This document shows, in pieces, positions 1 to 64,000 of a stretch of DNA of 64,000 nt. Position 1 is the stretch's first letter, and every line of letters starts with the position of its first letter. Below the pieces are notes generated by a model, which searched no databases, was not told where the DNA came from, and was given only the letters and a program-made list of their open reading frames with translations. Made by a program: the position numbers and the translations under genes. This DNA is from Desulfuromonadales bacterium (GTDB lineage: Bacteria; Desulfobacterota; Desulfuromonadia; Desulfuromonadales; SZUA-540). Location: positions 64,001 to 128,000 of the forward strand of contig JAWSUS010000004.1 in NCBI GenBank assembly GCA_033549025.1. Direction: 5' to 3'.

Positions 1-30
1 CTGTTTTTCAGGATAGCCGGGTTGCCGAAG
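1..30 (+). ncRNA. 3' end of a GEMM-I (c-di-GMP-I / cGAMP class) riboswitch aptamer, truncated by the window start
   Basis: GGATAGCCGGGTTGCCGAA (11-29) matches the conserved 3' end of GEMM-I aptamers (...AGCCGGGTTGCCGAA). It is followed by an intrinsic terminator and then the operon. The 5' half of the aptamer lies outside the window. Confidence 0.7.
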
Positions 31-72
31 AGATGAGACATGCATCTAGGCACCCGTGCGGGTTTATTGACC

Positions 73-117
73 AAGAGCGCTCTCATCCTCGGAAGATGAG
101 AGCGCTCTTTTGTTTTT
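73..117 (+). terminator. Intrinsic terminator in the operon leader (riboswitch expression platform)
   Basis: Perfect 15-bp stem AAGAGCGCTCTCATC (73-87) / GATGAGAGCGCTCTT (95-109) followed by a T-rich tract (TTTTGTTTTT). Confidence 0.85.
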
Positions 118-159
118 GCGTCTGCAATTTCTTTATTTGAGGCTGGGTACATACTGATC

Positions 160-3100
160 ATGCAGTCAATGCGGGCCGTATTGGAAAATTTGAGCATGTT
201 GGTCGACGCCTTCTCGGGGGATGGTGAGAAGCGTAGAGGGTGTAGATCGGAAACATGCGGGGGTTCTGCGGGCAACCGGGAAGGGCTTCAGGCCGGAACG
301 TCCGGTAAGGTAGAACGGTTCCCTTATCCTCGTTTTCTCAAGGGGTTGATGTCGGTCGGGTTCGCCATCTCTGTTTTTTTCCTGGCGATGGGGGGCTTTT
401 CGCCGGCCATGGCGGGGACGGAATTTTGCTCGGATTACAAAAAAAATCCTGACGACATGATTGCGGTTATCGATGGCAATGACCCCTACGTTCAGGCCAA
501 CCTGCCCAGCAGTTCCTTCGGGATTGACATGAACTGCGAATTTCGCAATTTCTCGATATCAACCATTTGGCCTAACGGCCTGACGCCTACCCTGAACTTT
601 TATACTCCGACCAAAACCGAAATCTATCTGGTTGCCTTTGACAATGTCTGGTTCTCCGGCAATATGGCGTGCGCCAACATCGATCACAAACTGTGGGTGG
701 TCAACTCCGAGGAAGGAGCATTCAGCGGGGCTTGCCAGGATATTATGATCCCGGCAGAAACCATCGACAAGCAGTCGCCTGCGGCCACCGCCAGCGTTGG
801 CGTGCCCTTCACTTATGAGCTCACCCTGCCGTCCATGAATTATCCCGCTGGCACGCCCTCATCCAACGATTTGGGAACGATCACCGTGGTGGATGATCTC
901 GCCGCTACCGGGGCCGATCTGACGCTGGTGAGTCTGAGTGCCTACAATAAAGGGACCGCGACCGCTATTCCGATCACGAATTTTTCCGACAGCACCGATA
1001 CCTATCTGCACTTTGCTTTGCCGAATATTAATGCCGGGGATCAGGTCGTTGTCGAGTTGACGGTCGTTCTCAACGATACGCCAGTCAACCAGACAGGCAG
1101 ACAGTTTACCAATACGGCAAAGTGGTCGTTTTCACGTTGGATCGATCTTGACGAAGATGGTATTCAGGATGCCAATGAATACTTTAATCCGCTGCCGGGC
1201 GAGTCAGGAATTTCGACGACGATGACCATCGTCGCACCGAATCTGGTGGTCAACAAGACAAGCAATACGACAGCCCTGAACGTGGGGGATCCGGCCACCT
1301 TCACCATCGATGTGCAGAACAGCGGGGGCGGCGCGGCCTGGAATGCGACCATCCTCGACCGGATTCCGACCGGCATGTGCGTCAACGACCCTACTGGCGT
1401 CACGCCAGGTCTGGATGCCAAACTCGTTGATGCCGACGGAACCACCTTGGTTAAAGACCTGGTTGCTGGTGCTGACTATACCGCCACCTACGCCGGCTGT
1501 GAACTTAGCCTGACTCTGACCGATAGCGCCCCGATTGCACCGGAACAGCGTCTGATCATCAACTACACGACCCAAATAGATCCCCTTGACAGCCCGGATT
1601 TTCCAGAGGACGGTGCTCTGTTGACGAACATTGCCGGGGCCACTCGCTGGTTCAGCGGGGATAGCGGGCATGAAGGTCGGCAGGAGTTCGTCAGGACACT
1701 TACCGACGGCACTCCGGGTGTGGTGGATTTCCAGGATAGCCAGACCGTCATGGCGGCCATGCATGGCTACTTTTTCGAGAAAACCGTCCAGAATCTGACC
1801 AGCTTGGCCAACCCCGCCACTATCGCGGCACCGGGTGATACTCTCCGCTACCGGCTGCGTGTTTTTAATGTCGATCAGAATATCCAGAGTATCGTCATCG
1901 ATGATTTGCTCGATCTGGACGTCTTCGATCCGTCCAGTTTTGACAATGTGGCGATTACGGCTGGAACTGGATACAACGCCAATTGGAGCTTCGAGCCTGA
2001 CACGGGTCACCTGCAAGTCAGCGGGGCGCCAACGTTAAACGTCGATGTGCATGGCGAACTCGTGGTGCATTTTGACATAACGCTGCGCTCAGATCTCGCC
2101 AACGATACCTCGGTGTCCAACCAGGCCAGTCTGACCGCCATTGATTTCAAGGCGTTAAGCGATGATCCCTACATTAACGGGGTGTCTTCGCCGGATGTGG
2201 CGGGAGACGAAGATCCGACCGTGGTGACAATCCAGACCCCGGGCCCCTTGGCCAAGGCGAATACCCAGACCACCGCTACAATTGGGGAGCGGTTCGAGTA
2301 CACCATCACTGTTCCCGCCATTCCCAGTACGGTGCCGCTCTACGACGTGCAGATTCTGGATACGCTGCCCGACAACCTGAAGTTTGTGAGCGCCCGGGTA
2401 GTTACGAGCGGTGCCTGGACCCTGGACAATATGGGCTCCGGCAACTCTCTGGTGCTGGAAGACCCCGTCACCGGCATCGATATCCCGACCGGAGGCCAGG
2501 CCAAGATTGCCATCACTGTGGAATTGCTGAACGCGAGTACCAACCAGGGAAGCGTGCTCTTCAGCAACAGTGCGACCTACACTTACAACCGGGCCAACGG
2601 TGTCGACAGTACGCAATTGCCCGGGGGCGGAAATGCCACCCCGAACATGACGGTGTTTGAACCACTCCTGGCGGCGGTCAAGACGGCCAGCTTCGCTGCC
2701 CCGGCCGGAAAACCGGCTTCCGATCCTGCCACGGTGGGTGATGTGCTGGAATATCAGGTAAGCATACGCAATAACGGTAAATCGACCGCCTTCGATACCA
2801 ACATTGTCGATACCCTGCCGGCAAATCTGGAGCCGCTCCCGGACTCCGCCACCGCCACAATTAACGGTGTCGCGATCAGTGATTTTGTCGTGAATCCGTC
2901 CACCCCTGCAGGATCGATCCTTGTTTGGGGGCGTGAAAATGGCGACGGCAGTCTCGATATCCCCGCCGGGCAGACCCTGGTGCTCACCTATCAGGTAACA
3001 GTGGTGGACGCCTCCTCGGTGAGTTCCTTCACCAACAGCGCCTATGTGGACTGGACTTCTCTTGACGAGGATTATCCCATAGATCCCTTCGATAATCCCG

Positions 3101-6100
3101 CGCCGGGCCGGGAACGCACCGGCACGGGGTGTGGCACGACCGGGATTGTTCAGCCGAACGACTATTGCAGCGGCCCGGCCAATTTCACGGTATACACGGT
3201 CGACAACACCGCCATCACCAAGTCGGTCTGGGCCGATTCCTATGCCGAGACCCCTGAGAGTACAGCCGATCCCATCCTTCGCGTCGGTGACACCGTTACC
3301 TATGATCTGACCCTTCATCTGCAGGAATATACCACGCGCCAGGTCGTGGTCGAGGACGTGCTGCCGGAGGGGCTGGTGCTGGAGAGCTTTGCGATCCTCG
3401 CTGGGACAAATTTTGCCTACTCGCCGGGGAGCCAGCCTGCGGCCGCGGCCACCGGTACCCTGCGTTGGGAATTCGGCGACATCATCAATACGCCGAACGG
3501 TATTTCGACCGACGATGATCTGGTCATCCGCTACACGGCCAGGGTGGTTATCGACGCGCCGGCCCTGGGGGTAAACTACGACCCCTCCAACCTGCTCGAC
3601 AACCAGGTGAAACTCTTTTATGCCGGTGGTGATCCGGTTGCCTATCCCGCCCGACTGACCGCGACCGCGCGAATTGACGTACGGCAACCCCTGATGACAG
3701 CCCTCAGCAAGACCGGGGCGACGGTCGGTCGCAGTGCCAGCGGCGATGGCTCCAGCGCCAACCCCTATCAGGTCGACATCGCCAACGATGTCATGCAGTT
3801 CCAGCTGCAGTCGTGCAACAACGGGCTGGCACCGGCCTATAACGTGCAGATCACCGACCTGCTCGCCAGCCAACTGGACGAAACCAGGCTGAGCACACCG
3901 GTCGTGACGCTGGGCGGCTCGGTGCTGGCTGCCGGGAGCGACTACACCTACACCCCGCCGAGCGGACGGGGGGGCGCCCTGGAGTTTGGGCTGAATACGC
4001 CAGTCGCGCCGGGCCAGTGCGCCCGGGTAGACTATACGATCGGTTTTTATACTGATCTGACCGCCGGAGAGGACTGGTCCAATCAGGCCAAGGTGACAGA
4101 GTACGAATCGCTGCCTGAAAATGGACGTCTTTATGCATCTACGGAGATGGCGCAGGTCTGGATGACCAATCAGTCCAGTGTTCAGCCGCTGGCAAAGGCC
4201 TTGTTTTCCTCGGCAACGGCGACCATCGGCGAGACCGTCACCTACCAGATCACCGTGCCGGGAACGCCGGTCAATGCCGCGCTCGACAACGTGGTGATTA
4301 CCGACACCCTCGATGCGGCACTGGTCTATGTCGGTGCCAGCGTATCCGCACCCTTTACGATGAACGCGAGTTCGTCCGCGCAGAATGTCAGCCTCGTTAT
4401 TGACCGGATTCCGGCCGGAGAACAGGCCGTCATTACCCTGACCGCCCGTGTCGCCAACAATGCCCAGGCCAATGCCGGTTACAGTTTTACCAATACGGCA
4501 GACTATACCTATACCGATATCCCGGCCGGGGCGGTGACCAGTGGCAGCAGTGCTCCCCTGACCATTGCCGAGCCGGCTGTCACCGTGAACAAGGCGGTCA
4601 CCCCTGACCGTGCGCCCACCGCCGGGGATATCCTGACCTATACGGTACAGATGGCCGCGGCGGCGGGATCTCAGTACTCCAGCGCCTATGATCTGGTTCT
4701 GACTGACTCGCTGGGGGCGGGGCTGGCCTACGTTGCGGGCAGTGCGTCGCTCAACGGCGTGGCAGTCGCTGACCCTGAAATTGACGGACAGGAGCTCTCC
4801 TGGCTTGGCGGCATCGATATCCCCGAGGGCACGACTGCCTCCCTGCTCTATCAGGTGCGCGTCCTCGACAGTGTCGCTATCGGCCAGATTCTGACCAACA
4901 GTGTCACTGCCCGCTGGACCAGCCTTGACGGCTCCAGTGCCGACGAGCGCACAGGCAGCGGCGTCGCCCCTGATGATTACGTGGCCACCGCCAGCACCAC
5001 CCTGGTCGTGGGCGACAGCACCACCTTCGCCAAGGTGCGGGTGAGCGACAGCTATGGCGAGACCGATAACAATGTTCGCATTGGCGATCTGATCGATTAT
5101 GAGTTGCGCTTGGGGCTGCAGGAAGGCACCCATACCGGCATCAGCGTCACTGATCAGCTACCCGTCGGCCTCCAGTATGTCGAAATGGTCAGTGCCACCT
5201 CCTTTGGCACGCCCCTGCTCACTCCCCCGGCTCCGGTCATCAATGGACAGACCCTGTCCTGGGCCTTGGGGTCGGTGACGAATCCCGTGGACGGTGATGC
5301 CAGCAACGATGTCCTGGTGCTCCGGTATCGGGTGCGCGTGTTAAAGGACACTCTGGCCCAGACGCCGGTCAACCAGACCCTGAGCAACAATGCCACCCTG
5401 ACCTACGAAGTGGCCGGAAATACGGTGTCGCGTTCTGGCAGCGCCAGTGTTGTCGCGCTGCAGCCGATGCTGACGGTGGCCAAGAGTGTGGCGCCAGCCG
5501 GCGGGGATACGGTCATCGGCGCCGGGGAAATCCTCACCTACACGGTCAATATCGCCAACAGCGGCGCCGCGCCGGCCTATGACACGATACTCATCGACAC
5601 CTTGCCCCTCGGACTGCGCCAGGGCGAGATCACTGTGTCGGCCATGACGCTGGTCAATAGCGGCAGCAGTCTGCCGCCCCTGGCGCCGAGCTATGAGCCG
5701 GCCACCGGTGTGGCCACCTGGAATTTCGATAGCAACAGCGCAAACACCTACACCATTCCTGCCGGCGAAACCCTGCGCGTCGTCTATACGGTCAGGGCCG
5801 ACGACGATCTCGGTCCTGGGCTGACCCTGACCAACACCGCCCAGGTCACGCTTTACCATTCCTTGGACGACGAAGCGGTGCCCTCGGGCACGACGGTCAA
5901 CGACCGCCAGGTCTACGGTCCCACCAATATGGCACAGCAGACCCTGACTTCACCGGAGCCAGGGGGGCTGCTCAAGGAGAACCCGTCGATTCCGGCTGTC
6001 ACCATCGGGCAGGAGTTCACCTATACCATCACCGTCCCGGCAGTGCCGCAGCCGATCGCCCTGCACGATGTGCGCATTTTCGATGATCTCGGCCTCACCG

Positions 6101-8706
6101 GCGTCGATTTGGGCCTGATCAGCATCAGCAAACTCGCTGGCACGCAACCCTGGAATCCGGTCAATACCGGATCCCCGACCAGTCTGGTGATCGAGGATGT
6201 CGGCGCCGGTATCGAAATTCCGGCCAATGAGCAGATCGTCATCGGGGTGACGGTGCGCCTGAACAATGTTGCTGCCAATAGCGCCGGTCTGACCTTCAGC
6301 AACACCGCCGCCTATACCTATAACCAGGTCGACGGTGATGCCGCGACGCTGAAGGAGGGGGGCAGCAATACCACCGTGGCCCTGCGGGTGGTGGAGCCCG
6401 CGGTGACTGTTCACAAGAGCGTGGTGCCCGAGACTCCTCCCCAAAACGGCGACATCCTGACTTATACCGTCACCTTGACGGCTGCGGCGGGCGCTGATTT
6501 TTCCGATGCCTTTGATACTACCCTGGTCGACATCCTGAGTCCGGAACTGCTCTATGTCAGCGACAGCGCGCGGGTGGGTGGCGTTTCTGTTGAACCGACC
6601 CTGAGCCATGACGGAGTCAACAACCTGCTTACCTGGGGCGGTGGCATTGATGTCGCGGCCGGAACAAGGGTCGATGTCACCTATCAGGTTCGGGTGAGTG
6701 ATACGGCCAATGCCGGCCAGACCCTGACCAACAGCGTGACGGCCCGCTGGAGCAGTCTTGACGGCAGCAGTCCCGACGAGCGCACCGGTAGCGGCGTCCC
6801 CGCCTATAACGATTACGTGGCCACGGCCGCTGCTCCACCGCTGACCATCCCGACTCCGACTCTGACGTTGCAGAAGAGTGTGGACAAGCCGATTGCCAAT
6901 CCCGGCGACCTGCTGCACTACACCCTGGCCATCCACAACCCGACAGCCATTCGGCTGGCCGATTTTTCCCTGATCGACGTGCTGGATCCGACCTTCTTCC
7001 AGACTGGCTCGATCCACATGCTCACCCTTCCCGATGGGGCCACGGCTACGGTCAGCGGCGACACCCTGACCATCACGAATTTGACTGTCACACCGAATGC
7101 CGACCTGACAATCGCGTTCGAGGCGCGCCTGAGAACGGACCTCAAGAGTGGTGCCGTTGTTCTGAACCAGGCGGAATTGCAGGGGCCCTGGCCGACACCT
7201 ATCAAGAGCGATGACCCGAGCGTGGACGGAACGGTGGACCCGACGCAGACCCTTATCCCGGCCGATGGCGTCGTCTATGATGTGGTGGAACGCAAACCGC
7301 TTGCCGGGGTAACGCTCACCATGCGCCTCGCCTCCACCGGGGCTGATCTGCCCGCAAGCTGTTTTGTCGATCCGTCCCAGCAGAACCAGCTGACACCGGC
7401 CGATGGCACCTACAAGTTCGATCTCACCTTTGGCCAGCCCGAATGTCCGGAAGGGGCGGACTATGTCCTTGCCGTCTCGGCGGTGCCCGCGAACTTCGTC
7501 GCGGAGCCTTCCTTGGTTCTGCCGCCTGCCAGCAGTACGGCCTATTCCGTGCCGGTGTGCGCCAACGACGCCATCCCTGACACGGCGCAATGCGAGGCGT
7601 CTGCCTCAGCGGTAGTCCCCACCACGGCGGATGCCACCTACTATCTGCAGCTCACCCTCGATTCAACGGCCAACCAGCTGTTCAATAACCTCATCCCGGT
7701 TGATCCCTATGTCGAGGAAAAGATCTATATCTCCAAGACGACGCCTCAGGTCAATGTCACCCGCGGCCAGCTGGTTCCCTACACGATTACCTTCGTCAAC
7801 ACCCTGCGCAGCACCCTACCTGAGCTGAGCCTGATCGATACGCTGCCCGCCGGCTTCAAATATGTGACCGGTTCTGCCCGGCTTGACGGCACACCGCTTG
7901 AGCCGCTGGTCAGTGGCCGGCAGCTGCAGTGGGACAACCTTGAGGTTGACTATCGGCAAAAGCACACCCTCCAGCTTCTGGCCATCGTGGGTGCCGGTGT
8001 AACCGAAGGCAAGTATGTCAATCAGGCGCAGCTGATCAAAGCCGACACGGGTGGGATCTTCTCTGAAGTGGCCACCGCCACGGTACGCGTCATCCCCGAT
8101 ACGACCTTCGACTGTACCGACGTGATCGGCAAGGTCTTTGACGACCGCAATCTCAACGGCGTTCAGGATGTTGGCGAGCCCGGCCTCTCCGGTGCCCGAC
8201 TGGTCACCGCCCGTGGGCTGATTGCCACCGCCGATGAGCATGGGCGTTTCCACCTGACCTGTGCGGCGGTTCCTGACGAAGACCGTGGCAGCAATTTCAT
8301 TCTTAAGCTGGATGATCGTAGCCTGCCGAGCGGGTATCGCATCACTACGGAAAATCCGCAGGTACAGCGCCTGACGCGCGGCAAAACCGCACGTTTTAAT
8401 TACGGTGCCACTGTTCATCGTGTGGTCAGCCTTGATCTTGCGGAAGGGGTTTTCGAGCCGGAGTCGACCGAAATGCGCCTTCAATGGATCCCAAGGATTG
8501 GCCTTTTGGTCGAAGAGTTGAAAAAAGCGCCTTCAGTCCTGCGGCTGTCGTATCTGGCAGATGTCGAATCGGAAGCGATCGTGCGTCAGCGTCTCAAAAC
8601 GCTCAAGCAGGAAATAGAGCGCCACTGGAAGTTGTCTAAGGGGGGTTACCGCTTGACGATTGAGACCGAAGTATTCTGGCGTCGTGGCGGGCCCATGTCG
8701 CGCTGA
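160..8706 (+). CDS. Giant secreted DUF11 / isopeptide-forming Ig-repeat surface protein (putative adhesin), 2848 aa
   Basis: Hydrophobic signal-like segment at aa ~64-85 (alternative start ATG 349). About 15 repeats begin xxK(S/T)...GD/E..TY and end (F/L)(T/S)N(T/S)A. A carboxypeptidase-regulatory-like segment and an SdrD-B-like segment (GKVFDDRNLNGVQDVGEPGL) lie near the C-terminus. Confidence 0.85.
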   Translation: MQSMRAVLENLSMLVDAFSGDGEKRRGCRSETCGGSAGNREGLQAGTSGKVERFPYPRFLKGLMSVGFAISVFFLAMGGFSPAMAGTEFCSDYKKNPDDMIAVIDGNDPYVQANLPSSSFGIDMNCEFRNFSISTIWPNGLTPTLNFYTPTKTEIYLVAFDNVWFSGNMACANIDHKLWVVNSEEGAFSGACQDIMIPAETIDKQSPAATASVGVPFTYELTLPSMNYPAGTPSSNDLGTITVVDDLAATGADLTLVSLSAYNKGTATAIPITNFSDSTDTYLHFALPNINAGDQVVVELTVVLNDTPVNQTGRQFTNTAKWSFSRWIDLDEDGIQDANEYFNPLPGESGISTTMTIVAPNLVVNKTSNTTALNVGDPATFTIDVQNSGGGAAWNATILDRIPTGMCVNDPTGVTPGLDAKLVDADGTTLVKDLVAGADYTATYAGCELSLTLTDSAPIAPEQRLIINYTTQIDPLDSPDFPEDGALLTNIAGATRWFSGDSGHEGRQEFVRTLTDGTPGVVDFQDSQTVMAAMHGYFFEKTVQNLTSLANPATIAAPGDTLRYRLRVFNVDQNIQSIVIDDLLDLDVFDPSSFDNVAITAGTGYNANWSFEPDTGHLQVSGAPTLNVDVHGELVVHFDITLRSDLANDTSVSNQASLTAIDFKALSDDPYINGVSSPDVAGDEDPTVVTIQTPGPLAKANTQTTATIGERFEYTITVPAIPSTVPLYDVQILDTLPDNLKFVSARVVTSGAWTLDNMGSGNSLVLEDPVTGIDIPTGGQAKIAITVELLNASTNQGSVLFSNSATYTYNRANGVDSTQLPGGGNATPNMTVFEPLLAAVKTASFAAPAGKPASDPATVGDVLEYQVSIRNNGKSTAFDTNIVDTLPANLEPLPDSATATINGVAISDFVVNPSTPAGSILVWGRENGDGSLDIPAGQTLVLTYQVTVVDASSVSSFTNSAYVDWTSLDEDYPIDPFDNPAPGRERTGTGCGTTGIVQPNDYCSGPANFTVYTVDNTAITKSVWADSYAETPESTADPILRVGDTVTYDLTLHLQEYTTRQVVVEDVLPEGLVLESFAILAGTNFAYSPGSQPAAAATGTLRWEFGDIINTPNGISTDDDLVIRYTARVVIDAPALGVNYDPSNLLDNQVKLFYAGGDPVAYPARLTATARIDVRQPLMTALSKTGATVGRSASGDGSSANPYQVDIANDVMQFQLQSCNNGLAPAYNVQITDLLASQLDETRLSTPVVTLGGSVLAAGSDYTYTPPSGRGGALEFGLNTPVAPGQCARVDYTIGFYTDLTAGEDWSNQAKVTEYESLPENGRLYASTEMAQVWMTNQSSVQPLAKALFSSATATIGETVTYQITVPGTPVNAALDNVVITDTLDAALVYVGASVSAPFTMNASSSAQNVSLVIDRIPAGEQAVITLTARVANNAQANAGYSFTNTADYTYTDIPAGAVTSGSSAPLTIAEPAVTVNKAVTPDRAPTAGDILTYTVQMAAAAGSQYSSAYDLVLTDSLGAGLAYVAGSASLNGVAVADPEIDGQELSWLGGIDIPEGTTASLLYQVRVLDSVAIGQILTNSVTARWTSLDGSSADERTGSGVAPDDYVATASTTLVVGDSTTFAKVRVSDSYGETDNNVRIGDLIDYELRLGLQEGTHTGISVTDQLPVGLQYVEMVSATSFGTPLLTPPAPVINGQTLSWALGSVTNPVDGDASNDVLVLRYRVRVLKDTLAQTPVNQTLSNNATLTYEVAGNTVSRSGSASVVALQPMLTVAKSVAPAGGDTVIGAGEILTYTVNIANSGAAPAYDTILIDTLPLGLRQGEITVSAMTLVNSGSSLPPLAPSYEPATGVATWNFDSNSANTYTIPAGETLRVVYTVRADDDLGPGLTLTNTAQVTLYHSLDDEAVPSGTTVNDRQVYGPTNMAQQTLTSPEPGGLLKENPSIPAVTIGQEFTYTITVPAVPQPIALHDVRIFDDLGLTGVDLGLISISKLAGTQPWNPVNTGSPTSLVIEDVGAGIEIPANEQIVIGVTVRLNNVAANSAGLTFSNTAAYTYNQVDGDAATLKEGGSNTTVALRVVEPAVTVHKSVVPETPPQNGDILTYTVTLTAAAGADFSDAFDTTLVDILSPELLYVSDSARVGGVSVEPTLSHDGVNNLLTWGGGIDVAAGTRVDVTYQVRVSDTANAGQTLTNSVTARWSSLDGSSPDERTGSGVPAYNDYVATAAAPPLTIPTPTLTLQKSVDKPIANPGDLLHYTLAIHNPTAIRLADFSLIDVLDPTFFQTGSIHMLTLPDGATATVSGDTLTITNLTVTPNADLTIAFEARLRTDLKSGAVVLNQAELQGPWPTPIKSDDPSVDGTVDPTQTLIPADGVVYDVVERKPLAGVTLTMRLASTGADLPASCFVDPSQQNQLTPADGTYKFDLTFGQPECPEGADYVLAVSAVPANFVAEPSLVLPPASSTAYSVPVCANDAIPDTAQCEASASAVVPTTADATYYLQLTLDSTANQLFNNLIPVDPYVEEKIYISKTTPQVNVTRGQLVPYTITFVNTLRSTLPELSLIDTLPAGFKYVTGSARLDGTPLEPLVSGRQLQWDNLEVDYRQKHTLQLLAIVGAGVTEGKYVNQAQLIKADTGGIFSEVATATVRVIPDTTFDCTDVIGKVFDDRNLNGVQDVGEPGLSGARLVTARGLIATADEHGRFHLTCAAVPDEDRGSNFILKLDDRSLPSGYRITTENPQVQRLTRGKTARFNYGATVHRVVSLDLAEGVFEPESTEMRLQWIPRIGLLVEELKKAPSVLRLSYLADVESEAIVRQRLKTLKQEIERHWKLSKGGYRLTIETEVFWRRGGPMSR

Positions 8707-8787
8707 ACCGGGCGTCATGGTGCCGGCTCCTGAGACAGGATCGGGTGCAATGGGATGTACATGCCTCTTAAGCATAGATGGAATTAA

Positions 8788-11700
8788 ATGTTGAATCGCA
8801 GTTTCATAATCCTTTTTTTCTGCATTGCCCTGGTGACAGGAGCCGATGCCTCCAGGGCGGCTGACGCGGCCTCGTTTCTGGCGACGCCTGACCTGGGAGT
8901 TCGGGAAACCACCCCCCGTGGTGAGGCGGTGGAAATGCATTTGCCAACCGACGAGACGTATACGCCCTGGCTCCACGACCCTGACCTTTTCATGGAGGAG
9001 CAGGGTGATCGGGTGGAGACGCATGAGGTGGTGGAGGAAGATGTCAACACGATCAAGCTCGACAACTTGGTGCCGCCGATCCACTTCCAGCTCGGGGCGG
9101 TGGACATCCCCGAGGAATACATCGAAAAACTGCGGGATGTTCTGCACGGCATGCGTGATAGGGACAATGTGCGTCTGCATTTCGTCGGCCACAGTGACTC
9201 CCTGCAACTGAGCCCGGCACTGCAAGAGCGCTATGGTGACAATGTTGGTCTGTCCCGGGAGCGTGCCGGAACAACGGCCGAGTACTTTCAGCAGGCTCTC
9301 GCTCTTCCCCCGGAAGCCATTTCCTATGAGGGCATGGGCGACAGCCAGCCCGTCGCCAGTAATGCGACCGAAGCTGACCGCGCTCTTAACCGGCGTGTGG
9401 AAGTCCAGGTCTGGTATGACGAGATTACCGAAAGGATGGTTGAGAAGGAAGTCATCGTCCCGCGTGAGGTCAGTCTTGTCCAGGTATGCCGTAGCGAGAC
9501 CGTCTGCAAGTTGCGCTACAAGGAGGGGCATGCCCATCGGGCCCGGGTTAAAAATCTCATTGTTCCCCTGCGCTACGACGAGGGGATGATAACCGTTCCC
9601 GAGGAATTTGTGCAGCAGGTGGGGCAGGCGTTGAAGAATCTCGACCGCAAGCAGAACGTGGTCGTTAAGTTCATCGCCTATACGGACAATTCACGGCTTT
9701 TTGGCCGGGACGAGCGTATCTACGGCAATCAGCTCGGGTTGTCGAAAGCCGTCGCCCGCCGGGTGTCCCTGGCTGTTCAGGAGGCGCTCGGTCTGCCCAA
9801 CATTGCCGTTGAAAGCGAGGGCAAGGGGGCGGTAAGCCCGGTTGCGTCCAATGAGACGGAACAGGGTCGCGCTTTGAACCGTCGGGTTGAAGTGGAATTC
9901 TGGCATGATGACCCGCTGCAGGATCTGCCGGATGAACCGCAGCTCTGCCCGGAAGACGCTGGCGCCGAAACCCTGACCCGGGTGTACCATTCCCCTTCCG
10001 GTGAGATCGAGCCGATCCTGTTCGAAAACGGCAAGCCGGTTATTCCGGCAGGCACAGCCGAACATCTGCGCCGGATCATGGATGAAATAACGGACAAGGC
10101 CAATGCGCGTCTGCGTTTTGTCGGCTATGCCAGCAACGAGCGTCTGGATCGACGCACGGCCGCGGTTTACGGGGATGATATCGGCCTCTCCACGTCAAGG
10201 GCCCGCCGAACCATGGAAGCCTTGCGCGGCCAAATGGGGCTTGGTGAGCAGCAGGTGGAATTCGAAGGGCGGGGGTATGTGCAATCCGATGACGTGGTGA
10301 ACAGCGGCTTTGTCGAGTCCGATACCTCGCGCGTCGTCGTGCAAGTGGTTTATGACGAGTTGGTTGCCCTTGATGATTACGAGGGGGTCGATATCGTCCG
10401 TTTAACGCGTGAAGTCGTCACCGGCAACCCCTTTGCGTTGAATCTGATGCGCATTTCCGTGGATGGCAAACCGATTGACGACCCGGGCAAAAGTATTCCG
10501 GATGTACAGCGCTGCATCGACGTAGCCCTTGACGAGGCGCACATCGAATTCACACACGACAGTCTGAAGCTGCAGCCGCGTCTTAATGTGACCGCCTGGC
10601 CCCGTGTCATCCGCTATCAAGATCGGGATGATACGGAATTTGCCGAAAATCAGGTTCATTTCCGTCTTTACAGCAACTATCGCAGTTTCATCGAGCGGGC
10701 CGAGGTCAGGATCTTTGCTGAAGAGCAGTCCGAGCGCGATGTGCCCTATGCCGTCATCGAGATGGATTCGGCAGGCATGGCCCAGTGGCAGGCTGATTTT
10801 CAGACCTTTAGCGCGCCGGGGCGTAAACTGAAGTACCTGGTGCGAGTCTATGACACGGCAGGACGCTTCGATGAGACCTCCGCCCAGTGGTTGGCCATCA
10901 TGGACGAGATCGATCCGGCGGTGACCGCCACGAACCCTCAGGAGGAACTGTTGGTTGGATATGGCGAGAGCCGTATTGCCAGCCGGAATATTCCCCTGCA
11001 GGGTGGCACGGTCAAAGCCCTGGGCACGTCCATTCCGGCGGAGCATGGCGTCTGGCTGGCCGGCAACAGCGTACCGGTGGATAAAAACGGACACTTTGTG
11101 GCCGAAGAAATCCTGCCGGATGGACTGCATACCGTTGAGGTGGCAGTGCTTGACAAGGCCGGAAACGGACATCTTTATCTGCGGGATCTGTCGCTGGATA
11201 AGAATGACTGGTTCTATGTGGGGATCGCCGATCTGACCGCTTCGGCCAACAAGACCAACGGCCCGGCCAAACTCCTTGCACCGGACAAACCACAATATAG
11301 CGATGATCTGAGTGTTCAGGGGAGACTGGCCTTCTATACCAAAGGGAAGTTCGGAGACGGCTGGGGATTGACTGCCAGCGCCGACACCCGGGAAGGGGCG
11401 CTTGACGAAATCTTCTCCAATTTCCTGGACAAGTCGCCGGAGGCCCTGTTCCGGCGCATCGATCCCGAGTACCACTTGCCGACCTATGGAGACGACAGCA
11501 CCGTTACCGAAGACGCGCCGACCCTGGGCAAGTTTTATCTGCGCTTGGCCAAGGACAATAATTACGCTCATTGGGGCAATTTCAAGATCAGCTACCTCGA
11601 CAATACCATCGCCCACGTTGATCGTGGACTGTACGGCGCCAATCTGCACTATCAGACCGAGTCCACGACCAGCTTCGGCGAGCAACGTTTCCTGGCAGAC

Positions 11701-13938
11701 GGTTTTGCCGCCGAACCGGGGACGGTGGCCGGGCGGGACGAATTCAGGGGGACGGGAGGCTCCCTCTACTTTCTGCGTCGTCAGGATGTTCTGCAGGGAT
11801 CGGAGCGGATCCGCATCGAGGTTCGCGATAAAGATTCCGGGTTGGTGTTGGAGGCCAAGAACCTTACTCCGGGGCTCGATTACGATTTTGACTACCTGCA
11901 GGGACGTGTCCTGTTGGCTCAGCCCCTCTCCGCCACGGCCGACGATAATCTGTTGGTGAAAAGCGACGGGCTCAGTGGCCATGCGGTTTATCTGGTCGTC
12001 CGTTATGAGTTCACCCCGGGCGTGGACGACCTGGACAAAATGGCGACAGGCGGACGGCTCCATTACTGGTTCAATGATCTCCTCAAGGTCGGCCTGACGA
12101 CCAGCAATCAGGAGGACATCGACGGAGAAAGCAAACTCAACGCCGCGGATGTGACTCTGCGTAAATCGTCCGAATCCTGGCTCAAGCTTGAAGCGGGCAG
12201 TAGTGAAGGCGCCGGAGAACGGAACACAACCTCCAATGACGGTGGCTATGCCTTCAACGAAGCTCCACTTCTGGAGGCGGGCACCAAGGCCATGGGGTAT
12301 CGCCTGGACACCAGCGTGGGCTTCAAGGACTTTTTCGCGAAGGGGCGAGGCCGACTGACGTTCTACCATCAGAGCCTCGAAGCCGGCTACGCGACTCCCG
12401 GCCACATCACGAACCGCGATCTTACCCAGTATGGCGGCACTCTGGCTGTTCCACTGTCTGACCAAGTGGAAATGCAACTCAAGGCTGATAAGGCCGAGCA
12501 AAAAGAGGGCCTTGAGACGACCTCGGGCGAACTCAACGCCGACTACAAACTGGATGAACATTGGACGCTCAGTTCGGGAGTCCGGTATGACAGCCGTGAA
12601 GACAACTCGGCGGTGGTGCCTGAAACCCAGGAGGAAGGGAAGCGCACCGATCTGGTCGCCCGTCTGCTGTATGATTCCAGGTCTCGCTGGACTGCCTACG
12701 GTTACGTCCAGGAATCGTTGCAAACGACCCGAAATCGTGACGACAACGGGCGGCTGGGCGCTGGCGGCAGCTATCGCTTGACGGATCGCTTCAGCCTCAG
12801 CGGCGAGGCCTCGGCCGGGGACCTCGGCGCCGGCGGGCAGCTCGGCACGGAGTACCTTTATTCGGATCGAACCACCCTCTACCTCAACTATGCCCTGGAG
12901 AACGAGCGCACGGACAACGGCCTGCGTGCCCGTCAGGGGAATCTGGCCTCGGGCTTCCGCACCCGCTATTCCGACAGCGCCAGCATCTATCTTGAAGAGC
13001 GCTATACTCATGGCGATGTCCCTACCGGCCTGATGCACTCCACCGGCGTTGATCTCGCCCCATTCGATCATGTCAACCTGGGGGCAAACCTCGATTTCGG
13101 CACCCTCAAGGATTACCAGACCGGGGCAGAAACCCAGCGTACGGCCATCGGCGTCAGTGCCGGCTACGGGATCGAAAAACTCAAACTTGCCACGGCTGTC
13201 GAATACCGGGTGGATGAGGCGGAGATGGAGGATGCGAGCAGCTCCAAGCGCACCACCTGGCTTCTAAAGAACAGTCTCAAGTTCCAGTTGTCGGCGGACT
13301 GGCGTCTCCTCGGCAAATTCAACTATTCCCACAGTGAGAGTTCTCAGGGGCAATTCTATGATGGTGAATACACTGAAGCCGTCCTTGGTTACGCCTATCG
13401 CCCGATCCGGTTTGACCGGTTGAATGCGCTCTTTAAATACACCTATTTTTATAATGTGCCGGCTCCTGAGCAGTCGAGTGGACTGCAGGAAAACCAGCCT
13501 TACGAGGAGGTGATCGTGTCGGACAGTTCCTCGACATCTCCTGCCACGAGTGTAATCCAGCGCAGCCATATCTGGTCTGCTGATGTGATGTTCGATCTGA
13601 CCTCGCGTTGGACCATAGGGGCCAAGTACGCCTACCGTCAGGGCGAGGTGAGCATGGAGCGGGAAGATCCGGATTTCTTCACCAGCCGTGCCCATCTTTA
13701 CGTTGTGCGCGTGGATTGGCGTTTCCTCCATCGCTGGGATGCCCTCATCGAGGGTCGGCAACTTGACCTGCCCGACGCGCATGACCAACGCCGGGGTGTC
13801 CTGGTTGGTCTCTATCGCCACCTGGGTCAGCATGTCAAAGTCGGCGCCGGCTACAACTTCGCGGATTTCTCCGACGACCTGACCGATCTGAGTTATAGGC
13901 ACCAGGGATTGTTTATCAATATTGTCGGGATGATGTAG
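8788..13938 (+). CDS. Large outer-membrane protein with three tandem OmpA/MotB-like peptidoglycan-binding domains and a C-terminal beta-barrel-like region, 1716 aa
   Basis: Signal peptide; motifs GHSD..LSRERA..NRRVE, AYTD..LSKAVA..NRRVE and a degenerate GYAS..LSTSRA. The C-terminal ~650 aa have alternating amphipathic beta-strands with aromatic girdle residues. Confidence 0.8.
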   Translation: MLNRSFIILFFCIALVTGADASRAADAASFLATPDLGVRETTPRGEAVEMHLPTDETYTPWLHDPDLFMEEQGDRVETHEVVEEDVNTIKLDNLVPPIHFQLGAVDIPEEYIEKLRDVLHGMRDRDNVRLHFVGHSDSLQLSPALQERYGDNVGLSRERAGTTAEYFQQALALPPEAISYEGMGDSQPVASNATEADRALNRRVEVQVWYDEITERMVEKEVIVPREVSLVQVCRSETVCKLRYKEGHAHRARVKNLIVPLRYDEGMITVPEEFVQQVGQALKNLDRKQNVVVKFIAYTDNSRLFGRDERIYGNQLGLSKAVARRVSLAVQEALGLPNIAVESEGKGAVSPVASNETEQGRALNRRVEVEFWHDDPLQDLPDEPQLCPEDAGAETLTRVYHSPSGEIEPILFENGKPVIPAGTAEHLRRIMDEITDKANARLRFVGYASNERLDRRTAAVYGDDIGLSTSRARRTMEALRGQMGLGEQQVEFEGRGYVQSDDVVNSGFVESDTSRVVVQVVYDELVALDDYEGVDIVRLTREVVTGNPFALNLMRISVDGKPIDDPGKSIPDVQRCIDVALDEAHIEFTHDSLKLQPRLNVTAWPRVIRYQDRDDTEFAENQVHFRLYSNYRSFIERAEVRIFAEEQSERDVPYAVIEMDSAGMAQWQADFQTFSAPGRKLKYLVRVYDTAGRFDETSAQWLAIMDEIDPAVTATNPQEELLVGYGESRIASRNIPLQGGTVKALGTSIPAEHGVWLAGNSVPVDKNGHFVAEEILPDGLHTVEVAVLDKAGNGHLYLRDLSLDKNDWFYVGIADLTASANKTNGPAKLLAPDKPQYSDDLSVQGRLAFYTKGKFGDGWGLTASADTREGALDEIFSNFLDKSPEALFRRIDPEYHLPTYGDDSTVTEDAPTLGKFYLRLAKDNNYAHWGNFKISYLDNTIAHVDRGLYGANLHYQTESTTSFGEQRFLADGFAAEPGTVAGRDEFRGTGGSLYFLRRQDVLQGSERIRIEVRDKDSGLVLEAKNLTPGLDYDFDYLQGRVLLAQPLSATADDNLLVKSDGLSGHAVYLVVRYEFTPGVDDLDKMATGGRLHYWFNDLLKVGLTTSNQEDIDGESKLNAADVTLRKSSESWLKLEAGSSEGAGERNTTSNDGGYAFNEAPLLEAGTKAMGYRLDTSVGFKDFFAKGRGRLTFYHQSLEAGYATPGHITNRDLTQYGGTLAVPLSDQVEMQLKADKAEQKEGLETTSGELNADYKLDEHWTLSSGVRYDSREDNSAVVPETQEEGKRTDLVARLLYDSRSRWTAYGYVQESLQTTRNRDDNGRLGAGGSYRLTDRFSLSGEASAGDLGAGGQLGTEYLYSDRTTLYLNYALENERTDNGLRARQGNLASGFRTRYSDSASIYLEERYTHGDVPTGLMHSTGVDLAPFDHVNLGANLDFGTLKDYQTGAETQRTAIGVSAGYGIEKLKLATAVEYRVDEAEMEDASSSKRTTWLLKNSLKFQLSADWRLLGKFNYSHSESSQGQFYDGEYTEAVLGYAYRPIRFDRLNALFKYTYFYNVPAPEQSSGLQENQPYEEVIVSDSSSTSPATSVIQRSHIWSADVMFDLTSRWTIGAKYAYRQGEVSMEREDPDFFTSRAHLYVVRVDWRFLHRWDALIEGRQLDLPDAHDQRRGVLVGLYRHLGQHVKVGAGYNFADFSDDLTDLSYRHQGLFINIVGMM

Positions 13939-13986
13939 CTCGATGCTGTTCGAGATATCCAGACCGCAAACGGAAATTAACCACAG

Positions 13987-14526
13987 GTGACAGTTATGCT
14001 CAAAGTTTTGAAAATGATCATTGTGGGGTTAGCGGCAGTGCTGTTGATCCAGCCGGCCTTCGGGCAGGAAGTTTCCAAGGAAGAGATCAAGGGCCTGGAC
14101 GAACAGGTGCAGGAAATCAAGACGGATGTGCTAGGTATCGCGGCAGAACTGAGCCGTCTTGAAGAAAAGCTGCTCTATCCATCCGACACCCAGATCGCTA
14201 TTTTTGTGTCCCTGGCCGAGGGCGAAACCTTTCGGCTCGATGCGGTGGACATCGAACTCGATGGCAAGGAAGTCGCACATCACCTTTATACCTTCAAGGA
14301 ACTCGAAGCTCTGCAAAAAGGCGGGGTGCAGCGCATTTATGTGGGTAACGTCAGAACGGGAGAACATGCCCTGCAGGTTACGGTCAGCGGTAAGTCCGGG
14401 GGAGGTTCCGATTTCCGGAAGCAGGAGAGCTTTACCGTCAGCAAGGATATCGGTCCGCGTCTGGTCGGCCTGGTTCTGGCTGACACCGGCATCGGCAGCC
14501 GACCCATTACCTTGAAGGTTTGGTAG
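13987..14526 (+). CDS. Exported protein with N-terminal coiled coil and beta-rich domain; accessory gene of Agl-Glt-like clusters
   Basis: Signal peptide (AFG-Q), heptad segment LDEQVQEIKTDVLGIAAELSRLEEKL, operon position. Start may be ATG 13996. Confidence 0.65.
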   Translation: MTVMLKVLKMIIVGLAAVLLIQPAFGQEVSKEEIKGLDEQVQEIKTDVLGIAAELSRLEEKLLYPSDTQIAIFVSLAEGETFRLDAVDIELDGKEVAHHLYTFKELEALQKGGVQRIYVGNVRTGEHALQVTVSGKSGGGSDFRKQESFTVSKDIGPRLVGLVLADTGIGSRPITLKVW

Positions 14527-14529
14527 TTC

Positions 14530-16419
14530 ATGGCCAGGTTGATTCTCATACTGGCTGGTCTGTTGTTAGCGACCCCGTCGCTCGCAGCCAGCAAAGCCCC
14601 CTCCGCTGCCCTGCGGGATGTTTATTTCGGGGAGGCGCTCTATCATGCCTATCAGGGGGAGTGGTTTGACGCCATCGCACGTCTTGATACCGAGCTGGGG
14701 CAGTACTACGGGCTGGATGAGCCTGAGCTCGATACCCTCCATTTCCATGTCAATCATGCGAAATTTTCCGTCGGTGACTTCGAGCTGGCCTATCGCATGC
14801 ATCATCGGGCCGGGCGGGCAATCTCGGCGGTGATAGAGGGAAATGTCGAGGAACCCGTTCGCAACGAGGCGATTTATCGCCTGTCCCGAATCTATTTTCA
14901 GAAGGATCAGCCCGTCAATGCCCTGCATGCCCTGGAACGCCTGCGCGGTGAGATTCCCAGCACCATTCGTGACGACGTCGAGTTTCTGCGCGGCCAGATT
15001 TTGCTGGCGGTCGGACGTTTTCAGGAGGCGGCCGGGATCTTCAAGGATTTGCAGGGCTCCAAAAAATATGCGGGTTTTTCCACCTACAACCTCGGCATCG
15101 CTTTGATCAAAGAGGGCCAGGAAGTTGAGGGGCGACAGTTCCTGGATCGCACCGGCCAGTTGCTCAGCGAGGAACCGGCCACGTTGGCCATCAAGGATAA
15201 AGCGAATCTTGCCCTTGGTTACAAACTGCTCGATGATCATGCCGATGAAAGCGCCAGCGCCGTGTTGGAGCGTGTTCGCCTGAACGGGCCCTTCTCCAAT
15301 CGCGCCCTTCTGGGCTGGGGGTGGGCCGATGCCTCGCAAGGCCGTTTTGAACGGGCCCTTGTCCCTTGGAACATCCTGGCGCAGCGCGAGGTGACCGATC
15401 CCGCCGTGCAGGAAGCCTTGCTGGCCGCACCCTATGCCTATGGAAAACTCAACGTTTTTGGTCGGGCGGCGGTGCTGTATGGCAAGGCGCTGGAGGCTTT
15501 CGGACAAGAGATAGACCGGCTCAGTGCCTCGATCAAGTCGGTGCGGGAGGGGAAGTTTCTGGAGGCGCTGACGCGGGAAGAACTGAAGCAGGATGCCAAC
15601 TGGGTGGTCAAACTGCGTCAGCTGCCGGAGACGCCCGAAACCTATTACCTTCTCGAGTTGATGTCGTCCCACGACTTCCAAGAGTCCCTGAAGAACTACC
15701 TCGATCTGGATGTGCTAGAGAAGAAGCTGAGCACCTGGGAGGGTGGCCTGGATGCCTTTGAGGATATTATCCGGCATCGTCGCGCCTATTATGAGCCGCT
15801 GCTCCCCGAAATCGACCAAGCCTTCCGGCAGCTCGACTCACAGATTCGGCTGCGCCTTGAACAAAGGGATCGGATCGAGAAACGCCTGCAGTCCATGTTG
15901 GTGGCACCGCGCCCTGATTACCTTGCCACGGCCCAGGAGCGGATTGTTTTGGAGCGCCTACGGCAGCTGGAGCAGACGATGACTGCCAGCGACGCCGCCG
16001 CAGCCGACAAGGCGCGGGAACGCATCAAGCGATTGCGGGGACTGCTGGCCTGGGACATCGCCACGGAATACGACCAGCGTCTCACGGAAACCTATAAAAA
16101 CCTGGATGAGTTGAATGAAGTGGTGGAACAGTTGAAGAAGCAGTACAACGCCTTTGTTCGGACTCGTCAGGCGGCGACGCAAAGCTATGAAGGGTATGGG
16201 GACGGAATCGGCCGGCAGCGAATTCTTATTGCGGCGGCCAGGGAGAGGGTCAGGATCCTGGGTGCGCGCCAGGGAGACATGCTTGAAACCATGGCGGTCA
16301 ATGAACTCTCCAAACGTCGCGAGCGACTGGAGCAGTACCAGATCACGGCGCGTTTTGCCATCGCCGACAGCTATGACCGGGCCACCAAGGCACAGAATCA
16401 GAAGAGTGTTGGCGAATGA
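14530..16419 (+). CDS. Periplasmic TPR protein with C-terminal coiled coil (GltC-like position)
   Basis: Signal peptide (SLA-A), TPR-like helices (YNLGIALIK, ANLALGY, ALLGWGWA), long helical C-terminus; ATGA overlap with the next gene. Confidence 0.75.
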   Translation: MARLILILAGLLLATPSLAASKAPSAALRDVYFGEALYHAYQGEWFDAIARLDTELGQYYGLDEPELDTLHFHVNHAKFSVGDFELAYRMHHRAGRAISAVIEGNVEEPVRNEAIYRLSRIYFQKDQPVNALHALERLRGEIPSTIRDDVEFLRGQILLAVGRFQEAAGIFKDLQGSKKYAGFSTYNLGIALIKEGQEVEGRQFLDRTGQLLSEEPATLAIKDKANLALGYKLLDDHADESASAVLERVRLNGPFSNRALLGWGWADASQGRFERALVPWNILAQREVTDPAVQEALLAAPYAYGKLNVFGRAAVLYGKALEAFGQEIDRLSASIKSVREGKFLEALTREELKQDANWVVKLRQLPETPETYYLLELMSSHDFQESLKNYLDLDVLEKKLSTWEGGLDAFEDIIRHRRAYYEPLLPEIDQAFRQLDSQIRLRLEQRDRIEKRLQSMLVAPRPDYLATAQERIVLERLRQLEQTMTASDAAAADKARERIKRLRGLLAWDIATEYDQRLTETYKNLDELNEVVEQLKKQYNAFVRTRQAATQSYEGYGDGIGRQRILIAAARERVRILGARQGDMLETMAVNELSKRRERLEQYQITARFAIADSYDRATKAQNQKSVGE

Positions 16420-19400
16420 AGCGATTGCGACTGATTTTTATAGCCGTACCTGTGTTACTTGCCGCCTGCCAATCAGGCAGCAGCAGGGAAACGATCGCCC
16501 AGTTGCGCCATGTAAAGATCGATATTCAAGAAGAGGCAATCGCTGGCGGCCTTGAAAAAGCCATGGAGAGTTATCGGCGTTTTCTGGAAGAAACGCCCGA
16601 ATCGGCGTTGACACCAGAGGCGATTCGGCGTCTGGCTGACTTGAAAATTGAGCGGGAGTATGGTTTCGCCAGCGAAGCGGACACCAACCGGGATGACAGC
16701 GAGGTTTCGGTGTTGCCCGCTCCGGAGAGGGCTCAGGGGGCGAAGATCACCGCACCGACCGCGGAAGAAGAGCCGCTCGCTGCCCGGATTGAAACGCAGA
16801 CGGATTTTGAACAGCGGGCGACCCAGGCTGAATCCATCGCCCCTTCCGAAACGAGCGCTGAGGGGCTTCCCGGAGAGATTGAAGAGCTCGAACGGGCTGG
16901 GGCGCGGGAGGCGATTGAACTGTATCAGAAGTTGCTGGCCAAATATCCCCTGTATGAGCGCAACGACCAGGTATTGTACCAGATGTCCAGAGCCTATGAA
17001 GAATTGGGACAGGTCGAAGAGGCCATGGAAGTGATGAATCGCCTGGTCCGAGACTTTCCACACTCCCGTTATATCGACGAGGTGCAGTTCAGGCGTGCGG
17101 AGTTCTTTTTTACCCGCAAACATTATCTCGACGCGGAAGAATCCTACAAACGTGTTGTGGAAATGGGCGTCAGTTCCACATATTTCGAGCTCGCGCTATA
17201 CAAACTGGGATGGGCCTATTACAAACAGGAACTCTACGAAGAGGCCGTGCATAATTTCGTTGCCTTGCTGGATCACAAGGTCTCTAGGGGGTATGACTTT
17301 GCCCAGTCCCACGATGATCTCGAGCGCAAGCGTATTGACGATACCTTCCGCGTCATCAGCCAGAGTTTCTCGTACCTTGGCGGCGCCGATTCCGTCATGG
17401 AATACCTCGATAATTACGGCAAACGCAGCTATGAGGATCTCCTCTTCAGCAATTTAGGTGAATTCTATTTCGAAAAGCGGCGTTACAGCGATTCCGCGGC
17501 CGCTTACAATGCCTTTATCAGTCGCAATCCTTACCATCGCGTGTCGCCGCAGTTCCACATGCGCGTCATTGAGATTCACATGGCCGGAGGCTTCCCGACC
17601 CTGGTCATCGAGTCCAAGAAATCCTTTGCCCGCAATTACGGACTCAAGGCTGACTACTGGGAATATTTCGAACCGACGGATCGTCCCGATGTTATGGGAC
17701 TTCTGAAAGGCAATTTGACTGATCTGGCCCAGCATTATCATGCGTTGTACCAGGATCCCAAACAGGTCAAGGAAAAGGGGGAGAACTTCAGGGAGGCGCA
17801 GCACTGGTACGAGGAGTTTCTGGTCTCATTCCCGCAGGATGTTGAATCGCCGGGGATCAACTATCAATTGGCTGAGCTGCTGCTGGAGAATCATTCCTTT
17901 GCCCGGGCGGCGGTGGAATACGAAAAGACGGCCTACAACTACCCCCGTCACGACAAATCGTCCGCCGCTGGTTACGCGGCCATCTATGCCTATCGCGAAT
18001 ATCTGCGCGTTGCTGCCCCGGAGGAGAAGAGCAGGGTCAGACGCGAGACCGTGCGCAGTTCGCTTACCTTTGCCGAGACGTTTCCCGAGCACGAAAAGGC
18101 TGCCATCGTCCTGGGAGCGGCTGCGGATGATCTGTTTGATATGAAGGACTTTGAACAGGCTCTTGCCGCGGCACGCCGACTGCTGGAGGTGTTCCCTGAA
18201 GCCGCCCAAAAGGTCCGTCGCTCGGCCTGGATCGTCGTCGGACATTCCTGCTATGAGCTTGAGCGTTACGCCGAGGCTGAAGCCGGCTACGTGCAGGTTC
18301 TCGCTCTGCTTTCCCCCGAGGACAAGAATCGCCCCGGCTTTATCGACAATCTGGCGGCGGCCATTTACAGGCAGGGGGAGGAGGCCAATGTCCGGCAGGA
18401 TTATCGTGCAGCCGCCGATCATTTTCTGCGTGTCGGACGCATGGCACCGGCTTCCAAAATCCGGGAGAATGCCGAATACGATGCTGCGGCCGCCCTGATT
18501 CAGCTCAAGGACTGGAACGCCGCCGCCACGGTGCTGGTCGGTTTTCGGGAACTTTTTCCCGGGCACGCGCTGCAGCCCGAAGTGACCAAAAAAATAGCCT
18601 TTGTTTACAGGGAAGACGGTCAGCTGGCCATGGCTGCCGGCGAATACGAACGTGTCGAGCGGGAATCCAAGGATGACGAGGTAAGACGAGGCGCTCTCCT
18701 GCTGGCCGCGGAGCTGTATCAGCAGGCCGGGGACAGCCGACAGACGCTTGTGGTCTATCGACGTTTTGTGACTTATTTCCCCCAGCCCGTCGAGATGAAT
18801 CTGGAAATGCGCAACAAAATCGCGGTCATTCTGAAGGAGGAAGGGGATCAGAAAAACTACTTGCTCGAGCTTAAAGATATCGTCGCCATTGATGCAGGCG
18901 CGGGGCGTGAACGGACCGCAAGAACGCGCTATCTGGCCGGCACGGCTGCGCTTGTCTTGGCCGAGCAGACTTTTGACCGGTTCGTGGAAGCACGGCTGGT
19001 CGCGCCCTTCGAGGTCAATTTGCGCAAGAAGCAGGAATTACTGAAGGCCTCGACTCAGGCCTTCAATAAGCTGATCGAGTATGAGGTTGGCGAGGTCACA
19101 GCGGCGGCCACATTTTATCTGGCCGAGATTTACGCGCACTTCAGCAAGGCCTTGATGGAGTCCGAGCGTCCTTCCGGCCTGAATGCCCTGGAGCGGGAAG
19201 AGTATGAACTGGCGCTTGAAGAGCAGGCGTATCCTTTTGAGGAAAGAGCGATTCAGATCCACGAGAAAAATCTGGAGCTGATCATGATCGGCATCTATAA
19301 CCCCTGGATTGAGCAGAGCCTCGCCAAGCTGGCCGTGTTCGTGCCGGCACGTTATGACAAGTCGGAAGTTTCGGCCGAGGTCATTGCTTCTCTGGAGACA

Positions 19401-19604
19401 TACAGCTTCGAGATCGAGAAACCGGTATTGCCGCCCCCCGTGCCCGAGGTCGAGAATGTGCCAGCCGCAGAAACGACTGACTCAACGGTGGAGGGTGGCC
19501 TCGCCGAGGATGTAGACGGACATGACGACTTGGGCACCTCCGATACGGTGCCGCCATCGCAGGAGCCTTCCCCTCAAGAGGAAGCCCAGGCGCCTTCGGT
19601 GTGA
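16416..19604 (+). CDS. Large TPR lipoprotein, GltD/AgmU-like
   Basis: Lipobox LLAAC; many TPRs (DQVLYQMSRAY, EVQFRRAEFFF, ALYKLGWAYY); C-terminal motif YELALEEQAYPFEERAIQIHEKN typical of GltD-like proteins; acidic disordered tail. Confidence 0.75.
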   Translation: MKRLRLIFIAVPVLLAACQSGSSRETIAQLRHVKIDIQEEAIAGGLEKAMESYRRFLEETPESALTPEAIRRLADLKIEREYGFASEADTNRDDSEVSVLPAPERAQGAKITAPTAEEEPLAARIETQTDFEQRATQAESIAPSETSAEGLPGEIEELERAGAREAIELYQKLLAKYPLYERNDQVLYQMSRAYEELGQVEEAMEVMNRLVRDFPHSRYIDEVQFRRAEFFFTRKHYLDAEESYKRVVEMGVSSTYFELALYKLGWAYYKQELYEEAVHNFVALLDHKVSRGYDFAQSHDDLERKRIDDTFRVISQSFSYLGGADSVMEYLDNYGKRSYEDLLFSNLGEFYFEKRRYSDSAAAYNAFISRNPYHRVSPQFHMRVIEIHMAGGFPTLVIESKKSFARNYGLKADYWEYFEPTDRPDVMGLLKGNLTDLAQHYHALYQDPKQVKEKGENFREAQHWYEEFLVSFPQDVESPGINYQLAELLLENHSFARAAVEYEKTAYNYPRHDKSSAAGYAAIYAYREYLRVAAPEEKSRVRRETVRSSLTFAETFPEHEKAAIVLGAAADDLFDMKDFEQALAAARRLLEVFPEAAQKVRRSAWIVVGHSCYELERYAEAEAGYVQVLALLSPEDKNRPGFIDNLAAAIYRQGEEANVRQDYRAAADHFLRVGRMAPASKIRENAEYDAAAALIQLKDWNAAATVLVGFRELFPGHALQPEVTKKIAFVYREDGQLAMAAGEYERVERESKDDEVRRGALLLAAELYQQAGDSRQTLVVYRRFVTYFPQPVEMNLEMRNKIAVILKEEGDQKNYLLELKDIVAIDAGAGRERTARTRYLAGTAALVLAEQTFDRFVEARLVAPFEVNLRKKQELLKASTQAFNKLIEYEVGEVTAAATFYLAEIYAHFSKALMESERPSGLNALEREEYELALEEQAYPFEERAIQIHEKNLELIMIGIYNPWIEQSLAKLAVFVPARYDKSEVSAEVIASLETYSFEIEKPVLPPPVPEVENVPAAETTDSTVEGGLAEDVDGHDDLGTSDTVPPSQEPSPQEEAQAPSV

Positions 19605-19626
19605 CACAGGTAAGGATTAACATTCG

Positions 19627-20352
19627 ATGGATCTCATGATGGGGACAAAACGGAAAAGAATGGCCTCCTGCCTCCGCTGGTCGGCAAGCCGCGTCACCTT
19701 GGTGGCGGTGTTGGGTGGGATGGCACTTGGCGGATGTGCCGCCGTAGGAAAGAGCAAGGAGGCCATTGTGGAACCCTCACCCGTAGTGGCTGTTGAGGCG
19801 ATGGCCGAATCCGCCGGTCCCGGTGTGCGGCATTTTACCGATGGACGGGAAGGTTTCGTGATCTCGGAACCGTCCACGCTTAATACGCGATTGCGCGCGG
19901 AATTCGATGAGGCCGTGACTCTGATCCAGGAAACTCAGTATGACCAGGCCATCGACGCTTTGAAGAGGGTGGTGGCGCAGGCCCCGGAGATCTCGGCGCC
20001 CCGCATCAATCTCGCCATTGCCTACAGACTGTCTAATCAACCGGAGCAGGCTGAGTCGGAGTTGAAAACGGCCTTGGAGTTGATAGAAGGGCATCCGGTG
20101 GCTAGCCATGAATATGGTTTACTACTGCGCCAAGCCGGACGTTTTGCCGAGGCACGGGTAATATACGAAAACGCCCTGGACCAGTTTCCCGAATATTATC
20201 CTTTACACAGAAATCTAGGCATTTTGTGCGACCTGTATCTGAAGGATTTGGCCTGTGCCGTGAGCCATTACGAAAGCTACAGCAAGGCTGTACCCAAAAA
20301 CGACCAGGTAAAGCTCTGGATTGCTGATCTGAATGCCCGGTTGGGACGCTAG
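19627..20352 (+). CDS. TPR lipoprotein, GltE/AglT-like
   Basis: Lipobox LGGC; TPRs (NLAIAYR, HEYGLLLRQAGRF, NLGILCDLYL). Confidence 0.75.
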   Translation: MDLMMGTKRKRMASCLRWSASRVTLVAVLGGMALGGCAAVGKSKEAIVEPSPVVAVEAMAESAGPGVRHFTDGREGFVISEPSTLNTRLRAEFDEAVTLIQETQYDQAIDALKRVVAQAPEISAPRINLAIAYRLSNQPEQAESELKTALELIEGHPVASHEYGLLLRQAGRFAEARVIYENALDQFPEYYPLHRNLGILCDLYLKDLACAVSHYESYSKAVPKNDQVKLWIADLNARLGR

Positions 20353-20418
20353 CCGGCTGTGGTGAAAAGCATTTTGGGCGAGACTTGGAAGGAAGTTGTT
20401 CGCTTATTGGAGTTGTCA

Positions 20419-20727
20419 ATGAATCGAAAACTGATTGTCTGCTGTTGTCTGGTTCTGCTGTGGGTCAGCCAGGCCATGGCGGAAGAACAGCAGGCCGCTG
20501 GGTCAACTGCAAATGGTGAAGACGGGGCCAAAATGATTTCCGGCATGTCGATTGTCGGCAATGATGAAGCGCCGAAGTCGCTCTTTATCGTTCCATGGAA
20601 AAGTTCCGAATTGGGCGTCGAAACCAGTCTGACTCGAACCTTGGACGAGCGAGATGTGCCAGTGGATAGGGATGTCTTTATGCGCCAGCTGGATTTTTAT
20701 GAAGTCAGTACCGGAGGAAACAACTGA
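20419..20727 (+). CDS. Small exported protein, GltF-like, 102 aa
   Basis: GGAG RBS before ATG 20419; signal peptide (AMA-E); motif GMSIVGNDEAPKSLFIVPW; lies between the GltE-like gene and the motor genes. Confidence 0.65.
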   Translation: MNRKLIVCCCLVLLWVSQAMAEEQQAAGSTANGEDGAKMISGMSIVGNDEAPKSLFIVPWKSSELGVETSLTRTLDERDVPVDRDVFMRQLDFYEVSTGGNN

Positions 20728-20857
20728 AGACCAACCCTGTTTCAGGAGGATAATAGATGGAGTGAGCAGTGCGGACGCTACAAGCGATTTATGGAGTAAC
20801 CAGGGTTTTTGCGGGTTTGATGCACGCTATATATCAGGCAAAAAAGGAGCTAACGTC

Positions 20858-21493
20858 ATGAACACTATTGTTAAATTTATCATGGAAGGGGGCGTTTTCA
20901 TGTACCCCATTTTACTCGTTGGCGCTGCCGGCGCGGCCATCGGGGCAGAACGTTGGTGGTATCTCAGGCGCACCCGGAATGCCAGTCGCGCCATGTGGAA
21001 AGAACTGCAACCGGTGTTGGCCGAGGGGGATTTCGACAAGGCCCGCGAGATGACCACCGACGACAAGGCAGCCATCTCCCAGATGCTGTCCATGGGGCTG
21101 GCTGTGCAAGGAGCGGTCCGACGGCGTCAGGATATTGAAATCGCCATGGAAGAGAGCCTGATGGAAATTACGCCTCAGCTGGAAAAACGAACCCCCTATG
21201 TCGGGCTGCTGGCCAATATCTCGACCTTGCTAGGTCTTCTCGGGACCATCATGGGTCTGATCCAGGCGTTTACCGCCGTCGCCAATGCCAATCCTGCCGA
21301 AAAAGCTGACCTGCTTTCTGCCAGTATCTCGACAGCCATGAATACTACGGCTTTTGGGCTGATCGTCGCAATTCCTCTGCTGATTCTGCATGCCATGTTG
21401 ACAACTACGGCCGGCCAGATCCTCGATAGCCTCGAGATGGCCTCGGTCAAGGCACTGAACAGTATGTCCAGGGCATCCAAACACCAGTATTAA
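20858..21493 (+). CDS. MotA/TolQ/ExbB family proton channel (AglR-like)
   Basis: AAGGAG RBS before ATG 20858; three TM segments with TLLGLLGTIMGLIQAF and AMNTTAFGLIVAIP motifs. Confidence 0.92.
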   Translation: MNTIVKFIMEGGVFMYPILLVGAAGAAIGAERWWYLRRTRNASRAMWKELQPVLAEGDFDKAREMTTDDKAAISQMLSMGLAVQGAVRRRQDIEIAMEESLMEITPQLEKRTPYVGLLANISTLLGLLGTIMGLIQAFTAVANANPAEKADLLSASISTAMNTTAFGLIVAIPLLILHAMLTTTAGQILDSLEMASVKALNSMSRASKHQY

Positions 21494-21507
21494 TAAGCGA
21501 GTTTATT

Positions 21508-21993
21508 ATGGCTAGACGTCGCAAAAGAGGATCGCAAGAAGCGCCAGAACTGGATATCACCACATTCCTTAATTTGATGGTGGTGTTGATCCCGTTTCTG
21601 CTCCTTAGTGCCGTGTTCTCCCGCATAACGATCATGGAACTGAGCGTGCCGACGGCGGCAGGTGGAGGGGCAGCAAATAAACCGAGCTTCACCATAGAGG
21701 TCATTGTCCGCAGCACCGGTTTCGAGCTGGCCAACGGTACGCAGGTGGTGGCGGCCGTTCCAAAAGCCAATGACGAGTATGACCTGAAAAAGCTGTCACA
21801 AATGCTCATCAATCTGAAGAACGATTATCCTGAAAAAGAGGATGCGACCGTTTTAGTGGAACCCAGGATCGAATACAACTACCTGATTCAGATCATGGAT
21901 ACCGTGCGCGGCACCGAAGTCATACTGCCGGGGGAATCCGAAGTGCAGAAAATGGCTCTTTTCCCGACCATTTCGATTGGAGACGCGCCATGA
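21508..21993 (+). CDS. ExbD/TolR family protein (AglQ/AglS-like) with Asn at the canonical Asp position
   Basis: ELDITTFLNLMVVLIPFLL TM helix; C-terminal IEYNYLIQIMDTVR motif. Confidence 0.88.
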   Translation: MARRRKRGSQEAPELDITTFLNLMVVLIPFLLLSAVFSRITIMELSVPTAAGGGAANKPSFTIEVIVRSTGFELANGTQVVAAVPKANDEYDLKKLSQMLINLKNDYPEKEDATVLVEPRIEYNYLIQIMDTVRGTEVILPGESEVQKMALFPTISIGDAP

Positions 21994-22484
21994 GTGAGAA
22001 CAGACGCATAAAAAGGATGGCGCGCAGGAACAAAAAAACACCTGGGCTGAACTTAACGTCCTTGATGGATGTATTCACCATTCTGGTCTTTTTTCTGCTG
22101 TTCAACTCTGGGGCCGGTGAAGTGCTGGAAGCCCCCAAGACCATCAAGTTACCTGATTCCTCGGTTGAATCCAAACCCAGGGAAACGGTCATTATCATCG
22201 TCGCTCCGGACACGGTGCTGGTCCAGGGTGAAGAGGTGGCCTCCACGCCAGAAGTCCTTGCTTCTTCCAGCGATATGATTGGCGGGGTCGCGGAGCGCCT
22301 GAATCAACTTGAACGCAATATTATCGGGGATGCTACCCGAGCTGCTGTTGACAATAAAGAAGTCACCATCCTTGCGGACAAGGCCATCCCTTTTGTCGTG
22401 CTCAAAAAAATCATGACTACCTGCACGGGTGCCGGATACGGAAAGATTTCTTTGGCGGTCAACCAGAAACCTTCGGAAAGCTAG
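21990..22484 (+). CDS. ExbD/TolR family protein (AglQ/AglS-like)
   Basis: LNLTSLMDVFTILVFFLL TM helix; ILADKAIPFVVLKKIMTTCTGAGYGKISLA C-terminal motif; ATGA overlap with the previous gene. Confidence 0.92.
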   Translation: MSENRRIKRMARRNKKTPGLNLTSLMDVFTILVFFLLFNSGAGEVLEAPKTIKLPDSSVESKPRETVIIIVAPDTVLVQGEEVASTPEVLASSSDMIGGVAERLNQLERNIIGDATRAAVDNKEVTILADKAIPFVVLKKIMTTCTGAGYGKISLAVNQKPSES

Positions 22485-22496
22485 TGTGGATATATT

Positions 22497-23906
22497 GTGA
22501 CTACTTCCTTACTATCAGAAGAATTGGAGCCCCTGAAGGCGGAAATAGAGCAAGTTCAGCTTCGGCTTGCGGCATTGAAAAGCGAGTTGGTTGCCGCAGA
22601 CACGGACGCCGAGGTCTTTGCTCTTGAGCGGCAACGCTTTGATGCCTTGCGGGACGTCTGCAATGCGATCGACCGCCTGGATGAATTTGAAGCTGTCGAA
22701 CTCTTTTGGGAGGGATTGTCGACCCATGCTGACGGCGTTCAGCATTTAGGCCGGCTGCGCGAGCGTATTGACCAGTTTGAGGGAGAAATCCAGGGGGTCC
22801 TTGACCGGCAGCAATCGCTGCAACGTCAGATTCGGCACTGTTTGGATCAACTGGAGATTCTGGACGAAGAAGTAAGCCAAGCCTACGCCCGCGAAGAGCG
22901 ACGACAGGACGAACTCGTCGTTGAGAGAGAGGCCTCGCCGATTCCATATCGACCGATGATCATGCCCTGGAGCAATGACAGCGAGAGCGAAAAGCGATAC
23001 CGCTTCGCCCTGCTCATTGCCCTGGTCCTGTCGCTTGGCTTCGGAGGAATCGTCAATGTTTGGAAATTGCCGGAACCCGATCTGTCGGCACCGCTCGTCA
23101 TCCCGGAGCGCTTGGCGATGCTGGTCAAGAAACAGCAGGAAAAGCCGAAGGAGGTGCCCAAGCCCAAGCAGAAAAAAGAAGAAATAAAGCCGGAAGAACA
23201 AGTCGCGGAAACGCCGAAGGAGCAGAAGGTCAAGGCGACTCCTGCCGAACGGGTGGCGGCGCGCACCAAAGTGGAAAGTACCGGTGTCATGGCCTTTAAG
23301 AGCAGCTTCAAGGATCTCATGGATGAAACTCCGGTGGCCGGTCTTGGTCTTGAAGCCCGTCTGAGCAACACTCCTGCCGCACCGGCAGGTTCAGCACAGG
23401 CGAGCCGTTCCTTGGTAGCGATGGCGGCGGGAAGTGGTTCCGGCAGTGGTGGAATAAGCAATGCTGCTGTGAGCACCAATCTTGGCCGTGGTGCCGGCGG
23501 TGGCGGTGGAAGTGGCATTGGTCGTGAGGGTGTCGCTTTCACGCGGGTCCAGAGTGATATCGCCAGCCTGGCAGGCGAAGAGGCACGGCCGCTCAGTGAA
23601 GGAGCGGGGCCGGCGCGCACCGACGAAGAGATTCAAATTCTGTTTGATCGTTACAAGGCGGCGCTTTACCGGATATATAACAAGGAATTGCGCAAAGATC
23701 CGACCCTGCGAGGAAAGATGGTCCTGCGCATTACCATCGAGCCGAGTGGTGAGGTTTCCGCCTGTAAGGTGGAGTCGAGCAATATCAACTCCCCTGAATT
23801 GGAAAAACAGGTAGTTGCGCGGGTCGCGAGGATCAATTTCGGACCCAAGGAAGGGGTGCCCAAGACGACCATCCTTTATCCGATCGATTTTCTCCCCGCC
23901 GGATAA
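22497..23906 (+). CDS. TonB-like energy transducer with AgmX/PglI (GltG)-type TonB C-terminal domain
   Basis: Cytoplasmic coiled coil, single TM helix (ALLIALVLSLGFGGIV), Pro/Lys/Glu-rich and Gly-rich linkers, C-terminal RTDEEIQ..IYNKELRKDPTLRGKMVLRITIEPSGEV domain. Confidence 0.85.
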   Translation: MTTSLLSEELEPLKAEIEQVQLRLAALKSELVAADTDAEVFALERQRFDALRDVCNAIDRLDEFEAVELFWEGLSTHADGVQHLGRLRERIDQFEGEIQGVLDRQQSLQRQIRHCLDQLEILDEEVSQAYAREERRQDELVVEREASPIPYRPMIMPWSNDSESEKRYRFALLIALVLSLGFGGIVNVWKLPEPDLSAPLVIPERLAMLVKKQQEKPKEVPKPKQKKEEIKPEEQVAETPKEQKVKATPAERVAARTKVESTGVMAFKSSFKDLMDETPVAGLGLEARLSNTPAAPAGSAQASRSLVAMAAGSGSGSGGISNAAVSTNLGRGAGGGGGSGIGREGVAFTRVQSDIASLAGEEARPLSEGAGPARTDEEIQILFDRYKAALYRIYNKELRKDPTLRGKMVLRITIEPSGEVSACKVESSNINSPELEKQVVARVARINFGPKEGVPKTTILYPIDFLPAG

Positions 23907-23956
23907 AAATTCGGGAGAGGGGAAGGGCTTACCCTTTCCAACGGGTTTCATGACAT

Positions 23957-23988
23957 AAAAGCCCTGGCCTTGTTTGGCTGGGGCTTTT
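23957..23988 (+). terminator. Intrinsic terminator closing the adhesin/motor operon
   Basis: AAAAGCCCTGGCC-TTGTTT-GGCTGGGGCTTTT hairpin about 50 nt after the stop codon. Confidence 0.7.
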
Positions 23989-24459
23989 GTGTGTGCGGTT
24001 ACAGCCATGGGATTGACTGTAGCCGTTGCTTGATCTTTTAAGAAAGGGTGCGTCTCTTTGGCCCTTGATGGATTTCAGGTGCTTCGCCTGGCAACGACGT
24101 GTTTCATATTGGTGCATCGCGCCAACTTCTATCCTGTGTCATGGCGCACATGTGTGCTCTCCCGGTGAGGCAAAACGCCGCCACATTTCTTTCCGGGGGT
24201 GGCGCTGGGGGTGGTGACGATGCCGGTACAGTCTTCGATCATGCCCCAACTCGCTCGCAAGGCCTGAGATTGTCTTAATTTGATCGCTTTATGGGTTAGC
24301 GCTGAAACCAAAGAAAAGATAAGGTGCTTCGAAGCCTGAAACGGCATGACTTTTGGATAAAAGGCTTTCGAGGTATTGAAAAACGTCTCCCCTTTGGTGA
24401 AATGCCCGACCCCAGTGTCGGGAGATGCGGTTACTTTTTCGTTCGTATCAAGGCTGCCC

Positions 24460-27198
24460 ATGCTGCGATTACTGCTATTTTTGATTCTATTGCTTCACGC
24501 CGCTCCAGTCTTCGCCGCGCCGTTAACGGTGGCTTTCTATTACGCCGACAACCCGCCGGCTGCCGAGCTGCAGGCTTTCGATATCGCCGTAGTCGATCCC
24601 TCTGCCGGCTTGTCTCCCTCAGAATATCGATCCCATCACAGTGAGCTATTTGCCTACGTCAGTGTTGGTGAGGCAGAACCCTTCCGTTCTTACTACGCCG
24701 AGCTGGAGCCCGCCTGGCTCCTGGGGGAAAATCCCGCTTGGAAGACCAAAATCCTCGATGTTGCCGACCCGGCTTTTCAGGCTTTTTTTCTTGAGCGAAT
24801 CATCGATCCTCTGTGGGAGGCGGGGTATCGGGGCTTTTTTTTAGACACCCTCGATTCCTACCTGATTCTGAACGAAGACAAACGCCAAAACGCCTTGCGT
24901 GCCGGTCTTATCACCATGATTCGCGGGATCAGGGAGCGCTACCCGGAAGCGCGTCTCATTTTGAACCGGGGCTTTGAAATTATGGATGAGGTCAGGGATG
25001 TGACCCTGGCCGTGGCCGCCGAATCTCTTTTTCGCCGTTTTGATCCCCTGACCGGTATTTACGGCGAGGTGTCTGAGGCGGACCGGCAGTGGCTGCTGCA
25101 ACGGTTGAACGAGGTCCGCAGGGCCGGACTGCCGGTCATCGGCATCGATTATGTTCCCCCTGACCAAAGGGAGTTGGCTCGTGCCACCGCTGGTCAAATC
25201 AAGGAACTTGGCTTCATCCCCTGGGTAACGGATAAGGATCTGGCTTCTCTGGGGGTTGGCGCGGTGGAGGTGGTGCCGCGCCGCATCCTCGGACTCTACG
25301 ACGGTAGTGAGGGGCCCGATCCGGTCTACAGCAATCTGCAGCGCTACGCGGTGATGCCTTTAAACCATCTGGGCTATCAGGTCGAGCTCCACGACCTGCG
25401 TGAACCGTTGCCGTCTGGGATTCTGGCGGGCCGCTATGCGGGGGTCGTGGTTTGGCCCAATTCCGACAGCTCCGGTGGCAGGCAGGGCTTGGCGCCCTGG
25501 CTGGAGCGGATCATGGCGGAAGGGATCAAGGTGGTTTTTCTTGACCGCTTTGGTCTGCCGGTTTCTAGCATGACCCGCTTTGGTCTCCACGATCTGACGC
25601 CTACCGCTCCTGCAGGGGACGTGCAGATCGAACACCGCGATCCCTTGGTCGGCTATGAAATAGCGCCCCGCCCCCGACCCTCAAATATCCTACCGATTCG
25701 TGTCGGTCCGCAGGATCGTTCTCTGCTGGTTCTGGGAAGTGGCACCGAAACTCTGTCGGATGCCGTGGCCATCACCTCGTGGGGGGGGTACGCTCTGGAG
25801 CCCTTCGTTATCACGGAGACGGTGGGGGATCGCGCGCACTGGGTCATTGATCCCTTTGCCTTTTTTCAGCAGGCCCTTCGCCTGCCCCTGGTGACGGCTC
25901 CCGATGTCACCACGGAAAACGGGGTGCGGCTACTGCTGACCCATATCGATGCCGATGGCTTTGAAAGCCGGGTAGAGCGTCCCGGCACCCCCCTGGCCGC
26001 TACCGAGTTACGGAAGCGTATTCTGGAGCGGTATCGTCTGCCGACCACTTTTTCCGTCATCACCAGCACCCTGGGGGATCGTGGTGACGTCTCCGATGAG
26101 GCGGCCCAGTGGCGAGAAGAGGCTCGCCAGGCATTTGCCCTTCCCTGGGTCGAGGCAGGCAGTCATACTTTTTCGCACCCTTTTTACTGGCAGGATACTC
26201 TCAGGGCCCGGGAAGACTATCCGGAAAAATACCTGCCCGTTCCCGGTTATTCCTTCAATCTGGAAGCGGAGATTGCCGGCTCCATCCGGTTTATGGAGGA
26301 AAATCTGCTGCCGCCCGGAAAAAACGTCAAGCTCCTGCAGTGGTCTGGCGATTGTATGCCGGGCGCTGATGCCCTGGCCGCGGCCTATGCAGCCGGCGTC
26401 GGCAATATCAACGGCGGCAATACCATCATCACCGAATCGGATCGCAGCCTGACCTCCGTCGCTCCTCTGGGCGTGGCCCGTGGCGGCTACTACCAGGTCT
26501 TTGCCCCCAATCAGAACGAGAACATCTATACCAATCTGTGGACCGGGCCCTTTTACGGCTACCGGCGCGTCATCGAGACCTTCCGTCTCACTGATTCTCC
26601 CCGGCGGCTCAAGCCCATCAACATCTATTACCATGTTTATTCCGCCACCAAAGAGGCCTCCCGTCAGGCCTTGGAGGATGTCTATGACTGGGCCCTGTCC
26701 CAGCGTCCCCATGCCATTTATACCTCGTCCTATGTAGACAAAGTGCTGGATTTCAACCGCACGGTGGTCGCTCGCCAGCAAGGCGGCTGGCTCATTCGTA
26801 ATGCTGGTGAATTACGGCAGCTGCGTCTGCCCCAGACAGCCGGCTATCCGGATCTGGCCCAAAGCCGCAATGTCCTGGGGTGGTCCGACCATGGTGACAG
26901 CCGCTACATCCATCTCGGCCCCGGGGGGGAGGCCTTGCTGGTGCTTTCGAACGATCCGCCCCGCCTTCCATATCTGCGATCGGTGGGGGCTGAAGTTCTG
27001 GCCTGGAAACGTCATGACAGGGGTATCCGTCTTGAGATCGAGGCCCATTTGCAGACCAGGGCGACGTTCGTCGCGCCAAAACAGTGCCGCTTGAGAGGGA
27101 TGGCCGGCCAGTCGACTTTTTCGACCACGGACAAGGGATCCTTGCATACCGCTGAACTGCCGGAGGGTAGACATGTTCTTGAACTTCTCTGCCCTTGA
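24460..27198 (+). CDS. pelA: PelA: glycoside hydrolase (GH166/GH114-like) plus CE4 deacetylase
   Basis: Signal peptide from ATG 24460; FAYVSVGE, GFFLDTLDSY, LILNRGFE, AAESLF; deacetylase HIDADGF and SHTFSHPF; RLKPINIYYH; first gene of a full pel cluster. Confidence 0.92.
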   Translation: MLRLLLFLILLLHAAPVFAAPLTVAFYYADNPPAAELQAFDIAVVDPSAGLSPSEYRSHHSELFAYVSVGEAEPFRSYYAELEPAWLLGENPAWKTKILDVADPAFQAFFLERIIDPLWEAGYRGFFLDTLDSYLILNEDKRQNALRAGLITMIRGIRERYPEARLILNRGFEIMDEVRDVTLAVAAESLFRRFDPLTGIYGEVSEADRQWLLQRLNEVRRAGLPVIGIDYVPPDQRELARATAGQIKELGFIPWVTDKDLASLGVGAVEVVPRRILGLYDGSEGPDPVYSNLQRYAVMPLNHLGYQVELHDLREPLPSGILAGRYAGVVVWPNSDSSGGRQGLAPWLERIMAEGIKVVFLDRFGLPVSSMTRFGLHDLTPTAPAGDVQIEHRDPLVGYEIAPRPRPSNILPIRVGPQDRSLLVLGSGTETLSDAVAITSWGGYALEPFVITETVGDRAHWVIDPFAFFQQALRLPLVTAPDVTTENGVRLLLTHIDADGFESRVERPGTPLAATELRKRILERYRLPTTFSVITSTLGDRGDVSDEAAQWREEARQAFALPWVEAGSHTFSHPFYWQDTLRAREDYPEKYLPVPGYSFNLEAEIAGSIRFMEENLLPPGKNVKLLQWSGDCMPGADALAAAYAAGVGNINGGNTIITESDRSLTSVAPLGVARGGYYQVFAPNQNENIYTNLWTGPFYGYRRVIETFRLTDSPRRLKPINIYYHVYSATKEASRQALEDVYDWALSQRPHAIYTSSYVDKVLDFNRTVVARQQGGWLIRNAGELRQLRLPQTAGYPDLAQSRNVLGWSDHGDSRYIHLGPGGEALLVLSNDPPRLPYLRSVGAEVLAWKRHDRGIRLEIEAHLQTRATFVAPKQCRLRGMAGQSTFSTTDKGSLHTAELPEGRHVLELLCP

Positions 27199-27904
27199 AA
27201 ATCCTTCGCGGCGGGAGCGGTTTTCCCGACCTCTCGCCGTTATTGGCACTGCTGTCGCTTTTATGGGGGTTTTGGCGCTTTTCTACCCTGAACAGGAGCT
27301 GTTGAACCTGGTGCGGCAGGATGATACCAAAGGGCCGGCCACCCGGATTTATCTGCAGGCGCTTTTGCGGACCCGGCCGCAGGATCATGATATCCGCCTG
27401 CGGCTGGCGGCCCAATATATGGATGTGGAACAGTATCGCCAGGCCCTGCGGGTGCTGGACGCCGCGGTCGGGGAAGTCTCCGCCGCGGAGCGCGAACGCT
27501 ATGCCGAGCTCATCGTGGCCAGCCTCGAACGGCTCTTCGCCCTGGACCAGGCCGAAGGCTGGCGTCAGCGATTGGAGGCGCTGGGGCGAAACGTCGAGAC
27601 CACCGATCCGACTGAACCGGATGCTTACCGCCGCCGTGCCCAACATGTTTTTGACCAGATGAGCACCGCCACCAGTCTGGAGCAGCGCCGTTCCCTGTTT
27701 TTCAGGGCGCTAAGGATTTTGCAGGAGGGCAATCTTCTGCTGGAGGCTCTGGCGGCCGCGGATGCCCATATCGGTCGACTTGCCGGCGACCGCGAGACGC
27801 TGATCTTCCTCACCCGGCTGGCCCTGTCCGCCAATCGGCCTGACCTGGCGCAAGTGTTTGTCCGCCGGGCTCTTGGCCTGCCGAGTCCGGGAGGGAACCC
27901 ATGA
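27173..27904 (+). CDS. PelB N-terminal portion encoded as a separate gene (TM anchor plus TPR)
   Basis: N-terminal TM helix then YLQALLRTRPQDHDIRLRLA, resembling the PelB N-terminus; located between pelA and pelB. Confidence 0.65.
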   Translation: MFLNFSALENPSRRERFSRPLAVIGTAVAFMGVLALFYPEQELLNLVRQDDTKGPATRIYLQALLRTRPQDHDIRLRLAAQYMDVEQYRQALRVLDAAVGEVSAAERERYAELIVASLERLFALDQAEGWRQRLEALGRNVETTDPTEPDAYRRRAQHVFDQMSTATSLEQRRSLFFRALRILQEGNLLLEALAAADAHIGRLAGDRETLIFLTRLALSANRPDLAQVFVRRALGLPSPGGNP

Positions 27905-30693
27905 GATGGCTCGCTGTTCTGACCCTGGGCGGCCTGCTGATCATCTCAACCCTGTTCATCGGGGAAGGGCGGGCCGAGAACGGGATCACCGCCCCCTATG
28001 ATCAGGAACTCTATGACTTGAGCTACGAGGTTTTTCTGGCCAACAGCAAACCGGCCGATGCCCTCGGGGTGGCGGAAAAGGCTCTGGCCCAGCAGCCGGG
28101 TCACCGGGGTTGGCTGCGGCGGGCGGCCCAGGCCGCCGACTGGTCCAATGAGCCGGAAAAGGCGCTTCGCTACTGGTTTACCCTGGCTTCGCGCAACGAA
28201 GCCGCAACCGTCCGTGCCATCCAACTTGCTCGTAGTCTGAACGATCTGCCCCGTCTCAAGGTGCTGATCGGTTATCAGCTCGCTCGCCACGACGATCCTG
28301 ATCTTCTGCTAGAGTACATTCGTCTGGCCGAGGAAACCGGCCGACCGGAAGAAGCCCTTCGCCGTCTGCAACAAACCGCCGCAGGCTGGCCGGAGACCCT
28401 GGTTCTGGAGCAGCAATTCCGTCTGCTGGATCAAAGCGGCTATCCCCTTGAAGCGCTGGCGACCCTGGAAAAGCTGGCAGACATAAGACCCTTGACGGCG
28501 GCTGAAGCCTTGAGAGGTGCCGGCCTGTGGGCAGGGGTAGGGCAGCCGGAGAAGGCCTGGGAATTGCTGCAACGGACAGCTCCTTCCATGGATGTTGGGG
28601 AAAGCCTCTTCTGGGAAGGGGTCAGTGATCTGGGTTGGGGGCTGGGTCATACGGAGATGGCCGGCAACGCCTCGAAAATACTGGTCGATAATGGGGTAGG
28701 GCGGTTTCAGGATTATCAGCGTCTGGTCGAACTGTGGCGGGAAGAAAATCCCGAAGCTGGTTACGAGACGGCTCTGGCCGGCTGGGTTAAGCACCGCTAT
28801 CCCTACCTTCTGCTGGTGGCCCTGGATACCGGCATCGCCCTGGGCCGGTGGGAACAGCTTGACCGCACCCTCAATGGTCTCTCTCCGCAAGAGCGCGCGG
28901 CTTTGGAAGAATTGGCCATCTATTGGCAATACAAAGCCCAGATTGCCCGCCATCGGGGAGAAACGGAACTCGTTCGCCACTACAGCCTGGAAGCTTTGCG
29001 CCGAGAGCCAGCCAATGAAGCCATCATGGCGTCTCATCTATGGCTCCTGCTTGACATCGGCGCGGTTGGCGAGGCGGCGCGCCTGGCCGACGAATGGGGT
29101 GCATCCGCAGAATCCGCCTTCTTTCTGCAGGAGACCCTGGGAGTCGTTTACCTGGCCGCCGGAAAACCCCTGCAGGCCCTGGCCTTTTACCGCGCGGCGC
29201 TGGCGAGACAGCGCGACAACCCCTTCTGGCTGGCCTCCTACGCCGATCTGCTGGAACAGGCCGGATACCACCGAACATCCTACCAGGCCAGGCTGACGGC
29301 CTTGCGTATCCTGCGCCGTCAGGGGGGGCAGTCCTGGAGTGCGGTCGAGAAGAAAGAGCGTGACCGGCTGATTGCCCAACTGGGTTTGCAGATGAAACCC
29401 GGGGATGCCCATGACGCGCTGATGCGTCGCCTGGCCGAAGGTCGGGAGGCGCCCGCCCGCGACCTGGTGACCGGCTGGCTTCTCTCCCGGGGCTGGCCCG
29501 ATCAGGCGAGGCTGTGGTTCCTGCGGGCCTATGTTCGTTCAACGGAGAAACCCGACTGGGCCGAACTGGATCTCGCCCTGCAGGACAATGATCGTCCCGC
29601 CATGGCCAGACTGCTGTCACAAACGCCGGAACGTCTGCCGGTGCCGGCGGTTGTGGAGGCCAGCCGTCGTCTCGGCCAGTTGCCGCAGGCGGAGACGCTG
29701 GCCTTCGAACACTTTCAACGTCAGGCGCAGGATTCTCTCTTCGATGCCCAGGTGCGGGATCTCTTCGATGACCGACGCTCCGAGGTCTCCTATCGGTTCG
29801 GTCTTCTTGAGCAGGATGGCGCCGTTTTTGTGGAGAACCAACTGGCGGTCGCAGCACGTGCCAATGATCGCTGGTCCGCCCTGGTGGAGGCCTTCCGGAT
29901 TGAACAGCCCGCCGCCGAAGCCGGCAAATTGGCCAATCCCCCGGACGCGGCTACAGGCTTTCGGCTGGGGGCTTCACGCCTCCATCCCGAGGGCAAGCTC
30001 ACTCTCATCGGCGGGCGCAGCGAGGCAGTCTATCCTTTCTGGACACTGGCCTTTTCCGCCGAACAGAGGGTCTCTTCCCGCCTGACGCTGAATGCGGGCC
30101 TGGCTCTCGGGGTACAGGCAGAAGAGAATGTTCCCTTACGGGTCGGGGGGCTTAAAGATGAGGCGACGCTGGAAGCTTTTTGGACCCTGGCTCCGCGCAC
30201 CGGTCTCGGGGGGCGTCTTAGTCTGCTGGCCCTTCGGGATCAGGCCCGACGGTCTCTGGCGGAAGGAACCGGGGCGGATATCGAGCTGACCCATCGCCTG
30301 GCGGTGGCCTGGCCGGACTTGGGATTGCGTCTGTTCGGAGGCTATCACGACTATGGCCATGCCGGTCTGCCCCAGGGCCGTACCCTTGCTCTGGTTCCGG
30401 CGGGAGCAGACCCCGGCAGCTTTTTCGTACCGGAAAGTTATGCCCAGTTCGGCGCGGGGCTCTTCTTTGGTCAGGACTGGAGGTCGGCCTATACGAGAGA
30501 CTGGAAGGCCTTTGGCGCGGCGGATAGCCGCTGGAACAGCGTGTCGGGCATGGGGTATCGCTATGAACTGGGCGCCGTCGGGCCCCTGTTCGGTCTCGAC
30601 GCCCTGCAGATTTCTTTCTCACAGGACAGCGGTTCCTTCGGACGCGGCGATGTGGCAACCCAGTTTATGTTGAATTATCGGATGTATTTTTAA
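27901..30693 (+). CDS. pelB: PelB: TPR plus C-terminal outer-membrane beta-barrel
   Basis: Own signal peptide; PYDQELYDLSYEVFLAN, TPRs, WLASYADLLEQAG, beta-strand C-terminus ending YRMYF. Confidence 0.85.
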   Translation: MRWLAVLTLGGLLIISTLFIGEGRAENGITAPYDQELYDLSYEVFLANSKPADALGVAEKALAQQPGHRGWLRRAAQAADWSNEPEKALRYWFTLASRNEAATVRAIQLARSLNDLPRLKVLIGYQLARHDDPDLLLEYIRLAEETGRPEEALRRLQQTAAGWPETLVLEQQFRLLDQSGYPLEALATLEKLADIRPLTAAEALRGAGLWAGVGQPEKAWELLQRTAPSMDVGESLFWEGVSDLGWGLGHTEMAGNASKILVDNGVGRFQDYQRLVELWREENPEAGYETALAGWVKHRYPYLLLVALDTGIALGRWEQLDRTLNGLSPQERAALEELAIYWQYKAQIARHRGETELVRHYSLEALRREPANEAIMASHLWLLLDIGAVGEAARLADEWGASAESAFFLQETLGVVYLAAGKPLQALAFYRAALARQRDNPFWLASYADLLEQAGYHRTSYQARLTALRILRRQGGQSWSAVEKKERDRLIAQLGLQMKPGDAHDALMRRLAEGREAPARDLVTGWLLSRGWPDQARLWFLRAYVRSTEKPDWAELDLALQDNDRPAMARLLSQTPERLPVPAVVEASRRLGQLPQAETLAFEHFQRQAQDSLFDAQVRDLFDDRRSEVSYRFGLLEQDGAVFVENQLAVAARANDRWSALVEAFRIEQPAAEAGKLANPPDAATGFRLGASRLHPEGKLTLIGGRSEAVYPFWTLAFSAEQRVSSRLTLNAGLALGVQAEENVPLRVGGLKDEATLEAFWTLAPRTGLGGRLSLLALRDQARRSLAEGTGADIELTHRLAVAWPDLGLRLFGGYHDYGHAGLPQGRTLALVPAGADPGSFFVPESYAQFGAGLFFGQDWRSAYTRDWKAFGAADSRWNSVSGMGYRYELGAVGPLFGLDALQISFSQDSGSFGRGDVATQFMLNYRMYF

Positions 30694-30718
30694 CGGTATG
30701 AAGGATACGGAGGTAATT

Positions 30719-31243
30719 ATGAAGAGACTCGTGTTTCTGGTCATCACCCTGATGTTGCTGGCCGCCGGCTGCACCACTATCCACCAGTCAGCCCGAGGGA
30801 CCGTTCCGCTGGAGGCGGAATGGGTGGTGCTGCCCTTTGTCAACAACACGGAGACACCCTACGCCGCCGAACGGGCCGAAGCCATTACTACGGCGCTGCT
30901 CTACGCGCGCGGCGTGCAGCAGGTGAAGCTCGTCCCGGCCGAGGTTCTGCAGGAGGACTCGCTTCTGCCCAGCCGTGGTGAAAAGAACCTGCAGACGGCT
31001 CTGCAGTGGGCTCAGAATCGGGGCATCGCGTATGCCGTTTCCGGCACAGTCACCGAATGGCGCTATAAGGTCGGTCTCGATGGCGAGCCGGTCGCCGGCG
31101 TGACCCTGCAGGTTCTGGCCCTGCCCGGCGGGGAGGTCGTCTGGTCGGGGAGCGCCAGCAAAAGCGGCTGGAGCCGGGCTTCGGTCAGCGCGGTGGGACA
31201 GCAGATACTGGAGAAACTCATTTCTTCCATTGAGGTTCGCTGA
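30719..31243 (+). CDS. pelC: PelC outer-membrane lipoprotein
   Basis: GGAGG RBS; lipobox LAAGC; LPFVNNTETPYAAERA and EWRYKVGLDGEPVAG motifs. Confidence 0.93.
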   Translation: MKRLVFLVITLMLLAAGCTTIHQSARGTVPLEAEWVVLPFVNNTETPYAAERAEAITTALLYARGVQQVKLVPAEVLQEDSLLPSRGEKNLQTALQWAQNRGIAYAVSGTVTEWRYKVGLDGEPVAGVTLQVLALPGGEVVWSGSASKSGWSRASVSAVGQQILEKLISSIEVR

Positions 31244-31246
31244 CCT

Positions 31247-32560
31247 ATGCGCTGGTTTCCCGAACGGGGTTCACAGTTGACGGCTTCGGCCTGGGTGGAG
31301 AGCCTGGTCATCGTGCTCGTCGTTCTGGGGTTGGGGTTTTTTCTCCGTCCGCAGGATCCCTTCTTTTTACAGGCGGACTTCCCCTGGCTCTGGTTCGCGC
31401 CTCTTTTAGTGGCTCTGCGCTACGGCATGGCGCCGGCGATGACTTCGGTAGCCCTGTTGGCTGCGGCCTGGCTGCTTGCCCGCTGGGCTGGGCATGTCGC
31501 CGGTGATTTTCCGTTACTGCCCATGGCTGGAGGGGTTCTGTTGACCCTGGTGAGCGCTCAGTTCAGTACCGTCTGGAATCAGCGACTGCGGCGGGCCAAA
31601 CAGGTGGCCAGCCACGCAGAGGAGCGCTTTGAGCAGCTTTCCCGCGCCTATTTCATGGTGCGTCAATCCCATGACCGACTGGAGCAGAACCTGATCAGCA
31701 AGCCGGTCACCTTGCGTCAGGCCATGATGGACCTCCGGCAATTGCTGAGCCAAACAGACGGTGGTCTGCAGCGGGATACCGCTACTGAGCTTCTGGGCAT
31801 TTTGTCTACCTACTGTTCGCTTGAAAGTGCGGCTATTCACGAGGTGGTCAACGGAAAGGTCGCGGCTGAACCCCTGGCTTTTTGCGGCCGAGGGGGACTT
31901 TTCGTGGAAGACGACCAATTACTCAAGGCCGCCGTGGAATCGGGCAATATGGCTTACCAGGCGGTCAACCGCCTTCGCCGCGAAGAGCGCAGTCACTACC
32001 TGGTCGCTGCGCCAGTCCGCAGCAGTTCGGGCAACCTCTACGGCATGCTGACGGTTACCGAGATGCCTTTTATGGAACTGCACCGGGAAACCCTTCAGGT
32101 TCTCGCTGTGCTGATCGCTTACGTAGCCGATCATGCCGAAGCGGTGGGGGCAGCCAAACCCATACTCGCGGTATACCCGGATTGTTCCGGGCCCTTCGCG
32201 GCCGAATTGCTCAAGATGGTGCGCCTGCACCGTGAATTGGATGTGCCCAGTACTTTGGTCAGGGTATCCATTCCCATGATGCCCCAGCTGGAAAATATCT
32301 GCACGGTGCTCAAGGATCAGCAGCGGGGGCTGGATCACACCTGGCAGCGACATACGCCCGCGGGAGTGCAGTTCATTACCCTCATGCCTTTTTCAGGAAT
32401 GGGCGCCGCCGAGGGCTACCGGACCCGGATCAATGAAATCCTGGTGCGGCAGTTTCGGTTTTCTCTGCAGGACGAACCGGCATCCTTCCATTCCGTCATT
32501 ATCGCCGATGCCGAACCGCTCGCGCAATTGGAGGATCTTCTCGAGGAGGTCAAGGTATGA
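31247..32560 (+). CDS. pelD: PelD c-di-GMP receptor (TM, GAF, degenerate GGDEF)
   Basis: FPWLWFAPLLVALRYG, SHDRLEQ, I-site RGLD at nt 32324-32335. Confidence 0.92.
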   Translation: MRWFPERGSQLTASAWVESLVIVLVVLGLGFFLRPQDPFFLQADFPWLWFAPLLVALRYGMAPAMTSVALLAAAWLLARWAGHVAGDFPLLPMAGGVLLTLVSAQFSTVWNQRLRRAKQVASHAEERFEQLSRAYFMVRQSHDRLEQNLISKPVTLRQAMMDLRQLLSQTDGGLQRDTATELLGILSTYCSLESAAIHEVVNGKVAAEPLAFCGRGGLFVEDDQLLKAAVESGNMAYQAVNRLRREERSHYLVAAPVRSSSGNLYGMLTVTEMPFMELHRETLQVLAVLIAYVADHAEAVGAAKPILAVYPDCSGPFAAELLKMVRLHRELDVPSTLVRVSIPMMPQLENICTVLKDQQRGLDHTWQRHTPAGVQFITLMPFSGMGAAEGYRTRINEILVRQFRFSLQDEPASFHSVIIADAEPLAQLEDLLEEVKV

Positions 32561-33564
32561 GCTGGAGCCATCTGCTCCTCTACGCCCTGTTGAGTCAGGC
32601 GGCGGCAGTGCTGGCACTCTTCAGCCCCTATCCTCCTGAAATACAGCTTTGGCTTTTTATTGCCGCTCACCTGATCGCGTCCCTGCTCCTTTCCGTTCTG
32701 CTGCTGGCGGTCATGCCCCATCGTTTTGTCAGGCGGCGCAGTTGGGTTCTGCTGCTCTTTTTCACGATTTCCTTCTTTATCCCCGTCTTGGGCGGCCTGG
32801 GGCTTGTCGGGGATATGTTTTATTTCCGAGTGACCCGCAAGGCGGCCAATCGACCTGAGTATCACAGTCTGAAACTTCCCCCTTTCTTGCAGGAAGGCTC
32901 CCTCGTTGCCCAGGGCATGGGGGAGGGAGGAGCCTGGTCCCGACTACGCACCCTCGACTTGCCCCGTCCCCAGCGGTTAAAAGCCCTGCTGGCTGTGAGT
33001 GCGGTAGGCGGTCGCAAAATCAACCAGCTGCTTCGTCTTGCCACCGGGGATACGGATGACGAGATCCGCCTGCTGGCCTTCAATCTTTTTGACCGACAGG
33101 AAAAAGTCATCAGCCAGACCATCAGCGATAACCTCGGGAAGCTGAGGACGGCAACGGATCCGCTGCAAAAGGCGGAAGTCTGCCGCACTCTGGCCCTCGC
33201 CTACTGGGAGATGGTCTACAATGACCTTGCCCAGGCCGAATTGCAGAATTTTTTCGTCGAGCAGTCGTTGCAGTACGCCCGCCAGGCCTGTGAACTGGGC
33301 GGGGAGGAACCAGCCATGAGTCTGCTGATCGGCCGCATTTACCTGCGGCGGGGTCAGGTTGAAGTGGCTGAAAAGATGATTCAGAAAGCGTTGGCTCTTG
33401 GCGCACTTCCGGCCCGGACGCTGCCCTATCTGGCCGAAATAGCCTACTCTCGGCGTGATTTTCAGGCGCTGACGGAGTATCTGCGGCAGGAGCCGTCATT
33501 GAGACACAAGCCCGGAATCGGGCCCGTTGCGCAGTTTTGGGGGGATTCATCGTGGCAAGAGTGA
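32557..33564 (+). CDS. pelE: PelE inner-membrane TPR/HEAT protein
   Basis: N-terminal TMs with FFIPVLG, DTDDEIRLLAF, LAYWEMVY, PYLAEIAY. Confidence 0.9.
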   Translation: MSWSHLLLYALLSQAAAVLALFSPYPPEIQLWLFIAAHLIASLLLSVLLLAVMPHRFVRRRSWVLLLFFTISFFIPVLGGLGLVGDMFYFRVTRKAANRPEYHSLKLPPFLQEGSLVAQGMGEGGAWSRLRTLDLPRPQRLKALLAVSAVGGRKINQLLRLATGDTDDEIRLLAFNLFDRQEKVISQTISDNLGKLRTATDPLQKAEVCRTLALAYWEMVYNDLAQAELQNFFVEQSLQYARQACELGGEEPAMSLLIGRIYLRRGQVEVAEKMIQKALALGALPARTLPYLAEIAYSRRDFQALTEYLRQEPSLRHKPGIGPVAQFWGDSSWQE

Positions 33565-35081
33565 GATTTCCCAGGGCCGCCGAGGTCGACATCATGCTGC
33601 TGTTGGAGGGGACTTTTCCCTTCGTCAGCGGCGGCGTCTCCAGTTGGGTGAACCAGATGATACGCGGGTTCCCGCAATGGCGCTTCGGTGCGGTCTTTCT
33701 TGGCAGCCGGCGGGAAGATTACGAAGATTTCAAATACGAATTGCCGGATAACCTGATTCACCTGGAAGAGCATTATCTCCACGGTGACAAGCCTAAGCCC
33801 GTCGTCGCGCCCTGTCGTGGAGACGCCCAGGGTTTCGAGGTTATCCGGAATTTGCACGAATGGTTTCTCAACCCTCAACAAAGCTCCCTGCCGGAGGGGA
33901 TGAAAAGCCTGGGCTTTTATCGCGATTCTCGGCACGGCGTCGATTTCTTTCAGTTTCTCCATGCGGAAAGATCCTGGGATTTCATCGCCGAAAAGTATCG
34001 GACACGCTGCACCGACCCTTCCTTTGTCGATTATTTCTGGACCGTCCGCAATATGCACATGCCCGTATGGCAACTGGCGGAGATTGCCGCCAACCTGATT
34101 CCTGCCCGTCTTTACCACACGGTCTCCACGGGGTATGCCGGTTTTCTTGGTGCCCTTCTCCATCATGCGACCGGGCGCAAACTGCTGCTGTCGGAGCATG
34201 GCATCTACACCAAAGAGCGGCGCATCGACATTCTGCACAACGAGTGGATTCTGGACCGCCGCAATCCCCTGCAGAAAGATTTGACCGAGGTCAGTTACTA
34301 CCGGGAGTTGTGGATCCGCTTTTTCGAAACACTGGGCCGGTTCTGCTACGATGCGGCGGGTACGACGATTTCCCTTTTTGAAGGGGCACGCCAGCGGGAG
34401 ATTGCCGACGGCGCGCCGGCGGAGCGCACCCGGGTGATCCCCAACGGTATAGAGCTGTCGCACTTTTCTCCCTTGCGCCGACTGCGGCCCACGGCCCCCC
34501 CGCCCATCATCGCCCTGCTCGGCCGCGTTGTGCCCATCAAGGACGTCAAGACCTTCATCCGAAGCCTCCGTATTTTGTCCGCCCGCATTCCCGAGGTGCA
34601 GGGGTGGATTGTCGGACCGACGGACGAGGCGCCCCACTATGTGGAGGAATGTCGCCGCTTGGCCGAAAGTCTCGCCGTGGACGACCGGGTTCATTTTAAG
34701 GGGTTTATGGACCCGCGGGAGCTTTTCCCCCAGATCGGCCTGCTGGCTTTGACCTCCATCAGCGAAGGACTGCCCCTGGTGGCTCTCGAAGGCTATGCCG
34801 CCGGCATTCCGCTGGTAGCCACCGATGTCGGCTCTTGTCGCCAGCTGGTGGAAGGTTTGGGTGAGGAAGATGAAGCCCTGGGGCAGGCCGGAGCGGTGGT
34901 TCCCATCAACAATCCACAAGCCGTGGCCGAAGCCTGCCTGGCGCTGCTGTGCGATCCGGACGCCTGGCAGAAGGCGCAGGCGGCTGCCGTGGCCAGGGTG
35001 GAGCGTTTCTACACCCAGGAGAGGATGTTTGCTGAATATCGGCAACTTTACGAGGAAGGACTGGCACCGTGGCAGGCATAG
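33552..35081 (+). CDS. pelF: PelF GT4 glycosyltransferase
   Basis: LEGTFPFVSGGVSSW, STGYAG, EHGIYTKER, GRVVPIKDVKTFI, TSISEGLPL. Start GTG 33552 (track uses TTG 33537). Confidence 0.95.
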   Translation: MARVRFPRAAEVDIMLLLEGTFPFVSGGVSSWVNQMIRGFPQWRFGAVFLGSRREDYEDFKYELPDNLIHLEEHYLHGDKPKPVVAPCRGDAQGFEVIRNLHEWFLNPQQSSLPEGMKSLGFYRDSRHGVDFFQFLHAERSWDFIAEKYRTRCTDPSFVDYFWTVRNMHMPVWQLAEIAANLIPARLYHTVSTGYAGFLGALLHHATGRKLLLSEHGIYTKERRIDILHNEWILDRRNPLQKDLTEVSYYRELWIRFFETLGRFCYDAAGTTISLFEGARQREIADGAPAERTRVIPNGIELSHFSPLRRLRPTAPPPIIALLGRVVPIKDVKTFIRSLRILSARIPEVQGWIVGPTDEAPHYVEECRRLAESLAVDDRVHFKGFMDPRELFPQIGLLALTSISEGLPLVALEGYAAGIPLVATDVGSCRQLVEGLGEEDEALGQAGAVVPINNPQAVAEACLALLCDPDAWQKAQAAAVARVERFYTQERMFAEYRQLYEEGLAPWQA

Positions 35082-36439
35082 GCTTCGAACTGCGCAAACT
35101 CCTGCGCCGGGATACCTTTTCCGGGCTGATGATGGCCTATGCCTATGCCGGCGTCATCAGTTCCGGCCCCTGGGTTCTGTCCATTGTGGCCGTGCTGATT
35201 ATCGGCGTCTTTTCCGTACCGGTGGTGATCCCGCCTGATCTGGTCCGTCAGTTTCAGACCATTCTGACGACGATCATTGCAGCCAGCCTTATCCTCAGCG
35301 GATTGGTGCAGCTGTCTTTCACCCGTTATTGTGCTGACCGTATTTTTAAAAAAGAACACGGCCTGCTGCTGCCCAACCTCAACGGCCTGCTGTTGCTGGT
35401 GAATGTCTCGGCCGCTGTTCTGGCTATTCCCCTGGTCGTCTTCGTCTTTCCGGGGTTGAGCCTGTTGCTGCGTCTGCTCATCGTGGCCAGCTTTGTGACG
35501 GTGTGCAACGTCTGGATTGGCACGATCCTGCTGTCGGGGCTCAAGGCCTACAAGGCCATCCTGTTCAACTTTCTGCTCGGTTACGGGTCGGCCCTGGTGC
35601 TCGCCTGGGGGCTTCGTCACTGGGATTTGGAAGGCTTGCTGCTGGCTTTTCTCATCGGCCAGTTTCTGCTTTTCAAGGGGATGCTCTATGTCGTCTATCA
35701 GGGGTACCCTTCCCGGCATTTCATCCAGTTCGATTTCCTGCGCTCCGGGCGCATGTATCTTTCCCTGGTTTTCACCGGCTTTTTTTACAATATCGGCATC
35801 TGGATCGACAAAATCGTCTTCTGGTATCACCCGTGGACCAGTGAACCGGTGGTTGGCGTACTGCGCGGTTCGCCCATCTATGACCTGCCCGTTTTCATCG
35901 CCTATCTCGCCATCATCCCCGGAATGGCGGTCTTTCTCATGCGCATCGAGACCGATTTCGTCGAGTATTACGATCGTTTTTACGATGCCGTCCGTGAGGG
36001 AGGCTCCCTGGGCTACATCCAGGAAATGAAGGACGAGATGGTCCGTATCACCCGCGATGGCATCTATGACATCATGAAAATCCAGGGGATCGTCATTCTG
36101 CTCGTGGTGGTGGTTGGGGGCACCCTGCTGCAATGGGCCGGGATCTCCCGAATTCATCTGCCCCTGCTCCAGATCCAGGTGGTGGCTACCGGTTTTCAGG
36201 TGGTATTTTTGGGTCTGCTCAATGTCTTCTTTTACCTCGACCGCCGTAACCGGGTGCTCCTGCTCACCTGTCTCTTCATGGTGCTCAACGGGCTGCTGTC
36301 CTGGCTTTCCATTCAGCTTGGTCCCTTTTTTTACGGCTACGGATTCGCCCTCTCCCTCGTCATAGCCGTCAGTGTCGGTATGGTGCTGCTCGACCGTGAC
36401 CTTGAGCGACTGGAGTATGAGACCTTCATGCTGCAATAG
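35069..36439 (+). CDS. pelG: PelG Pel exporter
   Basis: MAGIGFELRKLL N-terminus, GIWIDK, YDLPVFIAYL, ETDF, LEYETFMLQ C-terminus; about 12 TM segments. Confidence 0.95.
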   Translation: MAGIGFELRKLLRRDTFSGLMMAYAYAGVISSGPWVLSIVAVLIIGVFSVPVVIPPDLVRQFQTILTTIIAASLILSGLVQLSFTRYCADRIFKKEHGLLLPNLNGLLLLVNVSAAVLAIPLVVFVFPGLSLLLRLLIVASFVTVCNVWIGTILLSGLKAYKAILFNFLLGYGSALVLAWGLRHWDLEGLLLAFLIGQFLLFKGMLYVVYQGYPSRHFIQFDFLRSGRMYLSLVFTGFFYNIGIWIDKIVFWYHPWTSEPVVGVLRGSPIYDLPVFIAYLAIIPGMAVFLMRIETDFVEYYDRFYDAVREGGSLGYIQEMKDEMVRITRDGIYDIMKIQGIVILLVVVVGGTLLQWAGISRIHLPLLQIQVVATGFQVVFLGLLNVFFYLDRRNRVLLLTCLFMVLNGLLSWLSIQLGPFFYGYGFALSLVIAVSVGMVLLDRDLERLEYETFMLQ

Positions 36440-36543
36440 AGTCTGCGGGGGTGGAATATTTGCACTCTCGTTTGGCGGTGCTAGTATGAAATCAGTCACG
36501 GATTTCCCGTGGTGGACAACAAATGAACAAGAGGGAGGCGAAG

Positions 36544-36903
36544 ATGAAACGTCGGTCTATTGTGGGAGCGGTGCTGGCGGCGGCGATCCTGGTTCCTGGT
36601 TCCGCCCTTCTGGCGCAGGAAGGCAAACCGCTGCAGGCGCAGGAGCAGATGCAGACGCAGGAACAGGCTCGTGAGCAGGTTTATGGCTGGGAACTGATGA
36701 CGGAAGAGGAGCGTCTGCAGCATCGGGAAAAAATGCGCACCATGACCACGGAGGAGGAGCGCAACCGTTACCGCCAGGAGCATCACGAGAAAATGCAGGA
36801 GAGGGCGAAGCAGCAGGGGGTGGAACTCCCCGCTGGGCCGATGCCCCATGGCAAGGGGATGGGGCCGATGGGTCCCGGCCCGAAAGGCGGCGGTAAATAT
36901 TGA
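36544..36903 (+). CDS. Small periplasmic helical protein (Gln/Glu/Met/His-rich, Gly-Pro-Met tail)
   Basis: GGAGG RBS, signal peptide, VYGWELMTEEERLQHREKMR repeat-like helices. Confidence 0.75.
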   Translation: MKRRSIVGAVLAAAILVPGSALLAQEGKPLQAQEQMQTQEQAREQVYGWELMTEEERLQHREKMRTMTTEEERNRYRQEHHEKMQERAKQQGVELPAGPMPHGKGMGPMGPGPKGGGKY

Positions 36904-36908
36904 TGTAC

Positions 36909-36940
36909 GAGAAAAGGCCCGGTTCGCTGGGCCTTTTCTC
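36909..36940. terminator. Bidirectional intrinsic terminator
   Basis: GAGAAAAGGCCCGG-TTCG-CTGGGCCTTTTCTC between convergent genes. Confidence 0.85.
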
Positions 36941-36953
36941 ATGGGGGGGAGGC

Positions 36954-39536
36954 TTAGCGGTAGCAGAGGAGTTTCTGCGAAACCACATCGGCCAGCAGGT
37001 GCAGGCCGTCGCCGGCTAGCTGGCAGACGCGAACGACCCGGCGATATTTGCTGCTGGCCGGCATGAGGGCTTCCAGGCTGTTGGGCTGGGCGTCAAGCCA
37101 GGCTCGGTCGAAGGTGCAGGTTTTGTTCTCGGGGAAAATGGCCAGGTAAAAGATATCCGTTTCCACCAGATCCTGGAAGAAGTGAGAACCGAAGGAGAGC
37201 TCGGGCATGAGGCCACCACTGCTGAAGGCGACTTCGCCCAGCACCGCAAAGTTGTTGATCTCGGAAAATTTCACCGGGACCCCCAGGGCTGGCGTGGAGG
37301 TGCCCCAGCGCCCCGGACCCAGTAGCAGGGTGGGGCTCTCGTAACGGTCGCTGATCCGTTTGTTGAGGCGGCCGATCAGGCGGGCGACGTCGTATTTATC
37401 CGTCAGGGCGAGACGGGAGTATTCCTCCGCATCGACGGAAATGACGCGGGTGATCTTCTGGGAAAGATTGCCCCCCATGAAGTTCCCTTCGCTCTGGATG
37501 AAAATCCGCTCGGCCGGAACGCTTTCGGGGATTTCCACCTTAAGCTCCTGCCCCTTGGTCTGCAGCGGGCGGCACTGCACCACATTGATTTTCGGCGTTC
37601 CCTTGGGGGTGAAGTTCACGGTGAATTCGGCGTCGACGGGGTAGTCGTAGGCCTTTTCCAGGGTTTTCAGCAGGCGCTGCATCATGGGGGTGAAGTCGCC
37701 GTCCGCAAGAAGCCGGTCGAAGGTCAGCAGCCAGTATTCTTCCCCCTTGCGGCCTCGCTCGGCCAATCTTTTCATCGTTTCCTCGTCCCGCACGCCGTAG
37801 CGCTGGATAGGCAGGTCGGGGTTCTCCCGCAGTAGGGCAGCCAGATTGACCGTTTGCAGACTGTTCTCGTTGACGTTGAGCAGGTCGACGTCCCGCTGGG
37901 AGAATTTGCGGGTGTCCTCGAAGCCGGCGTGGGGGCGCTTGAGGGGGGAGTCGAGGGCGACGATGCGAGGATAGTCGCCCTCCACCCGATCCACGGCCCG
38001 GGTACCCAGGCCGAGAACGAGACGCAGCATGCCGGCCTGCGGGTCCATCCCCTTATCCCACACGAAGGTGTTGTAGGAGACGCCGACCCCGGCCAGTTCG
38101 GGGTAATAGAAGTGCTGGTGGTAAGAGCCGGAGACGCGCTGGATAAGCAGGGCCATCTGCTCGTCGAGATGGTCGAGGCCCCGCTGCTTGCGGTAACTCA
38201 GGGCGTCCTCGCTCATGGCGCTGGCGAAGATCTGGCGGATGGCTTCCTCGAGTTTTTCGTAGCGCTGTTCTGGGGTGCCCTGATTGACGCAGAAAAAACT
38301 GTCGTATTTGCCGGCGAAGGCGTTGCCGAAGCCATCTTCAAGCAGGGAGCTGGAGCGGACGATGATGGGGTATTGCCCGTAGTATTCCAGCATCTTGCGC
38401 AGGCTCTCCTGCACATACTCGGGCAGCTTGCCGTGCAGCATCTTCTGGCGCAGTTCCTCGGCGGCACTGAAGTAGCCGTCCTCGGTTTTCTGCTCCATGT
38501 AGAGCTTCCACCAGCCGTTATGGACGATGTAGGAGTAGTAGACGTTGGAGCCGACGAAAAAGGAATCGTGGGACTCGAGGTAATCGGACCAGTCGAACTC
38601 CTTGTCCCGCCGGAGAATATCACGGGCCAGCAGCATGCCGACGGTTTTGCCGCCGATAAAGCCGGTGCCGATCAGGCGCTTTTTGATGTTGAGCAGGTCC
38701 TGCAGGGAAAAAGTGCGCCGGGCCAGGGACAGCATGCGGTCGTCGCGGCCGATGAGGTGGTGGCAGAGATGGTCGACCATTTTCGCCTGTTCCTGGTGAG
38801 CGTCCGGCTGACGGGCGCACTCTTCGGCCTGCAGAAAGAGACGATGCCAGTGGTCCAGCTGCCGGGTGGCGCTGCTGCCGTCGGGATCGGCCAGGCGCGA
38901 CAGCATATTGGTGGCCTCATAGCTGTTGGCCAGGGGAATGAAGCGCTCCCCGTCCAGCCGGTGCGGCAGAAACATGGTGGGGGAGTGACGTTCCCACACC
39001 TTGAGGGGGTGAATGTGAATGCGGCCGTCGAAATTGTAGACATCAAGCAGAACCTGGGTCGTCTCGCGGATGCGGGCGATGGTCTGCAGCGAGTGGCGGT
39101 CGCGGATGAGGGCGAAGTAGGCGACGGTGTCGAGTTCGAAGAGGTAGGGGCAGGTCACTTGGAAGAAGTTGCCGATCATGTGATCCGTAGCCCAGGCCGA
39201 CAGCAGATCCGAGAGGCAGTCAAAGACATAGAACGCCCCGATGCCTTCCTCGGTGATGATGGCGTGAATGCGGCTGGCAAAGGGCTCGAAACCCCGTCGG
39301 GCATCAAGCTCGTGAATCATGACGTCGTCACCGGGCGGGACCAGCGGAGGGTGCTGGCCGAAGCGCATATAGACAATGCGCCGTCCCTTTTTTCGGGCGG
39401 CATCCACGTAAGGGGTGACGAACTGGCGGTAATCGTCGATATCGTCGACCTTCCACACCACGTTGTCACCGATGCGCAGATCGTCGAGGATTTCATCCAG
39501 TCCCTTGAATCCGGTGGTCACCCGTTGTGTTTTCAT
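36954..39536 (-). CDS. PEP/pyruvate-binding (PPDK_N, ATP-grasp) domain protein with N-terminal KaiC/RecA-like segment
   Basis: IGGK, IIVRSSSLLEDGFGNAFAGKYDS, GLGTRAV, VQCRPLQ; N-terminal TTGFKGLDEIL. Confidence 0.85.
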   Translation of the reverse strand: MKTQRVTTGFKGLDEILDDLRIGDNVVWKVDDIDDYRQFVTPYVDAARKKGRRIVYMRFGQHPPLVPPGDDVMIHELDARRGFEPFASRIHAIITEEGIGAFYVFDCLSDLLSAWATDHMIGNFFQVTCPYLFELDTVAYFALIRDRHSLQTIARIRETTQVLLDVYNFDGRIHIHPLKVWERHSPTMFLPHRLDGERFIPLANSYEATNMLSRLADPDGSSATRQLDHWHRLFLQAEECARQPDAHQEQAKMVDHLCHHLIGRDDRMLSLARRTFSLQDLLNIKKRLIGTGFIGGKTVGMLLARDILRRDKEFDWSDYLESHDSFFVGSNVYYSYIVHNGWWKLYMEQKTEDGYFSAAEELRQKMLHGKLPEYVQESLRKMLEYYGQYPIIVRSSSLLEDGFGNAFAGKYDSFFCVNQGTPEQRYEKLEEAIRQIFASAMSEDALSYRKQRGLDHLDEQMALLIQRVSGSYHQHFYYPELAGVGVSYNTFVWDKGMDPQAGMLRLVLGLGTRAVDRVEGDYPRIVALDSPLKRPHAGFEDTRKFSQRDVDLLNVNENSLQTVNLAALLRENPDLPIQRYGVRDEETMKRLAERGRKGEEYWLLTFDRLLADGDFTPMMQRLLKTLEKAYDYPVDAEFTVNFTPKGTPKINVVQCRPLQTKGQELKVEIPESVPAERIFIQSEGNFMGGNLSQKITRVISVDAEEYSRLALTDKYDVARLIGRLNKRISDRYESPTLLLGPGRWGTSTPALGVPVKFSEINNFAVLGEVAFSSGGLMPELSFGSHFFQDLVETDIFYLAIFPENKTCTFDRAWLDAQPNSLEALMPASSKYRRVVRVCQLAGDGLHLLADVVSQKLLCYR

Positions 39537-39746
39537 GCCGACTCCTTTTTATGATGGTCAGATTTGTCTGAAAAAATCGGGGATAAGGGTGCCTGTTTTT
39601 ATAGCATGGCAGACCGCTTGCGGTCACGGTTTTCCTGATGGGTGGGCCGTTTGACCCCAACGGGGAAAAAGCTTATGGTAGATTCCTGCTAAGAAAACGT
39701 TGTCGAAATGAATAAGAAGGATCGGAACAGATCAGAAAGGGTAGCC

Positions 39747-40937
39747 ATGATGAGGAATTTTCGCCGCCGCTTAGTGGGCCTGGCGGCCTGCCTGTTGCTG
39801 GGGAGCCTGTTTGCCTGTGCGCCGCCCCCCAAGGTTGAACTTCCCGTGGAGGAAGCACCAGAGGAGGCGCCGCCGGTGCCGGCCCCTGTTCCTCCCTTGA
39901 CCCCCGTGGACTGGAGCGCGGTCGACGGCTGGGAACAGGACGCCCTGTCCCCCGCCCTGGAAGTGTTTATGAAGAGCTGCCGAAGCCTGCGCTGGCGGGA
40001 CGGCTGGCAGGAGGTCTGCCGCGAGGCGGCGGACCTCAACCCCTATGACCAGCCGGCCGCTCGCCACTTTTTCGAGACGCGCTTCCAGGCCTACCAGATA
40101 CGCAACGCCGACGGCAGCGATACGGGCATGATCACGGGCTACTACGCGCCCGATCTGCGGGGCAGCCGCCAGCAGACAGCCCGTTTCCGCTATCCCCTCT
40201 ATGCCGTGCCCGATGACCTGCTGGTGGTCGATCTGAGTTCCGTCTACCCCGAACTGGGCAATTACCGCCTGCGGGGCCGGGTGGAAGGGCGCCGGGTGGT
40301 CCCCTACTGGACGCGGGAGGAAATCGATAGTGGCAAGGCGCCTCTGGCCGGTCAGGAAATCTTCTGGGTAGAAGATCCTGTCGAGCTCTTTTTTCTGCAC
40401 ATCCAGGGGTCCGGCCGTATCGTGCTCGAAGGGGATGACCCGGTCATGGTGAATTACGGCGACCAGAACGGCCACCCCTACCGTTCCATCGGCAAGCTTC
40501 TGCTGGAGCGGGGAGCGATGACCCGTGACCAGATGTCCATGCAGAACATCGCCGCCTGGGCTCGCAAAAACCCCGACCAGGTCAACAGTCTGCTCGGCGA
40601 AAATCCCAGCTACATCTTCTTTCGCGAGCTGGCCGATGTGCAGAGCCCGCCGGGGGCCATGGGGATTCCCCTGACAGCCGGGCTCAGCCTGGCCGTCGAT
40701 CCGCGTACCATTCCGCTCGGCGCACCCGTCTTTCTACAGACGACCTGGCCCAGCAGCGATTTGCCCCTGCAGCGCCTCATGGTGGCCCAGGATACGGGCG
40801 GGGCCATCAAGGGAGCGGTGCGGGCTGATTTTTTCTGGGGGATGGGGGATGACGCCGGCGCCTACGCCGGACGCATGAAGCAGCAGGGCCGCCTCTGGGT
40901 GCTCTTGCCGAAGGATATGACGCCCCCCGGTCTATGA
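39747..40937 (+). CDS. mltA: Membrane-bound lytic murein transglycosylase A
   Basis: Lipobox LFAC; TGYYAP, FFLHIQGSG, NPSYIFF, SLAVD, AQDTGGAIKG..RADFFWG. Confidence 0.95.
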   Translation: MMRNFRRRLVGLAACLLLGSLFACAPPPKVELPVEEAPEEAPPVPAPVPPLTPVDWSAVDGWEQDALSPALEVFMKSCRSLRWRDGWQEVCREAADLNPYDQPAARHFFETRFQAYQIRNADGSDTGMITGYYAPDLRGSRQQTARFRYPLYAVPDDLLVVDLSSVYPELGNYRLRGRVEGRRVVPYWTREEIDSGKAPLAGQEIFWVEDPVELFFLHIQGSGRIVLEGDDPVMVNYGDQNGHPYRSIGKLLLERGAMTRDQMSMQNIAAWARKNPDQVNSLLGENPSYIFFRELADVQSPPGAMGIPLTAGLSLAVDPRTIPLGAPVFLQTTWPSSDLPLQRLMVAQDTGGAIKGAVRADFFWGMGDDAGAYAGRMKQQGRLWVLLPKDMTPPGL

Positions 40938-41462
40938 GGCTGGTGGCGCCAGCAGCGGCCGGACCGCCGCCACGGTCTCCAGGGCGACCTGGCCGGCGCT
41001 CTTGCCGTCGCAGTCGAGGCGCAGATCGGCATGGCGCTGGTAGAGGGGGAGTCTTTTGCGGTAGAGGTCGTTCAGGGATTCTCCCGGCTCCATGACGACG
41101 CCGCGGGCGTCCAGGTCGTTGAGGCGCTCGACCAGTTCGGGGAGGGGGACATCGAGGAAAACGGCTATTCCCCGGCGCTTCAGGGCCGCCATGGCCGCGT
41201 CGCTGTAGACCGCCGAGCCGCCGGTGGCGATGACGGTCTGTTCGACCGCCAGATCGAGTAGGGCCTGTTCTTCCACCTGTTTCAGAACGCTCAAGCCTTC
41301 CGTTCGGATGATGGCCTGCAGCGTCCTCTTTTCACGCGCCTGAATCAGCACATCCGTATCGACAAAGTCCATGGCTAGCAGTTTGGCCACCACCACGCCG
41401 ACGGTGCTCTTGCCCGCTCCGGGCATGCCGATGAGCACGATATTGCTTCGCGGCCCTTCCAT
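40932..41462 (-). CDS. aroK: Shikimate kinase
   Basis: LIGMPGAGKSTVG P-loop, FVDTD, VIATGGS, RLPLY; start ATG 41462. Confidence 0.9.
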   Translation of the reverse strand: MEGPRSNIVLIGMPGAGKSTVGVVVAKLLAMDFVDTDVLIQAREKRTLQAIIRTEGLSVLKQVEEQALLDLAVEQTVIATGGSAVYSDAAMAALKRRGIAVFLDVPLPELVERLNDLDARGVVMEPGESLNDLYRKRLPLYQRHADLRLDCDGKSAGQVALETVAAVRPLLAPPAS

Positions 41463-41538
41463 CCTCTGCCCTTTCTCGTGGTTCCTGAAAATCGGGAACT
41501 CGGGCGCCCCCAGCTGGCGGCGCCCGAGATAAACCTCC

Positions 41539-42531
41539 TTAGTCTGCGGCGATCTGCAGCACGATTTTGCCGAAGTGACGGTCTTCATCCATCATGCGGT
41601 GGGCTTCCACCACGTCATCGATGGAGAAGGTCTTTTCGATGATGGGCACAATGCTGCGGTCGGCGAATTTGGGCAGCGCCCGGCGGGTGAATTCGGCCAC
41701 GATCTCCCCTTTTTCCGAAACGGGGCGCGAGCGCAGTACGCTGCCGATGATCTGTTGGCGCTTGACCATCATGAGGGCGAGATTGAGTTCCGCCTTGATG
41801 CCGCTGATGACACCGATAATGACCAGCCGGCCCTTGTAGCCGAGGGAGTTCATGTTGGGGGCGAGGTACTTGGCCCCCACGTGATCGAGGATGACATCGA
41901 CCCCCTTCTTGTTGGTAAACTCCTTGACCACCTCGGTGAAGTCGGGGGTCTGGGTGTAATCGATGACCAGGTCGGCACCGAGCTCTTTCACCCGTTCCAT
42001 CTTGCTGGGATGGGCGGTGACGATGAGCTTGGCGTTGGGAGTCAGAGCTTTGGCCAGCTGCAGCGCAGCCGTGTTGACGCCGCCGCCGCCGCCGTGCAGG
42101 ATGGCGGTCTGGCCGTCCTGCAGATCGCCGATCATGAAGACGTTGAGAAAAGCGGTGATGTACGACTCGCACACGCAGGCCGCCTCGGCAAAGCTCATGC
42201 TCTCGGGGATGGGCATCAGGTGGTTGGCGTAGGCCACGGCGTATTCGGCGTAGCCGCCGCCGCCCACCAGGCTCATGACCCGGTCGCCCGCCTTCCACTG
42301 GCTGACCTTGGGCCCCACTTCGGCCACCACGCCGGCCACTTCCAGACCGAGAATCTCCGAATCGCCGGGAGGGGGCGGATACTTGCCCTCACGCTGCACC
42401 AGGTCGGGCCGGTTGATTGAGGTGGCCATCACCTTGATCAGAACCTGGTTTTCACCGGGCACCGGCCGCTCCGCCTCACCCACGCGCAAGACCTCCACAC
42501 CACCAAAACCGTCGAGTTGAACTGCTTTCAT
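41539..42531 (-). CDS. NAD(P)H:quinone oxidoreductase, PIG3/zeta-crystallin (MDR) family
   Basis: INRPDLVQREGKYPPP, ILGLEVAG, GGGYAEY, HGGGGGV, GSVLRSR, HFGKIVL; GGAGG RBS. Confidence 0.92.
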   Translation of the reverse strand: MKAVQLDGFGGVEVLRVGEAERPVPGENQVLIKVMATSINRPDLVQREGKYPPPPGDSEILGLEVAGVVAEVGPKVSQWKAGDRVMSLVGGGGYAEYAVAYANHLMPIPESMSFAEAACVCESYITAFLNVFMIGDLQDGQTAILHGGGGGVNTAALQLAKALTPNAKLIVTAHPSKMERVKELGADLVIDYTQTPDFTEVVKEFTNKKGVDVILDHVGAKYLAPNMNSLGYKGRLVIIGVISGIKAELNLALMMVKRQQIIGSVLRSRPVSEKGEIVAEFTRRALPKFADRSIVPIIEKTFSIDDVVEAHRMMDEDRHFGKIVLQIAAD

Positions 42532-42788
42532 AATCCCTGCCTCCTTTGGGAAAGATGTCTGGCGAAAAAAGAATAAAACAGCGTGTTGATTATAGGGAAT
42601 CCCTGTGAGGTTGCAACCCCAAATGCGGATGAGAGATAGGCGGTAAGCAGGAAGCACAGAGTTATTTCTGGGAGGCTTGCAGTGCTAAAGAAAGCTGCTC
42701 GGGGTTGACAAACTCCCGATTTGACGTTAAAAAAGCGTCTTTATGAGCGAGCTTGCCATTGACTTTTCACCTGACAGGGGGAGTTTTT

Positions 42789-43463
42789 ATGAAAAAGGAT
42801 ATCCAGGAAAAAGGGGCCATCATTCAGCGCGACAAGGAGACCTATGCGGTGGCTCCCCACATTCCCGGCGGCATCACCAATCCGGCGACCCTGCGCAAGA
42901 TCGCCGATGTGGCGGAGAAATACGGGGCCCAGGCGCTGAAACTGACGAGCGCCCAGCGCATCGCCATTGTCGGGTTGCCCGAAGAGAAGCTGGATGAGAT
43001 CTGGGAGGAGCTGGGGGAGAAGCCCGGCGCCGCCATTGGTCTCTGTGTGCGCAGCGTCAAGATCTGCCCCGGCACCACCTTCTGCAAGCGCGGCCAGCAG
43101 GATTCCGTGACCGTGGGGCTGGAGATGGATGAGAAGTACCATGGCCTGCAGCTCCCCTGGAAGTTCAAGATGGGGGTCTCCGGTTGCATCAACGATTGCG
43201 CCGAAGGGTGCATCAAGGACGTCGCTCTTATTGGCACGCCCAAGGGCTGGAACGTGATGGTCGGCGGCAACGGGGGCGGGCAGGCGCGCCTCTCTTACAA
43301 GCTGCTCGAACATGTGCCTACCGACGAAGAGGCGCTGGCCGTGGTCGATCACATCATCCAGTGGTTCAAGGCCAAGGATCGCAAGTGTCGCCTCGGCAAG
43401 TTCATCGATGAGATGGGCATCGATGCCTTCCGCGACGAACTGCTGCAGGACTTCAAACCCTGA
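42789..43463 (+). CDS. Stand-alone nitrite/sulfite reductase-like siroheme/[4Fe-4S] domain protein
   Basis: PHIPGG, KLTSAQRI, VRSVKICPGTTFCKRG, KFKMGVSGCINDCAE. Confidence 0.85.
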   Translation: MKKDIQEKGAIIQRDKETYAVAPHIPGGITNPATLRKIADVAEKYGAQALKLTSAQRIAIVGLPEEKLDEIWEELGEKPGAAIGLCVRSVKICPGTTFCKRGQQDSVTVGLEMDEKYHGLQLPWKFKMGVSGCINDCAEGCIKDVALIGTPKGWNVMVGGNGGGQARLSYKLLEHVPTDEEALAVVDHIIQWFKAKDRKCRLGKFIDEMGIDAFRDELLQDFKP

Positions 43464-43471
43464 GTTGTTAA

Positions 43472-43498
43472 AAAGGGGAGCCAAATCGGCTCCCCTTT
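43472..43498. terminator. Bidirectional terminator
   Basis: AAAGGGGAGCC-AAATC-GGCTCCCCTTT between convergent genes. Confidence 0.8.
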
Positions 43499-43502
43499 GT
43501 TG

Positions 43503-44207
43503 TCAGGGCTGGGCGATGAAGCGGTAGCCGCGGCCGCGCACGGTGAGAAAATGAACGGGGTTGGCCGGGTCCGGTTCGAAGTAGCGGCGCAGGCGGACGA
43601 TGAAGTTGTCCAGCGTGCGGGTCTCCGTGTCCGGCGCCATGCCCCACACCAGCTTCAGCAGTTCAGCGCGGCTGAGAATTTCTCCTTCGCGATCGAAAAA
43701 GATACGCAGCATCTTGATTTCCAGCTCGGTCAGGCTGACCTCTCCGCGGGGGGTGGTGGCCGTCTGTTCCTGCAGATTCACCTTGTTGCCGCCAAAGGCG
43801 TAGAGATCGCCCGGCGGCAACTCTTCCTTGTACCATCCTGAACGTCGCAGCATCCCTTTAATCCGCAACAGGAATTCGTCCAGGCTGAAAGGTTTGGTCA
43901 GGTAATCGTCGGCCCCGGCGGCGAGGCCTTTGACGCGGTCCCGCTCCTGGGAGCGGGCGGTGAGGATGAGGATGGGCAGGCGCGGGCTCTTTTCACGGAT
44001 CTGCCGGCACACTTCGAGGCCGTCGATGCCCGGCAGGGAGAGATCGAGCACCAGCAGGGAGAAGGATTCCCGGTTGAAGGCGTCCAGGGCCTTCTCGCCG
44101 CTGCCGGCGTGGGTGACGGCGTAGCCTTCGGCTTCAAGGTTGAAAAGGAGCCCTCGGGCGAGGCTCGGCTCGTCTTCCACCAGCAGAATGCGGGCTTGGG
44201 GCATCAT
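43503..44207 (-). CDS. OmpR/PhoB-family response regulator
   Basis: ILLVEDE, LDLSLP, GADDYLTKPF, winged-helix TRTLDNFIVRLR...TVRGRGYRF. Confidence 0.95.
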   Translation of the reverse strand: MMPQARILLVEDEPSLARGLLFNLEAEGYAVTHAGSGEKALDAFNRESFSLLVLDLSLPGIDGLEVCRQIREKSPRLPILILTARSQERDRVKGLAAGADDYLTKPFSLDEFLLRIKGMLRRSGWYKEELPPGDLYAFGGNKVNLQEQTATTPRGEVSLTELEIKMLRIFFDREGEILSRAELLKLVWGMAPDTETRTLDNFIVRLRRYFEPDPANPVHFLTVRGRGYRFIAQP

Positions 44208-45160
44208 TCCCTCTCCTTGACCGGTGAAGTCAGGGGGAGGGTGATGTGCACGGTGACTCCCTTGTTCAACCCCTCACTCTCGATCCAGACCTTGCCGCGG
44301 TGCAGCAGAATGACGGCCCGGATGATGAAGAGGCCCAGCCCGCTCCCCCGGATCGTCTCCCCGCCGGACTTGACCCGGTAAAACATGCGGAAGACTCTCT
44401 TTAGCTCTTTTTTCTCCAGGCCCCGGCCCTGATCGGCAAAGGTCAGGTGCGCCTGGTCCCCTTCGGCTTGAAGGGTCAATTTGAGGACAGGGGGGCCATT
44501 GCTGTAGAGCAGGGCATTCTCGAGAAGGTTGCGAAAGACGGCCTTGAGCCAGTCGGTGTCGGCGCGCACATGGATTTCGGGGGCGATGTCCAGCGCCATG
44601 GTGCCTGCCTTGGGCAGGGCGTACTGCTGGGGCCGAAAGTAGTTGCTGACCATTTCGGACAGGTTACAGGGAGTCAGGTTGAGTTTGAGTCCCCGCTGCT
44701 CCAGGCGGTTGGCGGCTAAGAGGTTGTTCACCAGGGTGTTCAGCCGGTCGGTGTCGGCCAGCATGGTGTCGAGAAAGGTATCCATCTGCTCCGGGTCGGG
44801 CTGGCGGCGGCGAATGGTTTCGAGGTGCAACTGGATGGAGGCGATGGGGGATTTGAGCTCATGGGTCACCTGGGCGATGAACTGGTGCTGGGCCCGGTAA
44901 AGGGCTGATTGCCTGCGCCAGTAGAGAAAGATGACGTAGACCCCGGCCAGAATGGCCCCGAGCAACAGCAGCCCCTCGATCAGGATGAGCCAGTCCCAGC
45001 CCCGCTGCAGCAGGTCGGGGCTGTATTGTTCGGCCAGGACGCGCAGGCGCCGGTGACTTCCCATGAACCAGGAAACCCAGGAGATGACGATGATCACCCA
45101 GATGAGCTGGACGGCGACAAAGGCGAAGAGCGGATTGATAACGCGGCGAAAGAGCTTCAT
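44204..45160 (-). CDS. Sensor histidine kinase with two TM helices and a very short extracytoplasmic loop
   Basis: HELKSP H-box, NLLENA N-box, DQGRG, GSGLGL. Confidence 0.93.
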   Translation of the reverse strand: MKLFRRVINPLFAFVAVQLIWVIIVISWVSWFMGSHRRLRVLAEQYSPDLLQRGWDWLILIEGLLLLGAILAGVYVIFLYWRRQSALYRAQHQFIAQVTHELKSPIASIQLHLETIRRRQPDPEQMDTFLDTMLADTDRLNTLVNNLLAANRLEQRGLKLNLTPCNLSEMVSNYFRPQQYALPKAGTMALDIAPEIHVRADTDWLKAVFRNLLENALLYSNGPPVLKLTLQAEGDQAHLTFADQGRGLEKKELKRVFRMFYRVKSGGETIRGSGLGLFIIRAVILLHRGKVWIESEGLNKGVTVHITLPLTSPVKERE

Positions 45161-45203
45161 GGGCCATCTTTATCATTTCGCGAGGCGGTGAACAAGACCT
45201 ATG

Positions 45204-45230
45204 TCACAAAGGTTTTACATAACTATTACA
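45204..45230. promoter_or_regulatory. Triple direct repeat T(C/T)ACA-N6 with 11-bp period; putative OmpR-family binding site
   Basis: TCACA at 45204, TTACA at 45215 and TTACA at 45226 in the divergent intergenic region next to the two-component genes. Confidence 0.6.
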
Positions 45231-45307
45231 ATTGCCTTGGCCATCTTCTGCTAGGCTGTCTTCAGTTCAGAAACCGCCAGCGATGGCTGCAGCCAAGGAG
45301 ATTGACC

Positions 45308-46405
45308 ATGACAAAGCCTTTGACCATTGGTAAACATACGGCCCGTTTTCCCGTTATTCAGGGCGGAATGGGCGTGCGCGTTTCCGCTGGCCGCCTGGCC
45401 GGAGCCGTGGCCCGCAGCGGCGGCATCGGTCTGGTTGCTGCCGCCGGCATGGCCCTGAACAGCAGCCGCTACGACGGCAAAAACTACTTTACCGCCGATC
45501 CGCTCGCGCTGAAGGATGAAATCGCCAAGGCCTACGCCATGGCTCCCGACGGCATCGTCGGCACCAACTGCATGGTCGCCGTCACCAATTTCGATGAAAT
45601 GGTGCGGGCTTCCTGCGAGGGCGGCGCCAAGGTCATCGTCTGTGGTGCCGGCCTGCCCTTGAACCTTCCCGGCCTCACCACCGATTATCCCGACGTAGCC
45701 CTGATCCCCATTGTTTCGTCCGTCAAGGCGGCCGAGCTCATCGCCCGCAAATGGAAGAAGGGGTATGACCGTCTTCCTGACGCCGTGGTTGTGGAAGATC
45801 CGGACACGGCCGGTGGCCACCTGGGCGAGAAGCTGGAAAAAATCGGTGACGGCACCTACGATCAGTATGCGACGGTGCGCGGCGTCAAAGCCTATTTCCG
45901 CGAGGAATGGAATCTGGATATCCCCATCATCGCCGCCGGCGGCATCTGGGATCGCCAGGATCTTCTCAACGCGCTGGAGCAGGGCGCCGACGGCGTGCAG
46001 ATGGCCAGCCGCTTCGTCTGCACCGAAGAGTGCGACGCTTCGGACGCTTTCAAGGAAGCCTATCTGAACTGCCGTCAGGAAGATATCGGACTGATCATGA
46101 GTCCGGCGGGACTTCCCGGCCGGGCCATCAAGGCCAATATCGACAAGGTGCGTCAGCGGGACGTGGATCTGGATGTGCGCTGTCCTTCCGGCTGCCTGAA
46201 GAAATGCGCCTACAAGACCGACCAAGAGCGCTTCTGTATCGTCCACGCCCTCGACCGGGCCCAGCGCGGCGACGTGGAGACGGGACTGGTCTTCTGCGGC
46301 ACCAACGCCTGGAAGGCCGACCGCATCACCACGGTGCAGGCCATCTTCGACGAACTCTTCGACCTGGCGAAACAGGAGGCGGCGCCGCAGGCGGTCAATC
46401 ACTGA
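45308..46405 (+). CDS. Nitronate monooxygenase / FabK-like flavoenzyme
   Basis: AAGGAG RBS; PVIQGGMGV, GAGLP, AGGHLG, IIAAGGI, GADGVQMASRF; Cys-rich CPSGCLKKC...FCI insert. Confidence 0.88.
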   Translation: MTKPLTIGKHTARFPVIQGGMGVRVSAGRLAGAVARSGGIGLVAAAGMALNSSRYDGKNYFTADPLALKDEIAKAYAMAPDGIVGTNCMVAVTNFDEMVRASCEGGAKVIVCGAGLPLNLPGLTTDYPDVALIPIVSSVKAAELIARKWKKGYDRLPDAVVVEDPDTAGGHLGEKLEKIGDGTYDQYATVRGVKAYFREEWNLDIPIIAAGGIWDRQDLLNALEQGADGVQMASRFVCTEECDASDAFKEAYLNCRQEDIGLIMSPAGLPGRAIKANIDKVRQRDVDLDVRCPSGCLKKCAYKTDQERFCIVHALDRAQRGDVETGLVFCGTNAWKADRITTVQAIFDELFDLAKQEAAPQAVNH

Positions 46406-46567
46406 AAAGGTTGAGTGAAAGCAAGATGATGAGAAGGCAGGAGCGATCCTGCCTTTTCCTTTTTTGAAAAGGGGCAGCACCCTGTATCCTAAGAGCTTGT
46501 CATTGCTGAGGGATATGGTGTAAGATCTGGCGGAGTTTTTAATCCGCAAAACCGATAAGGAGTCGGC

Positions 46568-47677
46568 ATGGCCAAGACGGAAGAGTTTATCCCCAAGTGG
46601 ATCGCTTGGGAAAGCACTCAGCGCTGCAATCTCAACTGTGTACATTGCCGCTGCTCTTCGGATCTGCAGTCCTCCGAGGGGGATTTCACTACCGAAGAGG
46701 CGTTCAAGCTGATTGACGACATCTGCGAGGTGTCCAAGCCGGTGATGGTACTTTCCGGCGGCGAGCCCCTCATGCGCAAGGATATCTTCGAGATCGCCCG
46801 CTATGGCACTGAAAAGGGGCTGCGCATGTGCATGGCCACCAACGGCACCCTCATCACCGACGAGGTCTGCCGGCAGATGAAGGAGGCGGACATCAAGATG
46901 GTCTCCCTCTCCCTCGACGGCTCCACCGCGGCCATCCACGACGATTTCCGCAACTGCCCCGGCGCCTTTGAGGGGACGATCCGCGGCGCCGAGACCCTCA
47001 AGCGCAACGGCATCAAGTTTCTCATCAATTCTTCCTTCACCAAGCGCAACCAGAAGGACATCGCCGCCACCTTCAAGCTGGCCAAGAGCCTGGGGGCGAC
47101 GGCCTGGTACATGTTCATGATCGTACCCACCGGCCGCGGCGAGGAGATCATGAACGAGCTCATCTCCAAGGAGGACTACGAGGAAATTCTGGCCTGGCAC
47201 TACGAACAGGAGAAGAACGAGGACGACATCCTCATGCGCCCCACCTGCGCCCCGCACTACTACCGCATCGTACCGCAGATGGCCAAGGCCGAAGGGGTCG
47301 ACTTTCAGCGGCGCAGCCTGACCTTTTCCACCGGCGGCGGCAAGGGCTGCATCGCGGCCCAGACCATCTGCCTTATCGACTGCTTCGGCAACCTCAAACC
47401 CTGCTCCTATTTCCACTCCTCCGTCGGCAACGTCAAGCAGATCCCCTTCAAGGAGCTCTGGTTCAGTTCCAAGGTGTTCAACGATCTGCGTGATTTCAAG
47501 AAATATCAGGGCAAGTGCGGCGAGTGTGAGTTCATCAACGTCTGCGGCGGCTGCCGGGCCCGGGCCGATGCCGTGTACGGAGACTACATGGCCGAGGAGC
47601 CCTTCTGCAACTACATCCCCAGCCGCACGCGCAAGCGCATGGAGAAGGAAGCGGCGGAGAACGCGGCAAAATCGTAG
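46568..47677 (+). CDS. ahbD: Radical SAM/SPASM enzyme, AhbD (coproheme decarboxylase / heme b synthase)-like
   Basis: [55 protein letters not shown]; immediately upstream of hemE-hemH. Confidence 0.72.
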
Positions 47678-47723
47678 GGGCGCAATTCATTGCGCCCTGG
47701 GCGGCATCGCATGGCGCCCCTAC
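47674..47723. repeat. GTAG-family REP doublet (inverted pair)
   Basis: GTAGGGGCGCAATTCATTGCGCCC followed by an inverted copy whose reverse complement reads GTAGGGGCGCCATGCGATGCCGCCC. Confidence 0.75.
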
Positions 47724-47757
47724 CGATGGTTTAATTTCACAGGAGGAACCGGATCAC

Positions 47758-48786
47758 ATGAGTACTGAATACAATTTCATCAAGGCCTGCTGGGGCCAGC
47801 CCGTTGACCGCACTCCCGTCTGGCTCATGCGTCAGGCCGGCCGCTATCTTCCCCAGTACATGGAGGTCCGCAAGAAGGTCTCCTTCCTCGAACTGTGCAA
47901 GACGCCGGAACTGGCTGCCGAGGTCACCATCCAGCCCATCGATTACCTGGGTGCCGACGCCGCCATCCTCTTTTCCGACATCCTGACCCCGGTGGAGCCC
48001 ATGGGGCTCAAGCTCGACTTCGTCCCCGGGCCGGTCTTTGAAAACCCGGTGCGCACCAAGGCTGACATCGACGCCCTGCGCATCCCCGTGATGGAAGAGG
48101 ACGTCCCCTATGTGCTCGAGACCATCAAGATCCTGCGCCGCGAGTTCGAAGGCCGCGTTCCCCTCATCGGTTTCGGCGGCGCCCCCTTCACTCTGGCCTG
48201 CTACATGGTGGAAGGCAAGGGGAGCAAGGATTTTGCCCAGATCAAGCGCATGATGTACGGGGCGCCCGAGCTCTATGCCGCCCTCATGGACAAGGTCACC
48301 GAGATGGACCGCCAGTACCTCAACGCCCAGATCGCCGCCGGAGCCCAGGCCATCCAGATCTTCGACACCTGGGGCGGCATCGTCTCCCCTCTCGATTACG
48401 AAAAGTACATCCTGCCGTACACCACCAAGCTCATCAACGGCCTCAACCGCAAGGACATCCCCATCATCCACTTTGTCAAGGGATCGGGGACCATGCTCGA
48501 TATCGTCAAGAAAGCCGGCTCCGACGTGGTCGGGCTCGACTGGCATCTCGGCCTCGGCAAGGCCCGGGACATTCTCGGCGCCGACATCGCCGTACAGGGG
48601 AACCTCGACCCCACGGTCCTCTACGCCCCCAAGGCGCACATCGAAACGGAGGTCAAGCGCATCCTCGATGAGAACGCCGGCCGACCGGGCCATATTTTCA
48701 ACCTCGGCCACGGTATCCTGCCCACGGTCGACCCCGAGCACGCCAAATTCATGGTCGACTGCGTGCACCGCCTCAGCCAGAAGTAA
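47758..48786 (+). CDS. hemE: Uroporphyrinogen decarboxylase
   Basis: PVWLMRQAGRYLP, AILFSDIL, LIGFGGAPFTLACY, HIFNLGHGI. Confidence 0.97.
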   Translation: MSTEYNFIKACWGQPVDRTPVWLMRQAGRYLPQYMEVRKKVSFLELCKTPELAAEVTIQPIDYLGADAAILFSDILTPVEPMGLKLDFVPGPVFENPVRTKADIDALRIPVMEEDVPYVLETIKILRREFEGRVPLIGFGGAPFTLACYMVEGKGSKDFAQIKRMMYGAPELYAALMDKVTEMDRQYLNAQIAAGAQAIQIFDTWGGIVSPLDYEKYILPYTTKLINGLNRKDIPIIHFVKGSGTMLDIVKKAGSDVVGLDWHLGLGKARDILGADIAVQGNLDPTVLYAPKAHIETEVKRILDENAGRPGHIFNLGHGILPTVDPEHAKFMVDCVHRLSQK

Positions 48787-48850
48787 CGCGTACGGGGTGA
48801 GGCGAGAGACGAGGTCATAACGCCTCTCGCCTCACCCCTCACCCCTCTCG
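48787..48850. repeat. Heptamer-repeat hairpin in the hemE-hemH spacer
   Basis: GGGGTGAGGCGAGAG / CTCTCGCCTCACCCC stem; tandem heptamers CGCCTCT CGCCTCA CCCCTCA CCCCTCT. Confidence 0.65.
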
Positions 48851-48863
48851 GGTTATAGCCATC

Positions 48864-49841
48864 ATGGATTCTGACAAACCGATCGGCATTGTTCTGCTCA
48901 ACATGGGAGGACCCGACTCGTTGGAGGCGGTGGAGCCCTTTCTCTACAACCTCTTTTCCGACCGGGAGCTGATCCGCCTGCCGCTGGGGGCTTTGCTGCA
49001 GCGTCCTTTCGCCCGGCTGATCTCCTTCTTTCGGGCCAAAAAGGTTCGGTTGAATTATCGCGCCATCGGCGGCAAAACGCCCCTGCTCATGTGGACGCAG
49101 CGGCAGGCCGAGGGCGTGGCCAGGGCTCTGGGCACCTCCTTCAAGCCTTATGTGGCCATGCGCTACTGGCATCCTTTCGCCCTGGAGACCCTGCGCCAGA
49201 TGCGGGCCGACGGGGTGGAGCGGGCTGTGGTGCTCTCCATGTATCCCCATTACACCGGCGCGACGGGAGGGAGCAGCCTCAACGACTTTCGCCGCGCCGC
49301 CCGCGAGAATCATCCCGACCTGCAGTTTACCGTCATCGACCAGTGGTACGACTGGCCGGGTTACCTTGACGCCCTGGCCCAGCGCGTGCGGGAGGGGCTG
49401 GAGCAGTTCCATGAGCTGCGGCGGGACGACGTGCAGATCCTCTTTTCCGCCCATGCGCTGCCGCAGAAGTTCATCGACCGCGGCGATCCTTATCTCGAAC
49501 ATATCCTGGCTACGGTCAAGGGGGTGATGGAGCGGGTGGGTGAGCGTCCCTGGCATCTCGGCTTTCAGAGCCGCAGCGGTCCCGTCACCTGGATGGAGCC
49601 GGACACCGTCGAGGTCATCGACACCCTGGCGGCGGAAGGGCACAAGGCCGTCCTCATGGTGCCGATCTCCTTCGTTTCCGACCACATCGAAACCCTGCAC
49701 GAGATCGACATCGAGTATGCCGAACACGCCTACAAGGCCGGCATCCCCTCCTTCCAGCGGGTGCCCTCTTTAAACGATCACGACGATTTTATCCAGGCCC
49801 TGGCCGGACTGGTGCGCGACACTCTGGAGAAACCGGCATGA
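48864..49841 (+). CDS. hemH: Ferrochelatase
   Basis: LLNMGGP, AMRYWHP, LFSAHALP, FQSRSGP, FVSDHIETLHEID. Confidence 0.97.
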   Translation: MDSDKPIGIVLLNMGGPDSLEAVEPFLYNLFSDRELIRLPLGALLQRPFARLISFFRAKKVRLNYRAIGGKTPLLMWTQRQAEGVARALGTSFKPYVAMRYWHPFALETLRQMRADGVERAVVLSMYPHYTGATGGSSLNDFRRAARENHPDLQFTVIDQWYDWPGYLDALAQRVREGLEQFHELRRDDVQILFSAHALPQKFIDRGDPYLEHILATVKGVMERVGERPWHLGFQSRSGPVTWMEPDTVEVIDTLAAEGHKAVLMVPISFVSDHIETLHEIDIEYAEHAYKAGIPSFQRVPSLNDHDDFIQALAGLVRDTLEKPA

Positions 49842-50020
49842 AAACCTGCGCCATCTGCGGCAAGACCTTCGACCCCGAGGCTCCGCTCGATAATCCCAGT
49901 GAACAGGCCGGTCTGCACATGGCCCGCGAGCTCTATGACGATGCCGACCAGCTCTGCCCCCAGTGCCTGTCCAATCGCGGCACCCTGGGGATGATGTACT
50001 GCACCGAGTTCTACGGTTGA
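49838..50020 (+). CDS. Small Cys-rich protein (CxxC...CxxC), translationally coupled to hemH
   Basis: ATGA overlap with the hemH stop; CAIC, CPQC, MMYC; followed by a terminator. Confidence 0.7.
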   Translation: MKTCAICGKTFDPEAPLDNPSEQAGLHMARELYDDADQLCPQCLSNRGTLGMMYCTEFYG

Positions 50021-50041
50021 AAATCGTTTCAGCGCCCAAGC

Positions 50042-50075
50042 AAAAAGGGCCTCCCGCAGTGGGGAGGCCCTTTTT
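50042..50075. terminator. Bidirectional terminator
   Basis: AAAAAGGGCCTCCC-GCAGTG-GGGAGGCCCTTTTT. Confidence 0.85.
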
Positions 50076-50966
50076 TCATAGCCCGTTTTTTTGCAGCTCT
50101 TCCAGCAGTTTTCGCTGCCTGTCGGTAAGTTTCTGCGGCACTTCCACCTCGATGATGGCGTAGAGGTCGCCTTTTTCCTGCTTGCCGCTACCGGGCACCC
50201 CAAAGCCCTTGAGGCGGATCTTCTTGCCGGCCGAGGTGCCGGCGGGCACCTTGACGCGTTTGGGGCCTTCCAGGGTGGGAACCTCCACCGACGTACCGAG
50301 ACAGGCGCCGCTGAAGGGAACCTGCACGCGGGCGTAGAGGTCCTGGCCCTCGCGGGTCAGGGCGGGGTCCGGATCCACCTTGATTTCCAGGTAGAGATCG
50401 CCGGGCGGGCCTCCCATGGGGCTGGGGCCGCCCTTGCCGGCAACACGCAGCTTCTTGCCCGGCTCGACCCCGGCGGGGATGCGGACCTGCAGGTGCTCCA
50501 CCTGGTCGCCCTGTTTGTAGTCGACCCGGCGCTCGCCGCCGAGGACCGCCTGGCGAAAGGGGATGGTAAGGGACATCAGGTAGTCCTGCCCCTTGACCGC
50601 CTGCCGGCGGGTGGAGCCGGTGAAGGGGGCTTTGCGGCCGCCGCCGAACAGGTGGCTGAAGATATCGTCGGTGCCGAAACCGAATTCGCGGAAGATATCC
50701 CCCACATCGAAGTCGCGGTAAATGTCTTCCTGGCTGTAGCGCTGGTGGAAGCCGGTCGAGCCGAACTGGTCGTACTGCTTCTTTTTGTCGGGATTCGACA
50801 GCACGGCGTAGGCCTCGGTAATCTCCTTGAAGCGCTCTTCCGCCTTCTTGTCGCCCGGATTTTTGTCCGGATGGTATTTCAGGGCCAGCTTGCGGTAGGC
50901 CTTCTTGATCTCTTCGGCTGAGGCCTCCTTGGCCACGCCGAGCACGTCATAGTAATTCTTGGTCAT
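50076..50966 (-). CDS. Class B J-domain protein (CbpA-like; DnaJ without zinc finger)
   Basis: J domain with HPD, G/F-rich linker, DnaJ_C domain, no CxxCxGxG repeats. Confidence 0.93.
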
Positions 50967-51003
50967 GCGGTCTCCTGCTTATGTAGAGCCTGTGTCGGAA
51001 CTT

Positions 51004-51032
51004 ACTATAATTACGCCTGCCCGCTGCGTCAA
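51004..51032 (-). promoter_or_regulatory. Sigma70-type promoter for the J-domain gene
   Basis: Minus strand TTGACG-N17-TATAGT. Confidence 0.6.
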
Positions 51033-51135
51033 GCGCGCCCGGTCAAAATGCAGGGGTAAAGGCACATTCCTTGCTTTGTATGGAGCCTGAATGTGACGCA
51101 GGACGGTCCGCCAAGACAGAGAGTGCAGGTTCCGC

Positions 51136-51164
51136 TTGACCCCGCCGGTGGGCTGTTCTATGTT
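51136..51164 (+). promoter_or_regulatory. Sigma70-type promoter for hemY
   Basis: TTGACC-N17-TATGTT. Confidence 0.5.
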
Positions 51165-51267
51165 TTTTCGTGCGGGTGTGGGTTGAAAATACCCATCTTC
51201 CCGGTTATTTGACCAGGTCGGTCCAGGTCCTTTGAATCCATTCCATCCTCCAACCCAAGGAGCTACG

Positions 51268-52677
51268 ATGCGCGTCGCCATTATCGGAGCCGGTATTTCC
51301 GGTCTGTCCACGGCTTTTGCCATTGAACGCCTGGCCCGCGAGGCCGGCCTCGACCTGCAGACGGTCATTTTTGAAAAGAAGGAGCGCACTGGCGGCAAAA
51401 TTCACAGTATCCAGGAAGAGGGATATCTGTGCGAGTGGGGGCCCAATGGCTTTCTCGACAACAAGCCCATGACCCTTGAACTCTGCGACCGGCTGGATAT
51501 CCGCGGCCAGCTGGCCCGCTCCAACGACAACGCTCGCAAGCGTTTCATCTATTCGGAAGGACAGTTGCACCGCCTGCCGGAAAACGGACCGTCCTTTCTG
51601 AAATCCCCGCTGATCTCCTGGCCAGGCAAGCTGCGTCTCGCCTGTGAGACGCTGATTCCCGCCTACCGGGGTGACGATGACGAGACCCTCGCGCATTTTG
51701 CCCGCCGCCGCCTGGGCGAGGAAGCCCTCGACAAACTCATCGCCCCCATGGTTTCCGGTATTTTTGCCGGCGACCCGGAGACCATGAGCCTCAAGAGCTG
51801 TTTCCCCCGCATCCATCAACTCGAACAGGATTACGGCGGCCTGATCAAGGCCATGCTCAAGCTGGCCAAAAAGAAGAAGGCCGAGCGCAAAGCCGGCAAG
51901 GTCGTGGCCAGTGCCGCCGGCCCTGGTGGCGTTCTCACCTCATTTGTCGGCGGCATCCAGGAGTTGACCGATCGTCTGCAGCAGGCCGTCACCGGCGAAC
52001 TGCGCACGGGGGTGGGTGTCAACGGCATCCTGCCCAAAAAAGGAGGATTTGAGCTGCACCTGGAGGACGGCTCCATCGAAGAGGCGGAGATGGTGGTCAG
52101 TGCCGCTCCCGCCTACGCCCTGGCCGGCATGCTGGAAGAGTCCCTGCCCGAGGTAGCGCAGACGCTCAAGGAGATCCCCTATGCCTCCATGAACGTCGTC
52201 TGCTTCGGCTACGCACGGGAGCAGATTGCCCGGGACCTGGACGGCTTCGGCTACCTCATTCCCCGCAAGGAAGGGCGCCACACGCTGGGCACCCTGTGGG
52301 ATTCGAGCATTTTCCCCAACCGTGCCCCCGAAGGGCATGTCCTTCTGCGCTCCATGATGGGCGGCGCGACCCATCCCGGCGCCTTCGAGCTGACCGAAGC
52401 GGAGGTCAAGTCGCGCGTGATGGAAGACCTGGCCACCATCATGGGGATCAAGGCCGAGCCGCAGTTTGTGCGCATCTTCCGCCATCGCCGCGCCATCCCC
52501 CAATATGTGGCCGGTCACGCCAGCAAATTACTGGCGCTGGACGAGAGGCTGGGGGCATGCCCCGGGTTGTTCTTCACGGGCAACGCCTATTTCGGGGTGG
52601 GGCTCAACGACTGTGTCAACGCCTCCAACCAGATGGCAGAAAAAGTGCTGGACCATGTCCGGGCCACCAAGGTCTGA
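51268..52677 (+). CDS. hemY: HemY-type (proto/copro)porphyrinogen oxidase
   Basis: IIGAGISGL, EWGPNGF, SGIFAGD, GFGYLIP, AIPQY, GVGLNDC; GGAG RBS. Confidence 0.93.
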   Translation: MRVAIIGAGISGLSTAFAIERLAREAGLDLQTVIFEKKERTGGKIHSIQEEGYLCEWGPNGFLDNKPMTLELCDRLDIRGQLARSNDNARKRFIYSEGQLHRLPENGPSFLKSPLISWPGKLRLACETLIPAYRGDDDETLAHFARRRLGEEALDKLIAPMVSGIFAGDPETMSLKSCFPRIHQLEQDYGGLIKAMLKLAKKKKAERKAGKVVASAAGPGGVLTSFVGGIQELTDRLQQAVTGELRTGVGVNGILPKKGGFELHLEDGSIEEAEMVVSAAPAYALAGMLEESLPEVAQTLKEIPYASMNVVCFGYAREQIARDLDGFGYLIPRKEGRHTLGTLWDSSIFPNRAPEGHVLLRSMMGGATHPGAFELTEAEVKSRVMEDLATIMGIKAEPQFVRIFRHRRAIPQYVAGHASKLLALDERLGACPGLFFTGNAYFGVGLNDCVNASNQMAEKVLDHVRATKV

Positions 52678-52692
52678 GAATTCTCCGGATTG

Positions 52693-53640
52693 ATGCGTCC
52701 AATCAACCCTTCAGCCGCAACCGCTTTGGCGGGACGGGATGTCGGCCGAATCATCGGCCTGGTGGTGGTCTTCTACCTGGCCTGGGTGGGATTTTCTCTG
52801 GGCGTGCAACAACTGCCGGCACCCTCCATGCTCGAGGATTTGCTCCCCCTGCTGACTCTGGGGCTGCATCTGGGCTTCGCCGCTCTGGCCCTGGCTCTCT
52901 TCCACCGCACTTTCAGTCGGATATTCAAGGCCCATCCCCGCCTGCGCCTGGCGCTGATGGCCTTCTGCGTCCTGGTGGCCCTGGCCTTGTTCGGCGGCAG
53001 TCGCTGGCTGGTGCTGCCACCGTCGGTTTTTGTCGATCTGTTCGGCACGGCCAACCTGCTGCTGCTGGCCATGGTGCTGGGGAGCTGGATGACGACCGCC
53101 TTGAGCCGTCCGGCCGAGTTGGTCCCCGTTTGCCTGGTGATGTCGCTGGTCGATATTTTCAGCGTGAGTCGCGGCCCCAGTCGCATCATTGCCGGCCGCA
53201 TCGAGGAGTTCTACCTGAAGGGGAGGGAGGGGCTGGCCCCGGCCGGCGACTTTCTGCTCATCAAGATGACGCTCCCCGGCGACGCGGCCACCTTTCCCGT
53301 CTTTGGCGTATCGGACTGGATCATCGTCGCCTTTCTGGCCTTGGCCGCCGCCCGCTTCGGCTATAACGACAATCTGCTGGGACCCGGCCTCGCCACCCTG
53401 GGTGAGAGCAAAAGACCGGCGCTCTACTTCCCCCTGCCGGCAGCCGCCCTGCTGCTTGCCGTACTGCTGGCCCAATTTGCCGGCGTCTTCCTGCCGGCCC
53501 TTCCCTTTATTTCCGTACTCTTTCTGACCTTTCTCTTTGTGCGTTATCCGGCCAGCCGTCAGCTGCTGCGCACCGACTGGATGCTGGTGCTGACCTCCTT
53601 TGCGGCCATGGCCGCTCTCATGCTGCTCCCTTTGCGGTAG
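52693..53640 (+). CDS. Polytopic membrane protein with presenilin/signal-peptide-peptidase-like motifs
   Basis: About 9 hydrophobic segments; VDIFSV, FGVSD and LPALP motifs in the canonical order. Confidence 0.6.
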   Translation: MRPINPSAATALAGRDVGRIIGLVVVFYLAWVGFSLGVQQLPAPSMLEDLLPLLTLGLHLGFAALALALFHRTFSRIFKAHPRLRLALMAFCVLVALALFGGSRWLVLPPSVFVDLFGTANLLLLAMVLGSWMTTALSRPAELVPVCLVMSLVDIFSVSRGPSRIIAGRIEEFYLKGREGLAPAGDFLLIKMTLPGDAATFPVFGVSDWIIVAFLALAAARFGYNDNLLGPGLATLGESKRPALYFPLPAAALLLAVLLAQFAGVFLPALPFISVLFLTFLFVRYPASRQLLRTDWMLVLTSFAAMAALMLLPLR

Positions 53641-53720
53641 CTTCTCCGCTCATAATAAAGAAAGGCCGACATACGCCGGCCTTTTTGCTTAAAATCCCTC
53701 TGCCTCTAACGTGCAGCGTG

Positions 53721-54362
53721 TCAGGCATCCCATTTGCTGTGGCGATGCTCGGCGTAGTCGCGGCGCACCTTGCCCGTGAACATGGTGGGGAGGAGGGGAC
53801 GGTTGGCCTTGATCAGAAAAGCGCCGAGATGGGCGACGAACAGGCCGAGGAAGGCCATGGTCGCCAGGGTGTGGGTCAGGGTGACCACCTGCAGAAAGGT
53901 CGGATCCAGCGTGATGACGCCGGTGTTTTTGTAGACCTTGATCAGGCCGGTGGCGATGAGCAGCAGCGAAGTGAGACCCATGGCCGCGTAGGCGAGGCGC
54001 TGTTCGGCCAGAAACTTGCCGCTCGGCGGCTCTTCCTGGCCCGTCAACATGGCCTTGATGATCTCGACGCTCTCTTTGACATCCCCTTTTTGCGGGACGG
54101 CGGCGAATTCGCGGCGGCGCAGATGAAAGACCAGGTGAAAAAAGACGGCGACGGTAAAGACTATGGCCGCCAGATAATGGATGACCTGCTGGACCAGAAA
54201 ATCCGAAGCCCAGCCCAGTCCCGGCAGTTCGTTGACATAGAAGCGACCGTACAGAGGCATGGTACCGAAGCCGGAAAAGATCAGAACCAGGCCGCTGATG
54301 GCCACGGCCCAGTGAGTCAGGCGCACGGCGCCATCATGACGCAATACGTAATTATTTTTCAT
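53721..54362 (-). CDS. FdnI/PhsC-type di-heme cytochrome b membrane subunit
   Basis: RLTHW, IHY, GKFLAEQRLAY, LTHT, AHL His-bearing TM helices; start ATG 54362. Confidence 0.85.
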   Translation of the reverse strand: MKNNYVLRHDGAVRLTHWAVAISGLVLIFSGFGTMPLYGRFYVNELPGLGWASDFLVQQVIHYLAAIVFTVAVFFHLVFHLRRREFAAVPQKGDVKESVEIIKAMLTGQEEPPSGKFLAEQRLAYAAMGLTSLLLIATGLIKVYKNTGVITLDPTFLQVVTLTHTLATMAFLGLFVAHLGAFLIKANRPLLPTMFTGKVRRDYAEHRHSKWDA

Positions 54363-55326
54363 CGTTCTTCTCCCGTTTCGATACCGTGGCGGCAAAGGCA
54401 CCGACGACGCCGGCCACCGGGGCGAGCAGGGCCGCCTTGGCCAGGGCGCTCTGCTTTTCCAGGGCGTTTTCAGGGTTATGCAAGCGCATGACCTTGGCGG
54501 AATCAGCCCCTTGTCGCAGGGCGACATCGATCTGGTCAAAGGGCACTTTGGAAACATACAGGGTCGCGGTGCCGCCGTGTTCCGTATTGCCATAAAGGTG
54601 ACCGGAGTAAGAAGCGGCCAACGCCTCCGCCTGTCGCAGAATATCCTGGCGGTGTCCAATGTGCATGGCGCCACGAGGGCAGGCCGTCATGCAGGCGGGC
54701 TTTTCGCCTCGGGCCAGATCGTCGCGGCAGAGGTCGCATTTGTACATGACGCCGCCGCCGACGGGAGCGGGGTCGAGATAGGTATAGACGCCGACGCCGG
54801 CCTGACGCTGGGGCACATCCCAGGGGCAGACGGTGCGACACTTGGCGCCGCCGAAGCAGAGGGACGGGTCGATATGCACAGGCCCGTCCTTGTCCTTCTT
54901 GGCGGTGCCGAAGGGGCAGAGCTTGACGCAGGGGGGATTGTCGCAGTGCATGCAGCGGCGCGGGATGCTCAGTTCCTGTGGCTGGCCATCGACCTCGACG
55001 GCGACCTTCTGCACGAAGAGCCAGTTGTAGGGGGTCAGGCGTTCCGTCAACTCGCGGCGGCCGCTCCAATCCTCATGGGATTTTTGGGGCCAGTAATCCT
55101 TGAGCATGGCCGGATCGGGCTCGGGAAAGCGGGAGGCGTTGTGCTGGCGGCAGGCCGACACACAGGCTGGCGTGTCCTTGCCGGGGCAGCCGTCGCAGCG
55201 GGTGAGATCGATCAGGGTGGCGTAGGAATCGTCGGCAAGAGCCGCCTGCGCCCGGCCCTTCGGGACGACCGTGGCCGCGGTGGCCGCTGCCATGCCGGCC
55301 AGAAAGCTTCTGCGGGAAAATTTCAT
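54352..55326 (-). CDS. Tat-exported 4Fe-4S dicluster (FdnH/PsrB/HybA-like) electron-transfer subunit with C-terminal TM
   Basis: SRRSFL Tat motif; CDGC..ACVSAC, CMHCDNPPCVKLCP, CFGGAKCRTVCP, KCDLC..PACMTACP. Confidence 0.88.
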   Translation of the reverse strand: MKFSRRSFLAGMAAATAATVVPKGRAQAALADDSYATLIDLTRCDGCPGKDTPACVSACRQHNASRFPEPDPAMLKDYWPQKSHEDWSGRRELTERLTPYNWLFVQKVAVEVDGQPQELSIPRRCMHCDNPPCVKLCPFGTAKKDKDGPVHIDPSLCFGGAKCRTVCPWDVPQRQAGVGVYTYLDPAPVGGGVMYKCDLCRDDLARGEKPACMTACPRGAMHIGHRQDILRQAEALAASYSGHLYGNTEHGGTATLYVSKVPFDQIDVALRQGADSAKVMRLHNPENALEKQSALAKAALLAPVAGVVGAFAATVSKREKNDEK

Positions 55327-55380
55327 AGACACCTCTTTTTCATTTCTTGCGGAAAGTTCAATGGGCTTTGTTTTGGCTGA

Positions 55381-55398
55381 AATGAACGTTCGTTCGGT
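55381..55398. promoter_or_regulatory. Palindrome GAACG-N2-CGTTC, candidate TetR operator
   Basis: aatGAACGttCGTTCggt between tetR and the Fe-S gene start. Confidence 0.45.
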
Positions 55399-55415
55399 GC
55401 GAGTAGGTAAAAAAT

Positions 55416-56012
55416 CTATCTGCTGACCGATTTCCAGGAACATTGCCAAACCGGTTCGAAATAACGCGATACCTTGTCTTGGATAAGACCGTCCAGGAAA
55501 AGATAGACCATGCGCATGGGGCCTCCAAACAGGCTGGTAACCGCCACGATGGGATCCATAACCGCGATTTCCCCATTATCCATCCCTTCCTGAACCATCT
55601 GTTTCATCAGGGCGAAAGGGCTGGACGAACAGATGGGGACGCCGTCCGACATGAACTCGCGATGGCGGGCGTTCAGGATAAACTCCGTGGCCGCCGGCTG
55701 GTTGTCCGCCATGGAGAGCAGCAGAGCGATCGCCGCCCGGCAGCGCTCATAGGCGCTGGTGTGTTGGGCCAGAATGTTGCGCATGGCCTCTTCCATTTGT
55801 GTCAGCAGGTCGTGGTGGATCGCCTTGGCGATGGCTTCTTTGCTGGCAAAATGGTGATAGATGGAGCCGATGCTGATGTCCGCTTCCTTGCGGATATCCT
55901 GTACGGAGGTATTGAAATAGCCGTTACGGGAAAAGAGCCCCAAGGCCGTATCGAGAATCAGCCTCCGGGTCGCATCGGGTGTGGATGTTTTTGTCCTGGC
56001 CTCAGTCGTCAT
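55416..56012 (-). CDS. TetR/AcrR family transcriptional regulator
   Basis: ILDTALGLFSRNGYFNTSVQDIRKEADISIGSIYHHFASKE HTH. Confidence 0.95.
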   Translation of the reverse strand: MTTEARTKTSTPDATRRLILDTALGLFSRNGYFNTSVQDIRKEADISIGSIYHHFASKEAIAKAIHHDLLTQMEEAMRNILAQHTSAYERCRAAIALLLSMADNQPAATEFILNARHREFMSDGVPICSSSPFALMKQMVQEGMDNGEIAVMDPIVAVTSLFGGPMRMVYLFLDGLIQDKVSRYFEPVWQCSWKSVSR

Positions 56013-56077
56013 AAAAGTCAGCGGCGTTTGGCAGGCTGGCCCACCAGATCTTTAATCAGTATTTATAGCTCTAGGTT

Positions 56078-56122
56078 TATATATTGAAAAGTGAATATAT
56101 AGAAAGGGCAGCCCCAGGTCAA
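56078..56122 (-). promoter_or_regulatory. Sigma70 promoter of tetR overlapped by an AT-rich inverted repeat
   Basis: Minus strand TTGACC (56122-56117)-N17-TATATT (56099-56094); inverted repeat TATATATT-N8-AATATATA at 56078-56101. Confidence 0.55.
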
Positions 56123-56136
56123 GCTTTTAATGAGAC

Positions 56137-56970
56137 TCAGGGAGTGACCGCTTCCAGCGGTGACAGGGGGGGGATGTCCAGGGTCTGCACGAGTTGGGAA
56201 AACTCGCCGTCTTTGAAGACGATGGGTAGCATGCGGGTGAGGGGGCGAAGCTTGCGGGGGTTTTTGAGCCAATCCTCCAGGTCTTTTTCGGACCAGGGCG
56301 CATCCTTGCCCGGTTTTTCAGGGCTGCGCGGATAATAGGGGGTGAGTAGGCCGGAGAGGTTGGGGGCCGTTTCACCCTCACCGAGCCCACCCTCTTTCAA
56401 GGTGAGGGCGCGGTGACAACCGCCACAGCGTTTGGCGAAGATGTTTTCCGAGGCGGCGCCTTCTTTCTCGAAGTGAATGACCAGCGGCGTCTCGGCGAGC
56501 GATGGCGGGGCAGCGGCCCCTTCTTTAAGCAGAAGCGTCACCATGGCAGCAAGATCATCAGGCCCGAAACGGAAGTCGGGCATCAGGGCCACGGGTTGGC
56601 GGATACTCTCTTCCAGTTCCAGCGGTGGCGTGACGGCGGCGGCGCGGTCAAGATTGCTGGCCAGGGTGGTGCCCTTGCCGCCCAGAGTGTGGCAGCGCCG
56701 GCAGCCGGCCTGGTCGGCCAGGGTGGTGCCGCGTTTTACCACGGGAGAGTCGGTCTGGTTGAAGGTGGCATGGCGGCCGGGCACGAAGCGGTCATGAGCG
56801 ATCTCCTGGCGCTTGGTGCCGGGGTGCCCGCGATGGCAGTCGGTGCAGGTGCCCTGACCGTCAAAATGAGTCTCATGACAGCGCAGGCACAAGGGTTGAC
56901 CGGCTGCGCAGGAAGCGCCCACGGGCATAGCCAGCAGAAAAAGAATCAGAAAGGCAACACGAAAGCCCAA
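56137..56970 (-). CDS. extS: Tetraheme c-type cytochrome, last gene of the ext-type operon (ExtS-like)
   Basis: CLRCH, CTDCH, CRRCH, CGGCH; N-terminal export signal. Symbol assigned from operon position. Confidence 0.7.
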   Translation of the reverse strand: MGFRVAFLILFLLAMPVGASCAAGQPLCLRCHETHFDGQGTCTDCHRGHPGTKRQEIAHDRFVPGRHATFNQTDSPVVKRGTTLADQAGCRRCHTLGGKGTTLASNLDRAAAVTPPLELEESIRQPVALMPDFRFGPDDLAAMVTLLLKEGAAAPPSLAETPLVIHFEKEGAASENIFAKRCGGCHRALTLKEGGLGEGETAPNLSGLLTPYYPRSPEKPGKDAPWSEKDLEDWLKNPRKLRPLTRMLPIVFKDGEFSQLVQTLDIPPLSPLEAVTP

Positions 56971-57359
56971 TTTTCACCTCGAAAAAACATGGCAATCAGC
57001 GTCAGGGTCAAAATGCCGAAGAAGGCGACCAGGCAGAGGGCGGTGGCCAGACGCTGATCACGGCCAAACCAGCGAGCGCGGGTGGCCGGAGGCGATCCTG
57101 GCAGGAAGGGGAGCAGCAGAAAGACCAAGGCACCGACGATGATGAGATAGACCAGGTACTTGGAATAGCTCACCAGTTCCTGGGTCCACAGCAGGAACCA
57201 GGCGGATTTGACGGGATTGGGCACGGTGGCGATGTCAGCCGGCCCCTGCAACGGAGCGGGGAGGAGCAGGGCCAGCCCCATGAGCACGAGGCAGGTGACC
57301 CATGCCGCCCTTTTGATGAGAGGAAAGAAACCCTCGGTGCTGAAAACGTATTTTTTCAT
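56946..57359 (-). CDS. extQ: Cytochrome b6 subunit IV-like membrane protein (ExtQ-like)
   Basis: PAPLQGPAD...PNPVKSAWFLLW (PEWY-equivalent region), three TMs; start ATG 57359. Confidence 0.75.
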   Translation of the reverse strand: MKKYVFSTEGFFPLIKRAAWVTCLVLMGLALLLPAPLQGPADIATVPNPVKSAWFLLWTQELVSYSKYLVYLIIVGALVFLLLPFLPGSPPATRARWFGRDQRLATALCLVAFFGILTLTLIAMFFRGENWAFVLPF

Positions 57360-57982
57360 AGGTAGGGCAACACTCCCTTGTCTCGCCGGATGCGGTAAAA
57401 ATGCAGCAGGCAGAGGGCGAGCATGCAGGCCGGCACAAAGACGATATGCAGGGCGTAAAAACGCAGCAGCGACAGCTCGCCGCCGACCTCGTCGGGCACC
57501 AGAATCCGTTTCAGCGCCGGGCCGCCGGGTACCGTGGCTAGCAGCTCCATCCCCGTCTGCGTGGCCCACAGGGCGAGCTGATCCATGGGCAGCAGATAGC
57601 CGGTGTAGGCGGCGAAGACGGCCAGGCAGAGCAGTCCGAAGCCGATAATCCAGTTCAGCTCCCGCGGCTTGCGGTAGGCCCCGGTGAGAATCACGCGCAG
57701 GGTATGTAGGAAGATAAAAATCAGCAGCGCGTGGGAGCAGATGCGGTGCAGGCTGCGGATATAGCCGCCCAGAAAGACGCTGCGCTCCAGGGCCAGAATC
57801 GACTCAAAGGCCTTCTCCGGGGTCGGCTGATAGTAGAAGATCAGCAGCAGGCCGGTGACGATGAGGAGCAAAAAGGCGGTAAAGGCCAGTCCCCCCAGGC
57901 AAAAGGTATAGGTCATCCGCAGGTTGCGTCGCAACACCACGCGAGGGAAGAGATGGGCGATAAAGTCTCTATACACGCTCAA
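57356..57982 (-). CDS. extP: Cytochrome b6-like N-terminal subunit (ExtP-like)
   Basis: TGLLLIFYYQP, IRSLHR..SH, LHTLRV, PRELNW, TGYLLP, RFYALH. Confidence 0.85.
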   Translation of the reverse strand: MSVYRDFIAHLFPRVVLRRNLRMTYTFCLGGLAFTAFLLLIVTGLLLIFYYQPTPEKAFESILALERSVFLGGYIRSLHRICSHALLIFIFLHTLRVILTGAYRKPRELNWIIGFGLLCLAVFAAYTGYLLPMDQLALWATQTGMELLATVPGGPALKRILVPDEVGGELSLLRFYALHIVFVPACMLALCLLHFYRIRRDKGVLPYL

Positions 57983-58381
57983 TCAGGCCTTTCCGCTGTA
58001 GATCGTCAACAGGTCGCCACGTTCTTCCAAAGCCAACCGCCGCAGGGGCTCGTCGGCCGGGCCGGACAGTACGGCGCCGTCGCGGGCAAAGAGGCTGCCG
58101 TGACAGGGACAGACCAGGTTCGTGGGGGTGACCGACACCGTACAGCCCAGATGGGTGCAGGTCAGGTCCAGGGCGAACACCTCTTCGCCCTGACGGATGA
58201 CGGCCACCCGTGCCTGGCGAAAGACCAGGGCGCCGTCGGGGGGGATGTCACCTCGTGGGACCTCCAGCAACACCTGCTGCGGGGCGGCCTTGGGAAAGAG
58301 AAATTTGCCGACCAGCAGAGCCAGCCCCGAAAAAGTCAGGGTTTTGAGGAGGTATCGACGCTTTCGACCAAACTTTTCCAT
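57983..58381 (-). CDS. Rieske [2Fe-2S] protein of the ext-type bc complex
   Basis: CTHLGC and CPCHGS motifs; Tat-like KRRYLL; start ATG 58381. Confidence 0.9.
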   Translation of the reverse strand: MEKFGRKRRYLLKTLTFSGLALLVGKFLFPKAAPQQVLLEVPRGDIPPDGALVFRQARVAVIRQGEEVFALDLTCTHLGCTVSVTPTNLVCPCHGSLFARDGAVLSGPADEPLRRLALEERGDLLTIYSGKA

Positions 58382-59568
58382 TTTTCGATATAAGCCTTGG
58401 TGTAGGTGGACGTCGGTGTGCTCAGGCGCTCGTAGCGTTCTGGCGTCATGAACTGGCCGTTGACCAGGGTCTGTCCTTCCTGACTCCAGAAAGAGGGCAA
58501 CGGCAGACCGTCGCGCTGCAGTTCGTAGATACGGTCTCGGGGGTCTTCCAGCAGAAAGCGGCGCGGATTGTCGTGGCAGGCCTCGCAGGTCGCCGTGCCG
58601 CGACGGATGGTATGGGGAAAGAAGGCTTTCCACTGGGCGGCGACCAGGGCGTTTTCCACCCGATTCGGATCATCCTTTTGGCGCAGGTCCGAGTAAAAGG
58701 CGATGAACTGGGGCCGGATTGGGCTGACCTTGCCGCGACTGTTCAGCCCCAGGGGGGGCGCGTTCTGCTGGCGCAGATAGGCGCTCTGCACATATTCATC
58801 GGCCGGATTCTGCTTGAGATTGAAGTACTCGCGGTTGGGGTTGTTCCCCAGTCGCAGGAAAAAGCTGCCGTATTCCTGGGGTGCCCAGCTGGCGTGGCAG
58901 GCAGTGCATTCCAGTTGTTCCCGATGGGCGGCGATGCGGTGCTCGACAATGGTCGGGTCCGGTTCATGGCAGTCCGTGCATTCCTTGGCGCTGAGACGGC
59001 CGTCCACCAGGCTCTGCATGCTGTGGCAGTCGCCGCAGCTCAGCCCCGCTTCCTCATGCACGTCGGGGCGCATCTTCAGGTAGGCTTGGCCGTCGACGAT
59101 TTCGCCCCGCTGGTAGCGGTTGTGATTCTCTCGCGGCGCCCGTCCGAAAAAGTCGGCGCCGACAAAATAGCCCTGGTGACAGCGGTGGCAGGTGTCCGAA
59201 GTCGGGCGCGTGAGGGTATGGATGTCCGCCCCGTGGCAATCAGCGCAGGAACTTACATGGCAGTCGGCGCAGTTCTTTTGGAAAAAGTCAGCGTCATGGG
59301 CTCCGAAAGCGCCGTGTACGAAGGCCTTCTCAGCGCTGCGGGTGGTCATGGCCTGGGTAAATATAGCTTCATAGCCGCCGTGGCAGTCCGCACATGCCCG
59401 TGCCCCGTCGCGCACCGGGCCGGCGTCGCCTGTCGTATGGCAGTCGGCGCAGCTGAGGTCGCCATGGGCGCCGCTGAGGCGTTTTGTGGTGGGGTCGGCC
59501 ACGGCCGCCCCGCAGAGGCTAAGGCCGAGCAGGCACAGAGCGCTCAAGGCAGCGATCCAGCGCGCCAT
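58336..59568 (-). CDS. Multiheme c-type cytochrome, 9 CxxCH
   Basis: Signal peptide; CADCH x4, CHRCH, CGDCH, CTDCH, CTACH, CEACH. Confidence 0.9.
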   Translation of the reverse strand: MARWIAALSALCLLGLSLCGAAVADPTTKRLSGAHGDLSCADCHTTGDAGPVRDGARACADCHGGYEAIFTQAMTTRSAEKAFVHGAFGAHDADFFQKNCADCHVSSCADCHGADIHTLTRPTSDTCHRCHQGYFVGADFFGRAPRENHNRYQRGEIVDGQAYLKMRPDVHEEAGLSCGDCHSMQSLVDGRLSAKECTDCHEPDPTIVEHRIAAHREQLECTACHASWAPQEYGSFFLRLGNNPNREYFNLKQNPADEYVQSAYLRQQNAPPLGLNSRGKVSPIRPQFIAFYSDLRQKDDPNRVENALVAAQWKAFFPHTIRRGTATCEACHDNPRRFLLEDPRDRIYELQRDGLPLPSFWSQEGQTLVNGQFMTPERYERLSTPTSTYTKAYIEKWKSLVESVDTSSKP

Positions 59569-61369
59569 AGTCGAGTTCCTTTTGGTAGATGGGGTCTTTG
59601 GGGTTGTCGTGGCAGACCAGACATAGGTTGACCGCCAGCACTTTCTTCACCTCTGCCCCATTGAGGGGCCGGGAGTTCTCGCGGGTGATGGCGGAAAAGG
59701 CCTTTACCTTGCCGTTCTCCATCGTCAGATAACCGTCCAGAGGCTTGCTGTCTGATTTTTCGCACAGCAGGGTCCCTTCGATGGTGGCGCCCTCGATGAC
59801 ATGCTGCCCAAAACCGAGGAAAGACGGATTGCCATGACACTCGGCGCAGCCGACAGCCCGGGTGCCGGTGTTGTGGCTGTAAAAGGGGGCGAAACGCAGC
59901 TGTTGGCGGTCGCCGAAGCGGGCCACGTACTCGTCCTTGCTCTTGCGGCCGTCGCGTTCGATGACGGTGACGAAGGTCTGGCAGCCCGGTGTCACCGGCG
60001 AAACCTTCCCGCGCTGGTTCAAGGCCAGGGGGAAGGGGTAAAGCATGCGAAAATCTTCTGTTTCGCTGAAGGCGCCGGGGGTGTCGTAGCCCTTGACAAA
60101 ATCGCGAGCGTTGCGGGTGAGGTCGTACTCGGTGTGACAACCGTAGCACTGCACCACCGTACGCGAATGGCAGCTGTAACATTCGAGGCGGTCGTGGCCG
60201 ACGATGGTGTGCTCCGGCGTGTCGGTGATGACCTTCGATTCATGTAGCTTACCGCTGCGCTTGCCCTGCAGCCAGATCTTGCCGTCCTGCTCGAAGACGT
60301 TGGCGTATTTGCGCCTCTTGGCTGTCAGCACCATGTTGGCGCCGTAGGTCATGGGCAGCTTGTAGCTGCGCGATTCTACCAAAGCGCTGTCGTTCTCACG
60401 GCTGATGGCTTCCAGCCGTGGGTGCTCCCGGGCGCCGCCGTGACAGTCTTCGCAGGCGGTCTCCGTCTGCAGATACATATTCTCGTAGGCGTAGCCATCC
60501 CCCATGACATCGCGGGAGGTGTGGCAGTCGATGCAGTCCATCCCCTTGGCGTGGTGGATGTCGGGGGCGATGCTGGTGACGTTGCGCACGCTGCCGATGA
60601 GTTCAGGGCCGGGGATGGCGTCTCGGGTGGGCACCAGGCTGTTGTTGCCGTCATTAAGGCCCTGGTAGGAGAGGGCGATGCGCCCACTGCGGTTGTGACA
60701 GCGGAAGCAGACCTTGTTGTCGGGCAGGGCGGCCATTTCATGGCTGGCCGAATAGGGCCACTTGCCATGCACCGTCTCGTCGCCGCCCTGGTAGGTGGCG
60801 TTGTCGTTGTAGGGGAAATGGCAGGCGGCGCAGCCCGCGCCATGGCTGCCCGTCCAAATCTGATTAGCTTCCTGGCCGACGTGGCAGAGTGAACAGCCCT
60901 TGCGATAGAGTTCACCGGCGAGATTGTTGAGGTCTTTGACGGGGTGCAGTTTTTGCGGGTCGCCCTTGGCGTCAAAAACCTCCTCCTGGCGGGTGCCGTA
61001 CAACTGGCCGTCTACACCCTCCCAGGTGAGTTGGGCGTTTTTGATGATGCCGGTGTTGGTGTACATCAGGTTGGAGCGGACCCGTTTCAGTTGGCTCTCG
61101 TGGCAGCCGCCGCAGCCCTTGTCCCAGAACGCGGGGTCTGCCGGATTCTTTTTGCCGAACATGCCCCGGTGGGCGGCGTCCTTGTTGTCGGTGCCGGGGT
61201 CGCCGCCGTGACAGGTCGTGCAGGCGCCGTGGGTGGGGGAGGCGAGCTCCAGCCCCTGGTGGCAGCTCTCGCAGCGGGACTCCTCGTCCTGGCTGGTGGT
61301 GCAGCCGATGGCGGATAAAAGGAGCAGGACAGCCAAGGCCCAATATGACAGAAGACGATGCAGCGGCAT
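59519..61369 (-). CDS. extM: Dodecaheme c-type cytochrome lipoprotein (ExtM-like)
   Basis: Lipobox AIGC; 12 CxxCH motifs counted; probable start ATG 61369 (track uses GTG 61402). Confidence 0.85.
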   Translation of the reverse strand: MPLHRLLSYWALAVLLLLSAIGCTTSQDEESRCESCHQGLELASPTHGACTTCHGGDPGTDNKDAAHRGMFGKKNPADPAFWDKGCGGCHESQLKRVRSNLMYTNTGIIKNAQLTWEGVDGQLYGTRQEEVFDAKGDPQKLHPVKDLNNLAGELYRKGCSLCHVGQEANQIWTGSHGAGCAACHFPYNDNATYQGGDETVHGKWPYSASHEMAALPDNKVCFRCHNRSGRIALSYQGLNDGNNSLVPTRDAIPGPELIGSVRNVTSIAPDIHHAKGMDCIDCHTSRDVMGDGYAYENMYLQTETACEDCHGGAREHPRLEAISRENDSALVESRSYKLPMTYGANMVLTAKRRKYANVFEQDGKIWLQGKRSGKLHESKVITDTPEHTIVGHDRLECYSCHSRTVVQCYGCHTEYDLTRNARDFVKGYDTPGAFSETEDFRMLYPFPLALNQRGKVSPVTPGCQTFVTVIERDGRKSKDEYVARFGDRQQLRFAPFYSHNTGTRAVGCAECHGNPSFLGFGQHVIEGATIEGTLLCEKSDSKPLDGYLTMENGKVKAFSAITRENSRPLNGAEVKKVLAVNLCLVCHDNPKDPIYQKELDYGALDRCLERSVPARP

Positions 61370-61486
61370 AGATTCAGTAATGATGGATGATGGCGATTTC
61401 ACGAGATGAAAAGACTTCCGGTATCTTAACCGAAGTCCTCCGGGACAACCAGTAAAAAGGTCGGCGGTGAAGCGTCGATGTTCACG

Positions 61487-61536
61487 AAAAAAAGCGGCTG
61501 ACCGGATATCTCAGCGGGAAGAATCCGGCCAGCCGC
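61487..61536 (-). terminator. Intra-operon terminator-like hairpin after the selenocytochrome gene
   Basis: Minus strand GCGGCTGGCCGGAT / ATCCGGTCAGCCGC followed by T7. Confidence 0.7.
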
Positions 61537-61579
61537 GCATGGCAAGGTGGTTCATTGTCAGGAGGGCTACGGCCAGTGC

Positions 61580-62896
61580 TTAAAGTTTACTGACCTTCAC
61601 CGTTTTGACCTCTTCCTTCCAGAGGAAGGGGTCGCTCTGCTTGTTGCCGTAAGGCAGATACCAGAGCTGCACTTTCAGTTCCATTTCCGTTTGCCCTTCG
61701 GGGAAGCGGATTTCAAAGTGTTCCTTGACTTTCTTTCCCGGGTGTAGCCCGGTGTCGGCAATGATGCCGCTCTTCTCGTAGGGGCCGCGGCCCATTTCGT
61801 CGCCCCGCGCAAATTTCTGCGGGATAGGCATGTAGATCTTGTCCTGATTGTAAACTTCCTGACCATCCTTCGTTGTAGCGATTACCGACAGAACCAGTCG
61901 GTTGGGGGTCGGTCAGCCATCGGGGATGGCGTGGCCGGTGCGGTTGGTCATGGCCACGTCAAGCATGACCTGAGGCACCACATTACGGCCGTCACGCCAG
62001 TTCATAGCATTGGCATGGACTTCAAACTCCACGGCCCGATCCGCCATGCCTTTGTCGCGGTAGCTCTGCATGTTGTGGCCGAGCCCGCTCTCTTGCATGT
62101 GACACTCCTGGCAGGTCTGGTCGCCGCCGCCGGCTACGTAGGACCAGAGGTAGCTGCCATAGGCCGTGGCGCACTGAGTGGGGTTGTCCAGCTCCAGGTT
62201 GGGCCCGAGGCCGTGACACTGGCCGCAGAGGATCGACTCCTTCATGATGGGGCTGGCCTTCATGACCGGGAAGTCGGCATCCATGTGTTCGCCGTCCACG
62301 TTACCGTAGACCACGCCGGCCTGCGGATAGCCGTCGGCCCACTTGTGGGTGATGGCCATGCGGTTGTGGCAGACCAGGCAGTTGATGTTGAGCTTGAGCA
62401 GGGTTTCCTTCTTGGCTTCGAAGGTCTTCATGTCGTCTTCGGCGTAGGCGTTCATGAAGTCGTAGATGGTGCCGACGAATTCCTTGGCCACGGCGTCGGT
62501 GGCGTCAGCCAGCTGGGGCAGGTGGCACTTGGCGCAGCCCATCAGGTGTTCGACTTCGACATCCTTGGGGTCGGTGACGCCCGAATAGGCCCAGGACATA
62601 AAGCCGTTGGTAAAGGCGGTCTTGAAAGTGGCGGCGGTACGGCCGGTGCCGTACACCGAGCGGGAGTGAGCCGATTGGGCCCACTCGTCATGCGCCTCCT
62701 GGTGGCAGTCGACGCAGGAGCTCGAATCGTACATGTCGATCAGCTCCTGCAGGGTGTTCGCTTTGCCTTTTTTGGCGGCGATGGTGCCGTCCTTGCCGAT
62801 GCCCGCCGCCTCGCTGGGAGAGGGAGCCAGGCCAAAGGTGGCAGCCGCCAGGAAAGCGAGACCCCAGATACTAAGAGTCCTTCCTGTCGCGTTCAT
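61580..62896 (-). CDS. extKL: Pentaheme c-type cytochrome selenoprotein (ExtKL/MccSep-like), 438 aa, Sec at codon 328 (TGA 61915-61913)
   Basis: Five CxxCH motifs. The frame continues past TGA without a stop ([42 protein letters not shown]...) into the 61580..61831 ORF. SECIS-like hairpin 10 nt downstream. Confidence 0.9.
61884..61902 (-). promoter_or_regulatory. Bacterial SECIS-like hairpin
   Basis: Minus strand ACCGAC-TGGTTCT-GTCGGT starting 10 nt after the in-frame UGA, with a G-containing apical loop. Confidence 0.75.
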
Positions 62897-62937
62897 ATCC
62901 GTTCCATTTCATATTTGGGTTGTTTGGTGCAGTTCAG

Positions 62938-62984
62938 AAAAAAATCAGGGCAGATCAGGCCCATTTAAGCCCGACCTGCCCCGA
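62938..62984 (-). terminator. Intra-operon terminator-like hairpin between extJ-like and extKL-like genes
   Basis: Minus strand TCGGGGCAGGTCGGGC / GCCTGATCTGCCCTGA followed by T7; the mismatches are G-U pairs only in this orientation. Confidence 0.7.
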
Positions 62985-62993
62985 GGGTGGGAA

Positions 62994-63236
62994 TTAGCAG
63001 CCCATCAGCATGTCTTTGCCTTTTTTAGGGGCGGCTTTCTTCTCTTCTTTTTCTTTCTTTACTTCCACTTTCACGGCATCGCCGACGCTCACGTCAGCCG
63101 CATCGCCTTTTTCCACTTCAATAGTGACCGTTTTGCCGCTGACGGCGGTGACCTTGCCTTTAAGCTCGGCTTCGTCAGCGAAGGCGACGCCGGCGCTCAG
63201 CAGGGTGATAGCGGTCAGAATAAGCAGTTTTTTCAT
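62994..63236 (-). CDS. extJ: Small periplasmic protein ending in ...LMGC (ExtJ-like)
   Basis: AGGAG RBS, signal peptide (AFA-D), small OB-like beta domain, Lys-rich linker, C-terminal Cys; lies between the porin and the selenocytochrome. Confidence 0.75.
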   Translation of the reverse strand: MKKLLILTAITLLSAGVAFADEAELKGKVTAVSGKTVTIEVEKGDAADVSVGDAVKVEVKKEKEEKKAAPKKGKDMLMGC

Positions 63237-63268
63237 GGTTTCTCTCCTTTTTTACTATTCAGCAGAGG

Positions 63269-64000
63269 TTAAAAAATCAGCTGCAGCTGGGCAGCCAGGG
63301 TGTTGATATCCTCGGTCTTCTCGCCACCGAAGAACCCTTCCTGGTCGAAGTCTGCCACAGAATACTCAACAGTCAACTTGAGATCCTGGCCGCGCAGATA
63401 ATAGTTGAAGCCAGCGGCGTAGGCGGTGATTTCCTGGTCAACCACATTGTTCAAGGTGGCAAAAGACCAGTCTTCATAACGGGCGAAGATCTGCAGCGGA
63501 GTGTTGGGCAGCATGTAGCCGGCCTTGTAGTAAGAGCCGTTTTTCTCGCCGTTGATGCCGGTGAGGCCGGTAGCGGTGTTGGTCTGGTAAGCGTCGTCGA
63601 GATCATAGTCGACGTAGGCGCCGGACAGGGTGAAGGTGCCGACATCTTCGACCGGATACTCGAAGAAGCCGTCCACGGTCCAGGCGGCGTAATCGACGGA
63701 ACCGCTATTGGGAGCTTCGTACTCGACGTCAGACTCGAACTGGTAGGCGGCGCCCACGGTGAGGACCTTCTTCTCGCCCATGTAGGTGCCTTTGTAGCCG
63801 TAGCCGGTCTCTTTGTCGAACAGGCTCACATGACCGCGTGCGCTGTAGCGCAGGTTCGATTTGGGGGTGGAGTCGCTGTCGTTGCGGCCGTTCATGGCGT
63901 CAACGCGGTACTGGAACATGCCGTCAGCCAGATTGCCCCACACGGCCACCCCTTTGTCGCGGGTGCTGACATAAGGGGCGCGGATGAAGTACGACCGGTC
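63269..64000 (-). CDS. extI: Phosphate-selective-porin-like outer-membrane protein (ExtI-like), 5'-truncated by the window end
   Basis: Frame open to the window edge (DRSYFIRAPYVSTRDKGVAVWGN...); amphipathic strands; C-terminal QLQLIF barrel signal. Confidence 0.8.
   Translation of the reverse strand, partial: DRSYFIRAPYVSTRDKGVAVWGNLADGMFQYRVDAMNGRNDSDSTPKSNLRYSARGHVSLFDKETGYGYKGTYMGEKKVLTVGAAYQFESDVEYEAPNSGSVDYAAWTVDGFFEYPVEDVGTFTLSGAYVDYDLDDAYQTNTATGLTGINGEKNGSYYKAGYMLPNTPLQIFARYEDWSFATLNNVVDQEITAYAAGFNYYLRGQDLKLTVEYSVADFDQEGFFGGEKTEDINTLAAQLQLIF

Follow-up and report, generated by a model that had tools for sequence, protein, structure and literature searches.

A giant fibrillar adhesin and a triple-OmpA barrel as candidate partners of the Agl-Glt core complex in a Desulfuromonadales bacterium

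Background

The Agl-Glt 'core complex' of non-gliding Proteobacteria was described as a set of seven genes, gltC, gltD, gltE, gltG, aglR, aglQ and aglS, accompanied by one extra gene; the 629-aa product of Gura_3077 was listed there as the homologue of MXAN_2541 (Luciano 2011, PMC3169522). An excerpt of a later paper calls the core a 'standalone machinery' (Wartel 2013, PMC3858216), and the excerpts of these two papers name no partner for it. The function of the core outside myxobacteria is called unknown in an excerpt of Islam et al. (bioRxiv 2020.07.22.216333), where secretion is offered as a guess. The question has stood since 2011.

Large outer-membrane barrels and proton motors meet in other systems. 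The barrel of the type IX translocon SprA has 36 strands, and a proton motor powers this system too. For Oar, an excerpt of the published account describes TonB-energised protein secretion, a precedent for export through a barrel by an ExbB/ExbD/TonB motor (PMC6434023). The main text of a preprint on the CLIPPER (DUF11) adhesin of Acinetobacter silvestris contains neither of the words 'barrel' and 'secretion', and gives neither an export route nor a motor (bioRxiv 2025.04.25.650565).

In this work, comparative genomics, profile searches and structure models were applied to a gene block of a Desulfuromonadales bacterium in which the core genes follow the genes for a giant fibre and a giant barrel. 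We found no description in the literature of a fibre and a barrel as the partner pair of the core. The block names a candidate cargo, a candidate outer-membrane partner and a candidate signal, and thereby gives the ancestral core of the gliding machine a concrete, testable candidate job.

Results

Organization of the gene block

The window, i.e. the whole analysed stretch of 64,000 nucleotides (contig JAWSUS010000004.1, positions 64,001 to 128,000), carries 11 co-directional open reading frames at 160..23906, named here g1 to g11 (Table 1). Their number, direction and order agree with the preliminary description of this DNA, and profile searches bore out its domain calls: DUF11, three OmpA domains, TPRs, MotA/ExbB, two ExbD and a TonB_C/AgmX-PglI tail. 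Its several ATGA overlaps came down to just two, at 16416-16419 and 21990-21993. It had also set the block between a riboswitch leader and a terminator; both flanks stand, the second as a terminator-like hairpin, except that the 5' part of the aptamer precedes the window. That no TonB-dependent receptor is present was likewise upheld, as none of the 11 genes matched a TonB-receptor plug or barrel family among the Pfam and NCBIfam profiles.

Table 1. Features of the gene block and its flanks in the window
Feature	Positions	Strand	Basis
3' end of c-di-GMP-I clan riboswitch aptamer	1..30	+	Rfam RF03168, RF01051
Intrinsic terminator of the riboswitch	73..119	+	15-pair stem and T run
g1, fibrillar adhesin, 2848 aa	160..8706	+	Domain profiles, models, repeat search
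g1 C-terminal beta-alpha-beta-alpha-beta domain	8419..8679	+	Model topology
g2, outer-membrane protein, 1716 aa	8788..13938	+	Profiles, structure model
g3, exported coiled-coil and beta-rich protein	13987..14526	+	Orthologue of Gura_3078
g4, GltC homologue, periplasmic TPR scaffold	14530..16419	+	74% identity to ABQ27248.1
g5, GltD homologue, TPR lipoprotein	16416..19604	+	Profiles; order and size as Gura_3076
g6, GltE homologue, TPR lipoprotein	19627..20352	+	Size as Gura_3075
g7, small exported protein	20419..20727	+	Alignment
g8, AglR/ExbB-like proton-channel subunit	20858..21493	+	PF01618; TolQ and ExbB structures
g9, AglQ-position ExbD-like subunit	21508..21993	+	Profile, alignment
g10, AglS-position ExbD-like subunit	21990..22484	+	Profile, alignment
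g11, GltG-like transducer	22497..23906	+	NF033768 above cut-off
Terminator-like hairpin closing the block	23957..23992	+	Hairpin scan

Promoter scans of the block gave nothing clearly above shuffled sequences, and the terminator scans that placed the two block hairpins at 73-109 and 23966-23985 gave no more sites than shuffles do. In one sediment study, short metatranscriptome contigs reach 26, 25 and 9 of 30 bins; those listed bridge g3/g4, g5/g6, g6/g7 and g7/g8 with no single transcript shown; DNA carry-over is possible and they were left out of the evidence. The pel genes of the next operon begin at 24376.

The core genes

Judged by sequence, the nine genes g3-g11 (13987-23906) are the published and already known Agl-Glt core complex, so that what was noted earlier as a resemblance is in fact direct orthology, the published copy being that of Geobacter. 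All seven named genes lie in one cluster, and g7 occupies the 'additional gene' place between gltE and aglR, a place inferred from the locus list of Luciano 2011, which skips Gura_3074. The products of gltC/D/E/G and aglR/Q/S measure 629/1062/241/469/211/161/164 aa, compared with 629/1108/240/484/211/166/166 aa in Gura_3077-3070. The reference to which g4 is 74% identical, ABQ27248.1 (629 aa), is present in the trees of Luciano 2011; among cultured species, Geotalea uraniireducens Rf4 has named records for homologues of g3 and GltC. No family match to gltA, B, H, K, I, J or CglB was found among the 11 genes.

The g3 gene, for which no Pfam or NCBIfam family was found, lies just upstream of gltC in 80/80 and in 39/40 loci, the single miss being at a contig end. 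Lipoboxes are seen in g5 (LLAAC) and g6 (ALGGC), the latter matching NF033758 below the cut-off (E 9e-5). The g7 product has a conserved strand motif and a C-terminal motif, and no Pfam or NCBIfam family; it is GltF-like in size and layout only, a search of 301 phylum genomes for the GltG family having yielded no GltF for comparison. The starts of two genes were set apart from the longest open reading frame: they are most likely 20419 for g7 and 20858 for g8, the latter giving 211 aa, the length of Gura_3073, with three membrane helices. Asn22 of g9 stands at the conserved Asp site, where Asn is found in 79 of the 88 rows with a residue and Asp in 9, some of the latter being cross-hits to the other subunit; the conserved acid of g10, Asp27, is present in 77/77 such rows. 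In g11, a cytoplasmic coiled coil replaces FHA and is followed by one membrane helix (170-188), a long linker and a TonB-C/AgmX-PglI tail. It scored 60 bits against a cut-off of 650 with NF033760, over profile positions 400-649 only; the GltJ model matches only the shared tail. Searches of PDB sequences with g4 and g11 gave nothing useful.

The fibre and the barrel

The signal peptide of g1 runs to about residue 85, the start codon being unsure, and the tip of the fibre contains cysteine. Profile searches found eight DUF11 stretches and the isopeptide family TIGR04226. By eye and by script, 15/15 tandem CLIPPER/DUF11 repeats, CnaA-like, carry the Lys-Asp-Asn triad, and the fibre matches PDB 9ifr in fold (Z 13.0, rmsd 3.0, 120 residues aligned). 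The conserved tail comprises CLIPPER, SdrD_B and an OmpA-like domain, and this last domain is probably a degenerate OmpA-type periplasmic anchor, as its modelled topology suggests. Natural fusions of fibre and barrel have a true OmpA at its position. Atlas neighbours are OmpA at 0.86, which is a lead only; hhalign gave E 0.008-0.03 at 2-5% probability; the hmmsearch comparison with OmpA was not significant; and the fold searches with the tail were filled by Ig-like matches, none reaching the last domain.

In g2, three OmpA C-terminal domains and two Ig-like domains precede a predicted barrel from about 11206, modelled with about 38-40 strands and an inserted beta-sandwich (pLDDT 70.6, pTM 0.66; the closure of the barrel is as predicted only). 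The top structural match was FimD (Z 15.1, rmsd 7.4) and the longest alignment SprA (490 residues, Z 11.4, rmsd 12.7), both at about 9% identity. None of the solved barrels in the structure search is close to g2, which does not by itself prove a new fold. The barrel profile found nothing useful among PDB sequences, g2 had no SprA match in Pfam, NCBIfam or PDB sequences, and the SprA_N (PF14349) search was uninformative, having matched none of the controls either; an Atlas search with the barrel returned mostly clusters without names. A TonB-dependent transporter is not indicated, given the missing plug and receptor family match and about 38-40 predicted strands against 22. The cultured species Desulfuromonas soudanensis has a full-length g2 homologue, ALC15225.1, annotated as 'flagellar motor protein MotB'. 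When GltC (residues 20-629) and g2 (residues 25-380) were modelled as a complex, two runs scored 0.00, which was counted neither way.

The riboswitch leader

About 48 nt of the aptamer precede the window, and the Rfam scan of the window alone returned no riboswitch match. In the extended stretch (L001), RF03168 matched at 13952-14030 with 67 bits (E 6e-13) and RF01051 scored 65.9 bits on the leader; the covariance score exceeds the gathering cut-off, which makes the aptamer a member of the c-di-GMP-I riboswitch clan. The specificity site carries G, and c-di-GMP and cGAMP are the candidate ligands. The riboswitch terminator, a stem of 15 pairs, is kept in relatives, and its 5' arm can pair, in the predicted fold, with the strand just 3' of the aptamer; an antiterminator fold with the aptamer intact was obtained for 5/6 leaders. 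The riboswitch is accordingly predicted to be an ON switch, and such a predicted switch of the c-di-GMP-I type heads the block in 7/8 relatives.

Linkage of the fibre and barrel with the core

The preliminary description had made conservation of the adhesin and barrel with the motor a test of its proposal, and the pair passed it, even through changes of gene order. Among 201 genomes of the window's class, a close barrel adjoins GltC in 38 of the 39 GltC genomes, and all 38 close barrels have GltC. In loci with enough flank, the barrel and the fibre tail lie directly upstream in 67/68 and 51/52 cases. Among 400 gammaproteobacterial genomes, the fibre and then the barrel are directly downstream in 8 of 9 cases with GltC of at least 41%, the ninth being split by a contig end; in one locus (L080) pair and motor are divergent. 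All 33 pair-linked rows fall into one clade of a quick GltC tree (SH-aLRT 100) with the downstream order basal; the link therefore survived two rearrangements, and, by the same topology, the linked loci are not independent.

In distant cores, the slot before g3 is mostly taken by genes for other outer-membrane or exported proteins, which are TIGR04565 barrels accompanied by a propeller protein, LamG proteins or VWA-FHA proteins. Sister clades have different outer-membrane modules, and only rarely does the core stand by itself. In the one core that lacks the pair (G041), GltC (z -7.7) and g3 (-4.0) change fast and AglR/Q/S are normal (-0.7 to -0.9). In G835 and G890, GltC (38-40%) and the triple-OmpA part (48-49%) are both low and AglR stands at 70-71%. 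Both observations speak for a tie between motor and barrel, but G835 and G890 also weaken the argument from G041, as GltC changes fast in them with the barrel still adjoining. Evolutionary rates of the fibre tail and of the barrel are correlated (rho 0.55), single fused chains of the two occur, and broken copies of the block (G874, G895) have stops or shifts in barrel and motor-side genes alike. Comparative genomics shows that g1 and g2 are an outer-membrane module belonging to this clade of cores.

Discussion

We somewhat favour the reading that the genes of the block specify a single envelope machine for attachment to surfaces, in which the motor works a barrel-held adhesin, the physical coupling being what we infer. 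By homology, g8-g10 form an AglR/Q/S-type proton channel, with g11 as its GltG-type arm and g4-g6 as the GltC/D/E scaffold. The g1 and g2 products would cross the inner membrane via Sec; g2 would make a very wide barrel that its OmpA domains fasten to the cell wall, and the N-terminal isopeptide-locked stalk of g1 would exit through it, the conserved tail being retained at the barrel and in the periplasm. By analogy with Myxococcus, proton flow would move GltG, which may pull via GltD, g7 and GltC/g3 on the periplasmic face of g2, and the pull may gate, tension, reposition or release the fibre. In sessile cells, the c-di-GMP-type ON riboswitch would activate the block. The weak support for the OmpA identity of the fibre tail counts against this reading.

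Simpler pairs of fibre and barrel occur in eight genomes for which no GltC and no GltD was found (G337, G183, G310, G342, G240, G307, G045 and G028). Export itself, one of the roles first proposed for the motor, therefore probably does not depend on it; the motor would be an add-on to an export route able to exist without it. Since two motorless fibres exceed 4300 aa, fibre size does not require a motor, and adhesin size was rejected as the reason for having one. With or without the motor, the barrel family may give the DUF11 adhesins, which are widespread in Gram-negative bacteria, an export route that has no name yet. A bolder reading, possible but doubtful, makes g2 the channel of an undescribed secretion and display route that threads folded, isopeptide-locked fibres up to a periplasmic OmpA-type stopper, to which one clade would have coupled the Agl-Glt core, whose ExbD pair has one aspartate, so as to pull on the fibre or let it go. 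On this view the core is a general motor serving outer-membrane modules that can be exchanged, and it would have handled adhesins ancestrally, before gliding evolved.

The motorless pairs also speak for mere co-regulation, in which the pair works alone and shares a mobile, c-di-GMP-controlled block with the motor, both serving the sessile state with no contact. Seven further genomes of the class, G045 among them, have a 41-46% barrel and no GltC found; in G326, about 66 kb separate a divergent triple-OmpA barrel from a distant core, and for G332, which has a fragment of a motor-type barrel, a distant core was all that was found. The genes covary in rate as three positional blocks, and the signal between blocks is weak (triple-OmpA part against GltC, rho 0.18, p 0.11; barrel against GltC, rho -0.18; within-module controls, 0.46-0.68), and the single clade of linked loci points the same way. 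We nevertheless regard co-regulation as unlikely, given the adjacency retained through two rearrangements, the motor accompanying all 38 close barrels, and a core that has no barrel of its own, its sister cores mostly having another outer-membrane module in the slot.

Less likely still is an assembly or envelope role, in which the motor acts on the peptidoglycan-bound OmpA domains of g2 as Tol-Pal does on Pal, freeing or shifting them so that the giant barrel is installed or placed, or so that the outer membrane around it stays intact; the fibre would be affected only indirectly. In its favour are the extra OmpA domains, which are three in 6/6 checked motor-adjacent barrels and zero to one in 8/8 motorless ones and which speak for the attachment machine too, g8 being equally close to TolQ and ExbB, and the first OmpA domain of g2 keeping the canonical Asp and Arg. 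The patchy accessory distribution (39/201 genomes) and riboswitch control suit a surface function better. This role overlaps the attachment machine that we favour and differs solely in what the motor moves.

A new surface-motility machine, in which the barrel-held fibre would travel along the cell on the motor as CglB does on Agl-Glt, agrees with the full core homology, with a slot that corresponds to the GltAB-CglB module (PMC11761067) and with an isopeptide stalk suited to load, as an excerpt of bioRxiv 2025.04.25.650565 describes it. We consider it improbable to a high degree: the block has no GltI, GltJ or GltA/B/H/K genes, peptidoglycan-binding OmpA domains would pin the barrel, and the core alone is unlikely to drive movement (Luciano 2011, PMC3169522). 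Because the switch is predicted to be ON with c-di-GMP and g11 is without the FHA part of GltG, attachment is favoured over the motility suggested earlier. The mineral or electrode role also suggested is not specific, since the block is found in Gammaproteobacteria, Nitrospirota and Desulfobacterales too. Import of macromolecules that the fibre has caught, through a barrel unplugged by the motor, or the spreading of the Pel polysaccharide from the next operon as Agl-Nfs does with spore-coat polymer, can be largely set aside in spite of the ExbB/ExbD/TonB-type parts, a beta-sandwich that could plug the barrel and the neighbouring pel genes, given motorless barrels and no TonB-receptor match. 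A link to pel was rejected, no pelA, pelB or pelF match being found in loci L012-L151, 48 of them with at least 1.2 kb after gltG.

Comparison with known systems

The motor part of the block repeats the Agl-Glt core complex of Gura_3070-3077 in its seven genes and small extra gene, their order and their near-identical sizes; here g3, the giant fibre and the giant barrel accompany it as fixed partners. With the Agl-Glt and Agl-Nfs machines of Myxococcus (PMC11761067, PMC3858216) it shares the AglRQS motor, the GltG arm with its TonB-C tail, the GltC/D/E scaffold and an adhesin gene tied to outer-membrane barrels. In contrast to those machines, it is without GltA/B/H/K, CglB, GltI and GltJ, its GltG is without FHA, one very large OmpA-anchored barrel stands in place of three small ones, and adhesins of its type are fibres of 2200-5000 aa.

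According to an excerpt of the preprint, the CLIPPER (DUF11) adhesin B9T28_05395 of Acinetobacter silvestris (PDB 9ifr; bioRxiv 2025.04.25.650565) is built, as g1 is, from tandem Lys-Asp-Asn isopeptide repeats; it ends in an OmpA-like anchoring domain, to which the last domain of g1 may correspond. The type IX translocon SprA and the ushers FimD and PapC resemble g2 in having a very large barrel with an inserted domain, and as a channel g2 would at least equal SprA in barrel size; g2 differs from them in having no sequence-profile match, a different motor family and OmpA anchors. Oar is a TonB-dependent transporter, whereas g2 matches no such family and the cargo here would be a retained giant fibre.

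Organization of the gene block and its leader

ORF and family scans recovered the eleven co-directional genes of the preliminary description with the domains claimed for them; of the several ATGA overlaps described there, overlaps exist at two junctions only. The proposed riboswitch leader was assigned to the c-di-GMP-I clan; its aptamer extends ~48 nt beyond the 5' edge of the window, and by the G20 rule its ligand would be c-di-GMP. The GC content of the block (57.6%) equals that of the genome (57.9%), and no further close copy of the block genes was found in the source genome, in which five more c-di-GMP-I riboswitches occur on contigs C17, C21, C32, and C50. One to three aptamers of this clan precede the fibre gene in seven of the eight relatives fetched; none was found in the stretches of genomes G045 and G041, nor before g3 in eight gammaproteobacterial loci. 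Two or three tandem riboswitches lie ahead of the fibre gene in L153, L156, L157, and L158; those of L156 and L158 are found just downstream of a tRNA gene, a possible integration site. Since the intact aptamer coincides with an antiterminator in 5/6 folded leaders, an ON switch is predicted.

Features of the window and of loci from relatives and the source genome
Stretch	Feature	Coordinates	Description
Window	Terminator	73-109	15-pair stem, after the riboswitch aptamer
Window	Eleven-gene block	160-23906
Window	g7, small exported protein	20419	most likely start
Window	g8, ExbB-like	20858	most likely start
Window	ExbD pair (g9, g10)	21508-22484
Window	pel-type exopolysaccharide operon	24376-36439	after the block; GH114+deacetylase, PelB barrel, PelD GGDEF, glycosyltransferase, PelG
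Window	Extra TPR gene	27173-27904	243 aa, inside the pel-type operon
L101	Redox module	5539-12298	before distant gammaproteobacterial core
L111	Redox module	7817-14982	before distant gammaproteobacterial core
L115	VWA+FHA protein	10695-12350	immediately 5' of g3-gltC
L124	VWA+FHA protein	7667-9223	immediately 5' of g3-gltC
L171	Fibre-OmpA-barrel fusion	396-9425	single chain; FecR-like gene next, then apparent signalling genes
L172	DUF11-OmpA protein	7737-18997	~2000 aa, with the small exported genes that precede it
L174	OmpA + inverse-autotransporter protein	1867-7599	1910 aa; source genome, contig C2

The motor genes

At 74% identity, the g4 protein matches ABQ27248.1 from Geotalea uraniireducens, an accession included in the trees that supplement Luciano 2011, which lists Gura_3077 (629 aa) as the GltC homologue (PMC3169522). 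Genes g4-g11 agree in size and order with Gura_3070-3077, and judged by sequence the motor side corresponds to the already known set, termed there the core complex, of unknown function, plus one extra gene (PMC3169522). The orthologue of Gura_3078 is g3, the exported coiled-coil protein, which stands directly before gltC in 80/80 close loci (the best 80 of 113 found) and in 39/40 further loci. In g11 the periplasmic half of GltG is present and a coiled coil replaces the FHA domain. Asp27 is kept in g10, and the matching site of g9 is Asn in 79 of the 88 best-hit rows with a residue, some of them cross-hits. In close as well as distant cores, the proton-binding site is Asn in one ExbD subunit and Asp in the other, an asymmetry unusual for 5:2 motors; a few loci, such as L014, apparently have Asp in both subunits.

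The fibre and the barrel

In the fibre protein g1, a signal peptide follows a long N-region, the tip contains cysteine, and Lys, Asp, and Asn are retained in each of 15 repeats. DUF11 has been demonstrated to act as an isopeptide domain in fibrillar adhesins (bioRxiv 2025.04.25.650565); a model of the last g1 repeat matches the CLIPPER domain of an Acinetobacter silvestris adhesin (9ifr; Z 13.0, rmsd 3.0, 120 aligned). Orthologues range from ~1200 to 5000 aa, the conserved part in the alignment being the last 450 residues. The final domain is modelled as beta-alpha-beta-alpha-beta and may be OmpA-like: hhalign places it in register with OmpA (E 0.008-0.03, probability just 2-5%), its Atlas neighbours include OmpA proteins at 0.86, and hmmsearch for OmpA gave nothing significant. 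This tentative reading is supported by natural fusions in which DUF11, SdrD_B, a true OmpA domain, and the barrel share a single chain. Fibre-OmpA-barrel fusions were seen in L171 and L150.

The model of g2 (residues 535-1716, 64 sequences, pLDDT 70.6, pTM 0.66) contains two Ig-like domains followed by a long series of ~38-40 membrane-type strands, two of them within a low-confidence stretch, interrupted by an inserted sandwich near 982-1075; these strands would probably close into one barrel. The structure search found no close solved-structure fit, the matches being FimD (Z 15.1, rmsd 7.4, 349 aligned), SlpA (Z 12.7, rmsd 11.3), and SprA (Z 11.4, rmsd 12.7, 490 aligned). Predicted barrels of 38 strands are also mentioned for Deinococcus (PMC9388160). 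Homologues of g2 are annotated in public records as 'OmpA family' or 'flagellar motor protein MotB'.

A second family of DUF11-OmpA proteins (L172, L173, L175) matches the g2 barrel region in its first third only and is preceded by 3-4 small exported genes with terminal beta-strand motifs, possibly a pilus-like system. The L174 protein is a second large adhesin candidate.

Linkage of the fibre-barrel pair with the motor

The linkage of pair and motor is conserved. In the proposed neighbourhood survey, among close loci with enough flank (from the best 80 of 113), the barrel is directly upstream in 67/68 and the fibre tail in 51/52, the sole exception, L080, having a divergent pair. In the class of the window, GltC occurs in 39/201 genomes and a close barrel adjoins it by coordinates in 38, two of these loci being broken copies; G041 alone has GltC and no close barrel. 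Stops or frame breaks in the barrel and motor-side genes of L193 and L194 (genomes G874 and G895) reflect joint decay or sequencing error. In Gammaproteobacteria, where 2-3 candidates were scored per genome, GltC matches were found in 76 of 400 scored genomes, nine at 41% or more; in eight of these the fibre and then the barrel follow gltG, and in the ninth, G169, a contig end interrupts the locus. In a quick maximum-likelihood GltC tree (66 rows), all 33 pair-linked rows form one clade (support 100) with G041 and L085, a short contig whose genome has the barrel elsewhere; under midpoint rooting, loci with the pair downstream branch at the base, and the upstream and divergent arrangements are nested among them. 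Neither g1 nor g2 was found within the fetched stretches of 31 more distant core loci.

Proposed mechanism and alternatives

The identity of the core, the anatomy of fibre and barrel, and their linkage are established, and we consider it somewhat more likely than not that the fibre is exported through the barrel and held there, and that the motor acts on the periplasmic part of the barrel via GltG, GltD, g7, and GltC/g3, its task being to gate or tension the fibre, to place it, or to release it, rather than to enable export. Several observations oppose strict coupling. Eight genomes in which searches gave neither GltC nor GltD contain pairs or fusions with 0-1 OmpA domain; a barrel at 41-46% without GltC is present in seven genomes of the class; and G326 and G332 have triple-OmpA-type barrels and only distant cores. 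Branch-wise rate covariation (41 taxa, 76 branches) falls into three blocks, namely fibre tail with barrel (0.55), g3-GltC-GltD (0.43-0.68), and AglR with AglS-like and GltG (0.41-0.55), the OmpA and Ig parts of g2 covarying with GltC at just 0.18-0.22 and the barrel at -0.18; these blocks may also mirror physical closeness. In G041, which lacks the pair, GltC and g3 are fast and the inner-membrane motor is normal; GltC of G835 and G890 is as divergent, yet the barrel is in place, its triple-OmpA part divergent too. That pair and motor are co-regulated neighbours without contact is unlikely in our estimate, and a motor serving barrel installation or envelope upkeep is less likely still. A motility machine appears improbable; the predicted ON switch, if its ligand is c-di-GMP, fits attachment better than movement. 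Import or polysaccharide handling is very improbable, and the pel operon does not accompany the block in relatives.

Comparison with known systems

The scanned distant cores adjoin other modules: TIGR04565 barrels (presumably covering GltA/B) with a propeller protein, TlpA, DUF3570, and ApbE in 13 loci, LamG proteins in 6, and VWA-FHA proteins in 2; this grouping of 31 cores relied partly on ORF sizes alone and left 10 ungrouped, some of which, such as G326, had no module in view in the fetched stretch. The recurring module of L101 and L111 comprises a propeller protein with a hydrazine-synthase-alpha-like domain, SH3-barrel, TIGR04565 barrel, TlpA thioredoxin, DUF4266, DUF3570, and often ApbE, that is, redox partners adjoining a motor. 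The VWA+FHA protein of L115 and L124 is reminiscent of the VWA adhesin CglB and of the FHA domain of GltG. No report joining DUF11 fibres, a g2-type barrel, and the core was found in the literature within reach, which excludes most subscription literature. The block is a real, conserved system, in which a known motor of unknown purpose is combined with an undescribed outer-membrane module. Because GltC binds adhesin-holding outer-membrane barrels in the Myxococcus model (PMC11761067), the position next to g3-gltC looks, by analogy, like a slot for whichever module the motor works.
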